A stretch of 52,877 nt of DNA, taken from a virus (Duplodnaviria > Caudoviricetes). The position numbers and the translations under genes are program-made. Location of the stretch: the IMG/VR virus record IMGVR_UViG_3300031720_000004, positions 1 through 52,877 of that record; one strand, 5' to 3'. Of the stretch, positions 1-52,877 are shown piece after piece. Numbering within the stretch: the first letter of the stretch is position 1; every line of letters begins with the position of its first letter. Under the pieces are notes generated by a model. That model searched no databases. It was given only the letters and a program-made list of their open reading frames with translations, and was not told where the DNA came from.

Positions 1-494
1 ACCGCCGTGGTGGAGGACGTGCCTGTCGGGTTGGCCGGAGCGGTCTGGTTCTGCTGCGGCTTGATCGCCATCGTTTCGGCCTGGCGGATGACCGGGATGG
101 TCAGTGTCTGCGCACCCGCGAGCGCGGAAGCCTGCAGGTCCAGCTTGTTGGTGGCTCCGAAGAAGATGTCGTTGCCCTGGACGTTCAGGTCGGCAAGGAA
201 CACACCGTTCCCACTGTCGTCGACGCCGAAGTTGACCGTCGTACCGGCAGCGTTGATCACCGCGAACAGGTCGGAGGCGTCCAGGCCGATGTGGGCCTTG
301 GTGGTACCGCCGCGCTGCAGCGCCATCATGCCTTGGATGGCCGCGGCCCCTGTCTTGTTCAAGCGCAGCGGCGGAGCGCTGGAATGCGCCAGCGTGACCT
401 GCTGGTCGACCATCACGCCCGTCAGCAGGTTGATGATCTGCTGCGAGTCCAGCGCGTTGACGAGTCCGCCCTGTACGATGCCGTAGAGAGCCAA
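1..494 (-). CDS. Putative tail fibre / receptor-binding protein, N-terminal part (runs off the window)
   Basis: Manual translation from TTG at 494 after AAGGAGG: MALYGIVQGGLVNALDSQQIINLLTGVMVDQ..., open to base 1. It is the last gene of the tail module. Confidence 0.6.
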   Translation of the reverse strand, partial: MALYGIVQGGLVNALDSQQIINLLTGVMVDQQVTLAHSSAPPLRLNKTGAAAIQGMMALQRGGTTKAHIGLDASDLFAVINAAGTTVNFGVDDSGNGVFLADLNVQGNDIFFGATNKLDLQASALAGAQTLTIPVIRQAETMAIKPQQNQTAPANPTGTSSTTA

Positions 495-821
495 CTAACC
501 TCCTTTCCGCTTCCTTGGTTTCTTCGCCCCGGCCAGCCCGGTTGCGTGTCGCAACTCCAACTCCAGAGTGGCGCAGCGCTCGCGCAGCGTGGCCAGCTCT
601 GTCTCATACACCGGCAACAGCGCCTTCATGCGGATGTTGTCGTCGTCCAGATCGTTCGCGATGTTCGCCCGTTCCATCATCTCGATCTGCAGCTGGACGA
701 TGTACTGCTCCTTCTGTCCGATGAGTTCCCAGGCTTTCGTGATCTCACCAGGACGGAATTGCGGCACCATCGGCTTGAGAGGCGGTTTCTGTTCCTCGGC
801 TCCGGCTGTGGGAAGCGGCAT
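495..821 (-). CDS. Hypothetical coiled-coil protein with basic C-terminus
   Basis: 108-aa ORF with AGGAGG-aaccttca-ATG, a heptad-like helical core and a KKPRKRK tail. Confidence 0.7.
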   Translation of the reverse strand: MPLPTAGAEEQKPPLKPMVPQFRPGEITKAWELIGQKEQYIVQLQIEMMERANIANDLDDDNIRMKALLPVYETELATLRERCATLELELRHATGLAGAKKPRKRKGG

Positions 822-852
822 TGAAGGTTCCTCCTTGTGAATGCGGGGTGGT

Positions 853-986
853 GCGCCGGGTGGCTGGGTCGTTACACCAGCCGCTATCTATGCTCCGGCG
901 GTGCGACCATCGCATCGCCCCTTGTGGTGACCTGCCCGGAGCAGGAAGCTTCACGTGCGGGTCTTGCGGCTCCGCACACCCGGCGC
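853..986 (-). ncRNA. Candidate structured, pseudoknotted RNA in the leader of 495..821
   Basis: 10-bp closing helix 853-862/977-986. Crossing helices 867-879/925-932 and 891-898/936-943. Two small hairpins, one with a GCAA loop. Confidence 0.55.
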
Positions 987-987
987 G

Positions 988-1728
988 CTATCCGCTGACG
1001 AGTGTCAGCTGGACTTCCAAGATGGCCGTCTGCGTGTTGGTCTTCACGATGGGCGTCACGAACACCGTGCGGTCGATCATCGTGCCGGGCAAGTAGGCCA
1101 CAACCGTGCCCGCGGGGTACGTCGCGTTCGCGTTCTGTGTGGTGACCGAGAGGGAAGTGTCGCTCGGCGGGCTGTCCCCAATCGTGATCCAGGACTGCGT
1201 CGTACCGGAGCCGTAGCCCACGATGACGATGCTGCCGCTGGGGATGTCCGCCGTGGTTGCGACGACAGCCAGAGCGGAGTACGGGCTGCCGCTCGTGAGG
1301 CCGGATGTCAGCGTCGTGGTGATCAGGTTGGCCTGCGCGAACATGCCGACTTCGCTGATTGACCCGTTGGCCTGCGTCAGCCCGAAGAAGAAGTCGTAGG
1401 ACAGGTTGTTCGCGAACACCGACCCGTTCGTGATGATGGCTCGGCCTATCTCGGCAAGCAGTGCTGTCTGCGCCGCTGCCGCTGGCGTTGTGCTGGTGCC
1501 GACGCCGCCCCATGTGTCGCCGAGGTTGACCGCGGAGTACGGCGACCCCCAGCCCGCGTTCTGGTTCTGGATGAAAGCCCAGTTCAGTGCGGAGGCAAGG
1601 ATCGCCAGCCCGCCCGTGACCAAGAGGTTCTCTTGGATGCGCTCGTCCACCAGCTTGTCGTCTTCAAAGACAGCGAAGCGGAACCGGCCCTTGATGCCCA
1701 CCGGAGTGTCGGCGACAATCAGCCCCAC
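988..1728 (-). CDS. Minor tail / baseplate structural protein
   Basis: 246 aa with ENLLVTGG, GVGTSTTPAAAAQTALLAEIGR and ANGSISEVGMF motifs typical of tail-tip structural proteins; tail-module position. Confidence 0.65.
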   Translation of the reverse strand: MGLIVADTPVGIKGRFRFAVFEDDKLVDERIQENLLVTGGLAILASALNWAFIQNQNAGWGSPYSAVNLGDTWGGVGTSTTPAAAAQTALLAEIGRAIITNGSVFANNLSYDFFFGLTQANGSISEVGMFAQANLITTTLTSGLTSGSPYSALAVVATTADIPSGSIVIVGYGSGTTQSWITIGDSPPSDTSLSVTTQNANATYPAGTVVAYLPGTMIDRTVFVTPIVKTNTQTAILEVQLTLVSG

Positions 1729-3485
1729 AAGAAGCCTCCATCATTCCAGATTGCCGATCCCCAGCGGTTACTGCCGCGCTGCGGTGGGTTGGGGTAGCGG
1801 TCGAGTCCGTAGCGCGCGCTCGTCTGCGCGGTGACGCCCGCGTTGTAGATGGACTGGACCTGGCCGGTGGAAAGCGCGTACCCGAAGATGACGGCTTCGG
1901 TGATGGCTCCCTCCACCGTGGTGTCGTAGCCCGTCCAGCGTTCGTCCTCTCCGAGACGCATGGCTCCGGTGAAGTCGGCTGTGGAACTTGATGTGATGGT
2001 GGTTCCGGCCACACCGTTGATGTAGACCGTGCGGTTCGGCGAAGCCACGCCTGTGTAGACGACAGCGACGTGCGTCCAGGTGCCGTACGCGAAGGCTTGC
2101 GCGCCACCGTTGTTGTCGCCGTTGCCGTTGAGCCAGCCGGTTGCGAAGAAGTTCGTGCCGTTGTCCCCGGCTGTCAGTCCGACGTTCGGGAACGTCCCGA
2201 GGATGTTGTACAGCCGAGTCGTCGGAGCGAAGCCCGGCGCGAGCCGCGTGGCGATCTGCTCGTACGAACCTGTCAGGATGAGCGGGCGCGGATCGGGCAG
2301 GAGATAGACCCAGGCCATGAACGTCATGGCTCCCGTGTTCAGGTTTGCGCCGATGGAAGGAATCACGATGCGTCCGGGGAAGCGCGCGTCGAAGCTGATG
2401 GCCCGGTTCGTGTCTGCCACCAGCGGCCCGCGCGGGGCCGGAGGCCAGGGGATCAAGCTGCTTGCACCGGCCTCGCCGAACTGGTATCCGCTGCCGCCGC
2501 CAGCGCCGTCCTTGTTGCCACCACCGATGTCGTTCGCTACGATCGAACCGATCGGGTCGTTGCAGCGCCAGTAGCCGCCAGCGGATGGGTTGAGCGCCAG
2601 AGTGGTGACCTCTACACCGCTCGTCGCGTAGCTGCCCGCAGCCGCGCGCGCGGGCGCTGCCGTGCCCCATGCGTAGTGGTTCGCAACCTGCGTCGCCGTC
2701 AAGGCGACCGGATAGACCGCGAAAGCCGCGATGGTCGCGTTCCCGTTCAGTGAGGCCTGCGTCCCGCCGATACGCAACGTGGCTCCAGACACGTCCGCCG
2801 CGCGCGAGCTGGTGGCCGGAGTGCCCACCGAGACGCCGTTGACGTACAGCGTCATTGTCGTGCCGTCGTATGTGCCGACGACGTGGGACCAGTTCGATGT
2901 GTTCGGGCTGCCGCCTGTAACCGTGTCGTTGCCAGCGCTGGCGTCGCCACGCAGGAAGCCCCAGCCCACCGAGGACTGCCAGTACAACTGCGCGCCGTGG
3001 TTGACGGTCGCTTCCATGCCTCCGATGCGGCGGAAGGTCGTGTCTACCGTGGCAGGCTTGATCCAAGCCTCGATCGTGAACGCCTTGTTGGCGGATGGAT
3101 CGAAGGAACCCGTACCCGCGTCGCAGTACTGCGTCGAGCCGTTGAACAGACACGCGCTAAGCCCCGGCATGGACGGCATGTTCTGGCCGAAGGACGGCGA
3201 AGCTGTCGCTGCCGCGGGCCGCTTGGGGCCGTAGGGGTTGGAATCGAAGGCAGACGCGGAACCTGTTGGGTCGCCCATCAGCCAGAAGCCCGTAGGCCCG
3301 TCCTGGTCTGCCACCTCCCAGGGGTAGCTCGTCCAGTCAACGAAGGACGCGGACTCCTGGAACTTCAGTAGTTCATCACCGCCCAGGAACTGGTTGACGG
3401 GCTCGTCCGGGCTTGTGTCGATGAACACGCCGGAGTCCTGGTTCAGCTGCTGGAACACATCCTGCAGCGTGTAGATGCGCGTCAT
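1719..3485 (-). CDS. Tail protein with two LamG/concanavalin-A-like domains
   Basis: FTIEAWIKP...WSHVVGTYDG...LYVNGV and MTFMAWV...WTHVAVVY...VYINGV. Start placed at ATG 3485 (ATGA overlap with the upstream stop). Confidence 0.8.
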   Translation of the reverse strand: MTRIYTLQDVFQQLNQDSGVFIDTSPDEPVNQFLGGDELLKFQESASFVDWTSYPWEVADQDGPTGFWLMGDPTGSASAFDSNPYGPKRPAAATASPSFGQNMPSMPGLSACLFNGSTQYCDAGTGSFDPSANKAFTIEAWIKPATVDTTFRRIGGMEATVNHGAQLYWQSSVGWGFLRGDASAGNDTVTGGSPNTSNWSHVVGTYDGTTMTLYVNGVSVGTPATSSRAADVSGATLRIGGTQASLNGNATIAAFAVYPVALTATQVANHYAWGTAAPARAAAGSYATSGVEVTTLALNPSAGGYWRCNDPIGSIVANDIGGGNKDGAGGGSGYQFGEAGASSLIPWPPAPRGPLVADTNRAISFDARFPGRIVIPSIGANLNTGAMTFMAWVYLLPDPRPLILTGSYEQIATRLAPGFAPTTRLYNILGTFPNVGLTAGDNGTNFFATGWLNGNGDNNGGAQAFAYGTWTHVAVVYTGVASPNRTVYINGVAGTTITSSSTADFTGAMRLGEDERWTGYDTTVEGAITEAVIFGYALSTGQVQSIYNAGVTAQTSARYGLDRYPNPPQRGSNRWGSAIWNDGGFLWG

Positions 3486-5473
3486 GAGATGCGGATTCCC
3501 GTGATCTTGTACCGGCGCGTCACGCCGGGCTTGCCGCTGATGGTGTTGGCGCTGAGCAAGTAGGAGCCGTGTACGCCCGCGCCTATGCTGTGCGCCGCGG
3601 CGTAGTGGTTCGCCACCTGAACATCGCTCAGCTGGTAGGTGTAGATGGCGCACTCCGCCAGGCGTCCGGGGAAGAAGTTGCTGGCACCGCTCACGACACT
3701 CCCGATGTGCGGATCGCCGCCGTCATTGGGGGTGTAGGCTTTGGCGGTCGGCCCGGCCACGAGGACGCCATCGATGTACAGCCGCGAGTTGGCCCCATCG
3801 TACGTGCCCACGATGTGGTGCCACACGCCGAACGCCGGAGTGCTTGGCGAGTTGATCACCGCAGCCGGGTTGTTCTGCAGAGAGATGGTGCCGTCGGTGT
3901 TGACGTCCAGCTTGCAGCCCTTGGTGAACGCGCTGTTCTCGTCGCAGAGCATGCCGCGGGGCGGCGAGGCAAACGTACCCGTCATCAGCAGCCACAACTC
4001 CAGCGAGTAGGCTCCCGCGGGTACGAGCGAGGCCGCGTAGGGGATGTCGATGTTGCCTGTGGTGCCGTCGAACAGCATCGAGCTGCCGCCGTCGAGCGCA
4101 ACACCGGACAGCCCCTTGGTTATGCCGCCGTGCAGAGTCCCCGTATGTCCGTTGCCGCTGGTGTCCGCCGCGAAGCCGCCCGTGTCATCCAGACGCCAGT
4201 ACCCGGCTGGCAAGTCGCCAAGGATGACGCTCTGGTAGTAGCTGTTGGCGAAGTCGGGCACGGCCTTGTTGATGAGCGTGAAGAGAGTGCCCGCGCGGAT
4301 GTGGCCCGGCCACTGCTCGGTGACTTCCATCTCGATGCGCTCTTGCGCCACGCTGTACTCCGCCAGCTCACGGAAGCCGCGGTCCTTGGCGGCCAGCGTA
4401 TTCACCAGCGTGGGGTCTGCAATGTACATCTGGAAGTGCCCGCCGTTGGGCAGCTGCGCCATCGAAGAGATGGAACCCAGATCCTGTACCCGCGTAACGA
4501 CCGGCTGCAGGAACTCGTAGTTGAACGCGATTGTATCGGTGTTGGAGGGTGTGCCGTACACGGCCTGCAGCCACCAGTGGCCGATGCCGTACATCAACGA
4601 TGCCTTGGTCACGATGAAGTCGGTGGTGGGGGCCTGGCCGTTGTCGATGGCCAGCGTCTTGGCCACCCCGTTGAGCAGTACCGACCAGGAGGTGAAGGTT
4701 GTGGTGTCCGGGACGTAGGTCATGGCGAAGAACTGCGTCTGGCCGTCGCCTGTGAACTTGTCCTGCTGGATCTCCGTCAGGGAAGCGCCGCGCAACAGGA
4801 TGTCGTTGCGCACCGAGGTCGCGTCCCAGAAGTAGTTCCAAGCCCGGTCGAAGTGCCCCAGCGTGGTCGTGTCCGGCACTGTGTCGTCGGTGAAAGTGAT
4901 GCCGGAGTCCGGGGCCAAGTCCTGGTTGTAGAAGTGGATGTCGCGGTTCTCGTCGATGTAGTAGCCGAACTGCGCGCCCGGCTTGGAAGCCAGCTGCTCC
5001 ACGTTCTTGAGCGCCGAGGTGAGGGACTGGTGCTTGATCTTGGCGCGGTTGATCACCGGGCCGGGCATGACGTTGACCGTCGTGAGACCGCAGGGCTGTT
5101 GCGCCACCAGCGCCTTGATGATGAAGTCGGCGGTCTTGCTGATGAAGTCCCCGGCCACGATGGTCATGTCGGCCAGGATCGTCCAGTCGCGACAGGCCAG
5201 ATGCCAGGTGGCGAGGTTCGGGCCTTCCCACTTCATGTCCGGCTGCTGGCACACGCCCGCGAAGATCGTCGTGCCCAGCGCCGGGTCGGTGACGACCACC
5301 GTGCACTGCGGCGGACACACGAAGGACAGCTGGTTCGGCGTGTCAGGATGCTCGTCTACCAGGTAGAAGTCGGCCGTCGCGCCCTGCCGCGACCACTGCT
5401 GCATCACCTGCCAGTTGGACTGCTCCGTGTATTTGGAGAAGTCGTTGCCGTTTACCAGCAGCTGGAGGCTCAC
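3482..5473 (-). CDS. Tail tip/hub protein with C-terminal LamG domain
   Basis: 663 aa directly after the tape measure gene. Hub-like YYIDENRDIHF motif; LamG motif YSLELWL...WHHIVGTYDG...LYIDG. Confidence 0.75.
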   Translation of the reverse strand: MSLQLLVNGNDFSKYTEQSNWQVMQQWSRQGATADFYLVDEHPDTPNQLSFVCPPQCTVVVTDPALGTTIFAGVCQQPDMKWEGPNLATWHLACRDWTILADMTIVAGDFISKTADFIIKALVAQQPCGLTTVNVMPGPVINRAKIKHQSLTSALKNVEQLASKPGAQFGYYIDENRDIHFYNQDLAPDSGITFTDDTVPDTTTLGHFDRAWNYFWDATSVRNDILLRGASLTEIQQDKFTGDGQTQFFAMTYVPDTTTFTSWSVLLNGVAKTLAIDNGQAPTTDFIVTKASLMYGIGHWWLQAVYGTPSNTDTIAFNYEFLQPVVTRVQDLGSISSMAQLPNGGHFQMYIADPTLVNTLAAKDRGFRELAEYSVAQERIEMEVTEQWPGHIRAGTLFTLINKAVPDFANSYYQSVILGDLPAGYWRLDDTGGFAADTSGNGHTGTLHGGITKGLSGVALDGGSSMLFDGTTGNIDIPYAASLVPAGAYSLELWLLMTGTFASPPRGMLCDENSAFTKGCKLDVNTDGTISLQNNPAAVINSPSTPAFGVWHHIVGTYDGANSRLYIDGVLVAGPTAKAYTPNDGGDPHIGSVVSGASNFFPGRLAECAIYTYQLSDVQVANHYAAAHSIGAGVHGSYLLSANTISGKPGVTRRYKITGIRIS

Positions 5474-7749
5474 CTACGGAAGTTGATGCCCGCGCCCGGC
5501 AGCACGTTGCGCACGAACCGCTTGTTGAGCTTGTCGATGAAGTCGTCCATCGCACTGTCCGACATCAGCTGCGCGCCCCGCATGTCGATGTACACGCTGC
5601 TCGCGCCCGCGGCAGCGCCCGTCCCTGAAGGCGCAAGGCTGGCCGGTAGAGAGATGGCTCCCCCGATGGCCGCGCCGATCGACCGCTTGGCCGCTGGAAC
5701 CTCGTCAAGAGTCCCCAGGACCGCGCCCTGCATCACCTGCCGACCGACCTGAACACGCATCACTTCGGACGGGGAATGGATGCCCAGGGCGTCCTTGAAG
5801 GCCTGGCCGATCTGGTTGGCTGCGCTCTTGAACTGGTTGATGTTGTTCGAGATGTAGTTCTTGATGCCGTTCAGGATGCCAATGATGACGTTCTGGCCCA
5901 GGCCGATCCAGTCGAAGTGCGTGATGCTGTCCCACAGGTGCTGCGCCAAACCGGCCCCGGCCTTGAACATCTCGATCTGAGAGGTGACGACGCGGTCGAT
6001 CATGTTCAGCATGAACGTCGCGATCTGCCCCGGCAGCTCTTTGATCTTCTCGGTGATGCTCTTCTGGAAGTTGATCGCCAACACGAGAGCCGCGCCCACC
6101 ATGTCGATGCCCCACTCGACCACCTTCAGCTCGATCTTGCTGAACCAGATGGCCGCTTCCAACAGCAGATACGTCAGCCAGTAGATGGGACGCGAGGAGA
6201 ACTGGTTCCAGATGTCCTCGATCTTGGCGAGAACCCGGTTGCCCCAGCCGGAGATCGTGTCCCAGATGCTGCCGACGAACCCTGTGATCGCAAGGACGAC
6301 CGCGTTCCAGGCCGACGTAAGTTCCGCCAGAATCTTGTCCCACAGGCCCGCGAGGAAGCTGCGTATCTGACTGAAGTGCGTGATGGCGAGGACGATGGCC
6401 GCGACCACCAGTCCGATCACCAGCACGATGCCCAGGATGGGCAGCGACACTGCCGTCATGACCAGCATCACCGCCATCGAAATGGCAATCAGCGCACCGA
6501 TGACGCCCACCGCGATGAGGATGCCCGCCGCCAGTTGCCGGTTGTGGTTGATCCACGTCACGATCTGCGTCACGACCGGGAGTACGGCCTTGATCAGCGA
6601 CTGGATGACGGGCAGCAGCTGCTCGCCGATCATCACTTTGGCGTCGTCGATGGTGGCGTTCAGTTCCTTCTGCTCGTTCGCGTACGTCTGCGCGCGGATG
6701 GCCGCGGCTGCCTGCGCAGCGTTCTGCTTGTTGATGACCCCGCTGATCTTGTCGTAGCCCGCGGTGCCTTCCAACAGCACGGCGTCCAGCTCTCGGCCCG
6801 CCGTAGCCCCGAACAACATGCGCTCCGCCGCAAGCCGCTGTTCCTGCGTCATGTGCGCCAGCTTGGGCTGCAGCTGCGCGATGATGTCGCGCATCCCCAC
6901 GAACTTGCCGTGGCTATCGAACACGGTCATGTTCAACTTCTTCAGCTCGGCCGACACGTTCTTGCTGCCGGACAGCAGGGTGTTCATGCCGCCTGTCGCC
7001 GCCATCATCGCCATGCGGCCTTCGACTCCGTGCTTGTTCAGCTGCACCATCAGAGTCGAGACATCAGAAAGACTGGGGCCGAGTGGCCCCAGCCGCCCTT
7101 CCAGTCGGTCGACGGAAGTGGCAACGGCGTCTACAGACTGGCCGGTAAGTCGGGCCGTCGTGTAGAGGATGTCAGAGGCTTGCGCTGCCTGGTTCGTGGA
7201 CAGGTGGTACACCTTCATCACGCTGACCACGTCCTTGGTTGCGGATGAGAGGTCCGTGGCGCTGGCTTCCGCCAAGTCCATGGAAGCTGCCATGATCTTG
7301 GTGGCGTCGCTGGCGTTGATGGCGTGACCGCTGGTGAGCTGTATCTCGCCCGTCAACGGGGCCAGAGCCTTCATCTGCTCCTGAGCGCTGTACACCACAG
7401 TGCCCGCGGTTCCGAGGAAGGCGTCCCCGATCTTGTTCGCTGCGTCTACCCCGATGGCCGCACTGGCCGCCAAGTCGGCAGTCGTGGACTGGTAGTCCGC
7501 CGCCGCGTCTACGCTGGCCTTGGCGATCAGCAACACGCCCGCGGCAGCAGCCGCGCCCGCGATGCCAATGCCCATCATGATCGGAGTGGCCTTAGCCCAC
7601 CCGGTGGTGGCCTGCTCCGCATCCTTGCTGGCGGCCTTTGTCTTGCCGAAGGATGTGCCCAGGCCCTTGACCGCGGCGTCGATCTTGGCGAAGATCGCAG
7701 TCGCCTGGTCGCGAGCCTCTACGGCTAGAACAATGGGTTCTTCAGGCAC
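5470..7749 (-). CDS. Tape measure protein (TP901-like core)
   Basis: 759 aa, Ala-rich and helical, with FDSHGKFVGMRDII...LFG, a hydrophobic segment, Trp-periodic repeats and C-terminal LGIHSPS. Confidence 0.92.
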   Translation of the reverse strand: MPEEPIVLAVEARDQATAIFAKIDAAVKGLGTSFGKTKAASKDAEQATTGWAKATPIMMGIGIAGAAAAAGVLLIAKASVDAAADYQSTTADLAASAAIGVDAANKIGDAFLGTAGTVVYSAQEQMKALAPLTGEIQLTSGHAINASDATKIMAASMDLAEASATDLSSATKDVVSVMKVYHLSTNQAAQASDILYTTARLTGQSVDAVATSVDRLEGRLGPLGPSLSDVSTLMVQLNKHGVEGRMAMMAATGGMNTLLSGSKNVSAELKKLNMTVFDSHGKFVGMRDIIAQLQPKLAHMTQEQRLAAERMLFGATAGRELDAVLLEGTAGYDKISGVINKQNAAQAAAAIRAQTYANEQKELNATIDDAKVMIGEQLLPVIQSLIKAVLPVVTQIVTWINHNRQLAAGILIAVGVIGALIAISMAVMLVMTAVSLPILGIVLVIGLVVAAIVLAITHFSQIRSFLAGLWDKILAELTSAWNAVVLAITGFVGSIWDTISGWGNRVLAKIEDIWNQFSSRPIYWLTYLLLEAAIWFSKIELKVVEWGIDMVGAALVLAINFQKSITEKIKELPGQIATFMLNMIDRVVTSQIEMFKAGAGLAQHLWDSITHFDWIGLGQNVIIGILNGIKNYISNNINQFKSAANQIGQAFKDALGIHSPSEVMRVQVGRQVMQGAVLGTLDEVPAAKRSIGAAIGGAISLPASLAPSGTGAAAGASSVYIDMRGAQLMSDSAMDDFIDKLNKRFVRNVLPGAGINFRR

Positions 7750-7966
7750 GGTTCCTTCTCTGCGCCCGCTTCAGCTCAGCGTTCTCGTGACGTATCTCAA
7801 GCGAGATGATCAGCATGTACTCCTTGAACTTCTTGGCGGGCCAGTGCCGCAGCTGCTCAGGTCTGAGGCCCAGACGCTCCCACAGCGCTCGCCGTAGCCG
7901 GTAGTCCTGGAGTATCGGCGGTCCTCCCGTTCCCTGCGATATCGCTGCCGCCAGCTGCGCCAGGAA
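7742..7966 (-). CDS. Tail assembly chaperone gpGT-like extension, probably reached by a +1 frameshift
   Basis: Open frame FLAQLAAAIS...LWERLGLRPEQLRHWP...RRNRA* ends at the tape measure start and is +1 to the chaperone at ACG TTT CCT (7970-7962). Confidence 0.65.
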   Translation of the reverse strand, partial: FLAQLAAAISQGTGGPPILQDYRLRRALWERLGLRPEQLRHWPAKKFKEYMLIISLEIRHENAELKRAQRRNRA

Positions 7967-8327
7967 ACGTGGCGCGCGCTTCGCGCTTCGCCCTCTCTGT
8001 CACGGCTGTGATCTCATCGTCACCCATGCCCTCGTTGCCTGCGAAGGCGACGCTGAGCTTGAGGAAGTCGCCCTGCGGCATGTGCCGGATGACGTTGGGC
8101 AGCGCCTCGCGCTCGAACTTCACGCCGTTCTCGTCGTCGAGGTTCCAGTCCAAGGAGGCCAGCGCCAACCCCTGGATCGCCTTCTCCGTGTCGTCCTTGA
8201 TCTCCTGCGTCTTCTCGCTCTCATCGAGCGTCAGGTGCCGGAGCAGCACCCAGTAGTTCTCGGACCCGTCGTCCTTGGGTCCCAGATCGACCTTGACAGC
8301 GCCCCGCAGTGGATTGGCATATCCCAT
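7857..8327 (-). CDS. Tail assembly chaperone (gpG-like)
   Basis: Lies between the tube and tape measure genes; acidic protein with a DWNLDDENG motif. Confidence 0.8.
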   Translation of the reverse strand: MGYANPLRGAVKVDLGPKDDGSENYWVLLRHLTLDESEKTQEIKDDTEKAIQGLALASLDWNLDDENGVKFEREALPNVIRHMPQGDFLKLSVAFAGNEGMGDDEITAVTERAKREARATFPGAAGGSDIAGNGRTADTPGLPATASAVGASGPQT

Positions 8328-8366
8328 CGCTACATTGATCCTCCTACCGAGAGAGTGTTTACCTGG

Positions 8367-9650
8367 CTACCAGGGGAGCCAGTTCCCGTCGATGACCGTC
8401 GCCTGGATCGTCTGCACAGGCGAGGCCGCGAGGTTGAGGTACGCCTCGAAGTCGAGCGTTGCGAGCACGACATCCTCCATCTTGATGTCGTCGGCGTACT
8501 TGCTCAGCGCGCACTTGTTGAGCGCGATTGTGACGCCGCCCGCGCCTGCGCCCGCGGGGTGCGCGAACGCCAGGGAGAGCGCGCCCGGCACTTCGGTTCC
8601 GGCCGACTGGTTGAACAGCCGGGTGAAGTAGCCGTAGGTGGCGTCGTTGAGAGACGAGAACACGAGGATGGACTGGCCCGTGATCTTGCGCGTCACAGGC
8701 GTGATGTACTGCGGGTTGTGCTGGCCGGACAGCGTGTACGTTTCCTTCAACCCGTTCTCGATGTCCAGGTTGATGGACGACATCTGCAGGATGGCCTGGC
8801 CGTACAGGTTGACCGTAGCCTCTGCGAACACGAACGGCGCTTCGTTGGTGACCGCGACCGCCGTGGGCGAACCCAGAACGGCCTGGCTCTGCGCCACCAC
8901 ATCGGCCGTGAAGTCCGCTTCGGTGTTGCCCGCGGCGATCTTCAGGGTGTACTTGGCGACGCGGCAGCCCGCGTACTGCTCGCTCTGGAACCCGCCGACC
9001 TGCTTCTCGATGGTCAGCGAGTCGAGAAGGTTCTGCTGCACAACGGTGTGCGTGTACGGCGCTACAACCGAAACCGCGGGCGTCGCCGCCACGTGGTTGT
9101 AGTTGATCGCCACATCGAAGGTCAACGTGTAGGGGCCAGCGCCCGTGACGTTGGTGAGCTTGCGCACTTCCGACACCTTGCCGGAAGCGTTGCTGTCGAT
9201 CTGGAAGAAGTCGCCGATGGCGGGAGCCGAGCCACCCGACAGCGTGTATGTGGCCCCGGTCGCGCCCGCCGTGAGCGCACCGAGTGTGCCGGACTTGCCG
9301 CCGCCCGCCGTGCCTGTAACGCCGACTCCGGTGCCGGAGCTGGTGACGTTGGCGCGCCCGCCATCCGCGCCGATGGCCGCAACCAGCATCGGGATGCCGT
9401 TGGTCGGGAAGAGCGGGCCTTCCACGTTGCCCGCGAACTTGTACTCCCCGTACACCGGGAAGATGTTCAGGTCGCGCTGCCCCATCATGACGGGCGGGAA
9501 GAACAGCCCGTTCTCCGGGTTGATGGTGCAGTTCTTCATCGGCTCAAAGTTGGTAGGCGTGAGCGGGGTCGCGAAGGAGGCTTCCTTCGCAATGCCTACC
9601 GCGCTGAGTGAGCCGTACTGCTCGACTGTGGTTACTGCTGGTCCTGGGAT
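8367..9650 (-). CDS. Major tail tube protein, probable ATC start
   Basis: SLTIEK...YAGCRVAK tube-like motifs. The tube-like N-terminus GSLSAVGIAKEASFATPLTPT lies upstream of the first ATG (9539) and is reached from AAGGAGG-ttca-ATC at 9650. Confidence 0.85.
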   Translation of the reverse strand: MPGPAVTTVEQYGSLSAVGIAKEASFATPLTPTNFEPMKNCTINPENGLFFPPVMMGQRDLNIFPVYGEYKFAGNVEGPLFPTNGIPMLVAAIGADGGRANVTSSGTGVGVTGTAGGGKSGTLGALTAGATGATYTLSGGSAPAIGDFFQIDSNASGKVSEVRKLTNVTGAGPYTLTFDVAINYNHVAATPAVSVVAPYTHTVVQQNLLDSLTIEKQVGGFQSEQYAGCRVAKYTLKIAAGNTEADFTADVVAQSQAVLGSPTAVAVTNEAPFVFAEATVNLYGQAILQMSSINLDIENGLKETYTLSGQHNPQYITPVTRKITGQSILVFSSLNDATYGYFTRLFNQSAGTEVPGALSLAFAHPAGAGAGGVTIALNKCALSKYADDIKMEDVVLATLDFEAYLNLAASPVQTIQATVIDGNWLPW

Positions 9651-9910
9651 TGAACCTCCTTCGTCACTTCAGGCTTGGCGATTGCCTCCTTCTTCTTGCC
9701 CTTGACGGGCTGCTCCACGTCCTCGGCGACGGCGACCGCCACCGGCTCCGTTACTTCGACTGGCTGATCCGCAGTGACCCAGAAGCCGCTCTCGAGCATC
9801 GCAGCGCCTTCCTCGTCGGTCACGTCGCGCTCGTCGCCCGGTTGAACTGGACCGCTGACGGGGCCGGTGACGAACGTGACGTCGTACGGCCAGATGAACT
9901 TGACCCTCAT
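9632..9910 (-). CDS. Small neck-region hypothetical protein
   Basis: MRVKFIWPY...VQPGDERDVTDEEG; ATGA-coupled start at 9910. Confidence 0.65.
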   Translation of the reverse strand: MRVKFIWPYDVTFVTGPVSGPVQPGDERDVTDEEGAAMLESGFWVTADQPVEVTEPVAVAVAEDVEQPVKGKKKEAIAKPEVTKEVQSQDQQ

Positions 9911-10380
9911 AGACGTGTAAGCAAACCTCCTAATTTGGCAGTGGACAACAGCTCTGACAACGCAGCCTTCGTCATCCGCTGCGTCAGGTCTTCGCGGACT
10001 TCCTCGCGCACCTTGTCCCAGCCGCGCTGTGGGTAAGGGTTCGGCTGCGTCGGGCCGACTTGCATCGCGAACACGTCCTGGCCGTTCTCGTCGACCCAGT
10101 GCAACACCTTGGCTTTCTTGGGGACGATGATGCCGTGGCCGTCTCGGATGATGAGCGCGTACGACACACCCGCCGTGATCGTGATGGTGGTGGAACCCAA
10201 GCGCCCCGTGGCCTTGGCCTTCAGGCTGCTCTTGAGAGTCTTGCTCCCGTCCGGGCTGCCGAACATCTCCAGCTGGCGTGTCTTGCCTACCGGAGCCTCG
10301 TCCTGAACAGCCTTGAGCACCTTGTCCTTGTTCGCAACGGCCCACTCAACAGTAGCCCGCTGGATCGCCATGAAGCTCAT
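9907..10380 (-). CDS. HK97 gp10-like neck / tail-completion protein
   Basis: EAPVGKT...LKSSL...YALII.DG...IVPKKAKVLHW...GPTQPNPY motifs; ATGA-coupled start at 10380. Confidence 0.75.
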   Translation of the reverse strand: MSFMAIQRATVEWAVANKDKVLKAVQDEAPVGKTRQLEMFGSPDGSKTLKSSLKAKATGRLGSTTITITAGVSYALIIRDGHGIIVPKKAKVLHWVDENGQDVFAMQVGPTQPNPYPQRGWDKVREEVREDLTQRMTKAALSELLSTAKLGGLLTRL

Positions 10381-10883
10381 GCCTGGTAGTCCTCGGTCAT
10401 GTCCACGATGAGGTGGGCGGTGTACAACAGTTGGCCCTGATCTGCGATCGGCTCTGGGTCGGCGGAGTCCATCTCGATGTTCTCGCCAATCATGATCAGC
10501 TGCGTGACCTGCGGCTGGCTGTCCAAGTCGGTGATGGTCATCGGATAGCCGATGTCCTCGATGCCCCAGCGGAGCGAGTCCTTGATCATGTTCCAAGTGG
10601 TGTCGCTCGGCTGCGGCGTGTCGATGAAGAACAGGAACACGTTGACCTTCCAAGGAGCGCGCTTGAAGCCGCCCGTGTGTCCGGCTGAGCGCGGCGCTGT
10701 GGTGCGGTGGATCGCGGCCTTGGCATCCCAGATGAACGCCTGCGGGCCTTCCATCGCTTCCAACACAGCGTTGGGTGGCGCGATAAAGCAAGCGAACGGC
10801 GCGATGTTGAGCGCCTCCATCGGCGGCGTGATCCAGCCGTCGAGCTTGGTCTTGAGCACGGCCATCACTGCGTTGGCGCTCAA
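10377..10883 (-). CDS. Probable tail terminator / head-tail connector
   Basis: TTGA-coupled start at 10883; size and position in the neck module. Confidence 0.55.
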   Translation of the reverse strand: MSANAVMAVLKTKLDGWITPPMEALNIAPFACFIAPPNAVLEAMEGPQAFIWDAKAAIHRTTAPRSAGHTGGFKRAPWKVNVFLFFIDTPQPSDTTWNMIKDSLRWGIEDIGYPMTITDLDSQPQVTQLIMIGENIEMDSADPEPIADQGQLLYTAHLIVDMTEDYQA

Positions 10884-11092
10884 GCTGTTGCCTCTACAGC
10901 CCTCGGGAATGCCTGACCGCGGCGCAGTCCGTACTTCTTGCGCAGGCACTTGTCGCAGACCCACTTGTGTAGGTCGTCTGACCAGGAGATGTGCTCGCCG
11001 CAGTAGCGGTGGCCACAGCCAGCTTCGCAGTCCTGTACGGTTACGGCTTTCATGCGGGTGCAGAGCGGGCAAGCCTTGCGTGGCCTTCCTAC
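10880..11092 (-). CDS. Small Cys/His zinc-finger protein, probable GTA start (not in the ORF track)
   Basis: AGGAGG-gttca-GTA then (M)GRPRKACPLC...CEAGCGHRYCGEH...VCDKC...ATA*. It fills the gap between its neighbours and its stop overlaps the next start. Confidence 0.7.
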   Translation of the reverse strand, partial: VGRPRKACPLCTRMKAVTVQDCEAGCGHRYCGEHISWSDDLHKWVCDKCLRKKYGLRRGQAFPRAVEATA

Positions 11093-11102
11093 TGAACCCT
11101 CC

Positions 11103-12032
11103 TCACACGACCACCAGACCGTACTTCTTCACGATGTCCTCGGCCATCCGCTCCAGTTCCTGCACCGACTTGCTGGCGGTGATGGGTGCCCCGCGCGCCT
11201 GGGGCGCGATGGTCGTGGCCCCGCGGATGCGCGCGTAGGCGGCGGCGAGGTAGAACCCGGCCTGCTGCAAGTTCGCGTCCTGCTGGGCCACGCGAGTGCC
11301 CAGTGCGTGGGCTTCCTGGAGGTTGGACTGAAGGTGGAGGACTCCGGGGCCGTTCACTGCGCCGCTTGTATCGGGGACGGCGCTGGTGACCAGGATGCCC
11401 TCCGTGCTCGCTCCGTCGTAGATGCGCCCGGCTGCCGGGCTGACCACGTTCCAACCGCAGATGTCGTCCACATGGATGGTGCTGTCGTTGATCGCTGCGG
11501 CACTGAGCAGCCCGCAGTTGATCATGTGACCGGCAATGTACTGCACCTGCAGACGGATGCCGTTGCGCCCGGACGACCAGTCGATGATGCCCGGCGCGAT
11601 GTTGATGTACTGCGCGCCGCGGGCCGCGCCGGGGAACGCGCTGTACAGCGGGCCTCCGATGATCTCGTCTATCTGGAAGCTCGACACCGGGATGGACGTC
11701 CAAGCTGGCGGGTAGGTGGACGACGGCGACCACTGGCCTGAGATCACCTGCAACACCGGCCACTGCTGGCAGCGGAGTCGGCCTTCAAACGTGCTCCTGT
11801 CCATCACCAGCGCGTAGTCCGGCCCGCGTTCCTGCTGTAGGAACACGGTGGTACGCAACACCTGCTCGGCCAGCTCATCCATGCGCTCGGTCACGCGCCA
11901 GCACAACTGCACCTGTTCGGCGTTGGGCGAAGTGCTGCCACGCGATGGCATGCTGTTCCAGTCGATGCCCAGCGGCGCGTTGATCAGCTCAACCGGCGTG
12001 ATGTACGGAGTCCGGTTTGCTATCTGCGGCAA
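11103..12032 (-). CDS. Head-to-tail adaptor
   Basis: 309 aa with YITPVEL N-terminus and VQYIAG...LQQA motif; TTG start after TAAGGAGG; position after the capsid gene. Confidence 0.7.
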   Translation of the reverse strand: MPQIANRTPYITPVELINAPLGIDWNSMPSRGSTSPNAEQVQLCWRVTERMDELAEQVLRTTVFLQQERGPDYALVMDRSTFEGRLRCQQWPVLQVISGQWSPSSTYPPAWTSIPVSSFQIDEIIGGPLYSAFPGAARGAQYINIAPGIIDWSSGRNGIRLQVQYIAGHMINCGLLSAAAINDSTIHVDDICGWNVVSPAAGRIYDGASTEGILVTSAVPDTSGAVNGPGVLHLQSNLQEAHALGTRVAQQDANLQQAGFYLAAAYARIRGATTIAPQARGAPITASKSVQELERMAEDIVKKYGLVVV

Positions 12033-12041
12033 GGAGCCTCC

Positions 12042-12416
12042 TTACCGGGTGCCTACGTTGATGGCCCGGCGACGCTTCCCGCGCTGGAACTCCTGGAACT
12101 CCTGGAAGTCCTGCACGTTGCCGCGCAAGAACTGCTCCTCCGCGTCCTCCTTGGCGCGCCGCTCGGCGTCGCTGAGAGGCACGAGGCTGGCGTTCGGTGC
12201 CCAGTGCGTGGTGAAGCTGGTGCCGTCCAGGGACTTGGTCATGATGCCGGGGTCCATCTCGATCAGCTTGGCGCAGCACGACTCGCACTCCAGGATGAAG
12301 TGGCCGGGCGTCCCGTCCTCTTTGTTCATCTTCTTGGTGCGCACGTGCCGGTGGCTGGTGCCGTCCGGCTGCGGAACGGTGATGTCGTCGATGTCGGTTC
12401 GTCCGTAGAGCTTCAA
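12042..12416 (-). CDS. Hypothetical protein
   Basis: TTGA-coupled start at 12416 with AAGGAG; contains CxxCC. Confidence 0.6.
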   Translation of the reverse strand: MKLYGRTDIDDITVPQPDGTSHRHVRTKKMNKEDGTPGHFILECESCCAKLIEMDPGIMTKSLDGTSFTTHWAPNASLVPLSDAERRAKEDAEEQFLRGNVQDFQEFQEFQRGKRRRAINVGTR

Positions 12417-12706
12417 ACGCTTGTCTCCTTCGTCACCGCGATGTGGCACCGCGGGCATTCGGTCTCCCAGTCCCACAACGTACGCATGCACGTGGGACAG
12501 ACACGGTCATCCTTGCTTCCCAGCCCGAGGACCGTTCCCGACACCGCCGCCACCACGTCGTAGTGACGCAGAGCGCCATTCTTCTTGAAGTCCCGCGCCA
12601 CGTTGTCCGGCAGCGTCACGCGCCCGCGCCTGTCCGCGCGGAAGGACGCGCCGCTGTGGTGATCGATGCCGGTTGCGCCGCGGGGTAGCTGGAATGTTTC
12701 GCTCAT
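12413..12706 (-). CDS. Zinc-ribbon hypothetical protein
   Basis: 97 aa, CPTC...CPRC; coupled at both ends. Confidence 0.7.
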   Translation of the reverse strand: MSETFQLPRGATGIDHHSGASFRADRRGRVTLPDNVARDFKKNGALRHYDVVAAVSGTVLGLGSKDDRVCPTCMRTLWDWETECPRCHIAVTKETSV

Positions 12707-12906
12707 GCGGTGTTGCTGAGGATCTCCTTGATCTTGTCGATGGGAATCTTGTGGCCGTGGTTCGCGCCGCGCTGCGCAGCGACAGCGTTCTTCTGGTTGG
12801 TCGACGCGCTGATCTGGGCCAGGTAGCCGTCCTCCTGGTACTCAGTCGGGACGCCGCCGTAGCGCGCCATCCAGTCCGTGTCGTGGTAGCCGCCTGGTAG
12901 TGCTAT
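12703..12906 (-). CDS. Small hypothetical protein, probable ATA start (not in the ORF track)
   Basis: AGGAGG-tgcctca-ATA then (M)ALPGGYHDTDWMARYGG...KIKEILSNTA*; the stop overlaps the next ATG. Confidence 0.7.
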   Translation of the reverse strand: MALPGGYHDTDWMARYGGVPTEYQEDGYLAQISASTNQKNAVAAQRGANHGHKIPIDKIKEILSNTA

Positions 12907-12929
12907 TGAGGCACCTCCTGGTTAAGAGT

Positions 12930-12954
12930 GGGAGGCCGGACGGCCCGACCTCCC
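12930..12954 (-). terminator. GC-rich hairpin after the major capsid gene (weak terminator or mRNA stabiliser)
   Basis: GGGAGGUCGGG-CCG-UCCGGCCUCCC followed only by a poor U-tract (ACUCUU). Confidence 0.45.
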
Positions 12955-12968
12955 CTTTGGGTCGACGG

Positions 12969-14846
12969 TTACGAGAAGGTCGTGCCGGAACCGACCGACT
13001 TCTGCAGCCCCTGAACGAGCGCGCTGTACTGCGGCGCGATGCCGACCAGCGTCCCGTAGAGGAACAGCGAGAAGCGGAAGGTCACGTCGATGACCGGCCA
13101 CGCGATGGACACGTAGTCCTGCACGTTGACCACTTCCCACGCGTTGTTGACGTTGTTGAAGCTGGTGGGGAGCTTGAACGTGAGCAGCATCGCGGAACCC
13201 TGCTTCCACCACGGGTGGGTCATGATCCGGATGAGCTTGCGCGTGAACGGGTTCTGGAACTGGCTGATCGCGGCCCCGGCCTTGATGTCTCCGATCTCGT
13301 CCTGAGCGATGAACAGCTGGTACGCACCCGTCTGGCCGTTCTTGCTCATGATGTCGTTCGTGAGGTTGATCTGGTCGTACGCCTCGGTGATCAGCAGCTC
13401 GGGGTCGGCGCGGAAGCCGCCGTTGCCGCTGTTGTTCGGAGCCGTGTTGTCCCACAGCCCGAGCAGAGCGTTGAAGATGGCCGCGGTGTTGAGCACCGTG
13501 CCCACCCTCTGGTTGAAGTAGCCGCCCGCGTAGCCCGAGGTCGGGTACACGTTGGGGCCACCCGCGTTTCCGGCCCATCCGGAGAGGATCGAGAACAGAC
13601 CCTCGTACCGGGTCGTCGCGCCGGTTCCGCTGTCGGCCGCTGGCGGGTTCGTGCCCGAGGTCGGGAGCGCGCCCTGGAGCGTGACCTTCTGACCGCCGAG
13701 GTCCGTCACGTTGAGCCAGAAGCCCGCGCGACCGGGGTTCGCCGCGCCCGTCGCGGTGTACACGTTGTACGAGAGCGCGCCCAGCGCCGGGTTGACCGTC
13801 ACGTCGATCACCTGGCCGTTGGACGCCGCCTGGGTCGCCACCGTGCCTGCGCCATACAGCGTCTCGCCGAAGTAGTTCTTCGCCGTGACGATGATGTACA
13901 CGTTGGTTGTGATGCCGGACAGTCCGGTCTCACCTGTGCCCGCCGAGCGGGCGGCGGTCGTGGGGGTCGTCGGCGGCGTGAGCACGGTGTTCGTGCCCGC
14001 GAGGAGCATGTACTCCTCCGCCAACATGGCCTTCTGCATGAGGATCAGGTTGGCGAGGCCAGCCACGTCCTCAAAGCCCTGGCCTGCCCACTGCGACAGC
14101 CAGGAGACCTGCTCCGACCGACCGAAGAACTTGTACGGGATCGACACGTCCGTGCCAGCCGGGGTGTCACCCGCGGGCAGCTGGACGGGCCAGTTCGTGA
14201 ACGAGCCACCACCGGGGAACTCCGCGATGTCCCAGGGGATGGGGTTCCCGGCCGAGCCGCCCGTCTGCGAACCGGCGATGCCCGTGATGACCTTGACCTT
14301 GCGGGCAGTGCCCTGGCCCTGAGTCCTCGGGAGCATTCCGCGCAGCGGAGCGTAGACCGGGTAGATGAGGCGGGTCGGCGCGACGAGGTCGAAGGGGACC
14401 AGACCGCTGGCGAGCGGGGACGTCAGCGTGACGTCCTTGCCCAACGCGGCGCTGATCTGCGTGGAGAGCTGCTGGACGAGGCTGTTGATCCCCATCTGCA
14501 TGGGGTTGCTGTCCAGGAAACCCTTGAGCTGCGGCATGAAGTCCTGAGCGAACCCAGCCGCCACCTTCTTCGGGTTGGCGATGCCCTCCTTCGTCTGCCG
14601 CATGACGGACTTGGCGACGAACACGCTGCGGTCGTCGATCTCCATGCCGTCCTCGTACGGCTCCACGCGTCCGCGCTTGCGCGCGTAGCCCCAGCCCTTG
14701 ACGAGATCGGGCATGCGGGCTGCCAGCTCGCGCTCGCTGTCGTAGCCGTTGGCACCGGCTGCGGCCAGCTCACCGAGATGGATCGGGTCGAGCGTTGCGG
14801 CTCCGCGGGCGGCTTCGCCCGTGTCCGCTGAAAACGTTCGCGCTAT
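12969..14846 (-). CDS. Major capsid protein, probable ATA start
   Basis: Follows the protease/scaffold gene; GLVPFDL...PVYAPLRGMLPR and EEYMLLAG motifs plus a central beta-rich insertion. AGGAGG-tcatca-ATA at 14846 is in frame, 44 codons above the ATG at 14714. Confidence 0.85.
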   Translation of the reverse strand: MARTFSADTGEAARGAATLDPIHLGELAAAGANGYDSERELAARMPDLVKGWGYARKRGRVEPYEDGMEIDDRSVFVAKSVMRQTKEGIANPKKVAAGFAQDFMPQLKGFLDSNPMQMGINSLVQQLSTQISAALGKDVTLTSPLASGLVPFDLVAPTRLIYPVYAPLRGMLPRTQGQGTARKVKVITGIAGSQTGGSAGNPIPWDIAEFPGGGSFTNWPVQLPAGDTPAGTDVSIPYKFFGRSEQVSWLSQWAGQGFEDVAGLANLILMQKAMLAEEYMLLAGTNTVLTPPTTPTTAARSAGTGETGLSGITTNVYIIVTAKNYFGETLYGAGTVATQAASNGQVIDVTVNPALGALSYNVYTATGAANPGRAGFWLNVTDLGGQKVTLQGALPTSGTNPPAADSGTGATTRYEGLFSILSGWAGNAGGPNVYPTSGYAGGYFNQRVGTVLNTAAIFNALLGLWDNTAPNNSGNGGFRADPELLITEAYDQINLTNDIMSKNGQTGAYQLFIAQDEIGDIKAGAAISQFQNPFTRKLIRIMTHPWWKQGSAMLLTFKLPTSFNNVNNAWEVVNVQDYVSIAWPVIDVTFRFSLFLYGTLVGIAPQYSALVQGLQKSVGSGTTFS

Positions 14847-14882
14847 TGATGACCTCCTATGGGGATTGTGTTGCGGGGACTG

Positions 14883-17156
14883 CTACTTCGTGATGTCGGC
14901 GGACGCTGACTTCTCGACCTTCTCGATGTTCATCAGCTCCTGCTGCGCGCGGTCGCGGGCCGAAACGTCCGTGGCGTAGATCGCCTGGTGCTCCAGCCGT
15001 GCGCGCTTCTCGATCCGCTCTGCGTTGGCAGCCTCTTCCTTGCGCTTCTGCACCTCGGGAGAGACGCCCTTGCCCAACGCTTCGCGGCGGACGGGACCAC
15101 GTGTGGGGTCGGTCTGCTTGGCCATCTTCTTGACGCTGCGCTTCAGCCCCTTGAGCTTCTTCTGCAGCTTGGCCTTCTTGGACTTCTTCTTCTTCGCCTT
15201 GGGAGGCTTGACGGGCGGGACGGAACCCTCCGGCAAGTCGGCGTCGGCCGCGCCCGCGGCCTGTCCGTGCTCCTCCTGGTCGGTGCCGATCGGCTCCTTC
15301 TGGCCCTTGATGACCTTGAGCTTCGCGACGCCGTTGGTCGGCTGCTTCGTCGCCTTGCGCAGCTTCTTCAGCTGGGTCCGCGCCTTCTTCGCGCGCTTCG
15401 CCTGCTTCTTGACGCGCTTCTTGAGCTTGGCGGTCTTGCTCTTCTTCTTCTTCGGGGTCGGGATGTCCATGTCGCCGGGCTGTGCGATTGCGGTCTTCAT
15501 GCCTTTCACCTTCTTGACCTTCTTGACCTTCGCTTTGCCCGACTTCGGTGCCGCGCCCGGTGTCGGCGGCTCGAGGCAGCAGTTGATATCCGGGAACGCC
15601 ACCATCAGCGCGTTGTGCAGCTGATCGACCAGAGCCATCGAAGCGCGCTTGGTGTCGCCCGGCGACTGGCGCTGGTGTGCTCCGTCAACGCTGCCGTGAG
15701 ACTTCGGTGCTCCGCCTGAGCCTGCGTTGGCGGGCTTGGCCGCTGCCGCGCTGGCTCCCTCGCCCGTCATGCGCGCGCGCCCTGCGGACAAGTAGCCGCG
15801 CCGGAACTTGCCCGGCGAGACGTTGCCGCTGGCGCTCTCCGCTGACGGCACACCCGGCGTGTCCGTCAGGATGCCCGAGCCAACCGGCCCGGTCGTGGGG
15901 CTGGCGTCGCTGCCGATGGTTCCCGCCGCGTCCGCGAACGAGTGGTTCGGCGTGAGCTGCGTCGGGATCGGGTTCCCGTGGTTGGAGATGATCTCCTTGT
16001 TGGCGTCGACGAACAGCTTGTTCAGCTCGGCGCGGGCATCGAACATGCTCTCCGCCATCGCCTGCGCGTTCTCGAACATCTCGCTCTGCAGGAAGCCCAC
16101 CAAGTGCTGGTAGGCCTCGCCCAGCGCCGAGAGGTTGTGTGCGCTCTTGCCGCTGCCGTTGTCCTCGACGATCTCGTTCTGGAGCAGCTGCCACAGCGCC
16201 AGCTTGGCGTTGGGACCGATCGCCATTGCGATGCCGTCCTTCTCCAGAGTCGGGTACGCGGCCTTCACCGCGTCGTTGCTGTACGCCTGGCACGTCAGGT
16301 CGTGCAGCCGCTGCATCGCGTAGTCGATGTCCTGTCGCTTCTGTAGGGTGATTGAAACCTCCTTCCAATCTTCTGGGATAAGATCCTGACGGCCGATCCG
16401 CAGGGCTTCACGCTTGATGAAGTTCGAGAACGAGAGCGAGTCCGGCCTGTCGGGGCTGTAGGCTTTGATGGCCTTCTTCAGCTCCTTGGGCTTGTCCAGC
16501 GGCTCGTAGGACTTCATCACACCCGTGCCGCCGCACTTGTTGCACTTCGCGCCGTCGACCATCTTGCTGCCCTTGCAGGCGCTGCAGACGGCGTCCTTGC
16601 CGACCATGCCGGTCATCCCACGCGCATCGTCGTCATCAGAGTCGCCGCCCTTCACCATCTTCATCAGGATCTGCATCTCGCCTCCGATGGCCTTCTCCGT
16701 GATGGCGAACTTGCACTTCGGGTTGGCGGGGTAGTCGACCAGCGACACCTCCACGACCTGGCCTCCGACGATGCGCCCGTTCTTGGCCTTGGCATCGCGG
16801 ATGATCCGCGGCTGTGCGATGCCAACGCTGTACGCCTTGAAGCCGCCCTTCTTGACCTGGAGCATGGCACCCGGCTCGTAAACCTCGCTCTTGAGCCAGA
16901 AGCCATCGGGCTTCTCATCCAGTCCGACGCCGATGCCCGCGGGCGGGAGCTGACCGCTGTGCATCTGGCGGATGTTGTAGAAGTCCGTGAACCAGTCGCC
17001 CAAAGCCTTCCGCGCGAAGTCCTTGTCAACGATCTGGTCGTCGAGGTCCAGGTCGTCCGTGGTGGCCTTGCCGTACACGAACAGCGAGCTGCCGTCCGCA
17101 GACTTCTCGTACTTGAAGACTGGGACTGTGATGTAGACCATGTCCTGCTGGGCCGT
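14883..17156 (-). CDS. HK97-type prohead protease fused to a Zn finger and a long scaffold-like region, probable ACG start
   Basis: VYGKATTDDLDLDDQIV...NIRQMH...KAYSVG...EVSLVDYPANPKC protease motifs; CSACKG...CNKCGGTG; AGGAGG-taagttca-ACG at 17156. Confidence 0.85.
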   Translation of the reverse strand, partial: TAQQDMVYITVPVFKYEKSADGSSLFVYGKATTDDLDLDDQIVDKDFARKALGDWFTDFYNIRQMHSGQLPPAGIGVGLDEKPDGFWLKSEVYEPGAMLQVKKGGFKAYSVGIAQPRIIRDAKAKNGRIVGGQVVEVSLVDYPANPKCKFAITEKAIGGEMQILMKMVKGGDSDDDDARGMTGMVGKDAVCSACKGSKMVDGAKCNKCGGTGVMKSYEPLDKPKELKKAIKAYSPDRPDSLSFSNFIKREALRIGRQDLIPEDWKEVSITLQKRQDIDYAMQRLHDLTCQAYSNDAVKAAYPTLEKDGIAMAIGPNAKLALWQLLQNEIVEDNGSGKSAHNLSALGEAYQHLVGFLQSEMFENAQAMAESMFDARAELNKLFVDANKEIISNHGNPIPTQLTPNHSFADAAGTIGSDASPTTGPVGSGILTDTPGVPSAESASGNVSPGKFRRGYLSAGRARMTGEGASAAAAKPANAGSGGAPKSHGSVDGAHQRQSPGDTKRASMALVDQLHNALMVAFPDINCCLEPPTPGAAPKSGKAKVKKVKKVKGMKTAIAQPGDMDIPTPKKKKSKTAKLKKRVKKQAKRAKKARTQLKKLRKATKQPTNGVAKLKVIKGQKEPIGTDQEEHGQAAGAADADLPEGSVPPVKPPKAKKKKSKKAKLQKKLKGLKRSVKKMAKQTDPTRGPVRREALGKGVSPEVQKRKEEAANAERIEKRARLEHQAIYATDVSARDRAQQELMNIEKVEKSASADITK

Positions 17157-17161
17157 TGAAC

Positions 17162-17566
17162 TTACCTCCTGGCGCCCAATCCGGGCAGATGAATGCGGCT
17201 GCTGGTGGTGAGCGCGGCTTCCCGCGCCAGACGCCCTTGTTCGTTGACGATGCGCTCCACCACGTCCATCCGCGGCGTGAGCGAGGAGACGACCTTGACG
17301 ATGCGAATACGAACCCGGTTGGCCTGCTCGTCGTTGCCTTTCAGCGACGCTCGCGGTGCGTGCTTCTGGTAGTGCATCCGCTTCCTGAACAACCGAACCA
17401 GCTCAGCACGGTGCGGCGCGCATTCCCGCGTAGCCCAGCAGTCCCAGCACAGGTTGTCCTTGTACTCGGTCGCGGAGACGTGCTTGCTGCAGGACCGGCA
17501 GGGCAGTTGAATACCTTCGATCCGTAGGCCGGAACCGGCGCGCTCGGGGAGTAAGATGCGGCTCAC
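17162..17566 (-). CDS. Hypothetical CxxC-CxxC protein
   Basis: GTG at 17566 after AAGGAAGG; CRSC...CWDC. Confidence 0.6.
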   Translation of the reverse strand: MSRILLPERAGSGLRIEGIQLPCRSCSKHVSATEYKDNLCWDCWATRECAPHRAELVRLFRKRMHYQKHAPRASLKGNDEQANRVRIRIVKVVSSLTPRMDVVERIVNEQGRLAREAALTTSSRIHLPGLGARR

Positions 17567-17597
17567 TCGGCGTATCCTTCCTTGATGTGAGGGTTCA

Positions 17598-17780
17598 GTA
17601 GCAGAGAACGAACTAACGGTGACGCAGCGTACGGGCGCGAAGCCCGAACAGATCGAGATTGAGGATGTCGGTGGCGGGGTGACTTCCGACGACAAGGAAG
17701 CCGCGCGCCGCGGGCTTACCCAACCGCCGTCGCGCTCGGATTCTTCATCAACTCCGCCTGAACCGAAGGAATCCGATTAA
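17598..17780 (+). CDS. Small acidic protein on the opposite strand, probable GTA start; candidate immunity partner
   Basis: GAGGG-ttca-GTA then (M)AENELTVTQRTGAKPEQIEIEDVGGGVTSDDKEAARRG...KESD*. Purine-rich, coding-like codons on + in a region otherwise coded on the minus strand. Confidence 0.55.
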   Translation, partial: VAENELTVTQRTGAKPEQIEIEDVGGGVTSDDKEAARRGLTQPPSRSDSSSTPPEPKESD

Positions 17781-20709
17781 GCCGGTCCACGATGACAGCC
17801 ATGTTGCTGTCGATCGTCGCCTTCGGCATACCCTGGTCGTTCCAAGCCTGACGCAGCATCTGCAGCGTGTCGTGACTCACCTGGCTGCGTAGGTCGCCCA
17901 GCGCCTTCGCCGCGTCCGCGTTGGTCATCCGCCCGAACACGTTCTTGGCCTGCTCGTTGCCGCTGACGCCGCTCTTGGGGTCTGCGACACCGCGCATCGT
18001 GAACGGCTCTGACCACGCGCCGCCGACCTTCCAGTCAGGCTTGGCGGAACCCTGCGCGCGGAACGCCATGCCCGCGCCCTGGTCGATGCGCGTCGTGCCG
18101 CCCGAAGGATGGACGGCAAGGTTGTCGTGCGCCAGACCCAGCGCATCGCGGTTGGAAAGCAGCGCATCCGTGGCCCAGAGCTTCTGAGCATCGCGCGCGG
18201 CCCCGCCGCTCAGCTGCGTGCCAGCGGCTTCGGCGGCTTGCGTCTGCCACTGGCCTGCGCTCAGGTTCTTCAGCCCGGCGATGTTCTGGCTGACCACGTA
18301 CGCCTGGCCGTTGGCCTTGTCCTGTGCGATGTACGTGGACGGAACGTCCTTGCCCGCCTGCGCCTTGCCCAGTATCTGGTACGCAGTGTTGGTGGCGACT
18401 TCGTTCTGCGCCCGTTCCATGGACATCGGCTTGGTGTAGACCAGCCCTTCCTTGGTGTTGTACCAGTCGCCGGGCTGCGAGCCGTGCGGCCCGTCAACCT
18501 TGACCGCTCCAGCGATGACGCCCTGCACGTCCTTGACGGCGGGGTTGTTGTAGGCCGGGTTGTTCGCGGGGCCACTGATCGGGATCTTCGTCTCGGAGAG
18601 CGAACCGGCCACGTCTGGCTGTGAAGCCTTGACCGCGCCAGTCGTTCCGAGGTAGCGCAGCCGGTAGTTGTTGCCCGACTTGCTCAGAACTTCGAACCGG
18701 CTCTCGCGCGGGAGCAGGAACTCCGCTTCGCCCTCGCCGTAGGAAGTCAGGCCCGTGCCCATCAGGAACAGACCGGGCGAACCCTTCGGGACTTCGATGG
18801 TCAGCGGCTTGCCGCCACCCGTGTCACCAGTCGGGTACAGGCTCGTGCTCACGTAGCCGTGGTCCACGAACTTGCCGCCTACTTCGCACTGGCCGATCTT
18901 CGCGAGGACGCTGGAGTCGACTGTGCGTCCGACGATGACGTTCTCCGTGGAGGACGCCTGGCCCAGCGCGGTGTCCATGTGTTCGATGCGCTGCTCGTCG
19001 GTCTTGCTGAACACGCCGCTGCGCAGCGAACCGTTGATGTGGCTGTACCAGCTGCCTGTGTATGCCTGAATGGCCTGCTTGGCGGTGCTGGTCATCTTGG
19101 CCTGCGACGCGCTTGAGGTCATGCGTACGCGCTGGCCTGCGCCGCTCGTGACGTTGAACTTCAGTTGCGTCTCGTACTTGATCTCGGCGGGCTTCGGCGA
19201 GTACTGCACCGGGGCGGGCTTGAGTGGATCGTTCGGCACGACGAGATTCGCGCCCGGCTTGCCTGCGCCAACCGTTGCTCCGACGACCGGCGTCAGAGAA
19301 CCCGTGGGCTTGTCGCTCATCAGCTCGGAGGCGACCGCGGGCGAGATGGACGGGCCGGTCAGAGGCTTGGCCCCGCCGCCGTACACCAGTCCTTGAGAGG
19401 CGAAGAACTGGCCCGCGGGCGAATCCGGCTTGATGCCGTGGTCCAGACCGGGCAGCTTCTCGCCCGTCTGGTAGGACTGCAGGAACGCGTGGAAGGAACC
19501 CGTGTGGCCGGGGAACTTCTCGTTCCAAGCCGCCTGTATCTGCATCGGCGTCGGGTTGACACCGGGGCCGACTTGCGGATGCGACGGCACCGCGGAGCCA
19601 ACTTGGTGCATCTGCCCGGCCTTGGGTGGCGGCTCAGCGGGAATCGCCGCGCCGGGCGGGATGACCTTCGTGCCCGTACGCGCGGTCCAGCCTTGCGCGT
19701 GGGCATGCTGGATGGCAGCAGTCCGTGTCGGGAACTTCTGCTGCACCACCATCTGGTTGGCGTCCTTATGCTGGATGCGCCACTTGCCGTCCGACCACTG
19801 CCGGATACGCACATGGTCACCGGCCTTGGGCGCGGGCACCTTGCCGCCGCCGCCAGTCTTACCGCCGCCGCTCCCAAACTCGCCCTGCGCGTTGCGCGGC
19901 TGGTCCTCGCTGTACTTCAGCGCCGCCGCAGTGCTGTGTCCGTTCATGCGCACGGGCGTCTGGTTCACCGCGGGGAAGTGCGTCAGCAGCTGGGGCCAGG
20001 ACTTGACGCGGATGACGTTCGCGTTCGTCTGGACATCCTGGTTCCAGGGCCGATCCAGCAAGTAGACCACCACGCCGGGCCGGGGCAAGTCCTCGGTGCG
20101 CTTGGGGTTGTCATCGAAGAACACCATCGGGTTGTCCGGCGATGCCGTTTCAGCCAGACGCTCCTTCTCGCCCTCGCCGATGCGGATGTCGTCGTACTGG
20201 ATGCCCTGCTCCGCCAGCCACTCCTTGCTGATCTGCAGCAACTCCGGCTCGCGGTCGCTCGCGATGGTGACGTTGTAGCCGCCGCTGCGCAGTGACCAGA
20301 GCGCCCAGATCGCGTCCTCATAGGGAGGCAGGTCGACCAGGAAGATGGGGTCGTGCTTGTGCTTCTCGTACCACTTGCGGATCTTCTTGTCCGGACACCA
20401 GTCCATGTTCCGCTCGGTCATGTCGTGGTAGCGGAAGTGTGTGTCGAACTTGCTGTTGATGGCGACGAGCGCCGGTAGGTCGCGCTCGGCCAGCGTTCCA
20501 TCGATATCACACACAACCCGCGGCTTCGAGAGTTCCGCAGCGAAAGCCCTGTAGGGGATGTCCGCGTCCAGCGCGATCTTGGCGTTCTGAAGAACTACGT
20601 CGGGCGGAATCCCCGCCGCAAGCGCCGCGTTGTACAGCTGCGTGACCGTGATGTGACGCGCATCGAGGTGTGGATCACGCGGCTTCCGGCAGCCGCAAGT
20701 AGCGCACAC
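17716..20709 (-). CDS. Multidomain head-associated effector: Cys knuckle, HAD 5'(3')-nucleotidase-like, VIP2-type ADP-ribosyltransferase, HipA/PI3K-like kinase
   Basis: CATCGC; DIDGTL...FDDNP...LDRPWN; QPRNAQGEFGSGG; YT..Y..IN..LR...VGR...YVSTS...EAEFLLPR; YTK...NEV...DALLSNRD...DN...RIDQG...FRAQG. Confidence 0.8.
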   Translation of the reverse strand: MCATCGCRKPRDPHLDARHITVTQLYNAALAAGIPPDVVLQNAKIALDADIPYRAFAAELSKPRVVCDIDGTLAERDLPALVAINSKFDTHFRYHDMTERNMDWCPDKKIRKWYEKHKHDPIFLVDLPPYEDAIWALWSLRSGGYNVTIASDREPELLQISKEWLAEQGIQYDDIRIGEGEKERLAETASPDNPMVFFDDNPKRTEDLPRPGVVVYLLDRPWNQDVQTNANVIRVKSWPQLLTHFPAVNQTPVRMNGHSTAAALKYSEDQPRNAQGEFGSGGGKTGGGGKVPAPKAGDHVRIRQWSDGKWRIQHKDANQMVVQQKFPTRTAAIQHAHAQGWTARTGTKVIPPGAAIPAEPPPKAGQMHQVGSAVPSHPQVGPGVNPTPMQIQAAWNEKFPGHTGSFHAFLQSYQTGEKLPGLDHGIKPDSPAGQFFASQGLVYGGGAKPLTGPSISPAVASELMSDKPTGSLTPVVGATVGAGKPGANLVVPNDPLKPAPVQYSPKPAEIKYETQLKFNVTSGAGQRVRMTSSASQAKMTSTAKQAIQAYTGSWYSHINGSLRSGVFSKTDEQRIEHMDTALGQASSTENVIVGRTVDSSVLAKIGQCEVGGKFVDHGYVSTSLYPTGDTGGGKPLTIEVPKGSPGLFLMGTGLTSYGEGEAEFLLPRESRFEVLSKSGNNYRLRYLGTTGAVKASQPDVAGSLSETKIPISGPANNPAYNNPAVKDVQGVIAGAVKVDGPHGSQPGDWYNTKEGLVYTKPMSMERAQNEVATNTAYQILGKAQAGKDVPSTYIAQDKANGQAYVVSQNIAGLKNLSAGQWQTQAAEAAGTQLSGGAARDAQKLWATDALLSNRDALGLAHDNLAVHPSGGTTRIDQGAGMAFRAQGSAKPDWKVGGAWSEPFTMRGVADPKSGVSGNEQAKNVFGRMTNADAAKALGDLRSQVSHDTLQMLRQAWNDQGMPKATIDSNMAVIVDRLNRIPSVQAELMKNPSATAVG

Positions 20710-20727
20710 GGCTGCCCTCCTTAGCCG

Positions 20728-21171
20728 TTACTTAGCAGCCGGTTCGGCGACTTCTGCCTTGGCTTCCTCGGCGGGCTTGGCCGCGCCTTTCTTCTTCGCG
20801 GCCTTGGCCGCGCGCGCCGCGTTGAGCCGAGCCACTCGGTCGGCCTTGCTCTCCTTCGGCTTCTTCTCGGGCTTGGCTTCCGGCTCGGCTTCGGCTGCCG
20901 CCTTGGCCTCTGCAGGAGCTTCGCGCCCGTCGCTGCTTGGAACGAAGGCAGCCGGGTCGTCGATTGCCTGCATCACCGGGCCGACCATCTGGTACACGTA
21001 CTTGTGCTGGTGAATGCCGTCGTTGAGGACAGCCGTCACCGCGGCCTTGACTGCGGCCTTGTCCACGCTGGTGGCCTTCACTGCCTTGGCGTGACGCGCG
21101 GCCTCGGCGTCGTTCTCCGCCTCGATCTTCTTGTCCGCGGCCTTGGTCGCTTCAAGTTCCTTGTCTGCCAA
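20728..21171 (-). CDS. Ala/Lys-rich hypothetical protein
   Basis: AGGAGG-gttca-TTG; low-complexity AK/EP-rich sequence. Confidence 0.7.
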   Translation of the reverse strand: MADKELEATKAADKKIEAENDAEAARHAKAVKATSVDKAAVKAAVTAVLNDGIHQHKYVYQMVGPVMQAIDDPAAFVPSSDGREAPAEAKAAAEAEPEAKPEKKPKESKADRVARLNAARAAKAAKKKGAAKPAEEAKAEVAEPAAK

Positions 21172-21180
21172 TGAACCCTC

Positions 21181-22044
21181 CTATGGTTGTGCCTGGCCCT
21201 GCGCCCGGCGAATGAACAGGACGATCTGCACGAGGATGAACGAGATGACGCTCCAGAGATCCGCGGGCGGGTTCGGGAGCGGAGTGGGGACGGGCGACGG
21301 CACAGGCGGCACAGGAGCCGGAGGCGGAGCAACGAACTCCGTGTCCACCGTCGCTCCGTGTGCATCGATCACCGCAAACAGCAGCCCGACGTGCGATGCG
21401 GCGAACGCCTTGGCCTGGGCCACAGCTGCGTCGTAGAGCAAGCCCGTCGCGAGGACTGCGTTGCCCTGGGACACGCTGTACACCGGAGGCGGAGGCGGAG
21501 GTGCGGGCGCTGGCGGCGGAGGTGGCGGGGCCGGGGCGGGCTTGATGTGCTTGACCGTCATGGTCTTGTGCACATTGGCCGAGCCACCGTAGCCAGCCAG
21601 CGCGCGCGGGATGCCTCCCTCGGGGTCGCCGATGATGGAGCCGTCAGCCGTCCAGCCCAGCACGAAGTGCGTCACGACGTTCATCTTCCAGAGCGGGCTG
21701 TAGCCGCTGATGAACAGGATCACGTAGGTGTCGGCGCTGGGCACCGCGGCCTTGATGATGTCGGCGCGGAAGCCCGCGTAGCTGGTCGTGACGTACTCGC
21801 CGGGGTACAGCTTGTCCAGCGTGTTGTCCGCGAGGAGGTCGTACGTCCCGGTGCTGTCCTTGACGTACAGCTTCTTCGCGTCCAGCAGCGCATCCAGCGC
21901 GGGCGGTGTCGTCGGGTGTCCGGTGTCGTTGAGGATGGCCGCGAAGTCCGACTCCAGACAGCCGTACTGGCAGATCGTGCCGGGCGCAGACCACCCGAGC
22001 GCGTGACCTGCCCACTGCGGATCGCACTGGTTGAACAGCTTCAT
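21181..22044 (-). CDS. C39-like cysteine peptidase with Pro-rich linkers and a C-terminal transmembrane helix (candidate lysin)
   Basis: NQCDPQW...TICQYGC...THFVL...IGDP Cys/His/Asp pattern; LWSVISFILVQIVLFIRR tail. Confidence 0.7.
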   Translation of the reverse strand: MKLFNQCDPQWAGHALGWSAPGTICQYGCLESDFAAILNDTGHPTTPPALDALLDAKKLYVKDSTGTYDLLADNTLDKLYPGEYVTTSYAGFRADIIKAAVPSADTYVILFISGYSPLWKMNVVTHFVLGWTADGSIIGDPEGGIPRALAGYGGSANVHKTMTVKHIKPAPAPPPPPPAPAPPPPPPVYSVSQGNAVLATGLLYDAAVAQAKAFAASHVGLLFAVIDAHGATVDTEFVAPPPAPVPPVPSPVPTPLPNPPADLWSVISFILVQIVLFIRRAQGQAQP

Positions 22045-22226
22045 GCTTTCGCCTCCACTTCGATTTCATCCGCCATCCGCGTCAGCGCGCGGGCCGAATC
22101 CTGCAGGTTCACCGCGGCTTCCGCGAACACTTCGGCCAGACCGTTCAGTTCCTTGGCGGCCTTGAGTGCGCGCTCCGCCACGCGCTTGATCTCGATGACT
22201 CCGACCGGCTTCTTCTTCCGCGTCAC
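22041..22226 (-). CDS. Small coiled-coil protein
   Basis: GTGA-coupled start MTRKKKPVG; the stop overlaps the next ATG. Confidence 0.6.
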   Translation of the reverse strand: MTRKKKPVGVIEIKRVAERALKAAKELNGLAEVFAEAAVNLQDSARALTRMADEIEVEAKA

Positions 22227-22597
22227 GGCTGCGGGTTCAACGTCAGAGGGATGGGGTCGCTGGTGATCTTCTTGCCGCTGATCGTGGCGATCGCGAACAC
22301 CTGGTACTGCGAAGGTATCGAGACAGGGACGCTGCTGATCAGCCCGCCCACCACATCGTTGGCGTTCCATGTGTAGTTGAGCAGCCCGTCCGTGCCGTTG
22401 GTGGCGTACGTGAACGTGCCTGTGCCAACGATGCGCGTCACGCCCGGCTGATCCACGCCCGGCTTGGGCTTGAGGATCACCTGGAACGCCGACGACAGGT
22501 TCTGGCCGGAGATGTCGATCACCGCGCCTACGTCGTTCTGGAACAGAAACTGGGCCTGGGGCAACAGGTCGCCCACAGTGCGCGGGGAGAAAGGCAA
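22223..22597 (-). CDS. BppU N-terminal-like beta-sandwich protein
   Basis: GDLLPQAQF...IDISG...DGLLNYTWNANDV...YQV pattern recognised by eye. Confidence 0.55.
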   Translation of the reverse strand: MPFSPRTVGDLLPQAQFLFQNDVGAVIDISGQNLSSAFQVILKPKPGVDQPGVTRIVGTGTFTYATNGTDGLLNYTWNANDVVGGLISSVPVSIPSQYQVFAIATISGKKITSDPIPLTLNPQP

Positions 22598-22601
22598 TTC
22601 T

Positions 22602-25073
22602 TTACCTCATGCGTAGGATCGTGAAGCCCTCGCGCACCAGCGCGATGACCTTGCCGGAGCGGACCTTGGCGTATGTGAAGCCCTCGCGGACGACGGCTGA
22701 GACCTTGCCGCCGCGCACCTTGGCGACCGTGTATCCCTCGCGTACCCGCGCGATGACCTGCTCGAAATACTGCTTGAACGGGGTGTAGATGCGGGCGAGG
22801 TTGCCGACGAAGCTCAGCGTGGCCGTCAGCGTCCGATGGAATGTCCCGACACGAGAGAACGCCCCGCTGAAGCTCAATGCTCCGGCGATCTGCTTCCGTG
22901 TCTGCCGCACCTGCGCGCCTACAAAGCTCAGCGCCGCGGCAAGCTGCTTGCTTGTGCTGCGCTGCATGGCTCCGGTGAACGAGAGAACTCCGGAGAGCGT
23001 CTTGCCAATCGCATGCACCGCCGCCAGCGCGCCGTTGAAGGACAACGTCCCCGTCAGCGCCTGGGACAGATGCTTGCCGTTCACGATTGCGCCGTTGAAC
23101 GAAAGCGCCGCGGCTGCCAACAGCTTGCTCGTTCGTGTGTTCAGAGCGCCCGTGAAGCTCAGTGTCGCGGTCATGCTCTTCGCGACCCGGCGAGCCAACG
23201 CGCCCGTGAAGGACAGCGCTCCGGTGAGCTGCTTGCCCAACGCGCGCGTCTGCGCGCCTGTGAACGAGAGCGCGGCTGTCAAGTGGTATGCCGTGCTCTT
23301 GAGCAACGCTCCGGTGAAGCTCAGTGCGCCAGACAGCGCCTTGAGGAACAAGTGGCTGCTCGCCAACGCTCCAGTGAAGGACAGCGAGGCAGCGGCCAAC
23401 GCCTTGACGTTCGCCTTGATCAGCGCACCTGTGAAGGACAACGCCGCGGTCAGGTGGTAGCTGACGGCCTCCTGGTCCGCGCCTGTGAAGGACAGCCCGG
23501 CTGTCATCTGTTTGGCGTTGGCGTTCTTGATCGCACCGCTGAAGCTCAGCGATGCCGTCAGAGCCTGTTGGAACAGCGTACCCGTGGACGGCGGAATCGT
23601 AGGCGGCGCGGTCCAGCGGTAGCGGCCCTGGTAGGGCAGGATGTAGAAGTTCCGCCCGCGTACGCGCGGCTCCGAGTACCAGGCTCCTACCGGGCCTTGG
23701 CCTACAGCGAAGGCGGCGTTGATCACGCCCCACGATTGCGCCGAGCCAAGGACCACTGTGGAGTCGTACGGATCGACGCCCGTGGCGATGGTGTACCCGA
23801 TGGTCACACGCCCGTTGGTGTTGCCGTTGGACCCCAGGTTGTACGGAGCCGCCATCTGCAGCGATGCAGCCGAGGCAGAAGCGTGGTACATGATCACCAG
23901 CGAACCGCGCGGAGGTCGCACGGCGAAGCCCGGCGCTCCTTGTGCCACGCCCAGCGGGGAGTTGGCCAGCGTGGCCGTCGCCACCTGCGTGGAAGACCAG
24001 CCGCGGAACACATCCGCTGCGAACGCCGACAGCACGACCGCGGCGTACGGCGTGAACCACAACACGGTGCCCAGAGGCAGGTCGACCGGAGTGACGTAGG
24101 CAAAGGCCTGCGTGTACCGCGAGGAGGAGTTGCTGTTCTGCTCCTCGCCGATCGTCGGGAAAGGCACCCCGTTGACACTGTCGTACACCGACATGCCGTT
24201 GGCGACGTGGGTGCCGTTGGAGGCACCGACCACCACAATGAGGTCGCCCGCCAAACACGCCACGCCCAGCGATACGCTGTACGGCCCGGTGACCGCGGAG
24301 TTGGCATTGATGGAGGCAGAGTTGACGCGGCCCGCTGGTCCGAGCTGAGATGAGACGGTGGGCGTGACCAGCCGGTAGCGGCCCGAGTACAACGGGCGGT
24401 AGATGGAAGGCCGCGGTGGCGGAGTGTAGAAGCTCGGCCCGCGGTCGGTGGCGTAGACGCAGAGCGCCGCGCCCCAAGCTACCGAATCTCCCAGCGTCCA
24501 CGCGATGGACTGCGAGCCACCACCAGCGATGATCGCATCCGCCATCGCCATCGGCCAGAAGGAGGAGCCGTTGGTGTTGCGCGCCTGCTCCGTGAACGTC
24601 GGGCCGGAGTTGAACGTGATCGTCTCGGGATTGAGCGCACTGGCGTCCGAGAAGCCGCCGAAATAGATCGATCCTTCAGATCCGCCCGCTGCTCCGGTTG
24701 AGACCGCGGTCCCAGTGGCGCCGCCGTTGTTGGTGGCGACCGGCCCGCCCGTAGCCGCGCCGATGTACTCGATGCCGATGACCTGGATCGTCCCGGCCAC
24801 CTGCACGTTCACCGTCACCTGGTACGCGCCCGCCGCGGGCAGCGAGATGTTGTCCGCGTGGTAGATGTGGACGCCCTTGCCCGCGAGAGTGCTCTTGTCC
24901 AGCGTGTAGGTGGTGGGCGTGACCCCGTTGTCTACGACAGAGGTCGGGACTGACGCGCACTGCACGAAGAGCAGAACCTTGCTGCCCGCCGTGGGATTCG
25001 TGCCCCAAGAGGTCGCGAGGCTCGTCCCTGACCCGACTTGGGCCAGAGTGCTGATCTGGCCTCTGGAGGCCAC
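22602..25073 (-). CDS. Large fibre-like virion protein with tandem repeats
   Basis: 823 aa: two beta-rich domains, 14 LxxxLSFxGA repeats and five xxVRxG repeats. Confidence 0.7.
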   Translation of the reverse strand: MASRGQISTLAQVGSGTSLATSWGTNPTAGSKVLLFVQCASVPTSVVDNGVTPTTYTLDKSTLAGKGVHIYHADNISLPAAGAYQVTVNVQVAGTIQVIGIEYIGAATGGPVATNNGGATGTAVSTGAAGGSEGSIYFGGFSDASALNPETITFNSGPTFTEQARNTNGSSFWPMAMADAIIAGGGSQSIAWTLGDSVAWGAALCVYATDRGPSFYTPPPRPSIYRPLYSGRYRLVTPTVSSQLGPAGRVNSASINANSAVTGPYSVSLGVACLAGDLIVVVGASNGTHVANGMSVYDSVNGVPFPTIGEEQNSNSSSRYTQAFAYVTPVDLPLGTVLWFTPYAAVVLSAFAADVFRGWSSTQVATATLANSPLGVAQGAPGFAVRPPRGSLVIMYHASASAASLQMAAPYNLGSNGNTNGRVTIGYTIATGVDPYDSTVVLGSAQSWGVINAAFAVGQGPVGAWYSEPRVRGRNFYILPYQGRYRWTAPPTIPPSTGTLFQQALTASLSFSGAIKNANAKQMTAGLSFTGADQEAVSYHLTAALSFTGALIKANVKALAAASLSFTGALASSHLFLKALSGALSFTGALLKSTAYHLTAALSFTGAQTRALGKQLTGALSFTGALARRVAKSMTATLSFTGALNTRTSKLLAAAALSFNGAIVNGKHLSQALTGTLSFNGALAAVHAIGKTLSGVLSFTGAMQRSTSKQLAAALSFVGAQVRQTRKQIAGALSFSGAFSRVGTFHRTLTATLSFVGNLARIYTPFKQYFEQVIARVREGYTVAKVRGGKVSAVVREGFTYAKVRSGKVIALVREGFTILRMR
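22801..23565 (-). repeat. 14 coding tandem repeats of 18-21 aa (LTAALSFTGAL-type)
   Basis: Counted in the translation; recurring CCGTGAAG/CCGGTGAA-like DNA units on +. Confidence 0.85.
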
Positions 25074-25079
25074 GGGAGA

Positions 25080-25865
25080 TTAGTTCCAGCCGAAGACGAA
25101 CAGCTGCAACAGCTGGATCTGGTTGGATGCGTTGGACGCGGAGCAGGCCGCGTTGAAGTTGATGAAGTTCACGATGCTGATGTCGAATGTTGCCACTGTG
25201 CCCGGCTGGGCCGCGCCGCCCCACAGAGCGTAGATGTTGCCGCCCAGAGGCGCGGCCTGCGCCGCGAATCCAGGACTCTGGATACACCCGGAGCCACGCA
25301 GCGTGGAGTTCGCGCCTGCGGCTGCCACCGTGACCATTGAGACTTCGCCTTCGAACTCCCATATGGCGTTGGTGACGGCAGCGGTGGATGTGCCGATGGT
25401 GATGGCCGCAGACCCTAGCACGATGGGGCCGGTGATGCCCGAAGCACCCAGCCGCAGTGTCCATGTGAAGGTCGGGTTGGTGGCGGTGACGTCGCTGACG
25501 AGGCCGCGGGCGCGGAAGCCCAGCGTCTTTCCGATGGACAACTGAGGGTCGGCGTCGAAGTAGTACGGGTTGAGCTTGGCCTGCGGGCCTGTCGTCGCGC
25601 CTGCGTTGTTGATGCCCTGCTCTGTCGTGAAGGTGTTCACCGCGGTGAAGGCCGCGGCGTTCTTGTAGAGCAGGTCGGCGGGGATGGGCGATGTGAATCC
25701 GCCCGGCCCCGGCTTGTTGCGGCCCGAAGGCACCTTGATGACGGAGCCGTTCCTGGTGATGAAGGTGTACTTCATCGCTTCGTAGGCTTCGCGCTCCGCG
25801 TCGGGATAGACCAGCGCCCGCTCGGCGTGGTGTAGGTCGTCGAGGCTGTACGTGGCGATGCTCAT
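25080..25865 (-). CDS. Putative virion structural protein
   Basis: 261 aa, Ala/Thr/Gly-rich and beta-like; coupled to its neighbours. Confidence 0.55.
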   Translation of the reverse strand: MSIATYSLDDLHHAERALVYPDAEREAYEAMKYTFITRNGSVIKVPSGRNKPGPGGFTSPIPADLLYKNAAAFTAVNTFTTEQGINNAGATTGPQAKLNPYYFDADPQLSIGKTLGFRARGLVSDVTATNPTFTWTLRLGASGITGPIVLGSAAITIGTSTAAVTNAIWEFEGEVSMVTVAAAGANSTLRGSGCIQSPGFAAQAAPLGGNIYALWGGAAQPGTVATFDISIVNFINFNAACSASNASNQIQLLQLFVFGWN

Positions 25866-26284
25866 TCAGCCACCTTCAGCCCGCGGCGTCGCAAGGCTGC
25901 GTGCAGCTGCAGCAGCTCGATGTCTGCGCCCGGCGCGGCGAGAGCGCCGCCGTCGATCGAATCCGCCTTGGCCTGCGTCATGAACACGGTCTGACCCGGC
26001 GAGTAGCGCGTCGGCGGCACATCGCACGGGAACATGCCCAGCGACGGCCCGCCCTCGCGCGTCCCTCCGCACACAGGGCAGAGGATGAAGGAGCCGTCCT
26101 TCTGTGGCACCATGCCTCCCCGCGCGCCCGGTACGAGTTCCGGGTCGCAGGAAGCGCAGGGAGCGAAGTGCTCGTGCTGGCCTTCCTCGCAGTGCGGGAT
26201 CTCGATTGCGTCAACGACCGTGAACGAGACCAGATCCAGGACGGGCGGTTCTGGCGTCGGAGCCTTCTTCTTGGTGGCGGCCAT
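25862..26284 (-). CDS. Hypothetical protein with CxxC...CxxCGG
   Basis: 140-aa ORF coupled at both ends. Confidence 0.6.
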   Translation of the reverse strand: MAATKKKAPTPEPPVLDLVSFTVVDAIEIPHCEEGQHEHFAPCASCDPELVPGARGGMVPQKDGSFILCPVCGGTREGGPSLGMFPCDVPPTRYSPGQTVFMTQAKADSIDGGALAAPGADIELLQLHAALRRRGLKVAE

Positions 26285-27136
26285 TTACCCTCCGGAGTTG
26301 ATGGTGAGCGTGTACGTGAACTGGATCGAGTCGCCGTTGTTCACGTTGATGGCGGCGAAGACCTTGTGGTCCCAGAGCACAGGCTTGAGCGTGAACGCTT
26401 CTGTGGCACCTGGCGTGGAACCGGCTGTGCCGTCCGCCACCTTGTACCAGGCCGGAATCGTCAGGACGCTGCTGGTGTTGCTGAGGATGAGGCCCCAGAC
26501 CGTGGTTGTGCCGGGAAGGACGATCAGCTGCTGCTCGCCCTGCACTGTGGAGGACGAGGCCGAGTAGGGTGTGCCTGTAACCGTGCCTGATGTCGCGCCC
26601 GTGGCCGTGAACGGTGTGCCCGTCGTGGCCGAGAGCACCTGGGCGCTGTGCAGGCCCCACTCTGTGATCGCCAGCGTGGAGCCGTAGTTGATCGTCGTGA
26701 CCTGCTGGAACTTCTGCAGGTTCGCCGCCGACACCAGCGACTGAACGCCGGACACCGCGTTGGCGGTCGTGGGCGCGGCCAGTGTCTGGAGCGCAACATC
26801 GGTGGCGGCTGCCGCGGTGGCACCTGTGCCTGTCGCGACCCAGTTCTGCAGCTTCAGCGTGGTGGCGGCAGCGCCAGAAGGAGAAGCCCACTGCGGGTCG
26901 TTCGCCATCGCCAGGACGCCGACGTTGGTGACCAGACCAGATCCGAGGTCGTAGATCTTGCTCTTGCCATCCGCCCGTATGTGCTTGGCGTACAGGTGGC
27001 TCTGGAAGAACATGTGCGCCGGGCGCAGAGAGTCGCCGCGGTCGCGCGTTGCCATGAGACGACCGAACGGCGTCCGCAGCACCTCGTGGATGCGATGCGG
27101 GATGGCTATCCGAGCGCGAGCTTCCTCAGTGGTTAT
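26285..27136 (-). CDS. Virion structural protein, probable ATA start
   Basis: GLVTNVG...ATGTGATAAAATDVALQT...ITEWGL...INVNNGDSIQFTYTLT; AGGAGG-ttca-ATA at 27136, in frame with the GTG at 27082. Confidence 0.7.
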   Translation of the reverse strand: MTTEEARARIAIPHRIHEVLRTPFGRLMATRDRGDSLRPAHMFFQSHLYAKHIRADGKSKIYDLGSGLVTNVGVLAMANDPQWASPSGAAATTLKLQNWVATGTGATAAAATDVALQTLAAPTTANAVSGVQSLVSAANLQKFQQVTTINYGSTLAITEWGLHSAQVLSATTGTPFTATGATSGTVTGTPYSASSSTVQGEQQLIVLPGTTTVWGLILSNTSSVLTIPAWYKVADGTAGSTPGATEAFTLKPVLWDHKVFAAINVNNGDSIQFTYTLTINSGG

Positions 27137-27144
27137 TGAACCTC

Positions 27145-28608
27145 CTATGCTGCTTCAAAGTCGGCCGCGGGATTGGCCACGCTGCTGTCATCAGCGGGGA
27201 CGTATTCGTACTCCAACACGCAACGGCAGTTCATCGCGCCCTCGCAGATCTCGCCGAACCCGCCGTCCCCAGGCAGTGGCGCTTCCTCCGCGGGCCACAT
27301 CTGCCCGTTCTTCTCTTCGCACAACGCACAGGGGTCTTCGCTCGTGACGACCCACGTGGCCATGATGCCACCGGATTCCGGGTCTGCGTCGGGCGGCAGC
27401 AGCGCGCTTATCGCGCCGTCCTGATAGCCCTCCTCGTAGGCCGGGATCGTGGTGGATGCGTACTGGTCCAGCCGGGAGGCAAGCTCCGCGCCCGCCAGCC
27501 CGGCAACCAAGTCCTGGACCATGCCCTGCAGGAATCCGTGCTGCTGCTCGACATCGCGGTTGATATCGTCCTGCACGTCGGGGTCCAGATCATCGAAGGA
27601 CAGCTCGTCAGGGTCGCCCTGCTTGACGACCGCCTTGATCTGCTTGCCCTGCTTGTGGCCCGCAACGTAGGCCGCGGCGTAGGCGTCACGCAGCGCTCGG
27701 CTGGCCTCGTCCACGAAGGACAGGTGGGAGTCGTGAGCATCGCGCGCCAGCGCGCCGAGACGCGAGGCTGTGCGTGCCATGATCCCTCGGAGCGCCTCCT
27801 CGCGCTGCGTGGCGCGTCGCGAGCTGCGGGCCGGGATGACAAACTTGCCCATCATGCGGCCCTTGGCGGCAGCAACCGCGGATGCCGGAGAAGAGTGGGG
27901 CAACTCTCGCGTGATCAGGACGTACTCTTTCTCCGGGAGCCACGAGATGGCGAACTTGGCGATGTCCTTGCCGTGACGCAAGTAGCGGCCCAGCTTCTCC
28001 AGCTCGGCGTACACATGCTTGTTCGCGGCGAAGCTGCGCAGCAGGTTCCAGTCCATGTCGGTCTGGAGTTCCTCGCGCAACGCGGGCATCCCCGGCAGAT
28101 CACCGGGCTTGAACCACGCTACAGCTTCGAATCTATCACCATCCGGATTCTCGCTGTTGTCACGATTGGCCAAGTCCACCATGCTCTCGCTGCGGATCAG
28201 CCAGACGTAGCCGCGGTACACGCCGTCCGTGCTGTCCCACTGGCCAGCGATGACGCCCGCGGGTAGCGCGAGTCCGACCTCTTCCTGCCACTCGCGCATG
28301 GCGCAGGAGAAGGCGTTCTCACCTGGCTCGCAATGCCCGCCCGGAAACTCCCACTGCCCCGGCGCTGGATCGTCCTCAACATCCGCGCGCTGAAGCAAGA
28401 GAGTGCGGCCCGTGTCCTGCGCCACCACCGCCAGTCCGCTGGCGATGAGAGTGCTGGGCGGGCGCATCGGCGGCATCGTGCGCCACTGTCCGGCCAAGTC
28501 GTACGGCACCAGCTGCATCCCGCCTCCGCCTATGGAGAAGTCCTTGAGCAGGTCGGCGGCGGCTTCGGCTACTTCGGCTGCGGCGTCGAGGATGTCCTCA
28601 ACTTCCAT
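27145..28608 (-). CDS. Nudix hydrolase fused to a MuF-like head morphogenesis protein
   Basis: Nudix box GGHCEPGENAFSCAMREWQEEVGL; C-terminal W...CALC...NCRC MuF-like Cys motif; directly after the portal gene. Start ATG 28608 inferred. Confidence 0.8.
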   Translation of the reverse strand: MEVEDILDAAAEVAEAAADLLKDFSIGGGGMQLVPYDLAGQWRTMPPMRPPSTLIASGLAVVAQDTGRTLLLQRADVEDDPAPGQWEFPGGHCEPGENAFSCAMREWQEEVGLALPAGVIAGQWDSTDGVYRGYVWLIRSESMVDLANRDNSENPDGDRFEAVAWFKPGDLPGMPALREELQTDMDWNLLRSFAANKHVYAELEKLGRYLRHGKDIAKFAISWLPEKEYVLITRELPHSSPASAVAAAKGRMMGKFVIPARSSRRATQREEALRGIMARTASRLGALARDAHDSHLSFVDEASRALRDAYAAAYVAGHKQGKQIKAVVKQGDPDELSFDDLDPDVQDDINRDVEQQHGFLQGMVQDLVAGLAGAELASRLDQYASTTIPAYEEGYQDGAISALLPPDADPESGGIMATWVVTSEDPCALCEEKNGQMWPAEEAPLPGDGGFGEICEGAMNCRCVLEYEYVPADDSSVANPAADFEAA

Positions 28609-31306
28609 TCGGCTTTCCGTCGGGCGCAGCCGGATGGTCGCGTCGCCATGCAGCGGATGAGCTGTTCTCGTGCTCGTCATCGTGAAGCCTGCGCAGAGCA
28701 GCGTCCGTCGGAGGCACGAAGTCGGCAGGCTTGACGCCCGCGGGCGGCTTCATGGCCGTGTCGTGCAGCTCGCTGTGGTGCGCGGTCAAGTGGTCGATCA
28801 AGCCCTGGCCTTCCATCCTCTCTTCCTTGGCGTGGGCGTGGCCACCGGGGTCGTTGCCGCCCTTGCTCAGCGCCAGCGCCGCTTCCATCAGCTTCCGACT
28901 GGCGTTCTGCAGGCGCAGAATCTTGGCGCTCGGCATGATGCTGCGGCCCGGAGGCAGATGGCCCTGCGACACGTCCGGCTTCTCCATCTGGTCGGCCTTG
29001 GCTTTCGGGTCCGCTTTCGGGTCGCTTTCGGGCTTGCCGCTCGAAGAGGAAGTTGAGTTGGCTTTCGGGTCGCTTTCGCCCTCTGGCGCATCAGGCTCCT
29101 GGACGGCGGACAGCGCGTCCTTCGTCGGGATGTGTCCAGCCTGCTGGTGTTCCTGCACCGTCATGCCCATCGGAACCGTGCCCTGCTGCATCGGCTCGCC
29201 CGGTGTGTGCAGAGGCACCTGCGGAATCGGCTTGCCATCCGCGCCCACGGGCTTGCCCTCGTGGTCTACTCCGGCTGCGCCTTCGGGCAGAGGCTTCCCA
29301 TCCGGCCCGTGCTGCGTGTCCTCGGGCTTGTATGGCTTGCCGTCCGGACCGATGGTCGGAGCCAGCGGCTTGCCGTCGGGAGTGGCGGGCTTGCCGTCCG
29401 ACGTCACCGGCTTGCCTGTGGTGGGGTGCATCGCAACCGGCTTGCCGTCGTGGCCGATGTTCGGCGCAGGAGCGTCGCCTGGCTTCGCAACCTGGCCTGG
29501 CACACCCTGCTGCAAGTGCGGCTGCTGCAGACCCGCGGGCGCGCCCGGCTTCGGCGGTCCACCGGCTCCAGGGAGTCCCTCAGGCCCGCCCTTGGGCGGC
29601 AGCGGCTTACCGTCTGGCCCGATCTGCGGCGGAGCGCCTGGGATGGCTGGAGGAGCCGGAGGCGCGCCGCCCTGCACATCGGTGATGGGAGTGCCGGGGT
29701 CCAGAGGCACAACGCCAGATCCGGTCGTGACGGTGGGAGATCCAGTCAGCGGCAGCGAGAACGGCTCGAAGCCCAGGTCCCCACGCACTTCGTCGCGCGT
29801 GATGACTCCGTCGTCGATGTAGATCTTGTGGGCAGTGGCGGCAGCGGCCTTGTCCTCGGCCTCCTCCATCCCTTCCCACGACCAGTCCATGTCGTCCTGG
29901 CCGAAGAGCTCCTGGTTGACGTAGTTGAACAGCGAGTCCTTGAGCTGGCCCGCCAGCGGCTTCTTGCGGTTCTCGTGCGCGATGTCCTTGCCCGCGGCTG
30001 CGTGCGCAGACCCGCCCATCCCCTGGCTCTTGCCTCCGGGCACCATGCCGATCTCTTCCGCCTGCACCGCGAAACACATCATGACCAGCTCGGCGATGAT
30101 CGTGTCGCTGCCGTCCGCCAGCTTGACTTCCTTCGTGTCTTCCTTGCTGGACCCGGCTGGCAGCACGACGATGCGGAACTTGTGCCCGATGTCTCCAGCC
30201 AGCGCGTTCAACGCGTCCTGCAACTGCTTGCGTTGCGCGGCTGATGTGACCTCGGGGCCGGGGATGATGTACGCGCCCGGCATGGAGCCTTCCTGGAAGT
30301 AGTCGAGGAAGTAGGCCTGGCGGCTCAGACCGATGGCCTGCGGCACCAGGGACATCTCGACTGGCGAGAACCCGTATGGCGTCCACACTCGCTTGGTCAG
30401 CGGCAAGTACATCAGCTCGCTGGTGGTGACGGGCTTGACCTCGTCGGACATATCCTCGGCGTCCTCTTCCGTCGCTACCATCGCCAGGTCTGTGCGTGGC
30501 ACACCCCAGATGTACTGCTGATACGCGGGGTTCGGCGGCTTGGGCTTGTCACCGCTCATCGCGTACAGCGGACGGATGGTCGTGCCGTCGATCAGCCTGA
30601 GCTTCTTGATGTCGGTGCCGAACAGCCCGGCCTTGCCACCGCGCGTGTGTTCGAAGCCGATGGACAGCGAGTCCGTCACGAACGTCTCTTCCAGCAGTGC
30701 GCCGACCCAAGAGCGGAACCCGGTGTAGTCGTTGTCCGGCTTGCGCCAGAACTCCAACAGCTGCTCCCGACGCTTCATCCAGTCTTCGCGCAACTCGGTG
30801 TCGTTGCGCATCTGCTTCTCGGTGGCCTTGGTGGGCACGATGTCCCAGTCCACTCCGACGATCTCGCGCTTCCGCACTTCGATGCAGGCTCGCACCACGC
30901 TGTAGCGTTCGGCGTACATCCGCATCGTCTGGAACGGCGCGACCTTGATGCCCTCGGCTCCTGGGACGCCCACAGGCAGGTTCCAGAAGATGGGGTACTG
31001 CAGACGGCGAGCGGTTGGTCGGTCGCTGCCCTCTGGCGGTACGTCGATGGGCTGAGGCATGATCGGCTCGGCCGGGCCGAAGGCACCCTGGATGAACTGC
31101 TGCACTTCGCGCGGGAGCGCGGCCTGCATGGGTGTGCCAGCGAGCCAGGACGCGTAGGGGCCGTTGGCGAACTCGCCGGAGTATGCGCCCAGAGGGTTCA
31201 GTTGGTACTGCTGAACGGACTCGTTGCTCGCCGCACCTGGGCGTGACGAACCTGCACCGCGGGCCTTCAGGCGGGCCGTGCGTACCAGCTCAGCTGTTGT
31301 GGGCAT
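28598..31306 (-). CDS. Portal protein with a long Pro/Gly-rich C-terminal extension
   Basis: VRACIE...IDGTTIRP...AYQQ...PYGFSPVE...YFQEGSMP...GVITRDEVRGDLGFEP portal motifs. Confidence 0.9.
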   Translation of the reverse strand: MPTTAELVRTARLKARGAGSSRPGAASNESVQQYQLNPLGAYSGEFANGPYASWLAGTPMQAALPREVQQFIQGAFGPAEPIMPQPIDVPPEGSDRPTARRLQYPIFWNLPVGVPGAEGIKVAPFQTMRMYAERYSVVRACIEVRKREIVGVDWDIVPTKATEKQMRNDTELREDWMKRREQLLEFWRKPDNDYTGFRSWVGALLEETFVTDSLSIGFEHTRGGKAGLFGTDIKKLRLIDGTTIRPLYAMSGDKPKPPNPAYQQYIWGVPRTDLAMVATEEDAEDMSDEVKPVTTSELMYLPLTKRVWTPYGFSPVEMSLVPQAIGLSRQAYFLDYFQEGSMPGAYIIPGPEVTSAAQRKQLQDALNALAGDIGHKFRIVVLPAGSSKEDTKEVKLADGSDTIIAELVMMCFAVQAEEIGMVPGGKSQGMGGSAHAAAGKDIAHENRKKPLAGQLKDSLFNYVNQELFGQDDMDWSWEGMEEAEDKAAAATAHKIYIDDGVITRDEVRGDLGFEPFSLPLTGSPTVTTGSGVVPLDPGTPITDVQGGAPPAPPAIPGAPPQIGPDGKPLPPKGGPEGLPGAGGPPKPGAPAGLQQPHLQQGVPGQVAKPGDAPAPNIGHDGKPVAMHPTTGKPVTSDGKPATPDGKPLAPTIGPDGKPYKPEDTQHGPDGKPLPEGAAGVDHEGKPVGADGKPIPQVPLHTPGEPMQQGTVPMGMTVQEHQQAGHIPTKDALSAVQEPDAPEGESDPKANSTSSSSGKPESDPKADPKAKADQMEKPDVSQGHLPPGRSIMPSAKILRLQNASRKLMEAALALSKGGNDPGGHAHAKEERMEGQGLIDHLTAHHSELHDTAMKPPAGVKPADFVPPTDAALRRLHDDEHENSSSAAWRRDHPAAPDGKPNGS
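29226..29624 (-). repeat. Nine (G)xDGKP-type coding repeats in the portal tail
   Basis: GPDGKP, GHDGKP, PTTGKP, TSDGKP, TPDGKP, GPDGKP, GPDGKP, DHEGKP, GADGKP. Confidence 0.85.
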
Positions 31307-31808
31307 TGACCTCCAGTCTCACTCCGAACTCTCCGTTGTCGCGGTACATGCAGAAGCCCTTCCAGCAGTTCTGGCAGAAGTGGGGCGGGACACTGACGCG
31401 GATGGCGTAGTCGTCGTCGACGTTGACCTCCACCACATCCGGCAGAGCCTCACTCGGTTGTCCGTCAACCATCTTCACGACGGTGATGACTTGGTCGCCG
31501 AAGGCTGTGCCGTAGTGGTGTTGGCTCAGACGCGTCTCGTGCAGGCGAACGCGGAAGTCGCAGCCTGCGCACTGACAGCGATGGTCGCGCGGCGGAATGT
31601 ACGGCTCGGGCATGTTCGCAGCCGAATCAATCACCAAGCCGCCAGCCTTGAGCGCCGCGGCCTTCTGGACTTCGATGTAGCCGAGAGGGTCGCGCGGGGC
31701 CTTGCGGCTCGTGTCCTGCGCGGGCGGCGGAGTGGCCTTGTGCTCAGCGATCCACTCCTTCTGTTCCGGCGTGTGCGGGATGGTCGGCTCCTGCTCTTCT
31801 TCAGCCAA
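31290..31808 (-). CDS. Cys-rich hypothetical protein
   Basis: CQCAGC...FCQNC; overlaps its neighbours. Confidence 0.6.
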   Translation of the reverse strand: MAEEEQEPTIPHTPEQKEWIAEHKATPPPAQDTSRKAPRDPLGYIEVQKAAALKAGGLVIDSAANMPEPYIPPRDHRCQCAGCDFRVRLHETRLSQHHYGTAFGDQVITVVKMVDGQPSEALPDVVEVNVDDDYAIRVSVPPHFCQNCWKGFCMYRDNGEFGVRLEVNAHNS

Positions 31809-32184
31809 CGATCTCGCCCTCCACCACTGGAATCTCTGGCTCCGGCTCCGCTGTCTCAGGCAGTGTCGTCATGGCAGCCTTCTGCCAGGGAAACACTACT
31901 TGGTCAGCAGGCCACTCTCCCCACGCCCAGAAGTCGACTCGGACCGGGTTGCCAGCCCGAAACAGGATCGTACGAACGCGAGGACATGCGTGGGGATGCC
32001 AGCCTCCGCAATGCGCACAGCGCGAGGCTTCAGGAAAGAGCGTTTCTGCCTCGGAAGGAGTAAGACCCACCCGGCGCGCAGGCTTGCGGGACGAAAGACT
32101 GCTTCGAATTCCGTACCATAGCCGCTCTCGGAGCCAGACGCTGAACGCACTGGGCTGCTTACGCTGGTAGACATCTTCGCTCAC
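31801..32184 (-). CDS. Hypothetical protein with CxxC-xx-H-xxx-C
   Basis: CAHCGGWHPHACPRV; coupled start. Confidence 0.65.
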   Translation of the reverse strand: MSEDVYQRKQPSAFSVWLRERLWYGIRSSLSSRKPARRVGLTPSEAETLFPEASRCAHCGGWHPHACPRVRTILFRAGNPVRVDFWAWGEWPADQVVFPWQKAAMTTLPETAEPEPEIPVVEGEIVG

Positions 32185-32387
32185 CCGTTGATGCGACTCC
32201 GGCGCTTGGCACGCAGCGCATTCTGGCGGCCTCGCGCGGCACTCACCTTGTCCGGTGTGCTGATGGACAGTCCGGCGTAGGAGTTGTTGCGTCGCATCTC
32301 ACGCATGATCAGCTCCGACATCCCGCCGATGGTGTACTCGTGCGGACACTCCCAGATGCTGGCGTCGTTCACCAGTCGTACCCGCAA
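32181..32387 (-). CDS. Hypothetical protein
   Basis: 68-aa ORF in the tightly packed minus-strand array. Confidence 0.45.
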   Translation of the reverse strand: MRVRLVNDASIWECPHEYTIGGMSELIMREMRRNNSYAGLSISTPDKVSAARGRQNALRAKRRSRING

Positions 32388-32506
32388 CGTGTGCAGACAC
32401 CAGTGAACGTCAGGACGCCGTGGCAGTCGGGCACTCCGCAGCGCTCCAGACCGTGACGGCCAAGCGCGCGCGACACGCGGTCGATCAGCTCATACACCAG
32501 CCGCAT
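32369..32506 (-). CDS. Small zinc-ribbon protein
   Basis: GGAGAG-caatca-ATG; CGVPDC...CTRCG. Confidence 0.5.
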   Translation of the reverse strand: MRLVYELIDRVSRALGRHGLERCGVPDCHGVLTFTGVCTRCGYDW

Positions 32507-32738
32507 TGATTGCTCTCCATCGCAGTACGAATTCCGCCCGGCGCTGTGCGTCCCACTCCTTGGGCAAGAACAGCGGTGGCCACTCTCCGGTGTTGGCGCG
32601 CACCAGCTCAGGCTCGGGAGCGCAGAGCCGTTCGATCTCAGGCTCAACGCGCCAGTGCGTGGCGGGCCGCGCGTAGTTGTCCTCGCGTGTGCGGCGGTGG
32701 AACTTCTCGATCATCCGCTCTTGCCGCACTCTACGCAC
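32490..32738 (-). CDS. Hypothetical protein
   Basis: 82-aa ORF between TerL and the small genes. Confidence 0.45.
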   Translation of the reverse strand: MRRVRQERMIEKFHRRTREDNYARPATHWRVEPEIERLCAPEPELVRANTGEWPPLFLPKEWDAQRRAEFVLRWRAINAAGV

Positions 32739-34441
32739 ATCGTCAGCCCGTGCTTGCAGTACTTCGTGGCCTTGGGGAGTGGCATGATCATCACGACGTC
32801 CGGGTCGTACCCGTTCTCATGCTCTTCCACTTCGCCCAGGATGGCAGCCGCCTCCTCGATCGTGTCCGCGTGTGTCGTGGTGTGGAACGTGGGCTGCGGG
32901 TACACGTCTGGCGCAGGCACTGAGCACTTCGGGCAGTGACGACCCGGCTCCCACATGAAGCCCTCTCCGCAGTTGGCGCAGCGCCAGATGCCCATTGCCC
33001 AGTCGTCCTGCGACGTAGCGCCGCGGCGCGAGAGCACGTTGAACGAACCGCTCAGGCAGTCGATCTGGTCGTCGTGTACGTTGGGGTCTGGGAACTGCTC
33101 GGCTTCGTTGAGGAAGTCGCTGATCCAGGGGCCGTAGACGAGCTTGATGTTGCGCGCGCCCGCGGCAGAACTGGCTGGATTAGCTCGGATCTCCTTCTTG
33201 CCAGTCGAAGGGAGAGCATGGAACGCGAAGCCATCAAGCAGCAGCCGGAAGTGTTCGGTTGCGAACTTGCCTGACGAGCCTGGCTCCTGCTCCATCCATA
33301 TCTCGAACCCCAAGTTGGTGTATCGGCTGGCGTCGCGGGCCGCGGTGTTCACAACCAGCTTCTCAGCTTCGTGTGGCTTCCATCGCCCGCGCACGATGTC
33401 CTCGATCCAGTACAGACCCTGCGCGTTGCGGGCCAGCATCATGCCGACTGTGTAGTCGGGGTCGGCCAGCGACAGAGTAGAGCCGGGCCGCTTCTTCGGT
33501 TCCTCTGTCGCAGCCATGTCCCACCAGCGGATGCGCTCACACTCGCGCGGAGCTTCGTCTACGATGTCGAACCATTCGCGCCGGAACTTGCGTCCTGGGG
33601 GTCGGGCAAACCAGTTGCCGTCCAAGAGCTGTTGTCGCGTGAACGGATCGAGCTTCATCAGCTGCCGCAGGTACGCGACCTCGTCCAGTGAGGGATTGTC
33701 GCGCAACTTGCTCTGGATGAAGGGTCGGGCGGGCTGCGGCCAGTCCGGGTCTGTTATCTGGTAGCACTCCGGGCAGTACTCCTGATCCCAGGGGTACGCA
33801 GTGCCGCAGAAGGAGCAGCCCTTGAGCTTGCCCTCTGTCATGAAGTGGCGCAGCACCCAGTCGTGCCCGAAGCCACCGGGGTTCGTGGCGCTCCTCATGC
33901 GGATGGGAGTGTCTGAACCAGCAAGACGACGGATTCGAGAGTGGAGGTACTTGTAGTCCTCCTCTCGGAACTGCGTCAGCTCGTCGAAGCCCACCATCTG
34001 GAACTCGGCGCTCTGGTAGCGATACTTGTCCTTCGCTGTCTCCAGATAGCCGAACGTGATGGTGCCGCCTTCCGGGAAGGTCCACGTGTGTGTGTTGCCA
34101 TCCCAGTGCGCTGCGGTGCCGCCCCACCACTCCTGCGAGCGGTTCATGATGGCTCCGGGCAGCGAGAGGTCTGCGAACGTCTGGCGCAGAAGCAGGGCCG
34201 CGTAGCCGGGCCGCTGCACGTACTGCGCAGCTGCCATCAGCAGTGCGTCAGACTTGCCTCCACCGGCTGCTCCGCCGAACAGCGCCTCCTCATGCGGGAG
34301 GGAGAGAAAGGCGGCTTGCTTTGGCCACGGCCAGTGCGGAATCCACGGGTTCTGCCGAACGTCGTGCAGCGTCTGCGAGACTCGCAGGATCGTTGCTGCC
34401 GAGGCCGGACTCGACGAGGAGCTTGGTAACGTCTGCGACAA
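32711..34441 (-). CDS. terL: Terminase large subunit
   Basis: Walker A GGAAGGGKS, Walker B MVGFDE, SATNPGG motif, nuclease WDMA...DYTVG...HDDQID. Confidence 0.95.
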   Translation of the reverse strand: MSQTLPSSSSSPASAATILRVSQTLHDVRQNPWIPHWPWPKQAAFLSLPHEEALFGGAAGGGKSDALLMAAAQYVQRPGYAALLLRQTFADLSLPGAIMNRSQEWWGGTAAHWDGNTHTWTFPEGGTITFGYLETAKDKYRYQSAEFQMVGFDELTQFREEDYKYLHSRIRRLAGSDTPIRMRSATNPGGFGHDWVLRHFMTEGKLKGCSFCGTAYPWDQEYCPECYQITDPDWPQPARPFIQSKLRDNPSLDEVAYLRQLMKLDPFTRQQLLDGNWFARPPGRKFRREWFDIVDEAPRECERIRWWDMAATEEPKKRPGSTLSLADPDYTVGMMLARNAQGLYWIEDIVRGRWKPHEAEKLVVNTAARDASRYTNLGFEIWMEQEPGSSGKFATEHFRLLLDGFAFHALPSTGKKEIRANPASSAAGARNIKLVYGPWISDFLNEAEQFPDPNVHDDQIDCLSGSFNVLSRRGATSQDDWAMGIWRCANCGEGFMWEPGRHCPKCSVPAPDVYPQPTFHTTTHADTIEEAAAILGEVEEHENGYDPDVVMIMPLPKATKYCKHGLTMCVECGKSG

Positions 34442-34937
34442 GCTGTACTGAGACTTCCTTCTTCGTGATCTCGACCCGGCTGGTCGTGCCGCCTGTGATC
34501 TCCAGACCAGTGCGCTCGCGATACAGCTTGGGCCGGTATGCCTTGAGCAACGCCATCAGCGCTGTCTCGGAGTGGATTTCTTCGAACGCCACCAGCTTGC
34601 CTGCTGACACCAGCGGGCGCTTGTACTGTCCCGTGGCCAGCTTGTGCAGTTCACGTTCCAGAGCATCCACGATCTCTTCCTGCGCGTTCTGCAGCTCGTC
34701 CTTGAACTCCGGATCGGTGGCCGTCCACTTGTAGACGGTTCGTCGGTCAATCCCGATCCGCTTGGCTGCGAAGGCAACCACCTTCAGCTTTCGAAACTGG
34801 AACAGGAAGCGGGCTTTACGCGCGCTTACGCGAGCCTCGGCGAGCCTCTTTTCGGCCGCAACCTCAGCACTGTCCGCTTGCTGCTGAGCCTCTTCAGGCT
34901 CCGTCGTCGTCTGCTTCTGCTTTCTTGGCTTCTTCAC
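34290..34937 (-). CDS. terS: Terminase small subunit
   Basis: HTH AAKRIGIDRRTVYKWTATDPEF, then SETALMALLKAYRPKLYRER; upstream of and overlapping TerL. GTG start at 34937 inferred. Confidence 0.8.
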   Translation of the reverse strand: MKKPRKQKQTTTEPEEAQQQADSAEVAAEKRLAEARVSARKARFLFQFRKLKVVAFAAKRIGIDRRTVYKWTATDPEFKDELQNAQEEIVDALERELHKLATGQYKRPLVSAGKLVAFEEIHSETALMALLKAYRPKLYRERTGLEITGGTTSRVEITKKEVSVQLVADVTKLLVESGLGSNDPASLADAARRSAEPVDSALAVAKASRLSLPPA

Positions 34938-35112
34938 GAGGCAGCTTGCCGACCAGTGTGATGTTGCCGGTTCCGTCGTTGCTGTAGCCACTCACTGTGG
35001 CGCTCATGCCGGGGACGATGTCCAGTATGGCGAGAGCAGCGTCTACTGCTTCCTGGACTTCGTGGTTGTGCGGTTCGCCGGAGTGGCCGCTGATGGAGAT
35101 GCTGTAGCTCAC
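34894..35112 (-). CDS. Hypothetical protein
   Basis: 72 aa, coupled start. Confidence 0.55.
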   Translation of the reverse strand: MSYSISISGHSGEPHNHEVQEAVDAALAILDIVPGMSATVSGYSNDGTGNITLVGKLPREEAKKAEADDDGA

Positions 35113-35333
35113 TTGTCCTCCGGGAAGAGCAGACCAGTGGCCGTGGGGTACGGCGTGAACGACCAGCTGATGGTGCCGATCTGACCGTCCTTGTCCGCCC
35201 AGTCGACCCGAGATGCCGGTACGCCTTCCTGCGCCTCGATCGTGACGTCCTCCGCGTACGGGGTTCCGTCACTGTTGAGCTGGTGCACGAACCGCACCTT
35301 GCCCTCGCTCGCGACTACCTTACACAGTCCCAA
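35109..35333 (-). CDS. Hypothetical protein
   Basis: TAAGGAGG then TTG at 35333. Confidence 0.55.
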   Translation of the reverse strand: MGLCKVVASEGKVRFVHQLNSDGTPYAEDVTIEAQEGVPASRVDWADKDGQIGTISWSFTPYPTATGLLFPEDK

Positions 35334-35344
35334 CAGACGCCTCC

Positions 35345-35587
35345 TTACTTGGGCGGAGCGTGTAGCCCGCCGCGTTGTATGAACACCAGGATGAGCACGA
35401 TGAGGATGATGAGAAGGATGACGATCAGCACGGTCGTCGGGATGCCCGTCAGCACTCCGAGGATGAGCGTCGCCACCCACAGCGCCAGGCCCAGCGCGAC
35501 AAGGTTCAGCCCGAACACACTGAGGTTGAACGTCGCGGCCAGGAAGCAGATGAACGCCAGAAGCAGGAGCACGGTTGTCAGACCCAT
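35345..35587 (-). CDS. Very hydrophobic membrane protein, about 3 TM (holin-like candidate)
   Basis: AGGAGG-ttggc-ATG; almost entirely L/I/V/F/A with a short basic tail. Confidence 0.6.
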   Translation of the reverse strand: MGLTTVLLLLAFICFLAATFNLSVFGLNLVALGLALWVATLILGVLTGIPTTVLIVILLIILIVLILVFIQRGGLHAPPK

Positions 35588-35826
35588 GCCAACCTCCTGA
35601 TGATGCGGCTGATGTGATTGCGCATGTGGTGAATCCACCAGGCCAGTCCGACGATGCCGCCTCCGCCGAACAGCCCTGCGATGAACACGTCCAGCGCGAA
35701 GTGGCGCTGTGCGTACCAGCTGATGGTGTGCCACGGAGCGATGGTCAACCCGCCCCACTCGAACAGCGAGAAGGCTATCGCGAGGACGGGTATCACGACG
35801 AGAGCGATTGCGGCTTTCGTTGTCAC
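35578..35826 (-). CDS. Two-TM membrane protein
   Basis: Two hydrophobic stretches around HTISWY; basic C-terminus. Confidence 0.6.
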   Translation of the reverse strand: MTTKAAIALVVIPVLAIAFSLFEWGGLTIAPWHTISWYAQRHFALDVFIAGLFGGGGIVGLAWWIHHMRNHISRIIRRLAWV

Positions 35827-35839
35827 CTCACCACCTGAC

Positions 35840-36027
35840 CGAGCCAGCTGCTATGAGAGGACCGGCACTTTGCTGCTCTGACCCAGCGCGCACCGAAGGC
35901 GGCTGGCTCGCTCTGAGGGTGTGGGGAACCCGAGACTTGCGAGCGTTACGCTGGCTCCAGAGTCTCGCGCTCTGTCAGAGTTGCCAGTCGGGCGGGCCTA
36001 CAATGCGGACCCGGCGCTGTCGCTGGG
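35840..36027 (-). ncRNA. Candidate rod-like structured RNA
   Basis: Nested inverted repeats 35882-35888/36021-36027, 35911-35916/35975-35980, 35931-35937/35961-35967 and 35941-35944/35954-35957 in an intergenic gap. Confidence 0.5.
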
Positions 36028-36032
36028 AAATG

Positions 36033-36623
36033 CTACGCTGAAGCACCTCCCGCGGAAAGGATGGAGCCTGCGGCGGGATTCGAACCCTTGACGGAGGTAG
36101 TCGCGCGCCCGCCTCCATCTACATCCTGCCGACTAGCGGTCGGCTGCTCTGCCGTTGAGCTACGCAGGCTCGTCAGTCCGAGAGCTTCATCAACGATGTC
36201 GCCGGGCTGCCAGTCGTCACGGAAGAACTTCCAGTGCAACCAGCCGTCCTCGGCCCTGTCTGCGCCGCGATTGCGCGTGGCGCTGTTGAACTTGCTTGGC
36301 TGCCCCAGCTCGTTGCGGTACCAAGCCCCGCACCACAAGCCGGGCGAGTTCTGGCCGCGGATGTCCATGTCGCGGACCTCGAACGGCATACCCGCGGGCA
36401 TCCACATGCTGCGGGCCAACTCCCGACCCACGACCGCGCCGGGCTTCAGCCAGACGCCCAGGTCGCCCAGGCGATAGTGCTTGCCTACCACCAGCGTCGT
36501 GGTGAAGGAGCCGTTGCGCAGCGGCATCCAGATCTGCAGCAGATCCAGACGGTCGGCGTTCGGATGCGGAGAGATGCCCGTGACCTTGGCCACCACAGCG
36601 AGGTTGTATATCTGCTCGCTCAC
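36033..36623 (-). CDS. Stand-alone OB-fold tRNA-binding-like protein (resembles PheT B2/Trbp111 and the N-terminal domain of DRB0094-type RNA ligases)
   Basis: LAVVAKVTGISPHPNADRLDL...VVGKHYRLGDLGVW...IRGQNSPGL...GDIVDEALGL; no ligase catalytic domain follows. Confidence 0.7.
   Translation of the reverse strand: MSEQIYNLAVVAKVTGISPHPNADRLDLLQIWMPLRNGSFTTTLVVGKHYRLGDLGVWLKPGAVVGRELARSMWMPAGMPFEVRDMDIRGQNSPGLWCGAWYRNELGQPSKFNSATRNRGADRAEDGWLHWKFFRDDWQPGDIVDEALGLTSLRSSTAEQPTASRQDVDGGGRATTSVKGSNPAAGSILSAGGASA
36062..36169 (-). tRNA. tRNA-like element: tRNA-Thr-type body, atypical anticodon loop CCGCUAG, 33-nt insertion, encoded CCA
   Basis: Acceptor GCCUGCG/CGCAGGC plus U-CCA; D arm GCUC-AACGGCA-GAGC; anticodon stem GCCGA/UCGGC; T loop UUCGAAU. 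Confidence 0.8.
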
Positions 36624-36883
36624 ATCCGCTCCCACCAAGGCTTCTCGTCAGGCTTGGGCTGTCGGATGGCCGAGCGCCCAAGCCGGAGTTCCACCTTGTC
36701 GCTGTTGTCCTGGCCTTCCAGCACCAGAACGTCGTCCGCGCCCAACACGATGGGCTTCTGCAGCTGATCCTTGCCGTTGAGCAGGATGTTGTTGATCTTG
36801 ATGCGCGGCCTACGTCGGACGTACAGCAGGGTGATGGCCCAGCCGATGAAGCACGTCCAGCCCCACCAGAACCACAGGCTCAT
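36620..36883 (-). CDS. Small protein with an N-terminal TM helix
   Basis: MSLWFWWGWTCFIGWAITLLYVRRR; TGATG coupling. Confidence 0.55.
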   Translation of the reverse strand: MSLWFWWGWTCFIGWAITLLYVRRRPRIKINNILLNGKDQLQKPIVLGADDVLVLEGQDNSDKVELRLGRSAIRQPKPDEKPWWERM

Positions 36884-37452
36884 CAGTCGTGGCACCCATC
36901 CGCGCTATGCCAGGCCGTGCCCCAGTCGCGGTCGTGGAAGACCGGCTGGCCGAGTCGCAACGGTCGCCTGCAGCGAGCGCAGGGCTTGCCACGGAGTCGC
37001 CGGTCAGCCCTGGTAAGCAGCGGCGCGCGCGCCCGCCTGCCCGACATGTTGGTCGCTATGGCTCGGCAGGCCCGTACCTCTCGCAGCTCCTTGCTCAGCA
37101 AAGCCGCCCCGTGGGTGTCCTCCTGGGCCGAAAGAGCCTGGACCTCCACAGCCAACGCCTGCGGCTCCGGGTACTTGCCGTTGACCTTGGCGGGCTGGTA
37201 GCCGTCCACCATGAACCGCGCCGCCTGACGCTTGACGTGACGATTGAGTTTCGGGATGGCATGCGCCAAGTCGATTGTCTCGTCAATCACCTTCATCCAA
37301 TGGCCCGTCGCCAGAGTCTGAGAGATGCCGTTGAGGGAGCTACCCTCGATGGCGCTGTACTCTACGAACAGTCGCGCGCATGTCGCGCCAGCTTGTTCCG
37401 CGGAGTAGCCCACTGGTGCGCAAGCGTAAACCCTCTGCGTTGCGTTGGCAAG
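36883..37452 (-). CDS. Hypothetical protein (start uncertain)
   Basis: Open frame with C-terminal CARC...H..C. Possible near-cognate CTT start after GGAGG...TCA at 37452. Confidence 0.45.
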   Translation of the reverse strand, partial: LANATQRVYACAPVGYSAEQAGATCARLFVEYSAIEGSSLNGISQTLATGHWMKVIDETIDLAHAIPKLNRHVKRQAARFMVDGYQPAKVNGKYPEPQALAVEVQALSAQEDTHGAALLSKELREVRACRAIATNMSGRRARAPLLTRADRRLRGKPCARCRRPLRLGQPVFHDRDWGTAWHSADGCHD

Positions 37453-37456
37453 TGAG

Positions 37457-37990
37457 TTACGGGCCTCCGCACATGGGACAACCGCGCTGTCCGCAGTGGC
37501 CGTCTCCATCAGTGTCGCGAGGACAATGCACTTCAACTTTCAGAGAGTCGACAGGAACTTCAAAGTTCGTGGCAATCTGTTGAAGTATGCTCTCGTGTTC
37601 CTTCGCAAAGTCCAGAACAGGCTGCATGGCTTTCGTCAGGCTTTCGCCCAGCTTTCGCACGGCCTCGGTGAACTTGGTCATGTCCGCCTCGATCCGGACG
37701 TACATCACGGCCTGACCCCGAGCCGGGTTGCCGAAGCGCAGATACGCGGCCTGCTTGTTGTTGGGAACCCAGGGCCGCGGGTCTTGCTCAGGCTGCGGCT
37801 CGGGAAACTCCTTGCGCTTCTGCGCCGGGCCGAAGGGTTCGTTGGCTCGCTGCGTGGCCAGAGCCTCGGTGCGCAGTTCGTGCTCCACCCACTCACGCTC
37901 CGCGACGGCTGCCTGTACGCGCTTGCTGCGGTAGGCGCGCGCGGCCCCGGCAGGATTGTCGGCGAAGTCCTCAGGACGGTACGTGTTCAG
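37457..37990 (-). CDS. Hypothetical protein, probable CTG start coupled to the upstream stop
   Basis: The frame extends 34 codons above GTG 37888 to a CTGA overlap at 37990-37987; C-terminal HCPRDTDGDGHCG...CPMC. Confidence 0.55.
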   Translation of the reverse strand: MNTYRPEDFADNPAGAARAYRSKRVQAAVAEREWVEHELRTEALATQRANEPFGPAQKRKEFPEPQPEQDPRPWVPNNKQAAYLRFGNPARGQAVMYVRIEADMTKFTEAVRKLGESLTKAMQPVLDFAKEHESILQQIATNFEVPVDSLKVEVHCPRDTDGDGHCGQRGCPMCGGP

Positions 37991-38175
37991 TTCAGGTGCG
38001 CCTTGCTGCGCGCCGACATGCGCTCCGCCTCCTGTACGCTGACGGCGAAGACCTCAACGCACACGGCACAGAACGTACACGCACACTCGTGACACTGAAT
38101 GTGCTGGTGGTCTTGCGTCATGTCCAGCTCGAGAGTGTACCCACAACCGTGCGGGCACTGCACCGGAACCTTCAT
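37987..38175 (-). CDS. Small zinc-finger protein
   Basis: CPHGC...CHECACTFCAVC. Confidence 0.6.
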   Translation of the reverse strand: MKVPVQCPHGCGYTLELDMTQDHQHIQCHECACTFCAVCVEVFAVSVQEAERMSARSKAHLN

Positions 38176-38369
38176 GCGACAGGCGTCGGGCCGTCGTACA
38201 GCGTTTCGACGCGGAACTCCACAGGATACTCCATGCCTTCGTGCGACTCGAAGAACGCAGTCAGCTCCTTGGCGGTCCAGGCGACATCGCGCAGAGCGGG
38301 CTTCACGAGCAGCAAGTCGTCGTGCGGCAGGACGCGGTGCACGATGTACCGGCGCTTGCCTTCATCCAT
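38172..38369 (-). CDS. Hypothetical protein
   Basis: MDEGKRRY start; coupled stop. Confidence 0.5.
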   Translation of the reverse strand: MDEGKRRYIVHRVLPHDDLLLVKPALRDVAWTAKELTAFFESHEGMEYPVEFRVETLYDGPTPVA

Positions 38370-38568
38370 CGCTGTGCTGGCCTCGGAACACGCCCATCGC
38401 CAACAGGTCAAGCAGCTGTCGTGCGTTGATCAGCATCTGCCGCTTGTGGTTCTCCGTCGCAAGGTTCCACCACTCCTCGTCCTGCTCCGTCGTGACGAGC
38501 GGGCCGGTGGGAGTGGCGCGCCCGATGAGCACGAAGACCGCGTCACCGGGCACTTCCACTGTCCTCAA
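38362..38568 (-). CDS. Hypothetical protein
   Basis: 68-aa ORF in the packed array. Confidence 0.5.
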   Translation of the reverse strand: MRTVEVPGDAVFVLIGRATPTGPLVTTEQDEEWWNLATENHKRQMLINARQLLDLLAMGVFRGQHSDG

Positions 38569-39372
38569 CTACGCGCTCGGCTTGCCCTGGTACACGTTGA
38601 GCAGGGTTGCCTTCTGCAGCTCGAGCACGATGTCATCGAACGCTGCCTTCTGCACGTCCCGCGGGCGGTCCAGCTTGTAGCCGAGCTGGAGGTCGCCGTT
38701 GTTGATGCGGAAGCGGAACCAGGCCTTGATCTTGTACGTGGGCGAACCCTCGAACGGCGCAATCGCCAACGACAGCTCGCTCGGGATGACGATGGTGCCC
38801 TTCGCGCCCGCGGTGGCGTTGATCTCCTCGATGTACTCCAGCTGGCGCTTGCCGTCCGCCAACTGCTTGCCGCTCTTGAAGGTCACGTCGGTGTGCGCCT
38901 GGAACGACTGCGCCAACTCGAGCATGTCCATCGCGGGCGGGTCGAGGATCTCTCGCAGCCCGGCCTGCACGTGCTCCGCGAACTCGGCCTGGGCCTGCAT
39001 CTTGCCGTCCTTGTTGATCCAGTAGTTCCACTCCGGCGTGTACCGGGTCTTGAGGATGGCCGTGTGGTCGCTCCAGCCCGGCGACTCGACCGACGGGCCG
39101 TTGATGATGACCGTAGCCCCGAAGGACTCCAGATCGACGTACAGGGCCGTCCCTGCCTCCTTGTGCGCCAGAGCGTACGCGGCCAGCGACGCGGCTGTGA
39201 AGTGCGTCGTGTGCCCGCGCTTGCGCCGCGGAGTGGGCTGGAAGTCCTGGAGGTTGATGATCTCACCGTCGTGGACGTACAGCTTGCTGGGGTCCACCTC
39301 GACAGGCGGGGTCGACGCAACAGCCAGGTCGCGAATGAACTCCGCCTCGGTGCCTGTGCCCTTGCTCCCCAA
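38569..39372 (-). CDS. DUF2303 (YfdQ-like) phage protein
   Basis: PGWSDHTA...PEW..W...QAEFAE...F.SG..L.DG...IAPFEG...FRFRI motifs. Confidence 0.85.
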   Translation of the reverse strand: MGSKGTGTEAEFIRDLAVASTPPVEVDPSKLYVHDGEIINLQDFQPTPRRKRGHTTHFTAASLAAYALAHKEAGTALYVDLESFGATVIINGPSVESPGWSDHTAILKTRYTPEWNYWINKDGKMQAQAEFAEHVQAGLREILDPPAMDMLELAQSFQAHTDVTFKSGKQLADGKRQLEYIEEINATAGAKGTIVIPSELSLAIAPFEGSPTYKIKAWFRFRINNGDLQLGYKLDRPRDVQKAAFDDIVLELQKATLLNVYQGKPSA

Positions 39373-39735
39373 CTACTCGCCCTCCCCGACACGCCGCAGC
39401 TCGCGCACGTCGGCGTCCGGCACCTCGCGCACGATTCCCATCTCCAGCTGGTTCGGGTCGCTGCGCACGAGGTTGAAGTCCTTGTCCGCGAAGAACATGG
39501 CGGCGTCCTTCTGCGGCGACGGCAGAGTGATGGACACGTCGTCCGACACGGCGAGCACACCTGCCATCTCCGTCGGCTTGATGGTGATGACGAGCTTCAG
39601 CTTGCCCGGCTTGCGGTTCTGCATGACCGCCTCGACGACGGTGTTGAGAGACTCCGCCAACTCCGCGGCCAACTTGCCGCTGCGCTGGTCCCGGAGAAGC
39701 TCTCCGAACGGCCTGATGAGACGCGTATCGCCCAT
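39373..39735 (-). CDS. YfdP-like partner of DUF2303
   Basis: KPGKLKLVITIKP...FFADKDFNLVRSDPNQLEM; usual position upstream of DUF2303 genes. Confidence 0.7.
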   Translation of the reverse strand: MGDTRLIRPFGELLRDQRSGKLAAELAESLNTVVEAVMQNRKPGKLKLVITIKPTEMAGVLAVSDDVSITLPSPQKDAAMFFADKDFNLVRSDPNQLEMGIVREVPDADVRELRRVGEGE

Positions 39736-39790
39736 TGCGTTGCCCTCCTACTGGCTGAATGACGTCTGCCGAATGAATGAGTGTGCGGAA

Positions 39791-39800
39791 AGCATAGCGC
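39791..39800 (-). promoter_or_regulatory. Putative -10 element (CGCTATGCT)
   Basis: Matches CGCTATACT (41316-41324) and CGCTATAGT (43972-43980), each upstream of an SD-led gene. Confidence 0.45.
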
Positions 39801-39814
39801 CGTGCTGTTGGGGC

Positions 39815-39850
39815 AAAGAGAAAGCCGGGACGCTCATCGCAATCCCGGCT
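39815..39850 (-). terminator. Rho-independent terminator
   Basis: AGCCGGGA/UCCCGGCU stem followed by UUCUCUUU on the minus strand. Confidence 0.65.
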
Positions 39851-39913
39851 CTTCCGTCCGCTTCCTCGGGAGGTACTAAGTCCGGAGGCCGCAGACCCTA
39901 TGATACCGCACTT

Positions 39914-40225
39914 CTACCGGACGACGCCCACAATCATCTTGCACTTCGGACACTCTTGCACTGGTATGCCCAGTATTGTGGCGTCGCCGACCTTGGGTTT
40001 CCTCTTGAGTGTTGCTCCCAGCGTTGTGTCGCGCGCGTCCGTGTGCGGACACAACGGGATGGCCGATGGCGGGTTGGGCGGGACGGGCCGCGCGACTGGC
40101 TCCTCCCGCGGTGTGACGTACTCGTTGAGCTGCTTCCACATGCGCTGCCACCAGGCGGGCCGCGCGGTTGCGTTCTTGAACTCTCGCTCGATGGCCGCGG
40201 TGTGCTTACGCCAGCGGTCGATCAT
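39914..40225 (-). CDS. Hypothetical zinc-ribbon protein
   Basis: ATGA-coupled start; CPH...CPKC. Confidence 0.5.
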   Translation of the reverse strand: MIDRWRKHTAAIEREFKNATARPAWWQRMWKQLNEYVTPREEPVARPVPPNPPSAIPLCPHTDARDTTLGATLKRKPKVGDATILGIPVQECPKCKMIVGVVR

Positions 40226-40431
40226 CGCTTGTGAACTCCCTTGAGAGCCGTTACGAGTTCCTCGTAGCACTCCTGAACATCCCCGCCCAATCCATCGTAG
40301 GCGTCCAGGAAACGCGCCGCCGCCTCCACCACCGGGATGCAGTGATCGAGCATCCGCATGGCCTGGTCACCGAGTCGATGCGCCTGCTCCAAAGGAGAGA
40401 GGGGCCGCGTTGGCCCCTCCCAGAGATCCAT
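40222..40431 (-). CDS. Hypothetical protein
   Basis: 69-aa ORF with a coupled stop. Confidence 0.5.
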   Translation of the reverse strand: MDLWEGPTRPLSPLEQAHRLGDQAMRMLDHCIPVVEAAARFLDAYDGLGGDVQECYEELVTALKGVHKR

Positions 40432-40435
40432 ACGG

Positions 40436-41275
40436 TTAGTTCCCGTCGACGAACGACGGCTCCAGCGGCAGCGACTCGCTGAGAATCCGCAGGAGGTCGG
40501 CGCTGGTCTCCACCTGGCGCTTCAGGGGCGTGTCTCGCATGACGCGCGTGAAGGCGTTGTGGAGGCTCCAGCGGCTCGGCTCGGCGACGTCCGGGGTAGC
40601 GTGAGCGAAGTACGTCTCGACGACGTCGATGAACTTGCTGGTCGCCACCGGCTGGTACGGCAGCCGCATGACCTGGACGATCAGCCCGCCCGCCTGCTCA
40701 TCCGTGAGCTCGGCGTTCTGCAGCTGGCCGATGCGCGACGTGAACGGAACGAAGTTGTCGAAAGCCTTCTCCAGAAGGTGGTCGATGCGCGTCTCCCACG
40801 GCTCGTCGCCCGTGTGCTTGCGCTTGCCGTTGCCGCCCGCGATGGTGCCGATGGCCAAGTTGGTGCAGACGTACACCTTGATCGCGGCCTCGATCCGCAG
40901 CGCGCGGCTCTTGTCGTTGGCGTGGGTCATTACGAGCATGGCTCCGGCCGTCTCCTGAAGCTCCTTCGGCACGAAGACGTGGTTGCCCATCGCCTCGCGC
41001 AGCTGAAGCATCCGCTCCTTGCCCAGTTCCTGCTGGTCGGGCGAGAAGTCGTACGTGGCGTCCAGACGCTGGCCCTCCTGGCTCAGGATGTACCGGGGCA
41101 CGAACCCCTCCATCCCGCGCTCCTTGAGCTGGCTCTCGAGCGCCTCCGCCACCGCCCAGTGCGGGACGGGCTTGTGGCGCGGCCCCAGCACCTGCGGCTC
41201 GGGCAACAGCTTGAGGTTGTCCAACGTGGTGGCTCCCTCAAGCACCGGCTTCGACAGAACGGCTGACTTGGTCAT
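40436..41275 (-). CDS. DUF932-like protein
   Basis: HKPVPH...HANDKS...VYVCTNL...RKHTG...SRWSLHNAFT; start at ATG 41275 after GGGAGGT and a -10-like box. Confidence 0.7.
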   Translation of the reverse strand: MTKSAVLSKPVLEGATTLDNLKLLPEPQVLGPRHKPVPHWAVAEALESQLKERGMEGFVPRYILSQEGQRLDATYDFSPDQQELGKERMLQLREAMGNHVFVPKELQETAGAMLVMTHANDKSRALRIEAAIKVYVCTNLAIGTIAGGNGKRKHTGDEPWETRIDHLLEKAFDNFVPFTSRIGQLQNAELTDEQAGGLIVQVMRLPYQPVATSKFIDVVETYFAHATPDVAEPSRWSLHNAFTRVMRDTPLKRQVETSADLLRILSESLPLEPSFVDGN

Positions 41276-41315
41276 TACGTGTACCTCCCGATGATGATTG
41301 ACGGCAACTGCAGGA

Positions 41316-41325
41316 AGTATAGCGC
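41316..41325 (-). promoter_or_regulatory. Putative -10 element (CGCTATACT)
   Basis: Near-consensus TATACT about 40 nt upstream of ATG 41275. Confidence 0.55.
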
Positions 41326-41546
41326 GTCGGCGCGCCATTGAGGGAGCAGCGGCTCCCAATTCCGGCGAGAACGTATAGGTGCCGCCGCCCGCCCTGGCTC
41401 CTGCCATCAGGACGGGGCTGGGCACCCCTCGCAAACCGGCCCGCTCCTTACGGCAACCCCAAACGGCTCCGAGAGCAGGGTTGTCGTTGCCACACACACG
41501 GTCCTCGTTGACCGTGAAGAGCCAACAGTGCTTGCAGTGCTTGAGC

Positions 41547-41855
41547 TTAGGTTGGCTGTACGCTCGGATCACTTTGTACCTCCCGATATCCGTTCATCCA
41601 GACGATCCATCCGATGCCGCCCTTGTCGCTGACACAGATGTCCGGCCCCAGCTGCAAGGTGCGGCTCTTGGTGTGGCCGTCCGCGTTGCGCGGCGCGTCT
41701 ACGATCTTCAGCCGTCGCAACCTACGCATGTGCTCGAAGGCTGTGCCCTTAGAGCGGTAGCCCATGTGCAAACGAACGTCCTCGTAGCGGCAGGGCTGGT
41801 GCGCCGCCACGAACAGCACGATCTTCCGCTCGATCTCCGTGAGCCGCCCCGTCAC
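41547..41855 (-). CDS. LexA-like winged-helix DNA-binding protein without a peptidase domain
   Basis: LTEIERKIVLFV...EDVRLHMGYRSKGTAFEHMRRLRRL...KSRTL. Confidence 0.7.
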   Translation of the reverse strand: MTGRLTEIERKIVLFVAAHQPCRYEDVRLHMGYRSKGTAFEHMRRLRRLKIVDAPRNADGHTKSRTLQLGPDICVSDKGGIGWIVWMNGYREVQSDPSVQPT

Positions 41856-42070
41856 TTCCGCATTCCCTCTGGCCACTTCACGGGATCGAACCGCTGCTTG
41901 CCGTCCTTCTCCCAGTACTGGCCGCGGGGCCGCGGCTCCGGCTCGGTCTGCAGCGCCAGCGCGCCACGCACAGACGCGCGCTCGGCGTGGTGCTCCGCGC
42001 GCTTGTCCTGCTTCTCGGACCGGGCTGTGGTGATCCCACAGAACGGGTTCTTCCTCCGTGACCTGCTCAT
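41852..42070 (-). CDS. Small basic hypothetical protein
   Basis: MSRSRRKNPFCGITTARSEKQDK; coupled at both ends. Confidence 0.65.
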   Translation of the reverse strand: MSRSRRKNPFCGITTARSEKQDKRAEHHAERASVRGALALQTEPEPRPRGQYWEKDGKQRFDPVKWPEGMRK

Positions 42071-42285
42071 CGTCGCGCCTCGGTCTCGTATGGTAGCGCC
42101 ACCTCGGGGTCGAATTCCGACAGGTAGCGCAGCTTGATGGCGTGGTCGCTGAGGATGTGCGCCAGGCCCATGCCCGACGCCGTACCCACGCTGCGCGCGC
42201 GCTCAGCCGCGGCCTCGAACAGCGCCGCATCGCTGGCGCACTGCGCCCGGAACTTGGTGTAGCAAGCCAAGGCCTCCTCGTTCAT
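42067..42285 (-). CDS. Hypothetical protein
   Basis: ATGA-coupled at both ends. Confidence 0.55.
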   Translation of the reverse strand: MNEEALACYTKFRAQCASDAALFEAAAERARSVGTASGMGLAHILSDHAIKLRYLSEFDPEVALPYETEARR

Positions 42286-42788
42286 GGCGTCACCTTCAGC
42301 GTCTCGCGGCTGCCCATCTTCTTGTCCGGCTCCACGTGCAACCCCGCGGCCTTCAGAGCAGCGACGGCTGCATCCAGCTGACGCTTCTGCTCGGCCTTCT
42401 CCTCGGCTGCTTCCCGCTCCTTGCTCCATCCCTTGAAGTGACCCCAGTCCCACGCGAATGCGTAGTACACCTGCACCCAGCTGTGGAATTCCCAGTCTCC
42501 GTAGGTGACCTCAAAGCCGGTGGACCCGCCGACAGCGGCCAACCCGTGCTGCTTCATCGCCATGTGCAGCTTGGCCTTGCGCAGGACGCCCGTGACTTTC
42601 TGGACGGTGAGGGGCGGATGCTTCTTCCGCTCCTCGTCAGCGCGCTCCTTGGCGTCCTCGGCGTCCATGTCCTTCAGCTCCGCCTCGATCTTCTCGATGG
42701 CGACGCTTACGGCTGACGGTGCGTGACCACGGTACGCGGCCACGAGGTCGCGGAGCAGTCCTTCGGGAACGTGCCTGACGTACCTCAC
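42282..42788 (-). CDS. Hypothetical protein
   Basis: GTGA-coupled start. Confidence 0.55.
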   Translation of the reverse strand: MRYVRHVPEGLLRDLVAAYRGHAPSAVSVAIEKIEAELKDMDAEDAKERADEERKKHPPLTVQKVTGVLRKAKLHMAMKQHGLAAVGGSTGFEVTYGDWEFHSWVQVYYAFAWDWGHFKGWSKEREAAEEKAEQKRQLDAAVAALKAAGLHVEPDKKMGSRETLKVTP

Positions 42789-43225
42789 AGCGGCAGCCTC
42801 GGCTTGAGCGCCTCCCACGACGCGACCGTCAGCCCGTACGCGCGGGCGCTGCGCAACAGGTCGCCCTTGTTCAAGTGCATGTAGCTGGACAGCAGCTCTA
42901 TGTACATGCGAGCGTAGATCGGCCCGTGCTGGACGTGATGCCCGCGCTGCGCGCAGATGCTGTGCGCCGCTTCGTGGAGAACGATGGGCGTCGCGTGGTG
43001 CTGACGGGACAGCGTGATCCGGTCAGCGCCGCCCCGCGAGCCGAAGCCCCGGCCTACGCGCACGGACACCATCTTGCAGCCGTAGGCGCGCATGACGCGC
43101 CGGATGAGCGCCCGGCACTGCGCCGTCGTGAGGATGTCGGGCTTGCTAGTGCCCGTCACCCGCGGGTAGCGCCACTTCTGGCTGTTCTCCCAGTCGTAGA
43201 GCAGCTGCTTCTGAGAGTCGCTCAC
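42785..43225 (-). CDS. SprT-like zinc metallopeptidase
   Basis: VLHEAAH...HGP.Y motif. Confidence 0.75.
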   Translation of the reverse strand: MSDSQKQLLYDWENSQKWRYPRVTGTSKPDILTTAQCRALIRRVMRAYGCKMVSVRVGRGFGSRGGADRITLSRQHHATPIVLHEAAHSICAQRGHHVQHGPIYARMYIELLSSYMHLNKGDLLRSARAYGLTVASWEALKPRLPL

Positions 43226-43635
43226 AGCGCCACCACCTGCTTGCCGCCACACCGCGGGCAAGCCTCGTGACCCCACCAGTCGCCGTCGTCCTCAAGGACG
43301 GGGCGAGCCTTGTACTTGGCCTCGTTCCATACGAACCCGTCGCCGTGGCACGTCGGACACGTTTCCTTACCGTCAAGCCAGAGCCGGAGTTCCTCCACCA
43401 CCGCCCGCTCGCCGCACATGCAGATGCCGACGCTGTGGTCGCAGCCCGGCTCCGCATCCATGATGTTCTCGACGACCGCACTCACGAACGCCACGCTGAT
43501 GTCGTGCGTGGCCTCGCCCGCGAAGGAGCCAGCGACCAGCGACGCGGCCCGTTTCCAGCTGTCCACGCGCGGGCTGATGATGGCCAGCGCCTCCGCCAGC
43601 AGCTCGGTCTTGATGGCCCGGTACTCGTCGCTCAC
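43222..43635 (-). CDS. Hypothetical protein with CxxCxG repeats
   Basis: CDHSVGICMC, CPTCHGDG, CPRCGG. Confidence 0.6.
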   Translation of the reverse strand: MSDEYRAIKTELLAEALAIISPRVDSWKRAASLVAGSFAGEATHDISVAFVSAVVENIMDAEPGCDHSVGICMCGERAVVEELRLWLDGKETCPTCHGDGFVWNEAKYKARPVLEDDGDWWGHEACPRCGGKQVVAL

Positions 43636-43943
43636 CAGCCCTCCTCCCGGTCGAACCCATGCTCGTAGGCGTCCTGCTTGACCGCGTCCGCGCGGGCGTC
43701 GTCGTCCAGGCTGCCGTTGGTGTAGTCAACGCCGCGGCGCACCGTCTGCTCGATGCCTCCATCGGTGTGCCAGATGCGCGTCGTCACGCTGCATGGGCCG
43801 TAGATGTACGCGCTCGGCCCCGTGCGCGAGTAGTCACGAATTCGGTCGCCCTCTGCAACCGGGTGCACGAACACAGAGCAGATGCCGTTCCGCTCCTTCT
43901 GAATCGCCTCGACCGCGTCCTCGTATGTGGCGTAGTTCTTCAT
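43632..43943 (-). CDS. Hypothetical protein
   Basis: GGGAGGT SD and an upstream -10-like box. Confidence 0.65.
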   Translation of the reverse strand: MKNYATYEDAVEAIQKERNGICSVFVHPVAEGDRIRDYSRTGPSAYIYGPCSVTTRIWHTDGGIEQTVRRGVDYTNGSLDDDARADAVKQDAYEHGFDREEGW

Positions 43944-43971
43944 GACGTACCTCCCGAGTTTGATACCCCGA

Positions 43972-43981
43972 ACTATAGCGT
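43972..43981 (-). promoter_or_regulatory. Putative -10 element (CGCTATAGT)
   Basis: TATAGT about 30 nt upstream of ATG 43943. Confidence 0.55.
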
Positions 43982-44017
43982 ACCCGCGCGCCTAGCGGGG
44001 AGCCAGTTCCGACTTTC

Positions 44018-44464
44018 TTACCGCCGTAGAAGCTCCTTTTCGATCTCAGGCCAGCTCGAAGGTCGCCATAGCCGGTAGGCCCCGCTCGGCTCCAGACGCC
44101 TGGCCCATTCCTCCTGCCCCGGCCCGTACCCGCCCAGCTCGGTCTTGAACTCTACGATCAGCAGCTGTCCCAGCCATCGCTCCTTCGTGATCTCCCCTGC
44201 GAAACTCATGCCGTCGCCCGTCATCCACGCGTCCGTGACTGTCGCGGCCAGTATCTCGCGCCCGGTTGTGCGCGCGAACACGTAGTCGGGGAAGCCAACC
44301 ATGCCGCCGAGCGGAGTCTTGAAGCCCCGCGGTGTCCACACGGGCCGCGTGTGATGCCACCACCAGCCCGCCATCCCAGCCAGCTGAAGTGTCTTGTCTA
44401 CAAGTTCCTGCTCCGACATGCGCCGCAGCGCCTTCTCCGGCTCCGTCAGTTTGACGCCGCGCAT
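44018..44464 (-). CDS. VRR-NUC domain nuclease
   Basis: MSEQEL...GFPDYVF...IVEFKTELG...Q..W...WRPS.W. Confidence 0.85.
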   Translation of the reverse strand: MRGVKLTEPEKALRRMSEQELVDKTLQLAGMAGWWWHHTRPVWTPRGFKTPLGGMVGFPDYVFARTTGREILAATVTDAWMTGDGMSFAGEITKERWLGQLLIVEFKTELGGYGPGQEEWARRLEPSGAYRLWRPSSWPEIEKELLRR

Positions 44465-44886
44465 CAGCGCCAGTCTACTTGCGCCTGCGGACACGTCGTG
44501 TCGTTGCAGACCTCCGGCTCTCGGTTTGCGTGACGATGCCACAGCCGCGTCTGTGCGCGGCCCCAGCGCCGCTGCCACTCTGCGTCCGACTCGCCGGGCC
44601 GATCCTTCAACCGCATGGGACTGCGCCCGCGCACATGTTCCAGTCCGATGAGCGAGCCACCTACACGCTTGAATGGCATGTGCTTGCGCCAATAGCCCGC
44701 GCCGTGTGCGTGGCAGACTTCGTGCGTCGTCCGCCGCCCGCAATACAGACAGCGGTTGTAGCAAATGATGAGGACAGCCTTAACTTTCGCGGGTCGTTTT
44801 CGCCTTCTATTGACTGGAGGTCGTTGGCCCCTTCGCACGGCTCGCCCAGCGGCCTCCATCTCAGTGGTCGAAGAAGAAGACTTCAT
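44464..44886 (-). CDS. Cys-rich basic hypothetical protein (start uncertain)
   Basis: CLYCGR...CHAH; the stop abuts the VRR-NUC start. Confidence 0.45.
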   Translation of the reverse strand: MKSSSSTTEMEAAGRAVRRGQRPPVNRRRKRPAKVKAVLIICYNRCLYCGRRTTHEVCHAHGAGYWRKHMPFKRVGGSLIGLEHVRGRSPMRLKDRPGESDAEWQRRWGRAQTRLWHRHANREPEVCNDTTCPQAQVDWR

Positions 44887-45226
44887 GCTCTCCCTCCAGG
44901 CGCTCCCATTTGATGCACGCAGGCCACTTGAGCCGGATGTCCGTCGCGGAGCCGTGTGTGTTGTGTACCAGCTTGCACTTGTAGAACGAGCTGTTGCCGT
45001 TGCCTGTCAACACGCAGTTCTTGCATGTGCCGCAAGAATCCGCCAGGCCGGTACGCAACGCCACGCCTGTCGCCGGGTGCATGCCTTGCTCCAGCATGTG
45101 CCGCTTGCGCTCTGTCATCGCGGCCCCGTAGCTCTGTCCGTCCCTGCGCTTGGGGCTGCGTGACTTGCGCGGCCCGCTGTACTGCTTGACCCAGTCGTCG
45201 ACCGGCGTCGGGACGAAGATGCTCAC
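44861..45226 (-). CDS. Hypothetical zinc-binding protein
   Basis: CGTCKNC...YKC...TDIRLKWPAC. Confidence 0.65.
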   Translation of the reverse strand: MSIFVPTPVDDWVKQYSGPRKSRSPKRRDGQSYGAAMTERKRHMLEQGMHPATGVALRTGLADSCGTCKNCVLTGNGNSSFYKCKLVHNTHGSATDIRLKWPACIKWERLEGEHEVFFFDH

Positions 45227-45390
45227 GGCTGCATCACGCCTGTCTCAACAGCCAGGTCGGCCCACTTGGTGAAGTCCTTGTCGATCCAGTCCGAGAACAC
45301 CTTGGCCGTCAGGAACGCGGACTCCTCGAACGTCATCATCAACAGGATGGCCCAGCAGACTTCCTCCGCCGCGGCCCGGCGCTGCGCCAC
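45223..45390 (-). CDS. Small hypothetical protein
   Basis: GTG at 45390; the stop is coupled to the next gene. Confidence 0.45.
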   Translation of the reverse strand: MAQRRAAAEEVCWAILLMMTFEESAFLTAKVFSDWIDKDFTKWADLAVETGVMQP

Positions 45391-45401
45391 CTTGCGGCGA
45401 C

Positions 45402-45836
45402 TTACGCGACCTTGATCAGCCTGCACTGCTTCTCGTCGAACGTCCATCCTGTCTCCTCCGCCTTCACGATGAAGACTCTGATGCCTTCGTACGGTGCGCC
45501 GTCCGTGCGTGTGCCCGCGATTGTGTTCACGAGCCGTCCCATCGCCGCCCAGCGCAGCTTGTGCGCCAGTCCGCCCTCGTCCAGATGCCGGTCGATTGTG
45601 TTGTGGCACTGGCGACACAGTTTGGTTGTCAGCTCGGCGCTGTTGGCCCACGGCCCCAAGCAGAAGCCCGAGCCGGGTCGCCCGAACAGGTGTGCCCACT
45701 CCAGCCCGTACCGCTCGCCGCAGCCGTCGCACTGGTATGCCGGTACGCGCGCCAACACGCGGCCCCACACGAACGTACGGATGCGGTCGTTCTCCAGCCC
45801 GCGCCGCCCCTTCTGCCGTATCGGTGTGTGTCTCAC
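45402..45836 (-). CDS. HNH / NinG-like nuclease
   Basis: CDGCG...WAHLFGR...LCRQCH. Confidence 0.65.
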   Translation of the reverse strand: MRHTPIRQKGRRGLENDRIRTFVWGRVLARVPAYQCDGCGERYGLEWAHLFGRPGSGFCLGPWANSAELTTKLCRQCHNTIDRHLDEGGLAHKLRWAAMGRLVNTIAGTRTDGAPYEGIRVFIVKAEETGWTFDEKQCRLIKVA

Positions 45837-46174
45837 TGGAGCGCCTTGATCTTGGTCTCTGACAGCAGCTTGCCGGTATTGAACTCCACACCGACGGCCC
45901 TGTCATCCCACAGCTCGATCATGCCGTAGTCCTTGCGGTCGGTGACGCGCAACGTCCGGCCGATGTGCTCCTGACACCAGGCGTCCAGCGGTACAAGCCC
46001 GGCCTCGTACTCCCGCAACCGCGCCGTCAGGATGCGCACCTCAAAGCCCGCCGCCAGCGCCGCCTTCACGCGAGCCACCATCGCGGGCACGGGCGGGCCG
46101 ATGTGCTCCGGGCTGACCCAGCCGTTGTACTCCGCCAGCGTCCCGTCCAGGTCGACTCCGATCCATCCGCTCAT
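45833..46174 (-). CDS. Small HAD-superfamily hydrolase
   Basis: IGVDLDGTLA...ILTAR...K...WDDRAV. Confidence 0.85.
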   Translation of the reverse strand: MSGWIGVDLDGTLAEYNGWVSPEHIGPPVPAMVARVKAALAAGFEVRILTARLREYEAGLVPLDAWCQEHIGRTLRVTDRKDYGMIELWDDRAVGVEFNTGKLLSETKIKALQ

Positions 46175-46365
46175 CTGTACTCCTTGGGTAAGTCTTGCGT
46201 CGGGTCCCACACAGGGTGGCCCGGCTGCCAACACTGCGTGTGCCACATCTTGGCATCAGCCATGTGGCCGTTGGCGAAGTGGTGCACCACACCGGCCCGG
46301 ACGTGCGGTTCGTTCTGATCCACAGGCTTACCGCAGACTTCACAGGACGGGAGTTTTACACTCAC
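46171..46365 (-). CDS. Small zinc-binding protein
   Basis: CEVCGK...WHTQC. Confidence 0.5.
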   Translation of the reverse strand: MSVKLPSCEVCGKPVDQNEPHVRAGVVHHFANGHMADAKMWHTQCWQPGHPVWDPTQDLPKEYR

Positions 46366-46366
46366 C

Positions 46367-46508
46367 GCTTTCGGCTTTCATGAAAGCGATTGTCAAGGGG
46401 GAGGGATAGTAAGGGAGGGGGGAAAGCAGCCGAAAGCAGCGTCTTCGAACCCGAAAGCAGCGGCGAAAGCAGCGACGCCCCGAAAGCCCACCCGAAAGCC
46501 AGGAAAGT
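46367..46508 (+). repeat. GAAAGC iteron-like array with a palindrome; candidate replication origin
   Basis: Seven direct GAAAGC copies (four as GAAAGCAGC), two inverted copies, and the perfect palindrome GCTTTCATGAAAGC (46374-46387), immediately downstream of the helicase gene. Confidence 0.7.
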
Positions 46509-46519
46509 GAGGACTCTGA

Positions 46520-47875
46520 TCACTCCGACCGACCTACCCGCCCGTCCGGCAGTTTGACCAGAATGCCCTTCTTGATCATGCGATGGATTGCCAAGTGCAG
46601 ACGGTCGCGCCCGCGCTTGTCCTTGTCGTCGATGCCCAGCAGGTCGCGCAACCGCTCCGGGGTGGCCGCGTTGTCTGGCGCCAGGAACAGTGCGTTGAGG
46701 ATGCGCTGGCCTGCGGTCATGCCCGCCGCCAACTCCGGAGCCTCAAGGATGTCCTCGCGCTCGTAGCGGATGCCGCCCTCCTCGCGGTAGCAAGCCAGAC
46801 CCATCGGCTTGAGTAGGCGCGCGTAGTTGCTCTTTATGTTCTTCAGCAGCAACTCCTGCCGGGCCTCCTCGTTCTCCTTCTCGCCCTCCAGGTGGAACAC
46901 CATGCGCGCCAGGTTCATCTTGTACACGGAACCGTAGGGCTTGGCCGCGGTGCCGCCCTGCCGCACATCGTCGCCAGTCTGGTGATCGATCACGATCCAC
47001 GCGCACTGACTCGTCTCGCGTATCGCGCCGAACGCGCGCATGGTACTCTCGGCCTTGTCGCCCTCCGCCGCGGAGTTGCCGAATGCCAGGCCCGCGCTGT
47101 CCACGATGACCAGTCCCACGGAAGCCTTGTCGATGGCGTCCGCGATGCTCTCCAGGTCGTCAGCCAGACGGCGCTTGCACTCGCGATACAGCACGTCCGG
47201 AGCCGGGAACCCGTAGCCCCTACCCAACGCCTTGAACGTGTCCTGCCAACGCCACAGGCTGGCCTCCCAGTCCAGAATGAGGACCGGCGCGCTGTTGGGC
47301 TTCCATCCGCGGAACAGTTCACGGCCCGTCTGGACACTGAACGCGATTGCTGCTGCCAGCGTTGACTTGCCCACGCCGCCTGCGCCGAACAGGATGGTCA
47401 CCAAGCCCTCCGGCAAGATCGGGTCCAGGATGTACTGAAGCGGCTTGCTGGTCTCGCCGTCGCCGTTGGTAGTCGTCACGGGCACACCCAACCGCTCCAG
47501 CCGCAACACCTCGCGGAAGAACAGGTCGATGTGCGCCCGCCAGTCCGTCTCCACCGTCAGGTCTATGCGCCGCTCGTTGAGTGACTTGGCCATGCGGTCG
47601 CGCGCTTGGGACGACATCAGGTTGATGCGGCCCCAGTCCAACACGCCGCCCGGCCCGGCTTTCTTGTACGCCAGCTGATACTCCGCCGTCACCTCGTCAC
47701 GGCTTTCGTGTAGACGGTTGAGCTTGATGATGACGTTGTTCGGGAACGTGCCGATGTACCCCAGCCCGACCTTCTCCACCTGCACGTCCTCAGGGATGGA
47801 GAGTCGGACAACGTTGTCGGCTGCGATACCCCTGTCGATCTTGTCCGTGAGGTTCTCGCGCGGTGCCGTAGCTAT
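46520..47875 (-). CDS. RepA-like SF4 helicase (AAA_25) with C-terminal winged helix, probable ATA start
   Basis: Walker A GAGGVGKS, LILDWE, Walker B LVIVDS, IVIDH, PYGS. AAGGAGG-cttca-ATA overlaps the upstream TAG (ATAG). Confidence 0.85.
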   Translation of the reverse strand: MATAPRENLTDKIDRGIAADNVVRLSIPEDVQVEKVGLGYIGTFPNNVIIKLNRLHESRDEVTAEYQLAYKKAGPGGVLDWGRINLMSSQARDRMAKSLNERRIDLTVETDWRAHIDLFFREVLRLERLGVPVTTTNGDGETSKPLQYILDPILPEGLVTILFGAGGVGKSTLAAAIAFSVQTGRELFRGWKPNSAPVLILDWEASLWRWQDTFKALGRGYGFPAPDVLYRECKRRLADDLESIADAIDKASVGLVIVDSAGLAFGNSAAEGDKAESTMRAFGAIRETSQCAWIVIDHQTGDDVRQGGTAAKPYGSVYKMNLARMVFHLEGEKENEEARQELLLKNIKSNYARLLKPMGLACYREEGGIRYEREDILEAPELAAGMTAGQRILNALFLAPDNAATPERLRDLLGIDDKDKRGRDRLHLAIHRMIKKGILVKLPDGRVGRSE

Positions 47876-48426
47876 TGAAGCCTCCTTCGTGTTTCCAGTT
47901 CTGCCAGCGTCGCCTCGATCCGCCCCGCTTTCCACTTGGTATCCGGCAACCCGCGCAGCGTCTTCAGGTCTTCACGCAATTGCTCTCGCGAGCGCTGCGC
48001 CAGCTTGCTGTGATCGCCGGGGTTGTTCTGTGGGTTCACGTCCAGCAGCGCCGCCTCGCGCGCGTTCGCGCCTCCCCACCAGCCGTACTTGTCCTCGCCC
48101 GCCGCGCCGGACTGCTTCATGTGCGCGTCCATCCAGATCATGGCAGCTGCCGCCCGCGGGCCGGTCTCTCCGAACACAGCCGTGAAGATGGCCGCGACGT
48201 CCTTGATCAGTGCCTTCATCTCCGCCTCCGGGTCGCGCTCTACGACAGGCGGCGTCCATCCTGCGAGGAGGTGATCGACGAAGGTCGGTGCGGGTTCATC
48301 CGCCTCGATCAGTTGCAGACAGTCTGCCCAGCTGATCTTGTGGGCCAGAGCGAGTTCGACTGCCACGCTCCGAACCGAGGTATACTGATCCCGCAAGTTT
48401 CGTTCGTCCTCAATGAACCGCCCCAC
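47872..48426 (-). CDS. Hypothetical protein upstream of the helicase
   Basis: 184-aa ORF; start uncertain. Confidence 0.6.
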   Translation of the reverse strand: MGRFIEDERNLRDQYTSVRSVAVELALAHKISWADCLQLIEADEPAPTFVDHLLAGWTPPVVERDPEAEMKALIKDVAAIFTAVFGETGPRAAAAMIWMDAHMKQSGAAGEDKYGWWGGANAREAALLDVNPQNNPGDHSKLAQRSREQLREDLKTLRGLPDTKWKAGRIEATLAELETRRRLQ

Positions 48427-48476
48427 TCACCACGGGGCGGTTTGTTTTTGACTACACCGCGCGCAATGTTACTCCG

Positions 48477-48767
48477 TCACTTGTGGTGGTATGTTCCGTT
48501 GGGCATCTTCACCCACTTGCGTCGCTTGTTGATTTCCAGCTTCGACGCCGCGGCGTACATCAACGCTGGCAACGCGAACCCTCTGCGGGATGTCCACGCG
48601 AACAGGCACAACAGCACGTCCGCGGCCTCCTCAAAGGACGGCTCCATCAACAGCTCACGCGCCTCTTCCTCAAGGTGGACGAGCACGGCGTCCGCTGTCT
48701 CGTCGGGCATGGTCGTGTCATGCCACTCCTTCATGTCCGCGAACACTTCCTCAGGCGCGACTCTCAC
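48477..48767 (-). CDS. DUF550-like (MazG-fold) dATP/dGTP pyrophosphohydrolase
   Basis: W...T.P...HLEEEAREL...EEAADV...KLEINKRRKW...G.YHHK. Confidence 0.8.
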   Translation of the reverse strand: MRVAPEEVFADMKEWHDTTMPDETADAVLVHLEEEARELLMEPSFEEAADVLLCLFAWTSRRGFALPALMYAAASKLEINKRRKWVKMPNGTYHHK

Positions 48768-50146
48768 TCGTCCTTACCGTCCGCGAGCCTGCGCTTGAAG
48801 GTCGCCTCGCCCTCGTCCCAGCGCGCCACTCCGGCTGTCACCAGCTCGGGGTACATGTAGTCCGGGATCAGCTTCTTGTTGACGATGGTATCCAAGACGC
48901 TGCGTCCGTCCATGCCGCGCTTGTCCAGATAGCCCGCGATGCCCTGCGGGTCCGACGCCCGCCAAGTGGATTTCTTGGGCCGCAGGAACCCCACTTCCAT
49001 ACCGTCGAACACATCCGGCTTGCGGTGCTGGTAGTGCTTCTCCAGAGCTTCCTTGAGCAGCTTCGCGCGCTCCTCTGTGCGTATCCAGTCGCCGACGAGC
49101 TCACGCGCCTGCTCCTTGTCCTCGGGCATGGTCGCGGACACGAGAGTCGCCGCGGCGCAGCGGTAACGCTTGGCGCAGTACTGACAGGACAGCCCGCCGA
49201 CAGGATGGCCGCGCGGCCCTTCGTAGCGCCGTCGGAAGATGTCGATGTTGTCGTTGAACCACTGATCCAGATCGCCCGGCTCGAAGTAAGCAAGCTGGTT
49301 TTCCACGCGACCGGGATGCCACACCATGCCATTGCGCAGCGGCAGGTGGTCGAACTCCACCGCCACACCTTCCAGCGCGCTGTTGATGCGCTTGTCGCGG
49401 AACGCCAGCGCCGCGTAGAACCGGCCCTGGAACGTATGCTCCACCTTGGCCCACTGCGTCTTGTAGTCGCGGATGAGAATGAGCCGGGGCGGGTCGTACG
49501 GGTCGTCTCCGTCCATGCGGTCAATGCGGTCACACGTGCCCGTGAACGTTGCCCATCCGAGGTCGGCTGTCAGCTGGAACTCCAGCGCCGGTTGTCCCTC
49601 CACATGGAGCAGCGTGTCGATGTCCGCCAGGTGGCTCCGTGCATACTGCTCCACCATGTCCGCGGCCTCGCCGAATCTGTCCGGATGCACACCACCGTGG
49701 CGCGCGAACACCTCGATCATGATCTGAGGGATGTCGCTGATGCGACTCTCTTCGCGCGCGGACAGACACTGGCGCAGATACTGGTGGATGGCGTCGTGTA
49801 CCGCGATGCCGTACTCGGCATTGTCGCCGGACGCCCGCTCCACCTCAGTGCACTGCAGGAACCCCTCGACGTAGGAGCGGCGAAAGACGAGCGGGGTGCC
49901 CGACTTAGTTGCAGCGAGCAGGGAGTCCTTGCCCGGCAGGACCAGCAACGGTGCCCGAGGACGGAACTGGCGGGCGGGCAGGGCGGACTGGCTCTGCTTG
50001 GCACGACTCCGCAGCTCACGCCGCGCGCAGCGGTTGGCCTCCTTCCGGGTCGCGTGGGGCTTGTGGTCGCAGGTCCAGACGATGCGCTTCTCCTGGCGGA
50101 TGACAGCGTACCAGCCGTCGCCTACCTTGCGCGCGCCCGGCGTCAT
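48764..50146 (-). CDS. Cas4/RecB-like PD-(D/E)XK exonuclease
   Basis: FLQC...GIAVHDAI...TGTCDRID...IRDYKT...Q..FY...CQYCAKRYRC. Confidence 0.85.
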   Translation of the reverse strand: MTPGARKVGDGWYAVIRQEKRIVWTCDHKPHATRKEANRCARRELRSRAKQSQSALPARQFRPRAPLLVLPGKDSLLAATKSGTPLVFRRSYVEGFLQCTEVERASGDNAEYGIAVHDAIHQYLRQCLSAREESRISDIPQIMIEVFARHGGVHPDRFGEAADMVEQYARSHLADIDTLLHVEGQPALEFQLTADLGWATFTGTCDRIDRMDGDDPYDPPRLILIRDYKTQWAKVEHTFQGRFYAALAFRDKRINSALEGVAVEFDHLPLRNGMVWHPGRVENQLAYFEPGDLDQWFNDNIDIFRRRYEGPRGHPVGGLSCQYCAKRYRCAAATLVSATMPEDKEQARELVGDWIRTEERAKLLKEALEKHYQHRKPDVFDGMEVGFLRPKKSTWRASDPQGIAGYLDKRGMDGRSVLDTIVNKKLIPDYMYPELVTAGVARWDEGEATFKRRLADGKDE

Positions 50147-50316
50147 CGGACCATCGCTCCGAGCACCGTCTTGTCGCGCAAGCGCACGAACGTCACGCGC
50201 TTCTCCAACAGCGCCCGGCAGTCGTGGTTGCGGCAGCGGAACACGTGGATGCCGCGCACAACACCTTGGTCTGTCAGGTCGCCGTCAGGATGCTTGCAGA
50301 CCGGACACTTGGGCAT
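50143..50316 (-). CDS. Small zinc-ribbon protein (not in the ORF track)
   Basis: MPKCPVCKH...FRCRNHDC...MVR*; ATGA overlap with the nuclease gene. Confidence 0.55.
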   Translation of the reverse strand: MPKCPVCKHPDGDLTDQGVVRGIHVFRCRNHDCRALLEKRVTFVRLRDKTVLGAMVR

Positions 50317-50318
50317 CG

Positions 50319-50588
50319 TCACCGAGAGTGGGGCCGGTTCGGGCCTCCGCTCAGGCGCGTACCCGACGCCGTCTGCACGACCGCGGTGGGCTTGAAGACG
50401 CCGACCTTGATGACCTCAACCCAGGGCGAATCGAACCACTCGCCCTTCTGCAGTGCGCCCTTCTCGTCCAGCTTCTCTGGGCGCAGGAACACCTGATCGC
50501 ACGACTCCAGATAGCGCGTGTGCGCTGTGACGATGCCGATGAAGCCGCTTATCTTGTCCTTGGCGCGGTCGCCCAGGTCAGCTGCCAT
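50319..50588 (-). CDS. Phage hypothetical protein
   Basis: LGDRAKDKISGFIGIVTA...YL..C...P...WFD; strong SD. Confidence 0.7.
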   Translation of the reverse strand: MAADLGDRAKDKISGFIGIVTAHTRYLESCDQVFLRPEKLDEKGALQKGEWFDSPWVEVIKVGVFKPTAVVQTASGTRLSGGPNRPHSR

Positions 50589-51945
50589 TGGACTCCTCCT
50601 TGGTTGCGGGCTGGCCCTCAGCCAGATGCTTCACGAACTCCGCAGCGTGGACCGTCAGCTGCGTGAACCGCTTGATCTCCTTCCCGTGCTGCTGGTTGTA
50701 CAGCTCGATGGCTGCGGCGAACTTCGCGTTGACCTCGGCCGGGAATGGATTGGCAACGTCGTCCTCCGGCCCGTCGGGGTCGGTGCGTGTTCCGAACATG
50801 CGCCGCAGATCGGTGACCTCGGAGCGCGTGAGTGTGCGCTCCTGCTCCGCATCCGTCACTGCAGACGCAGGCTCCGCTTGTGGGTTGTCCGACCCCTGCA
50901 ACGGTTGCTGAATGTCCCCATTCGGCTCGGCCTGCGCCTCCGGTGCCGTCAGCCGCTTCTGCGGGTACAAGTCCTTCACGGCGTCGAACTCCAACCCCAG
51001 CGGCTGCTGGTTGATGAGTCTGCGGTACTCCCGCAGCTCGTCCGTCAGGAAGATCTCCTGGATGGGCACTGTCGCGAACCGCTGCCACTCGCTCGGCGTG
51101 GGCAGGATGTCCAGCGTCCAGTGCACTTGTCGTGTCGGCGTGTACGTCGTCGTGGGCTTGCGGATCAGCGTGAACGGAATGCCCGCGGTGCGCCCTGCCG
51201 TGAACGGCTTCATCAAGCGGAAGCCGCTGCGCAGCTGCACGATGGCGTTGTAGGAACCGCTCGCGAGCTGCACACACGCCAGTACTTCGCGTTCGCCGGG
51301 CTTGCCGACCTTCCCGAAGTCCGGGTGCAGTAGGAACGCGCGCAGCACGATGTTGACCTTGCAGCTTGCATCCTCGTCGTGGCCCTCGGCCTGCACCATT
51401 GCCTTCTCGCCGTTCTTGACACCCTCCACCTTGCGGTCGTACTTGGGGCAGTCCTGGCCGAGACAGGGAACCCGCCAGACCTTCTCGCCAGGCATGGGCG
51501 CGGCCTTGCGCTCCGGCCCTTCCAGCAGCTCAGGGATGCCCTTGGCTCGCTGCGCGATGCGGCGCGCCCACTCCTCGTCGTTGGTGTAGGCGTCTGCGGC
51601 CTCATCCGCCGCGCGCCCGTGTCCGAAGCAACGCAGTCCTCTGCGCCGCCAGGCCCGGTTGTTCAGGCTCAGCGTCATCTCGTGGCCGTTCTCATCCACC
51701 GCGTCGTACTCCGTGAGGAGCATCAGCCGGATGGACTTCGGCTCCTTGCCGTACAGCTTGCGGATGTCCTCGGGCACCTCGTCTACGTCCAACACGAAGT
51801 ACTCTGTCTCCGTGGGGTAGCCACCCTCTTCCTTGACCGTCAGGCTCTTCCGGGTGCCGTCCTGCAGTTTCTTGACGCGCGTCCCGAGCCGGATGTTGAA
51901 CGTGCGCGGAATGCGCAACGTGTCTTCAAGTCCTCTGACTGGCAC
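50578..51945 (-). CDS. Gp3-like (phiC31 recombination directionality factor-like) protein
   Basis: MPVRGL...RIPR...IRLG...YPTETEYF...LYGKEPKSI...C.G.G...PC...CP...CK...SYNAI...GIPFTL. Confidence 0.7.
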   Translation of the reverse strand: MPVRGLEDTLRIPRTFNIRLGTRVKKLQDGTRKSLTVKEEGGYPTETEYFVLDVDEVPEDIRKLYGKEPKSIRLMLLTEYDAVDENGHEMTLSLNNRAWRRRGLRCFGHGRAADEAADAYTNDEEWARRIAQRAKGIPELLEGPERKAAPMPGEKVWRVPCLGQDCPKYDRKVEGVKNGEKAMVQAEGHDEDASCKVNIVLRAFLLHPDFGKVGKPGEREVLACVQLASGSYNAIVQLRSGFRLMKPFTAGRTAGIPFTLIRKPTTTYTPTRQVHWTLDILPTPSEWQRFATVPIQEIFLTDELREYRRLINQQPLGLEFDAVKDLYPQKRLTAPEAQAEPNGDIQQPLQGSDNPQAEPASAVTDAEQERTLTRSEVTDLRRMFGTRTDPDGPEDDVANPFPAEVNAKFAAAIELYNQQHGKEIKRFTQLTVHAAEFVKHLAEGQPATKEESNGS

Positions 51946-51959
51946 TCGTACCTCCCTTG

Positions 51960-52181
51960 CTATGCGGTGGCTGCTGTTCTACTCGGCCTGTGCGCTGGGC
52001 GCTCCAACTTCTGGAACTCATTCACAGCTTGCCGCGTGAACGTCCAGTCCCGTCCGATCCTCTCCCCACGCAGCCGTCCGGCCCGCGCCAGCGCCGTGAT
52101 GCGCGACGGATGCAAGTCGAGCATCCGTGCTACCTCCAGCGTGCTGAGCCTCCAGCGAGTGGTACTTCCTGCTCTTCCCAT
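51960..52181 (-). CDS. Excisionase-like (HTH_17-type) DNA-binding protein
   Basis: LSTLEVARMLDLHPSRITALARAGRLRGERIGRDW. Confidence 0.85.
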   Translation of the reverse strand: MGRAGSTTRWRLSTLEVARMLDLHPSRITALARAGRLRGERIGRDWTFTRQAVNEFQKLERPAHRPSRTAATA

Positions 52182-52198
52182 GTATCCTCCTCAGAATT

Positions 52199-52681
52199 CT
52201 ACTTCGACCGGCCTGAGTCGGTCGGGGCGATCCAATTGCGCACCCCAGCGATGGTGTGAGCAGGGGTCTGCCTGCTGCCCTTCTTCGCGCCATTGCCCCG
52301 GCTGGCGGCGCTGCGTTTCCGCGGCGTCTCTGCCTTCCTCGCCGAACCGAAGTAGAAACTTCCCATTGGAGCCTGTCCGGTCAGGTCGAACCGGACGACG
52401 ATTTTGCGCTCCCGCTCGGGGAGCAGATATCGCACCGCCAGCTTGCGTTCCGGATACACGATCATCGCCGTGCTGCGGCAAACGATCACTGGGCCTATCG
52501 TTTCCTCTTGACGCTTAACAGCGCAGGCGAACACGCACTGCATCGGGTCTTTGCGCTTGCTGAGCTTCAGGTCTTCCGGCTCTAACTGCACCGCCATTCC
52601 CTTGTGCGCATTGACTATCTCGAAGTCAGGGAAGTGCCTGCGCACATAGCCGACTGTCGTTACGAATCCTTCTGTCTTCAC
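52199..52681 (-). CDS. Hypothetical protein
   Basis: 160 aa; AAGGAG SD and GTGA coupling. Confidence 0.65.
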   Translation of the reverse strand: MKTEGFVTTVGYVRRHFPDFEIVNAHKGMAVQLEPEDLKLSKRKDPMQCVFACAVKRQEETIGPVIVCRSTAMIVYPERKLAVRYLLPERERKIVVRFDLTGQAPMGSFYFGSARKAETPRKRSAASRGNGAKKGSRQTPAHTIAGVRNWIAPTDSGRSK

Positions 52682-52877
52682 GGCATCTCCTTGTATTCAA
52701 ATGGCAGCTCGGGCTGCTCAACTTGCGGGTTCAGTAGCTTGTAGCGCGCGAAGTGCTTGCCATCCGGCGTGACCCCGTCCTCGGTGACAATCTTATGGCC
52801 GTCCTTTCGCAGCTTGTAGATGACCGCCGCCAGCCGGAAGCACCCGTAGCGATTGAGTGCTTCCAGCGGCGTGATGG
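52678..52877 (-). CDS. Winged helix-turn-helix (HTH_39-like) protein, 5' end outside the window
   Basis: Manual translation: ITPLEALNRYGCFRLAAVIYKLRKDGHKIVT...KHFARYKL. Confidence 0.75.
   Translation of the reverse strand, partial: ITPLEALNRYGCFRLAAVIYKLRKDGHKIVTEDGVTPDGKHFARYKLLNPQVEQPELPFEYKEMP

Follow-up and report, generated by a model that had tools for sequence, protein, structure and literature searches.

Seven or eight genes of the phage described here probably begin at near-cognate codons that are genuine translation starts, and the joint reading to which we give the same weight is that these starts are used through SD-anchored initiation by the host initiator tRNA. The window, by which we mean the whole 52,877-nucleotide stretch analysed, is the record of a soil metagenome phage and is 63% complete. 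The capsid relatives of the phage are prophages, mostly in Actinomycetota, and its host is probably an actinobacterium. The near-cognate starts are those of the capsid, protease/scaffold, nested scaffold, small head protein, zinc-finger protein, tail tube, one more structural protein and a helicase-type ATPase, and they comprise ATA four times, ATC twice, GTA once and probably ACG once. Independent evidence from sequence comparison backs six of these predicted starts (ATA 47875, 27136, 14846 and 12906, GTA 11092 and ATC 9650), and ACG 17156 is a probable start. A first-pass annotation had listed eight SD-(N)-UCA near-cognate sites, seven of them minus-strand and one, 17598, plus-strand, and all eight read as described.

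Context of the near-cognate starts

The motif GGAGG-N0-6-TCA occurs 26 times in the window against 13.97 expected, a count reached by 0 of 100 shuffles. The longer motif GGAGG-N0-6-TCAATH has six matches against 0.23 expected (shuffle maximum 2), and each match lies on the coding strand, in the frame of a long ORF. We also compared 51 canonical with eight non-canonical starts in a hand-curated table, in which several of the canonical entries are uncertain. TCA occupies positions -3 to -1 at 8/8 non-canonical and 3/51 canonical starts (Fisher 7e-8), and a full AGGAGG precedes 8/8 and 13/51, respectively (9e-5), P values that overstate independence because the non-canonical set was found partly via the pattern itself. 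At all eight sites the start lies 4–8 nt after GGAGG. Inside 40 genes (13,332 codons), in-frame ATA was counted 22 times (1.65 per 1000; 3.4% of Ile codons) and in-frame TCA 42 times, and the dicodon TCA-ATA was never found.

The 80-nt initiation regions of the non-canonical starts fold worse than their shuffles (z +0.53, 0.15, 0.68, 1.17, 1.52, -0.05, 1.26 and 0.30). For eight of the 13 canonical AGGAGG-led starts, which were folded in the same way, z was 0.12, 0.08, 0.33, 0.06, -0.60, -0.69, -0.11 and -0.41. The portal, the tape measure and many other late genes start at ATG, GTG or TTG.

The earlier interpretation stands in part, as to real near-cognate starts and truncated gene calls, and it went too far on two points. 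"Genome-wide" is an overstatement for about eight of about 59 starts, and the UCA context, though enriched at starts, is not obligatory: it is UCC in close relatives and UUU-CUG or CAU-AUA in more distant lineages. Position 32506, cited as a canonical start preceded by UCA, is a weak control, its ATG lying in a short ORF (32647->32369) below the coding-score cutoff.

The start sites and their orthologues

The absence of a usable in-frame canonical codon, claimed for every site, was confirmed at six of them. The helicase-type AAA-ATPase gene (PF13481; 46520..47887, minus strand) has the SD AAGGAGG at 47887-47881, the spacer CTTCA and ATA at 47875-47873, which overlaps the TAG of the upstream gene (47874-47872). 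Its first in-frame ATG/GTG/TTG is 30 codons downstream, and an SD-less GTG lies 20 codons upstream. Homologues P0002, P0003 and P0005 have M at the alignment column of the ATA, homologue N-termini match in length, and P28, upstream of the first canonical GTG, is invariant. The putative structural-module gene (26285..27147, minus strand) has an SD, TAGGAGG, overlapping the upstream stop, the spacer TTCA and ATA at 27136-27134; the next in-frame ATG/GTG/TTG is 18 codons downstream, the first canonical GTG being residue 19. Its relatives (L098-L103) have ATG/GTG starts, with tblastn matches from query residues 5-23. For this gene and the helicase-type gene, the support consists of N-terminal length and homology.

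In the major capsid protein gene (12969..14859, minus strand), TAGGAGG and the spacer TCATCA precede ATA 14846-14844, and the first in-frame ATG/GTG/TTG is 44 codons further on. The orthologous start codon is ATA in L104 and L105, GTG in L002, CTG in L003, L005, L008 and L009, and ATC in L010; residues A2 and D8 are invariant across orthologues. Over the 45 codons before the first ATG, the window and L105 differ 10, 9 and 23 times at the three codon positions. Of the codon changes, 15 are synonymous and 14 non-synonymous; by this comparison, the 45 codons are under protein-level selection.

The small head-module gene (67 aa; 12703..12920, minus strand) has CAGGAGG, the spacer TGCCTCA and ATA 12906-12904, 12 codons before its first in-frame ATG/GTG/TTG. 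At this codon its orthologues carry ATA (L104, L114), ATC (L112) or ATG (L002), with A-L-P or Ala coming next. The small zinc-finger gene (70 aa, CxxC ... CxxC; 10880..11104, minus strand) has GAGGAGG overlapping the upstream TGA, the spacer GTTCA and GTA 11092-11090. The first in-frame ATG/GTG/TTG is 13 codons past the GTA, and a start at the first ATG would lose the first CxxC. At the same position, orthologue L114 reads TAGGAGG-TTCC-ATC-GGG-AGA ... CPLC. GC3 is 0.71 in this frame against 0.61 and 0.55 in the others. The tail tube gene (PF18906; 8367..9661, minus strand) has AAGGAGG, the spacer TTCA and ATC 9650-9648, with the first in-frame ATG/GTG/TTG 37 codons past it (first ATG = residue 38). 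Alignment to the Pfam profile (1-266/266) begins at residue 13, which is 25 residues before the first ATG, and that to phrog_290 also begins at residue 13. The relative L009 has GAGG-TTT-CTG followed by a homologous N-terminus. At 47875, 27136, 14846, 12906 and 9650, the onset of codon usage precedes the first canonical codon; coding onset is at ~47893 (coding score) for the helicase-type gene, ~27109 for the gene at 27136, ~14828 for the capsid and ~9626 for the tail tube.

The prohead protease-scaffold gene (14883..17170, minus strand) is the exception among the minus-strand sites. Its SD, CAGGAGG (17171-17165), is followed by the spacer TAAGTTCA and the candidate ACG 17156-17154, with an alternative ATG at 17141, five codons past the ACG and 23 nt from the SD. 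Within the window the site is ambiguous because homology begins at ATG 17141. The corresponding position in orthologue L104 reads AGGAGG-TTCA-ATA-GCA, without a nearby ATG; other orthologues have ATG (L002), TTG (L008) or, in low-GC relatives, GGAGATTT-CTG. A site beyond the eight already listed is the internal in-frame signal AAGGAGG-TTTCA-ATC (16350..16364, minus strand; ATC 16352-16350) at the protease/scaffold junction, a candidate start for a nested scaffold gene reaching 14883. The entire signal, with its rare GTT and TCA/TCC codons, is kept in L104 and L105 and was absent from the more distant relatives searched. Such an arrangement would resemble lambda C/Nu3, in which the scaffold gene is nested in the protease gene. 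The candidate start at 16352 differs from that case in being ATC and in being kept only in the closest relatives.

Two further SD-led positions were considered. The tail chaperone-like gene (7857..8346, minus strand; SD TAGGAGG) has as candidates GTA 8333 (spacing 6) and ATG 8327 (spacing 12); a long spacing is possible because in the neighbouring gene (9910) the ATG used is 14 nt away from its SD. The plus-strand ORF at 17589..17780, with GAGGG-TTCA-GTA at 17598, had been proposed as an antisense gene. We found no support for it: GC by codon position is 0.67/0.52/0.62, without third-position bias, and homologue evidence for this ORF was not found. A 13-mer common to 17598 and 11092 is, by a rough hand estimate, within chance.

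Gene finders shorten proteins with near-cognate starts, and, as had been predicted, the public collection holds exactly such truncated forms of the capsid (581 aa), tube (390 aa), small (55 aa), protease (752 aa) and helicase (419 aa, from GTG 47779) proteins. If those models were right, the downstream ATG/GTG would be the point where translation begins, and what precedes it, SD included, would be an untranslated leader. The public calls, the onset of protease homology at ATG 17141 and the two window genes with ATGs 12–14 nt from the SD fit this reading, which we nevertheless regard as very improbable: the proteins are conserved ahead of the canonical codons, the ATA/ATC codons align with canonical starts in orthologues, the zinc finger would lack its first CxxC, and an SD is absent at each of the downstream canonical codons.

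Unconserved extensions had been named in advance as a refuting result, and the opposite was observed: alignment of homologues, checked for the capsid, the small gene, the zinc finger, the protease, the tube and the internal site, showed that the extensions are conserved and that orthologues from other metagenomes either keep ATA/ATC or have ATG, GTG or CTG on the very same codon. In L037 the ATA falls opposite the GTG of an Arthrobacter prophage in the alignment. Recurrence of the same codons in independent assemblies of other metagenomes (L104, L105, L112, L114, L035, L037) argues for real starts and against assembly or base-modification errors (ATG to ATA) or mRNA edited back to AUG/GUG. A-to-I editing at the third position would make ATA and GTA read as AUG- and GUG-like, and C-to-U editing would turn ACG into AUG, as is known in plastids. 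The changes are, however, of several kinds (ATA, ATC, ACG, GTA, CTG), known deaminations cannot repair ATC and CTG, and Pfam scans of 27 window proteins found no deaminase; we consider artefact or editing barely credible. A source-run contig has 0 differences from a 9-kb stretch of the record, a match that is not independent because the contig may be the record's source.

Mechanism of initiation

Our preferred reading takes the observed start positions, their conservation and their sequence context as its basis. A 30S subunit would be anchored by the perfect AGGAGG 4–8 nt upstream of the start. The codon would be positioned in the P site by a short spacer that is rich in pyrimidines and closes with TCA (TCC in relatives), by a second codon for Ala or Thr, and by the weak folding of the region around the start. 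There the host's initiator tRNA, carrying fMet, would pair with the near-cognate codon at one mismatch (two for GTA). E. coli IF3 discriminates against such codons (PMC2268962). The strong SD and open structure may offset the weak codon, and the output of these genes would therefore follow the cell's IF3 stringency; if so, the genes would be tunable during infection.

Some observations sit badly with SD-anchored initiation by the host tRNA. Such codons reportedly (Hecht et al. 2017) reach ~1% or less of AUG efficiency, and low efficiency in E. coli fits poorly with the most abundant virion proteins. GTA is two positions away from AUG, ATA is preferred over the GC-favoured ATC, which an "any weak codon" model fails to predict, the fixed TCA/TCC triplet lies outside known rules, and an ATG follows close behind ACG 17156.

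A rival reading is a dedicated switch, in which start selection is relaxed in the infected cell or host lineage and virion genes are switched on translationally. IF3 might be lowered or inactivated, C34 of the initiator tRNA might be modified to read AUA, or a phage RNA-binding activator might recognise a UUC(A/C)AU motif. Mitochondrial f5C lets initiator tRNA C34 read AUA. Codon choice is non-neutral, ATA dominating despite its small share of Ile codons, and each lineage has its own fixed start context: TCA/TCC-ATH in the window group, TTT-CTG in low-GC relatives and CAT-ATA/CTG in G406. G404, a low-GC relative with a complete 88-kb genome, has four convincing CTG cases, each a large or abundant structural gene. 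Start type flips between near relatives (canonical in L002, ATA in L104 and L105), which points to a host or phage factor on which it depends, and the window contains several small zinc-finger genes. However, Pfam scans of the 27 window proteins gave no candidate, neither a translation factor nor a tRNA-modifying enzyme, and the zinc-finger protein matched no Pfam family. A strict late-gene switch is also at odds with a late operon that mixes start types and with the ATA of the helicase-type gene, and one modified tRNA cannot cover ATA, ATC, ACG and GTA together. We give such a switch a modest chance.

A smaller chance goes to termination-reinitiation, in which ribosomes ending the upstream cistron would restart at the nearest SD-positioned codon with laxer discrimination and without efficient de novo initiation. 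The upstream stop overlaps the start at 47875, lies 6–11 nt before 17156, 27136 and 11092 and 37–63 nt before 14846 and 12906, and falls 16 nt after 9650. According to PMC2268962, 70S ribosomes that remain on the mRNA initiate at non-canonical codons past stops, which favours this idea, while accurate re-initiation uses 30S-IF3 complexes, which does not. Coupling cannot supply capsid and tube, needed in far more copies than the upstream products; the perfect SD at every site points to de novo 30S binding, and no stop lies upstream of the internal ATC 16352.

Other routes were rejected. Leaderless initiation is inconsistent with an AGGAGG upstream of every site, all in a tightly packed operon. 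A suppressor-tRNA code change was dismissed, the ORFs being intact under table 11, with no in-frame stops and no standard suppressor; the one TAG separating the scaffold and capsid frames is in frame for the window and L104 but not for L105 or L009. ARAGORN found 0 tRNAs in the window. Rfam found one tRNA-like element (36169-36065; anticodon loop CCGCUAG, nominal GCU), with G1-C72 and A31-U39 pairs as read off the alignment. This element is not a standard suppressor, and by the usual initiator features it would not be initiator-like. A phage-encoded initiator tRNA with an altered anticodon was rejected on this ground and on that of G404, and it is not needed because G404, in whose complete genome no tRNA gene was found, has SD-TTT-CTG on four structural genes. 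G405 has a tRNA-Asp (ARAGORN) and a second, weaker Rfam tRNA match without an ARAGORN call.

Comparison with known systems

The closest parallel is Streptomyces sigR, whose GTC start behind AGGAGGTG is repressed by IF3 (PMC5472188). In both cases the setting is actinobacterial, the SD in front of the non-canonical codon is unusually extensive, relatives conserve the codon and gene callers misannotate it; for sigR, stabilisation of the mispaired complex by the strong SD is suggested by the authors of that study. sigR is one regulatory gene expressed at a low level, whereas the window has seven or eight candidate genes, including those for the most abundant virion proteins, mostly with ATA/ATC and a fixed -3 to -1 triplet; IF3 dependence is shown for sigR only.

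Like the window genes, E. coli infC, which PMC2268962 cites, has an AUH codon recognised by the initiator tRNA, and its output is sensitive to the IF3 level. Its AUU start serves IF3 autoregulation as a single-gene feedback loop; it is not AUA and not part of a phage structural-gene programme. Some phages recode stop codons in late genes. There, as here, virion genes carry most of a non-standard decoding signal that defeats standard gene calling, and the window signal could likewise separate early from late expression; unlike stop-codon recoding, it needs no reassignment and acts at initiation.

AUA and AUC serve as starts in mitochondria, and Esposito 2003 is said to treat organelle non-AUG starts and extended pairing. 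Plastids and mitochondria have non-AUG starts with extended codon-anticodon pairing (PMC9845219). Organelles resemble the window in that real and even abundant proteins have conserved non-AUG starts whose use is modulated by neighbouring bases, and differ in their altered tRNAs or factors. A model of pairing with A37 predicts U at -1, where the window has A; the UUU-CUG of the low-GC relatives fits it. Judging by their sequences, relatives of the window phage also seem to use rare non-standard codons as starts for capsid, protease, tail-tube and further genes.

The start signal in the window

The window, an entire IMG/VR virus record (52,877 bases, linear, GC about 64%, 63% complete according to CheckV), carries nearly all of its genes on the minus strand. 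Replication and recombination genes occupy 52-36 kb and are followed by the terminase, the portal, a NUDIX-MuF-type head protein, the head genes and the tail genes, which run to position 3. The first-pass annotation had described eight genes in which a Shine-Dalgarno (SD) sequence and a TCA triplet lead into a near-cognate codon, and all eight sites are in the sequence as described: ATA at 47875, 27136, 14846 and 12906, ATC at 9650, ACG at 17156, and GTA at 11092 and at 17598, the last on the plus strand. At the seven minus-strand sites, each at a junction with the preceding gene, a full AGGAGG stands 4-8 nt ahead of the in-frame ATA, ATC, GTA or ACG, and TCA directly precedes the codon. The next in-frame ATG, GTG or TTG lies 12-44 codons downstream and lacks an SD, except at 17156, where an ATG follows only 5 codons downstream.

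Enumeration of GGAGG-N0-6-TCA in the window gave 26 matches against 14 expected. With the near-cognate codon included (GGAGG-N0-6-TCAATH), six matches were observed where 0.23 would be expected, each of them in frame and on the coding strand; the sixth is a previously unlisted internal ATC at 16352. Inside 40 window genes ATA makes up 22 of 13,332 codons (3.4% of Ile codons) and TCA 42 of 13,332, and the TCA-ATA dicodon is absent, which sets the signal codons apart from ordinary sense codons. In a hand-curated table of 8 non-canonical and 51 canonical starts, TCA occupies -3 to -1 at 8/8 and 3/51, respectively (P = 7e-8), and a full AGGAGG is found at 8/8 and 13/51 (P = 9e-5), though both P values overstate the significance, the sites having been found in part by means of this pattern.

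By a codon-usage score that was trained on long genes, coding sets in ahead of the first canonical codon at 47875, 27136, 14846, 12906 and 9650. The ORF at 17598, on the plus strand, lacks coding bias and was dropped as a gene. The tally confirms six of the eight sites as firm, with one probable, one rejected and one new internal site added. Termination-reinitiation, in which ribosomes finishing one gene would restart at the next, fits the tight gene junctions; it is a weaker explanation, since it misfits the stoichiometry, the internal site and the perfect SDs.

Orthologous start codons in relatives

For the capsid gene at 14846, IMG/VR relatives align from residue 39-41, ahead of the first ATG (residue 45). 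Ala2 and Asp8 are invariant in a seven-sequence alignment, so that the first codons can be taken as orthologous: ATA in the window, GTG in locus L002, CTG in L003, L005, L008 and L009, and ATC in L010. Two closer relatives, each from another JGI metagenome, read AAGGAGG-ATCA-ATA-GCA (L104) and AAGGAGG-TTCC-ATA-GCC (L105); both have ATA but differ in the spacer and at the third base of codon 2. Over the 45 codons to the conserved Met, the window and L105 differ at 10, 9 and 23 first, second and third positions, with 15 synonymous and 14 non-synonymous codon changes; the third-position excess and the synonymous changes indicate that the stretch upstream of the first ATG is translated. The GTG of a relative thus maps onto the ATA of the window, and the capsid extension is under protein-level constraint. 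In seven IMG/VR loci (L071, L077, L081, L082 and L088-L090) the capsid match spans 2.5-2.8 kb rather than 1.8 kb, which suggests an insertion in the gene (intron, intein or homing element).

At the start of the small head gene (12906), L104 and L114 have an orthologous ATA, L112 has ATC and L002 has ATG, and Ala comes next. The zinc finger at 11092 begins GTA-Gly-Arg ... CPLC, against TAGGAGG-TTCC-ATC-Gly-Arg ... CPLC in L114, and would lose its first CxxC if started at the first ATG. For the tail tube gene at 9650, the Pfam family Phage_tube_2 aligns end to end from residue 13, while the first ATG is residue 38; L009 has GAGG-TTT-CTG and then a homologous N-terminus. The nearest homologues of the helicase-type ATPase at 47875 (43-45% identity) begin with Met at the same alignment column, and the residues ahead of its first canonical GTG are conserved; a peptide-pattern search of IMG/VR found no helicase relatives. 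Relatives of gene 27136 start with ATG or GTG, and their matches begin at residues 5-23, ahead of or near the first canonical GTG (residue 19). Translation from the downstream canonical starts, which would make the extensions untranslated leader, is contradicted by these conservation data and is a weaker reading.

For the protease, ACG 17156 is the probable start in the window, because L104 has AGGAGG-TTCA-ATA-GCA at the equivalent place, with no ATG nearby, and because other relatives also start there, with ATG (L002), GGAGATTT-CTG (low-GC relatives) or TTG (one relative). The internal signal at 16352, at the protease/scaffold junction, is base-for-base the same in L104 and L105, including rare A/T-ending codons, and suggests a nested scaffold start; no such internal start was found in distant relatives. 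The protease-scaffold and capsid ORFs share a frame in the window, separated by one TAG (14883-14885, minus strand). Read-through of this TAG, possibly via a tRNA-like element, was ruled out, as the frames mismatch in L105 and L009; the single-TAG arrangement recurs in L104 and is probably coincidental, being absent from L105 and L009.

Errors of assembly, or editing of the RNA, are likewise a weaker explanation, contradicted by the independent assemblies and by the variety of codons. A source-like contig, which may itself underlie the record, is identical to the window over 8300-17300, and a sediment metagenome run from a different study (X3) carries a relative in which about 1 letter in 10 differs over the compared pieces, uncovered parts not being counted as evidence; among the differences listed, 3 nt are deleted in frame at 17151 and 3 nt are inserted at 17171. 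The best match among sequencing runs is a soil metagenome, and no RNA runs are listed among those carrying window sequence.

Other possible starts were considered. TTA 9920 was rejected as a further NTA start, the coding frame starting at ATG 9910, which overlaps the upstream TGA. ORF 38053->37457 (minus; region 37994-38053) has a good coding score from about 37990 and no ATG, GTG or TTG before 37888. At the very point where its coding begins, a CTG shares bases with the TGA of the upstream gene (CTGA), a possible further non-canonical coupled start, without SD or TCA. The gene ending at 7857 could start at either GTA 8333 or ATG 8327. Its end is overlapped (as 8327->7857) by ORF 7999->7742 (minus), which has no start codon until 7816 and sits just before the tape-measure gene 7749->5470; the layout of 7742-8366 resembles that usual for a frameshifted tail-assembly chaperone pair.

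Distribution in the clade and effect on annotation

A simple heuristic based on the SD was applied to 81 capsid loci; several are the same or near-identical contigs, so the counts are not independent. Eight loci lack the N-terminus, one runs off its contig and two have no SD. For the remaining 70 the heuristic gave ATG, GTG or TTG at 39, CTG at 11, ATC at one and ATA at one (L037, where it aligns with the GTG of an Arthrobacter prophage). One of the 11 CTG loci, L041, has an ATG just upstream and probably starts canonically. The other codons assigned at 18/70 loci were taken as heuristic failures; one of these, L035, reads AAGGAG-TGGCAT-ATA on inspection.

The complete 88-kb record containing L009 (G404; terminal repeats, 45% GC) has no tRNA genes. 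An a-priori screen of it gave six matches, four of them convincing and all four structural: SD-TTT-CTG leads into the genes for the capsid, the tail tube, the protease/scaffold and a head protein of 1500 codons, and in each of them the first canonical codon comes 19-114 codons later. In another record (G406; 58 kb examined, 69% GC) the capsid start is CAT-ATA, and one further ORF may start CAT-CTG. From the capsid-locus survey and these two records, comparison of the sequences indicates that near-cognate starts are recurrent in the clade, centred on the capsid and other abundant virion proteins. The codon and the -3 to -1 triplet differ lineage by lineage, and close relatives, L002 for one, have canonical starts throughout.

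A profile search found seven prophage-like capsid loci in genome contigs (a single-sequence scan gave none), six in Actinomycetota (Actinoallomurus, Arthrobacter, Streptomyces, Amycolatopsis and two MAGs) and one on an Armatimonadetes-binned MAG contig. Because six of the seven are actinobacterial, the host is probably an actinobacterium. A nucleotide search of the phage collection with the window gave no match, and a protein search recovered nothing closer than distant Firmicutes phages (about 25% identity).

The expectation that gene callers cut these proteins short was borne out: the public collection holds the capsid as 581 aa, the tube as 390 aa, the small protein as 55 aa, the protease as 752 aa and the helicase as 419 aa, and the ATG-initiated zinc finger is absent from it. 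The clade's capsid, tube, protease and other proteins are thus publicly short by 5-44 residues or missed, which affects structure prediction and family models.

Possible mechanism of initiation at near-cognate codons

Near-cognate codons are those that bacterial ribosomes are built to reject, and infC uses one as an isolated regulatory device. Their presence on the most abundant virion proteins, with ATA kept across relatives against strong GC pressure, is unexpected. The GTC start of Streptomyces sigR is likewise an isolated regulatory device; it stands behind AGGAGGTG, is repressed by initiation factor IF3 and is misannotated by gene callers, and a complex mispaired in this way would, its authors propose, be stabilised by the extensive SD (PMC5472188). 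sigR is the closest documented case, being actinobacterial with a non-canonical codon behind an extensive SD. Full-text searches, with subscription journals and supplements outside their scope, returned phage near-cognate starts only as sporadic single-gene annotations, such as isolated CTG starts, and no report of a phage clade in which the genes for capsid, scaffold and tube systematically begin in this way within a conserved context; a paper on SPP1 (PMC6316719) proved to have no bearing on AUA starts.

The simplest reading, and the most likely one, is SD-directed 30S initiation of the ordinary kind, in which the initiator tRNA of the host would pair with a single mismatch, or with two for GTA. 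The perfect AGGAGG (8/8 sites), the short pyrimidine-rich spacer and an open initiation region would help to make the mispaired start workable. Folding z-scores are mostly positive at the eight sites and near zero or negative at those 8 of the 13 AGGAGG-led canonical sites that were folded; the sites share no common RNA structure, their regions being only generally weakly folded. Raised IF3 inhibits non-canonical starts in E. coli (PMC2268962); by analogy with this effect and that on sigR, virion-gene output would rise if IF3 were limiting or inhibited during infection.

This simple model leaves unaccounted the weakest codons on the most abundant proteins, the preference for ATA over the GC-favoured ATC, and the -3 to -1 triplet fixed within a lineage. 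These three points keep alive a reading that we regard as unlikely, that of a dedicated, clade-evolved start signal read efficiently only under relaxed start-codon proofreading in the infected cell. On the most abundant virion proteins of these uncultured phages, the signal would join a perfect SD and a spacer triplet specific to the lineage to a near-cognate codon, which is AUA/AUC in the soil lineages and CUG in the freshwater ones, and proofreading would be relaxed by loss or inhibition of IF3 or by an altered initiator-tRNA anticodon loop. Against it, no candidate factor was found, with no translation-related Pfam family in 27 window proteins and no such function from PHROGs on seven, and ARAGORN found no standard tRNA in the window. 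If true, start-codon identity would act as a switch between early and late translation, a counterpart at initiation to the recoding of stop codons. The first interpretation stands as to the reality of the starts, given the orthologous codons of relatives and the translated extensions; its analogy with stop-codon recoding is functional only, and on testing the window did not qualify as recoded. The question raised is how far a perfect SD and its context can override IF3 proofreading, or whether some actinobacteria or phages relax it, and the AGGAGG, TTCA, ATA signal and its lineage variants are ready-made reporter elements for initiation fidelity in Actinomycetota.

A tRNA-like element at 36065-36169 (minus), inside the 3' end of ORF 36647->36033, scores 39.8 bits against the Rfam tRNA model over its full length (1-71) and is not called by ARAGORN. 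A hairpin of 36 nt is inserted in its variable region, and its anticodon loop reads CCGCUAG (C33; nominal anticodon GCU). Among 401 Actinomycetota genomes, 37 show similarity, to generic tRNA only; the longer matches are about 80% identical and a few reach 96% over only 25-27 nt. No connection between the element and the start codons was found; pairing of its GCUA with the UAGC present at some sites would put the ribosome in the wrong frame.

Small genes of Cys-rich (CxxC), zinc-finger-like type are scattered over the genome, at 17162-17566, 37994-38175 and 10880-11092 (minus), none with a Pfam family, and one of them has a terminal TAA overlapping the SD of the protease gene. The ORF of the small terminase, 34991->34290 (minus), shares up to about 150 nt with that of the large terminase (34290-34555); the only early canonical start of the latter is an SD-less TTG at 34441, and its true start is uncertain. 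Inside ORF 41572->40436 (DUF932), a strong GGGAGG precedes an in-frame ATG (41275, minus) adjoining a TAA of another frame, and this start may mark a second product or a mis-joined gene pair.

What the first reader, a model, noticed from the sequence alone, without database searches (positions are those of the whole stretch)
36033..36623. tRNA mimic with a 33-nt T-stem insertion embedded in the 3' end of a tRNA-binding-type OB-fold gene
Seen: a 108-nt element (36169-36062) is a 75-nt cloverleaf plus a 33-nt insert (36120-36088; hairpin GAUGGAGG/CCUCCGUC). Removing the insert restores the T stem GUGGG/CCCGC. The acceptor (G1-C72, C2-G71, U73) is tRNA-Thr-like, but the loop is CCGCUAG (C33, nominal GCU, possible C32-G38 pair). 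CCA is encoded. The OB-fold ORF has no stop before the element and reads through it, and the insert keeps the frame. Known: this OB fold binds the tRNA elbow in Trbp111-type proteins and occurs at the N-terminus of DRB0094-type RNA ligases. Inference: a cognate protein-RNA pair, such as a non-decoding tRNA mimic (anticodon-nuclease decoy, processing signal or autoregulatory operator) or a tRNA with an unusual intron. 5' processing by RNase P would leave a non-stop mRNA.
Basis: partly seen in the sequence, partly recalled or inferred. Interest (0 to 1): 0.75.

Follow-up and report, generated by a model that had tools for sequence, protein, structure and literature searches.

The report
Odd tRNA nested inside a phage gene
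A soil phage carries a tRNA-shaped RNA gene with an extra hairpin arm and an abnormal anticodon loop, written inside the end of a gene for a tRNA-binding-type protein, and related phages keep the same arrangement, so it is probably functional although its job is unknown.

Summary
Window 36169-36062 (-) is a 108-nt tRNA-like gene: Rfam tRNA scores 39.8 bits against a cut-off of 29. ARAGORN finds it only after the 36120-36088 hairpin is cut out. It lies in frame inside the last 36 codons of a 196-aa ORF. The first 150 residues of that ORF fold (AF2/Foldseek) like the N-terminal OB domain of Rnl5 RNA ligases and of tRNA_bind proteins. The tRNA-encoded tail is predicted disordered.

Five distinct copies of the ORF-plus-element pair were recovered (the window and four metagenome contigs), plus one 81-nt in-frame deletion variant. 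Stems covary: 5 pairs change on both sides and 99% of cells pair. Window and L003 share 75 of 75 core nucleotides although their OB genes are only 44.5% identical and saturated at third codon positions. All variation sits in two places. The extra arm is 30-63 nt, always a hairpin and always a multiple of 3. The anticodon loop has four versions, none with U33.

My reading is a functional, non-canonical, probably non-decoding phage tRNA that is co-inherited with an OB-fold partner. Translation through it is kept because it couples to the next gene. Binding, processing and expression are untested. I class it as a new variant of a known kind.

The parts
36033..36623 (-). OB-fold ORF, 196 aa. GTG start at 36623 overlaps the TGA of the upstream ORF. 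Stop TAG at 36035-36033.
   Evidence: (P0001)
36171..36623 (-). Part of the ORF that encodes the folded OB domain (residues 1-151)
   Evidence: AF2 models: pLDDT 77.5 with the 6-sequence alignment. With 10 sequences, residues 5-150 are mostly above 90. Foldseek to NgrRnl, PheRS-beta and tRNA-binding proteins.
36062..36169 (-). tRNA-like gene, 108 nt, including encoded CCA (36064-36062) and U73 (36065)
   Evidence: Rfam 39.8 bits; covariation; fold
36163..36169 (-). Acceptor stem, 5' strand. It pairs with 36072-36066.
   Evidence: Three of 7 pairs change on both sides between clades.
36146..36160 (-). D arm (GCUC / AACGGCA / GAGC) with G18 G19
36128..36144 (-). Anticodon arm. The loop CCGCUAG is at 36139-36133 (C33, nominal anticodon GCU). 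This is the fast-changing part among relatives.
36088..36120 (-). Extra arm: a 33-nt hairpin inserted between T-stem nucleotides 50 (36121) and 51 (36087)
   Evidence: A canonical-length relative without it has T stem GUGGG.
36073..36087 (-). Rest of the T arm (GGG / UUCGAAU / CCCGC)
36066..36072 (-). Acceptor stem, 3' strand
36036..36061 (-). Last codons of the ORF beyond the CCA, before the stop
36620..36895 (-). Upstream 91-aa ORF with a hydrophobic N-terminus. Its stop overlaps the OB start. A homologue sits in the same place in L004.
35827..36032 (-). About 200 nt with no convincing ORF, between the OB ORF stop and the next minus-strand ORF (35826-35578)
   Evidence: No Rfam match. No promoter- or terminator-like site on the minus strand.

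Best explanation
The element is a genuine, selectively maintained phage RNA gene. It is a class-I tRNA body carrying two derived features. One is an extra hairpin arm that splits the T stem between positions 50 and 51. The other is a 7-nt anticodon loop that lacks U33 and changes rapidly between relatives. The gene is nested, in frame, in the 3' end of the gene for a small OB-fold protein of the Rnl5-N-domain / tRNA_bind type.

**Shown**
- The RNA shape is conserved by compensatory changes.
- The RNA core is frozen while the neighbouring coding DNA is saturated with change.
- The ORF reads through the element in every copy, and element length is always a multiple of 3.
- In 4 of 6 loci the ORF's stop overlaps the next gene's ATG.

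**Inferred**
- Two fates compete for the same transcript. On some transcripts ribosomes read through the element. This adds a disordered tail to the OB protein and hands over to the next gene.
- On other transcripts the L-shaped RNA folds. RNase P and 3' trimming to the encoded CCA then release it.
- The released RNA is not an ordinary decoder. It most likely serves as a tRNA surrogate, sponge or decoy in a conflict over host tRNAs. Its anticodon loop is the specificity part that keeps changing.
- The OB protein is its likely binding partner.
For: 1. **tRNA membership.** Rfam scores: window 39.8 bits, L003 43.5, L004 and L005 41.7, L006 35.8, against a cut-off of 29. So 4 of the 5 loci with a whole element pass, plus the window. 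L008 does not pass.
2. **Canonical core, by my reading.** U8, A14, G18 G19, A15-U48, T loop UUCGAAU and CCA are all present. L006 has G15-C48.
3. **Covariation on 5 distinct sequences.** 99% of 105 cells pair, against 30-51% when partners are slid. Five pairs change on both sides. 0 of 500 shuffles reach the score.
4. **Frozen core.** Window and L003 OB genes are 44.5% identical in protein and 42% at third codon positions. The tRNA core is 75 of 75 identical.
5. **Focused change.** L003 and L004 are 77% identical in OB protein. Their cores differ at 7 nt, all within positions 31-39. These are one compensatory pair plus 5 loop positions. The other 66 nt show 0 differences.
6. **Loops.** CCGCUAG, UACUUAA, UCGUUAA and CAUCUAA. 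Position 32 is always a pyrimidine. U36 A37 and R38 are fixed. Position 33 is C, A, C, A.
7. **Extra arm.** Lengths are 33, 30, 36 and 63 nt (exact 50/51 boundaries; my cut was one base short), and each folds as a hairpin (z -3.0, -2.2, -1.0, -1.4, -2.6). L006's extra 27 nt lengthen the same hairpin.
8. **Frame.** Element lengths are 108, 105, 138 and 111 nt, and the L009 remnant is 30 nt. All are divisible by 3. Only the ORF's frame is free of stops. ATGA stop/start overlaps occur in L004, L006, L008 and L009.
9. **Tail.** Residues 157-196 have pLDDT 33-37, while the OB domain is above 90.
10. **OB fold.**
11. **tRNA-coded tails elsewhere in the OB family.** By my reading, P0007, P0008, P0013, P0017 and P0028 carry them: 5 of the 27 proteins fetched. 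P0021 has a tRNA-like stretch just upstream of the OB domain instead.
12. **Precedent.** Phage tRNA variants altered in the anticodon stem-loop escape a tRNA-cutting defence (PMC11464382, passages read).
Against: - **No expression or end-mapping data.** No RNA run holds the stretch.
- **Untested steps.** RNase P cleavage, charging and OB-RNA binding are all untested.
- **Dispensability.** L009 is about 99% identical to L008 in the flanks but lacks 81 nt of the element's interior. The RNA can therefore be lost in nature.
- **Small sample.** There are only 5 distinct sequences in two clades, so covariation events are few. Most double changes separate the two clades once.
- **Ascertainment.** The loci were found by searching with the OB protein, so the linkage is partly built in.
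- **Members without tails.** At least 9 of the 27 fetched family members end 1-4 residues after the conserved LG[IV] motif with no tRNA tail. Their downstream DNA was not seen.
- **A counter-example.** L091 carries a second extra-arm tRNA-like RNA but no OB homologue in the 7.3 kb held.
- **Alternative to selection.** Complete identity of the core could reflect recent exchange rather than constraint.
- **Loop conservation.** The fixed U36 A37 and pyrimidine 32 fit a still-decoding ANN reader as well as a decoy.
Confidence: 0.5

Rival explanations
1. It is a working decoder. The extra arm is tolerated like the long variable arm of class II tRNAs. The tRNA is charged and supplements host tRNAs for ANN codons: Ser-AGY here, and Lys, Asn or Arg in relatives. 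The overlap with the ORF is only genome compaction.
For: With the insert cut out, ARAGORN calls tRNAs in 5 of 5 elements: Ser-gct, Ser-gct, Lys-ctt, Asn-gtt, Arg-tct. The loop always has 7 nt, a pyrimidine at 32, and U36 A37 R38, which I recall as the usual signature of ANN readers. CCA is encoded in 4 of 5 elements. The core tertiary nucleotides are intact. By my reading of its tail, one family member (P0008) has no insert.
Against: U33 is absent in all 4 loop versions. One near-identical body would have to serve four amino-acid identities with the same U73 and acceptor stem. The L003 and L004 bodies are identical outside positions 31-39. The extra arm splits a stem that normally stacks on the acceptor helix. 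In the literature, a soil 'irregular' tRNA with U73, GCU and an extra loop was not charged by E. coli GlyRS or ThrRS (PMC5389517, section 16).
Confidence: 0.17
2. It acts only in cis as part of the mRNA. One version is a tRNA-shaped processing signal, cut by RNase P, that separates early from late messages. Another is an operator bound by the OB protein that sets translation of its own tail and of the coupled downstream gene. A cut would leave a non-stop OB message for tmRNA.
For: The element lies between the replication module and the terminase and portal genes, with every gene on one strand. The ORF reads through it, and its stop overlaps the next ATG in 4 of 6 loci. The frame is kept in 5 of 5 length classes. 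No promoter- or terminator-like site was found on the minus strand nearby.
Against: A processing signal would not need an encoded CCA, a 7-nt loop with fixed U36 A37, or a rapidly changing loop. In the window itself the next ORF is about 200 nt away, so there is no coupling. The L009 deletion keeps the coupling without the RNA fold, which shows that coupling does not need the element.
Confidence: 0.18
3. It is an intron-containing tRNA. The 30-63-nt insert is removed and the halves are joined, perhaps with help from the ligase-related OB protein, to give a normal 75-nt tRNA.
For: Removing the insert restores a perfect 5-bp T stem in 5 of 5 elements. A canonical-length relative with the same acceptor, D stem and T arm exists in a soil contig. 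The OB domain is homologous to the N domain of RNA ligases.
Against: By my inspection of the folds, there is no bulge-helix-bulge motif. The insert is a plain hairpin with 1-2 unpaired flanking nucleotides. It is far too short for group I or II self-splicing. The OB protein lacks the nucleotidyltransferase domain. The spliced product would still lack U33. I know of no bacterial or phage pathway for such an intron (recalled). Searches listed none.
Confidence: 0.08
4. It is a relic: a captured or decaying tRNA, or an attachment-site copy, that is now merely coding sequence for a tolerated tail.
For: ARAGORN does not call it. The loop is non-canonical. L009 shows outright loss. The tail is disordered. 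Between 4 and 7 of 20 ordinary tRNAs are stop-free in any given frame, so read-through is not in itself special.
Against: 75 of 75 core nucleotides are identical where neighbouring third codon positions are 42% identical. Stem changes are compensatory. The tertiary nucleotides are intact. Both halves of the tRNA are present, not just a 3' part. No integrase appeared among the 31 window proteins scanned with Pfam, although the record is only 63% complete. No matching host tRNA was found in the genomes searched: 0 of 401, 0 of 201, 0 of 5 and 0 of 301.
Confidence: 0.07

Closest known systems
Phage-encoded tRNA variants that resist tRNA-cutting defences, such as T5 tRNA-Lys against PARIS AriB (PMC11464382, passages read). 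Related cases seen only in search listings: PMC11555353, PMC12445682, PMC13096335.
   Same: A phage-borne tRNA whose differences from the canonical form concentrate in the anticodon stem-loop. Here the same region is the one that changes between close relatives.
   Different: Those tRNAs are canonical, free-standing decoders with U33. This one has an extra arm, lacks U33, sits inside an ORF, and has no demonstrated link to any defence system.
Irregular soil tRNAs of Mukai et al. [quoted passage not shown]
   Same: Soil origin, an extra loop or arm, U73 with GCU (as in the window), very diverse anticodons on similar bodies, and doubtful use in translation.
   Different: Those have 8/4 or 9/3 acceptor/T-stem formats. 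According to the review PMC7609411, their extra loop lies between the acceptor and D stems. Here the format is 7/5, since U8 cannot pair with C65, and the arm splits the T stem. They occur in tRNA polycistrons near toxin-antitoxin genes, not inside an OB-fold ORF. I could not see their supplementary figures.
Class II tRNAs (Leu, Ser, Tyr) with a long variable arm
   Same: An extra hairpin that emerges on the variable-loop side of the L shape. The window's nominal anticodon is a Ser one.
   Different: The D arm is of class I type. The arm starts two nucleotides into the T stem. Relatives carry Lys, Asn or Arg anticodons with the same arm. The arm (30-63 nt) is longer than the variable arms I recall, which reach about 20 nt.
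tRNA_bind / Trbp111-type OB proteins and the N-terminal OB domain of Rnl5 RNA ligases (NgrRnl 5cot/6vt5, DraRnl; Pfam PF01588, PF21189)
   Same: Predicted fold (Foldseek E 4e-6 to 0.04). The HPNAD-type motif near the N-terminus. Profile searches reach ligases with PHA02142 plus RNA_ligase domains.
   Different: It falls below both Pfam cut-offs (12.5 and 12.4 bits against 27). It has no ligase catalytic domain. It carries a C-terminal tail encoded by a tRNA.
tRNA 'punctuation' and tRNA/mRNA gene overlaps in organelle genomes; t-elements (recalled, not searched)
   Same: A tRNA-shaped RNA within a polycistronic message that could direct RNase P cleavage and overlaps a coding region.
   Different: That system is organellar. 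Here a phage ORF reads through the whole tRNA in frame and is coupled to the next gene.

Membership tests
tRNA (Rfam RF00005) | Covariance-model score at or above the curated cut-off (29 bits) | tested here: met
   39.8 bits for the window. 35.8-43.5 bits for L003-L006. L008 is below the cut-off.
tRNA (canonical decoder) | U33 in a 7-nt anticodon loop | tested here: not met
   The loop has 7 nt, but position 33 is C, A, C, A in the 4 distinct loops.
tRNA (canonical decoder) | Uninterrupted 5-bp T stem; detectable by ARAGORN | tested here: not met
   0 genes in the window and in L003-L009. Called only after the insert was cut out in a script.
tRNA (canonical decoder) | Aminoacylation and use on the ribosome | not testable with these tools
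   Needs biochemistry.
Class II tRNA (long variable arm) | Extra arm lies between positions 44 and 48, with an intact 5-bp T stem after it | tested here: not met
   After the arm only GGG/CCC can pair in the window. G49 and U50/C50 before the arm complete the stem in 5 of 5 elements. A canonical-length relative has GUGGG.
Archaeal-type intron-containing tRNA | Bulge-helix-bulge motif at the exon-intron borders | tested here: not met
   By inspection of the folds: a plain hairpin with 1 and 2 unpaired flanking nucleotides. No dedicated BHB search was run.
allo-tRNA / E-loop tRNA1 (Mukai 2017) | 8/4 or 9/3 acceptor/T-stem format; extra loop between acceptor and D stems | tested here: not met
   The acceptor stem is 7 bp. 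An eighth pair would be U8 with C65. The arm lies in the T stem. The location of their loop is taken from PMC7609411.
tRNA_bind (PF01588) / PHA02142 OB (PF21189) | Pfam gathering score | tested here: not met
   12.5 and 12.4 bits against 27.
tRNA_bind / Rnl5 N-domain OB fold | Fold likeness to solved members | tested here: met
   The AF2 model (pLDDT 77.5) hits NgrRnl at E 4e-6, TM 0.54, then PheRS-beta, 3bu2, YtpR, MetRS-C and Trbp111. This is a prediction, not a solved structure.
Rnl5 RNA ligase | Nucleotidyltransferase (RNA_ligase, PF09414) domain | tested here: not met
   No such domain in the 196-aa protein. It is present in the distant relatives L040 and L015.
Phage attachment site in a tRNA gene | A partial tRNA (3' part) that matches a host tRNA, next to an integrase | tested here: inconclusive
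   The full-length tRNA is present. No integrase among the 31 proteins scanned. No host match in the 908 genomes searched, counting; one search's 201 genomes overlap one search's sample. The record is 63% complete.

The most novel reading that the evidence does not exclude
One stretch of RNA serves two roles. It is the message for the tail of a tRNA-binding-type protein, and it is the tRNA-shaped RNA that this protein binds, so the locus encodes its own ribonucleoprotein. Folding and RNase P excision of the RNA would leave a stop-less OB message. The amounts of protein and RNA would then regulate each other. The exchangeable anticodon loop would retarget the particle against different host tRNA-directed nucleases or tRNA users, and the extra arm would be the handle that marks it as 'phage'.
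Probability: 0.15. Interest if true: 0.85.

Novelty: new variant of a known kind. Interest (0 to 1): 0.66.

Why it matters
Phage tRNAs are now known to act in conflicts with host tRNA-cutting defences, but the described cases are ordinary free-standing tRNAs. This family has four features I did not find described together in searches:
- The tRNA body is frozen, the anticodon loop is abnormal and changes fast, and a new arm splits the T stem.
- The gene is read through by ribosomes.
- It travels with a protein of a tRNA- and RNA-ligase-related fold.
- Standard tRNA finders miss it.

If the RNA is released and bound by the OB protein, this would be a compact model for non-decoding tRNA mimics and for genes that are both message and structured RNA. 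It would also show that phage tRNA censuses undercount such genes.

Tried and rejected
**Searches for relatives and precedents**
- Close relatives among known phages: none. blastn of 1.3 kb against 50,697 phage records gave no match. The OB protein hit only the N-terminus of a Vibrio phage 'RNA ligase domain protein' at 32%.
- PHROGs: 0 families for the OB protein and 6 neighbours.
- IMG/VR scans with the protein, two alignments and two DNA patterns gave four things: the contig of L008 again (L090, L092), a distant OB homologue (L002), and an unrelated odd tRNA-like RNA (L091).
- Genome contigs gave only distant Rnl5-type ligase genes, 24-38% identical over about 90 residues.
- ARAGORN on 60 of those 80 loci found tRNAs in 1 (L040). 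Cellular ligase genes are therefore not generally next to tRNAs. L070-L089 were not scanned.

**Host tRNA hunt**
- 0 of 401, 0 of 201, 0 of 5 and 0 of 301 genomes matched. These were samples of two phyla only, so the host stays unknown.

**Expression**
- The look-up of sequencing runs listed no RNA holder, so there is no evidence either way.
- Read laying showed only the probable source contig and short pieces of other tRNAs.

**Readings considered and dropped**
- Suppressor-tRNA reading (YUA at positions 35-37): rejected. No 5-bp stem closes a loop in that register. By my back-reading of its tail, P0028 would break the pattern.
- 8/4 or 9/3 formats: rejected, because U8 and C65 cannot pair.
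- tmRNA: ARAGORN found none.
- ARAGORN's intron mode gave inconsistent calls (Gln, Leu, Ala; 3 of 5), which I disregard.

What I say about their tRNAs rests on protein tails only.
- Supplementary figures of PMC5389517 (S5-S7) could not be seen and may show a closer match.
- Complex prediction was not used, because it cannot take RNA.
Full report
**What is there.** The window is a whole IMG/VR virus record: 52,877 b, CheckV completeness 63%, about 64% G+C. By codon-position G+C, all convincing genes lie on the minus strand.

The order along the direction of transcription is as follows:
- a replication and recombination block (Gp3-like, PD-(D/E)XK, AAA_25, SprT-like, DUF932, DUF2303);
- small ORFs;
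- the OB-fold ORF with the element;
- about 200 nt without a convincing ORF;
- small membrane-like ORFs;
- terminase large subunit (32711-34441), portal, a NUDIX protein, and head and tail genes.

The element is the only Rfam match above its cut-off in the window.

**The observation.** On the minus strand, 36169-36062 reads as a class-I cloverleaf:
- a 7-bp acceptor stem;
- U8 A9;
- D arm GCUC/AACGGCA/GAGC;
- anticodon stem GCCGA/UCGGC with loop CCGCUAG;
- variable AGGAU;
- G49 U50;
- 33 nt (36120-36088);
- GGG, T loop UUCGAAU, CCCGC;
- the acceptor 3' strand, U73 and CCA.

Rfam's tRNA model matches end to end at 39.8 bits (cut-off 29). It places the extra nucleotides as an insertion and marks two T-stem mismatches.

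The minimum-free-energy fold of the 108 nt is that cloverleaf plus an 8-bp hairpin. The program closes only GGG/CCC of the T stem. ARAGORN finds nothing. When I cut the insert out in a script, ARAGORN called tRNAs in 5 of 5 elements. My cut was one base short, so its drawings show a 4-bp T stem.

The ORF 36623-36033 has no stop before the element and reads through all of it.

**Relatives.** A search of 5.8 billion proteins gave two relatives. One of them, P0002, carried the same tRNA-coded tail.

The single metagenome scan returned seven loci:
- L003, L004, L005, L006 and L008 hold a complete element at the same place. L005 is the same sequence as L004 in this region.
- L007 ends inside the OB gene and is uninformative.
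- L009 is about 99% identical to L008 in the flanks but lacks 81 nt of the element's interior.

That gives five distinct elements in two clades: window, L003 and L004 against L006 and L008. Synteny extends to the two upstream ORFs in L004 and to a terminase a few genes downstream.

**RNA-level selection.** On the alignment of the five elements, the 21 cloverleaf pairs are 99% paired, against 30-51% when the partners are slid by 1-3 columns. Five pairs change on both sides: three in the acceptor stem and two in the anticodon stem. 0 of 500 shuffles reach the covariation score. With five sequences these are few independent events.

The stronger signal is the contrast with the flanking gene:
- The OB genes of the window and L003 are 44.5% identical in protein, and third codon positions are 42% identical. 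Their tRNA cores are identical at 75 of 75 positions.
- L003 and L004 are 77% identical in protein. Their cores differ at seven positions, all within 31-39. These are an A-U to G-C switch of the closing pair and five loop positions. The other 66 positions and 29 of 30 insert positions are the same.

So the body is frozen, and the loop and the arm are free or driven to change.

**The loop.** Four versions were seen: CCGCUAG, UACUUAA, UCGUUAA and CAUCUAA. All have 7 nt, a pyrimidine at 32, and U36 A37 R38. Position 33 is C, A, C, A and never U. With the insert removed, the nominal anticodons are Ser-GCU, Lys-CUU, Asn-GUU and Arg-UCU.

One body with one acceptor stem and U73 is unlikely to be charged with four amino acids. 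That inference rests on general knowledge of identity rules and is not a test.

**The arm.** It always sits between T-stem positions 50 and 51. Lengths are 33, 30, 36 and 63 nt. Each folds as a hairpin on its own, with z from -1.0 to -3.0. The longer L006 arm extends the tip of the L008 hairpin. That is how structural RNA arms grow.

A 382-nt soil contig carries a canonical-length tRNA related to the window's element:
- its first 19 positions match, including the base before G1;
- its last 26 positions match with 2 differences;
- 32 nt lie between these two matching parts, where the window has 64.

By my parsing it has T stem GUGGG, U33 and anticodon CCU. Its flanks are unlike the window. This supports the view that the window's element derives from an ordinary class-I tRNA by an insertion inside the T stem plus loop changes.

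**Translation through the element.** Only the ORF's frame is free of stops in all five elements. The other two frames meet TAG at positions 8-10, TAR at 36-38, or a TAG in the arm. This alone is not remarkable, since 4-7 of 20 ordinary tRNAs are open in any given frame.

However, element lengths are 108, 105, 138 and 111 nt, and the L009 remnant is 30 nt. All are multiples of three. That is about a 1 in 81 chance for four further lengths. The ORF's stop overlaps the next gene's ATG (ATGA) in L004, L006, L008 and L009. The frame is therefore probably kept because ribosomes really do read through and hand over to the next gene.

The tail itself looks like a by-product. In the full-length AF2 model, residues 5-150 are confident and 157-196 have pLDDT 33-37. 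At least nine of the 27 family members I fetched end 1-4 residues after the conserved LG[IV] motif. In the window the tRNA begins two codons after that motif.

**The protein.** Pfam gives only sub-threshold hints: tRNA_bind at E 0.16 and PHA02142 OB at E 0.22. The AF2 model (pLDDT 77.5, pTM 0.75) matches these structures, in order:
- the Naegleria nick-sealing RNA ligase (E 4e-6, TM 0.54);
- PheRS beta;
- a staphylococcal tRNA-binding protein;
- YtpR, MetRS-C, Arc1p-C, EMAP II and Trbp111.

A profile of six family members found 306 proteins at E <= 1e-3 among 1.84 billion representatives. The genome scan reached Nocardia and Nostoc genes. The two I checked are PHA02142 OB plus RNA_ligase proteins. 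The phage protein is thus an OB-only relative of the N domain of Rnl5 ligases and of tRNA_bind proteins.

Among the 27 fetched representatives, five more have tails that read like a tRNA in the same register: P0007, P0013, P0017, P0028 and P0008. P0008 appears to have no arm. P0021 has such a stretch immediately upstream of the OB domain. These are readings of protein tails, not of DNA.

**How it most likely works.** Three things are shown:
- a conserved, covarying, tRNA-shaped RNA;
- read-through with a maintained frame;
- co-inheritance with an OB-fold gene.

The rest is inferred. Two fates compete for the transcript:
- Translation through the element gives a tailed OB protein and couples to the next gene.
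- Folding is followed by RNase P and 3' maturation to the encoded CCA, which releases the RNA.

The intact elbow, the acceptor stem and the CCA are what RNase P and tRNA-binding OB domains recognise, according to established knowledge of those families. Loss of U33 and the rapid turnover of loop positions 32-35 and 38 argue against ordinary decoding. They fit a molecule whose loop is a target or bait.

Phage T5's tRNA-Lys escapes the PARIS nuclease through changes in its anticodon stem-loop (PMC11464382, passages read). Other defences that cut anticodon arms or variable loops appear in the search listing, which I did not read further. I therefore favour a tRNA surrogate or decoy with the OB protein as partner. 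The general statement gets about even odds and the decoy detail gets much less.

**Against this reading.**
- There are no expression data.
- L009 shows that the RNA can be lost.
- L091 is a second extra-arm tRNA-like RNA: 25.5 bits (below the cut-off), a short anticodon loop, and about 32 nt inserted at the same side. It has no OB gene in the 7.3 kb held.
- The loci were ascertained through the protein.

**Comparison with the known.** The nearest published objects I found are the 'irregular' soil tRNAs of Mukai et al. 2017. They include an extra-loop tRNA with U73 and GCU that E. coli GlyRS and ThrRS did not charge, and allo-tRNAs with very diverse anticodons (PMC5389517, sections 14 and 16).

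Those have 8/4 or 9/3 formats, and their extra loop lies between the acceptor and D stems (PMC7609411). Here the format is 7/5 and the arm is in the T stem. None of the listings in searches showed either a tRNA read through by an ORF in a phage or a link to an OB-fold gene.

**Verdict.** I class the feature as a new variant of a known kind, a non-canonical phage tRNA, with a distinctive nested and co-inherited architecture. Interest is 0.66.

Noticed in passing
L009:170-490 compared with L008:4300-4700: A natural variant about 99% identical to L008 has an 81-nt in-frame deletion that removes the tRNA interior. It keeps the acceptor 5' strand, the start of the D arm and the acceptor 3' strand. 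It also keeps the ATGA overlap with the next gene.
   Followed up: yes
L091:6281-6379 (-): Another viral contig has a tRNA-like RNA (Rfam 25.5 bits, below the cut-off). It has the same D arm, a shortened anticodon loop, and about 32 nt inserted on the same side before the T arm. It follows a terminator-like hairpin. No OB homologue was found in the 7.3 kb held.
   Followed up: partly
L040:1272-4969: In a cyanobacterial genome (Aliterella), an array of 20 tRNA genes is followed within about 500 nt by an Rnl5-type RNA ligase gene (PHA02142 OB plus RNA_ligase). It was the only one of 60 distant loci that had tRNAs nearby.
   Followed up: partly
window 17716-20709 (-): A 997-aa protein in the structural module carries an ADP-ribosyltransferase exoenzyme domain (E 3e-20) and a weak NT5C-like match.
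   Followed up: no
window 27145-28680 (-): A 511-aa protein with a NUDIX domain lies directly after the portal gene.
   Followed up: no
window 32711-34441 (-): The best matches to the terminase large subunit among known phages are Methanothermobacter phages psiM100 and psiM2 (40%), ahead of Gordonia phages (37.6%). The host of this phage remains unknown.
   Followed up: no
P0003, P0004; L008:3825-4010; L007:2911-3096: A small zinc-ribbon-like protein (CxxC...CxC) is encoded just upstream of the OB gene in L008 and L007. In P0003 and P0004 it is fused to the N-terminus of the OB domain, and those two proteins lack the tRNA tail.
   Followed up: no
run X3, record 4, laid on window 36062-36170: A 382-nt soil contig holds a canonical-length tRNA with the same acceptor, D-stem and T-arm sequence as the window's element. 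It has no extra arm and, by my parsing, has U33 and anticodon CCU. Its flanks are unrelated to the window.
   Followed up: partly
L002:2386-2458 and 3001-3186: In a 147-kb viral contig, a distant OB homologue (33% over 69 residues) lies about 540 nt downstream of an ordinary tRNA-Arg(ACG).
   Followed up: no
window 35827-36032 (-): About 200 nt after the OB ORF have no convincing ORF, no Rfam match, and no promoter- or terminator-like site. In relatives the next gene starts at or just after the OB stop.
   Followed up: partly
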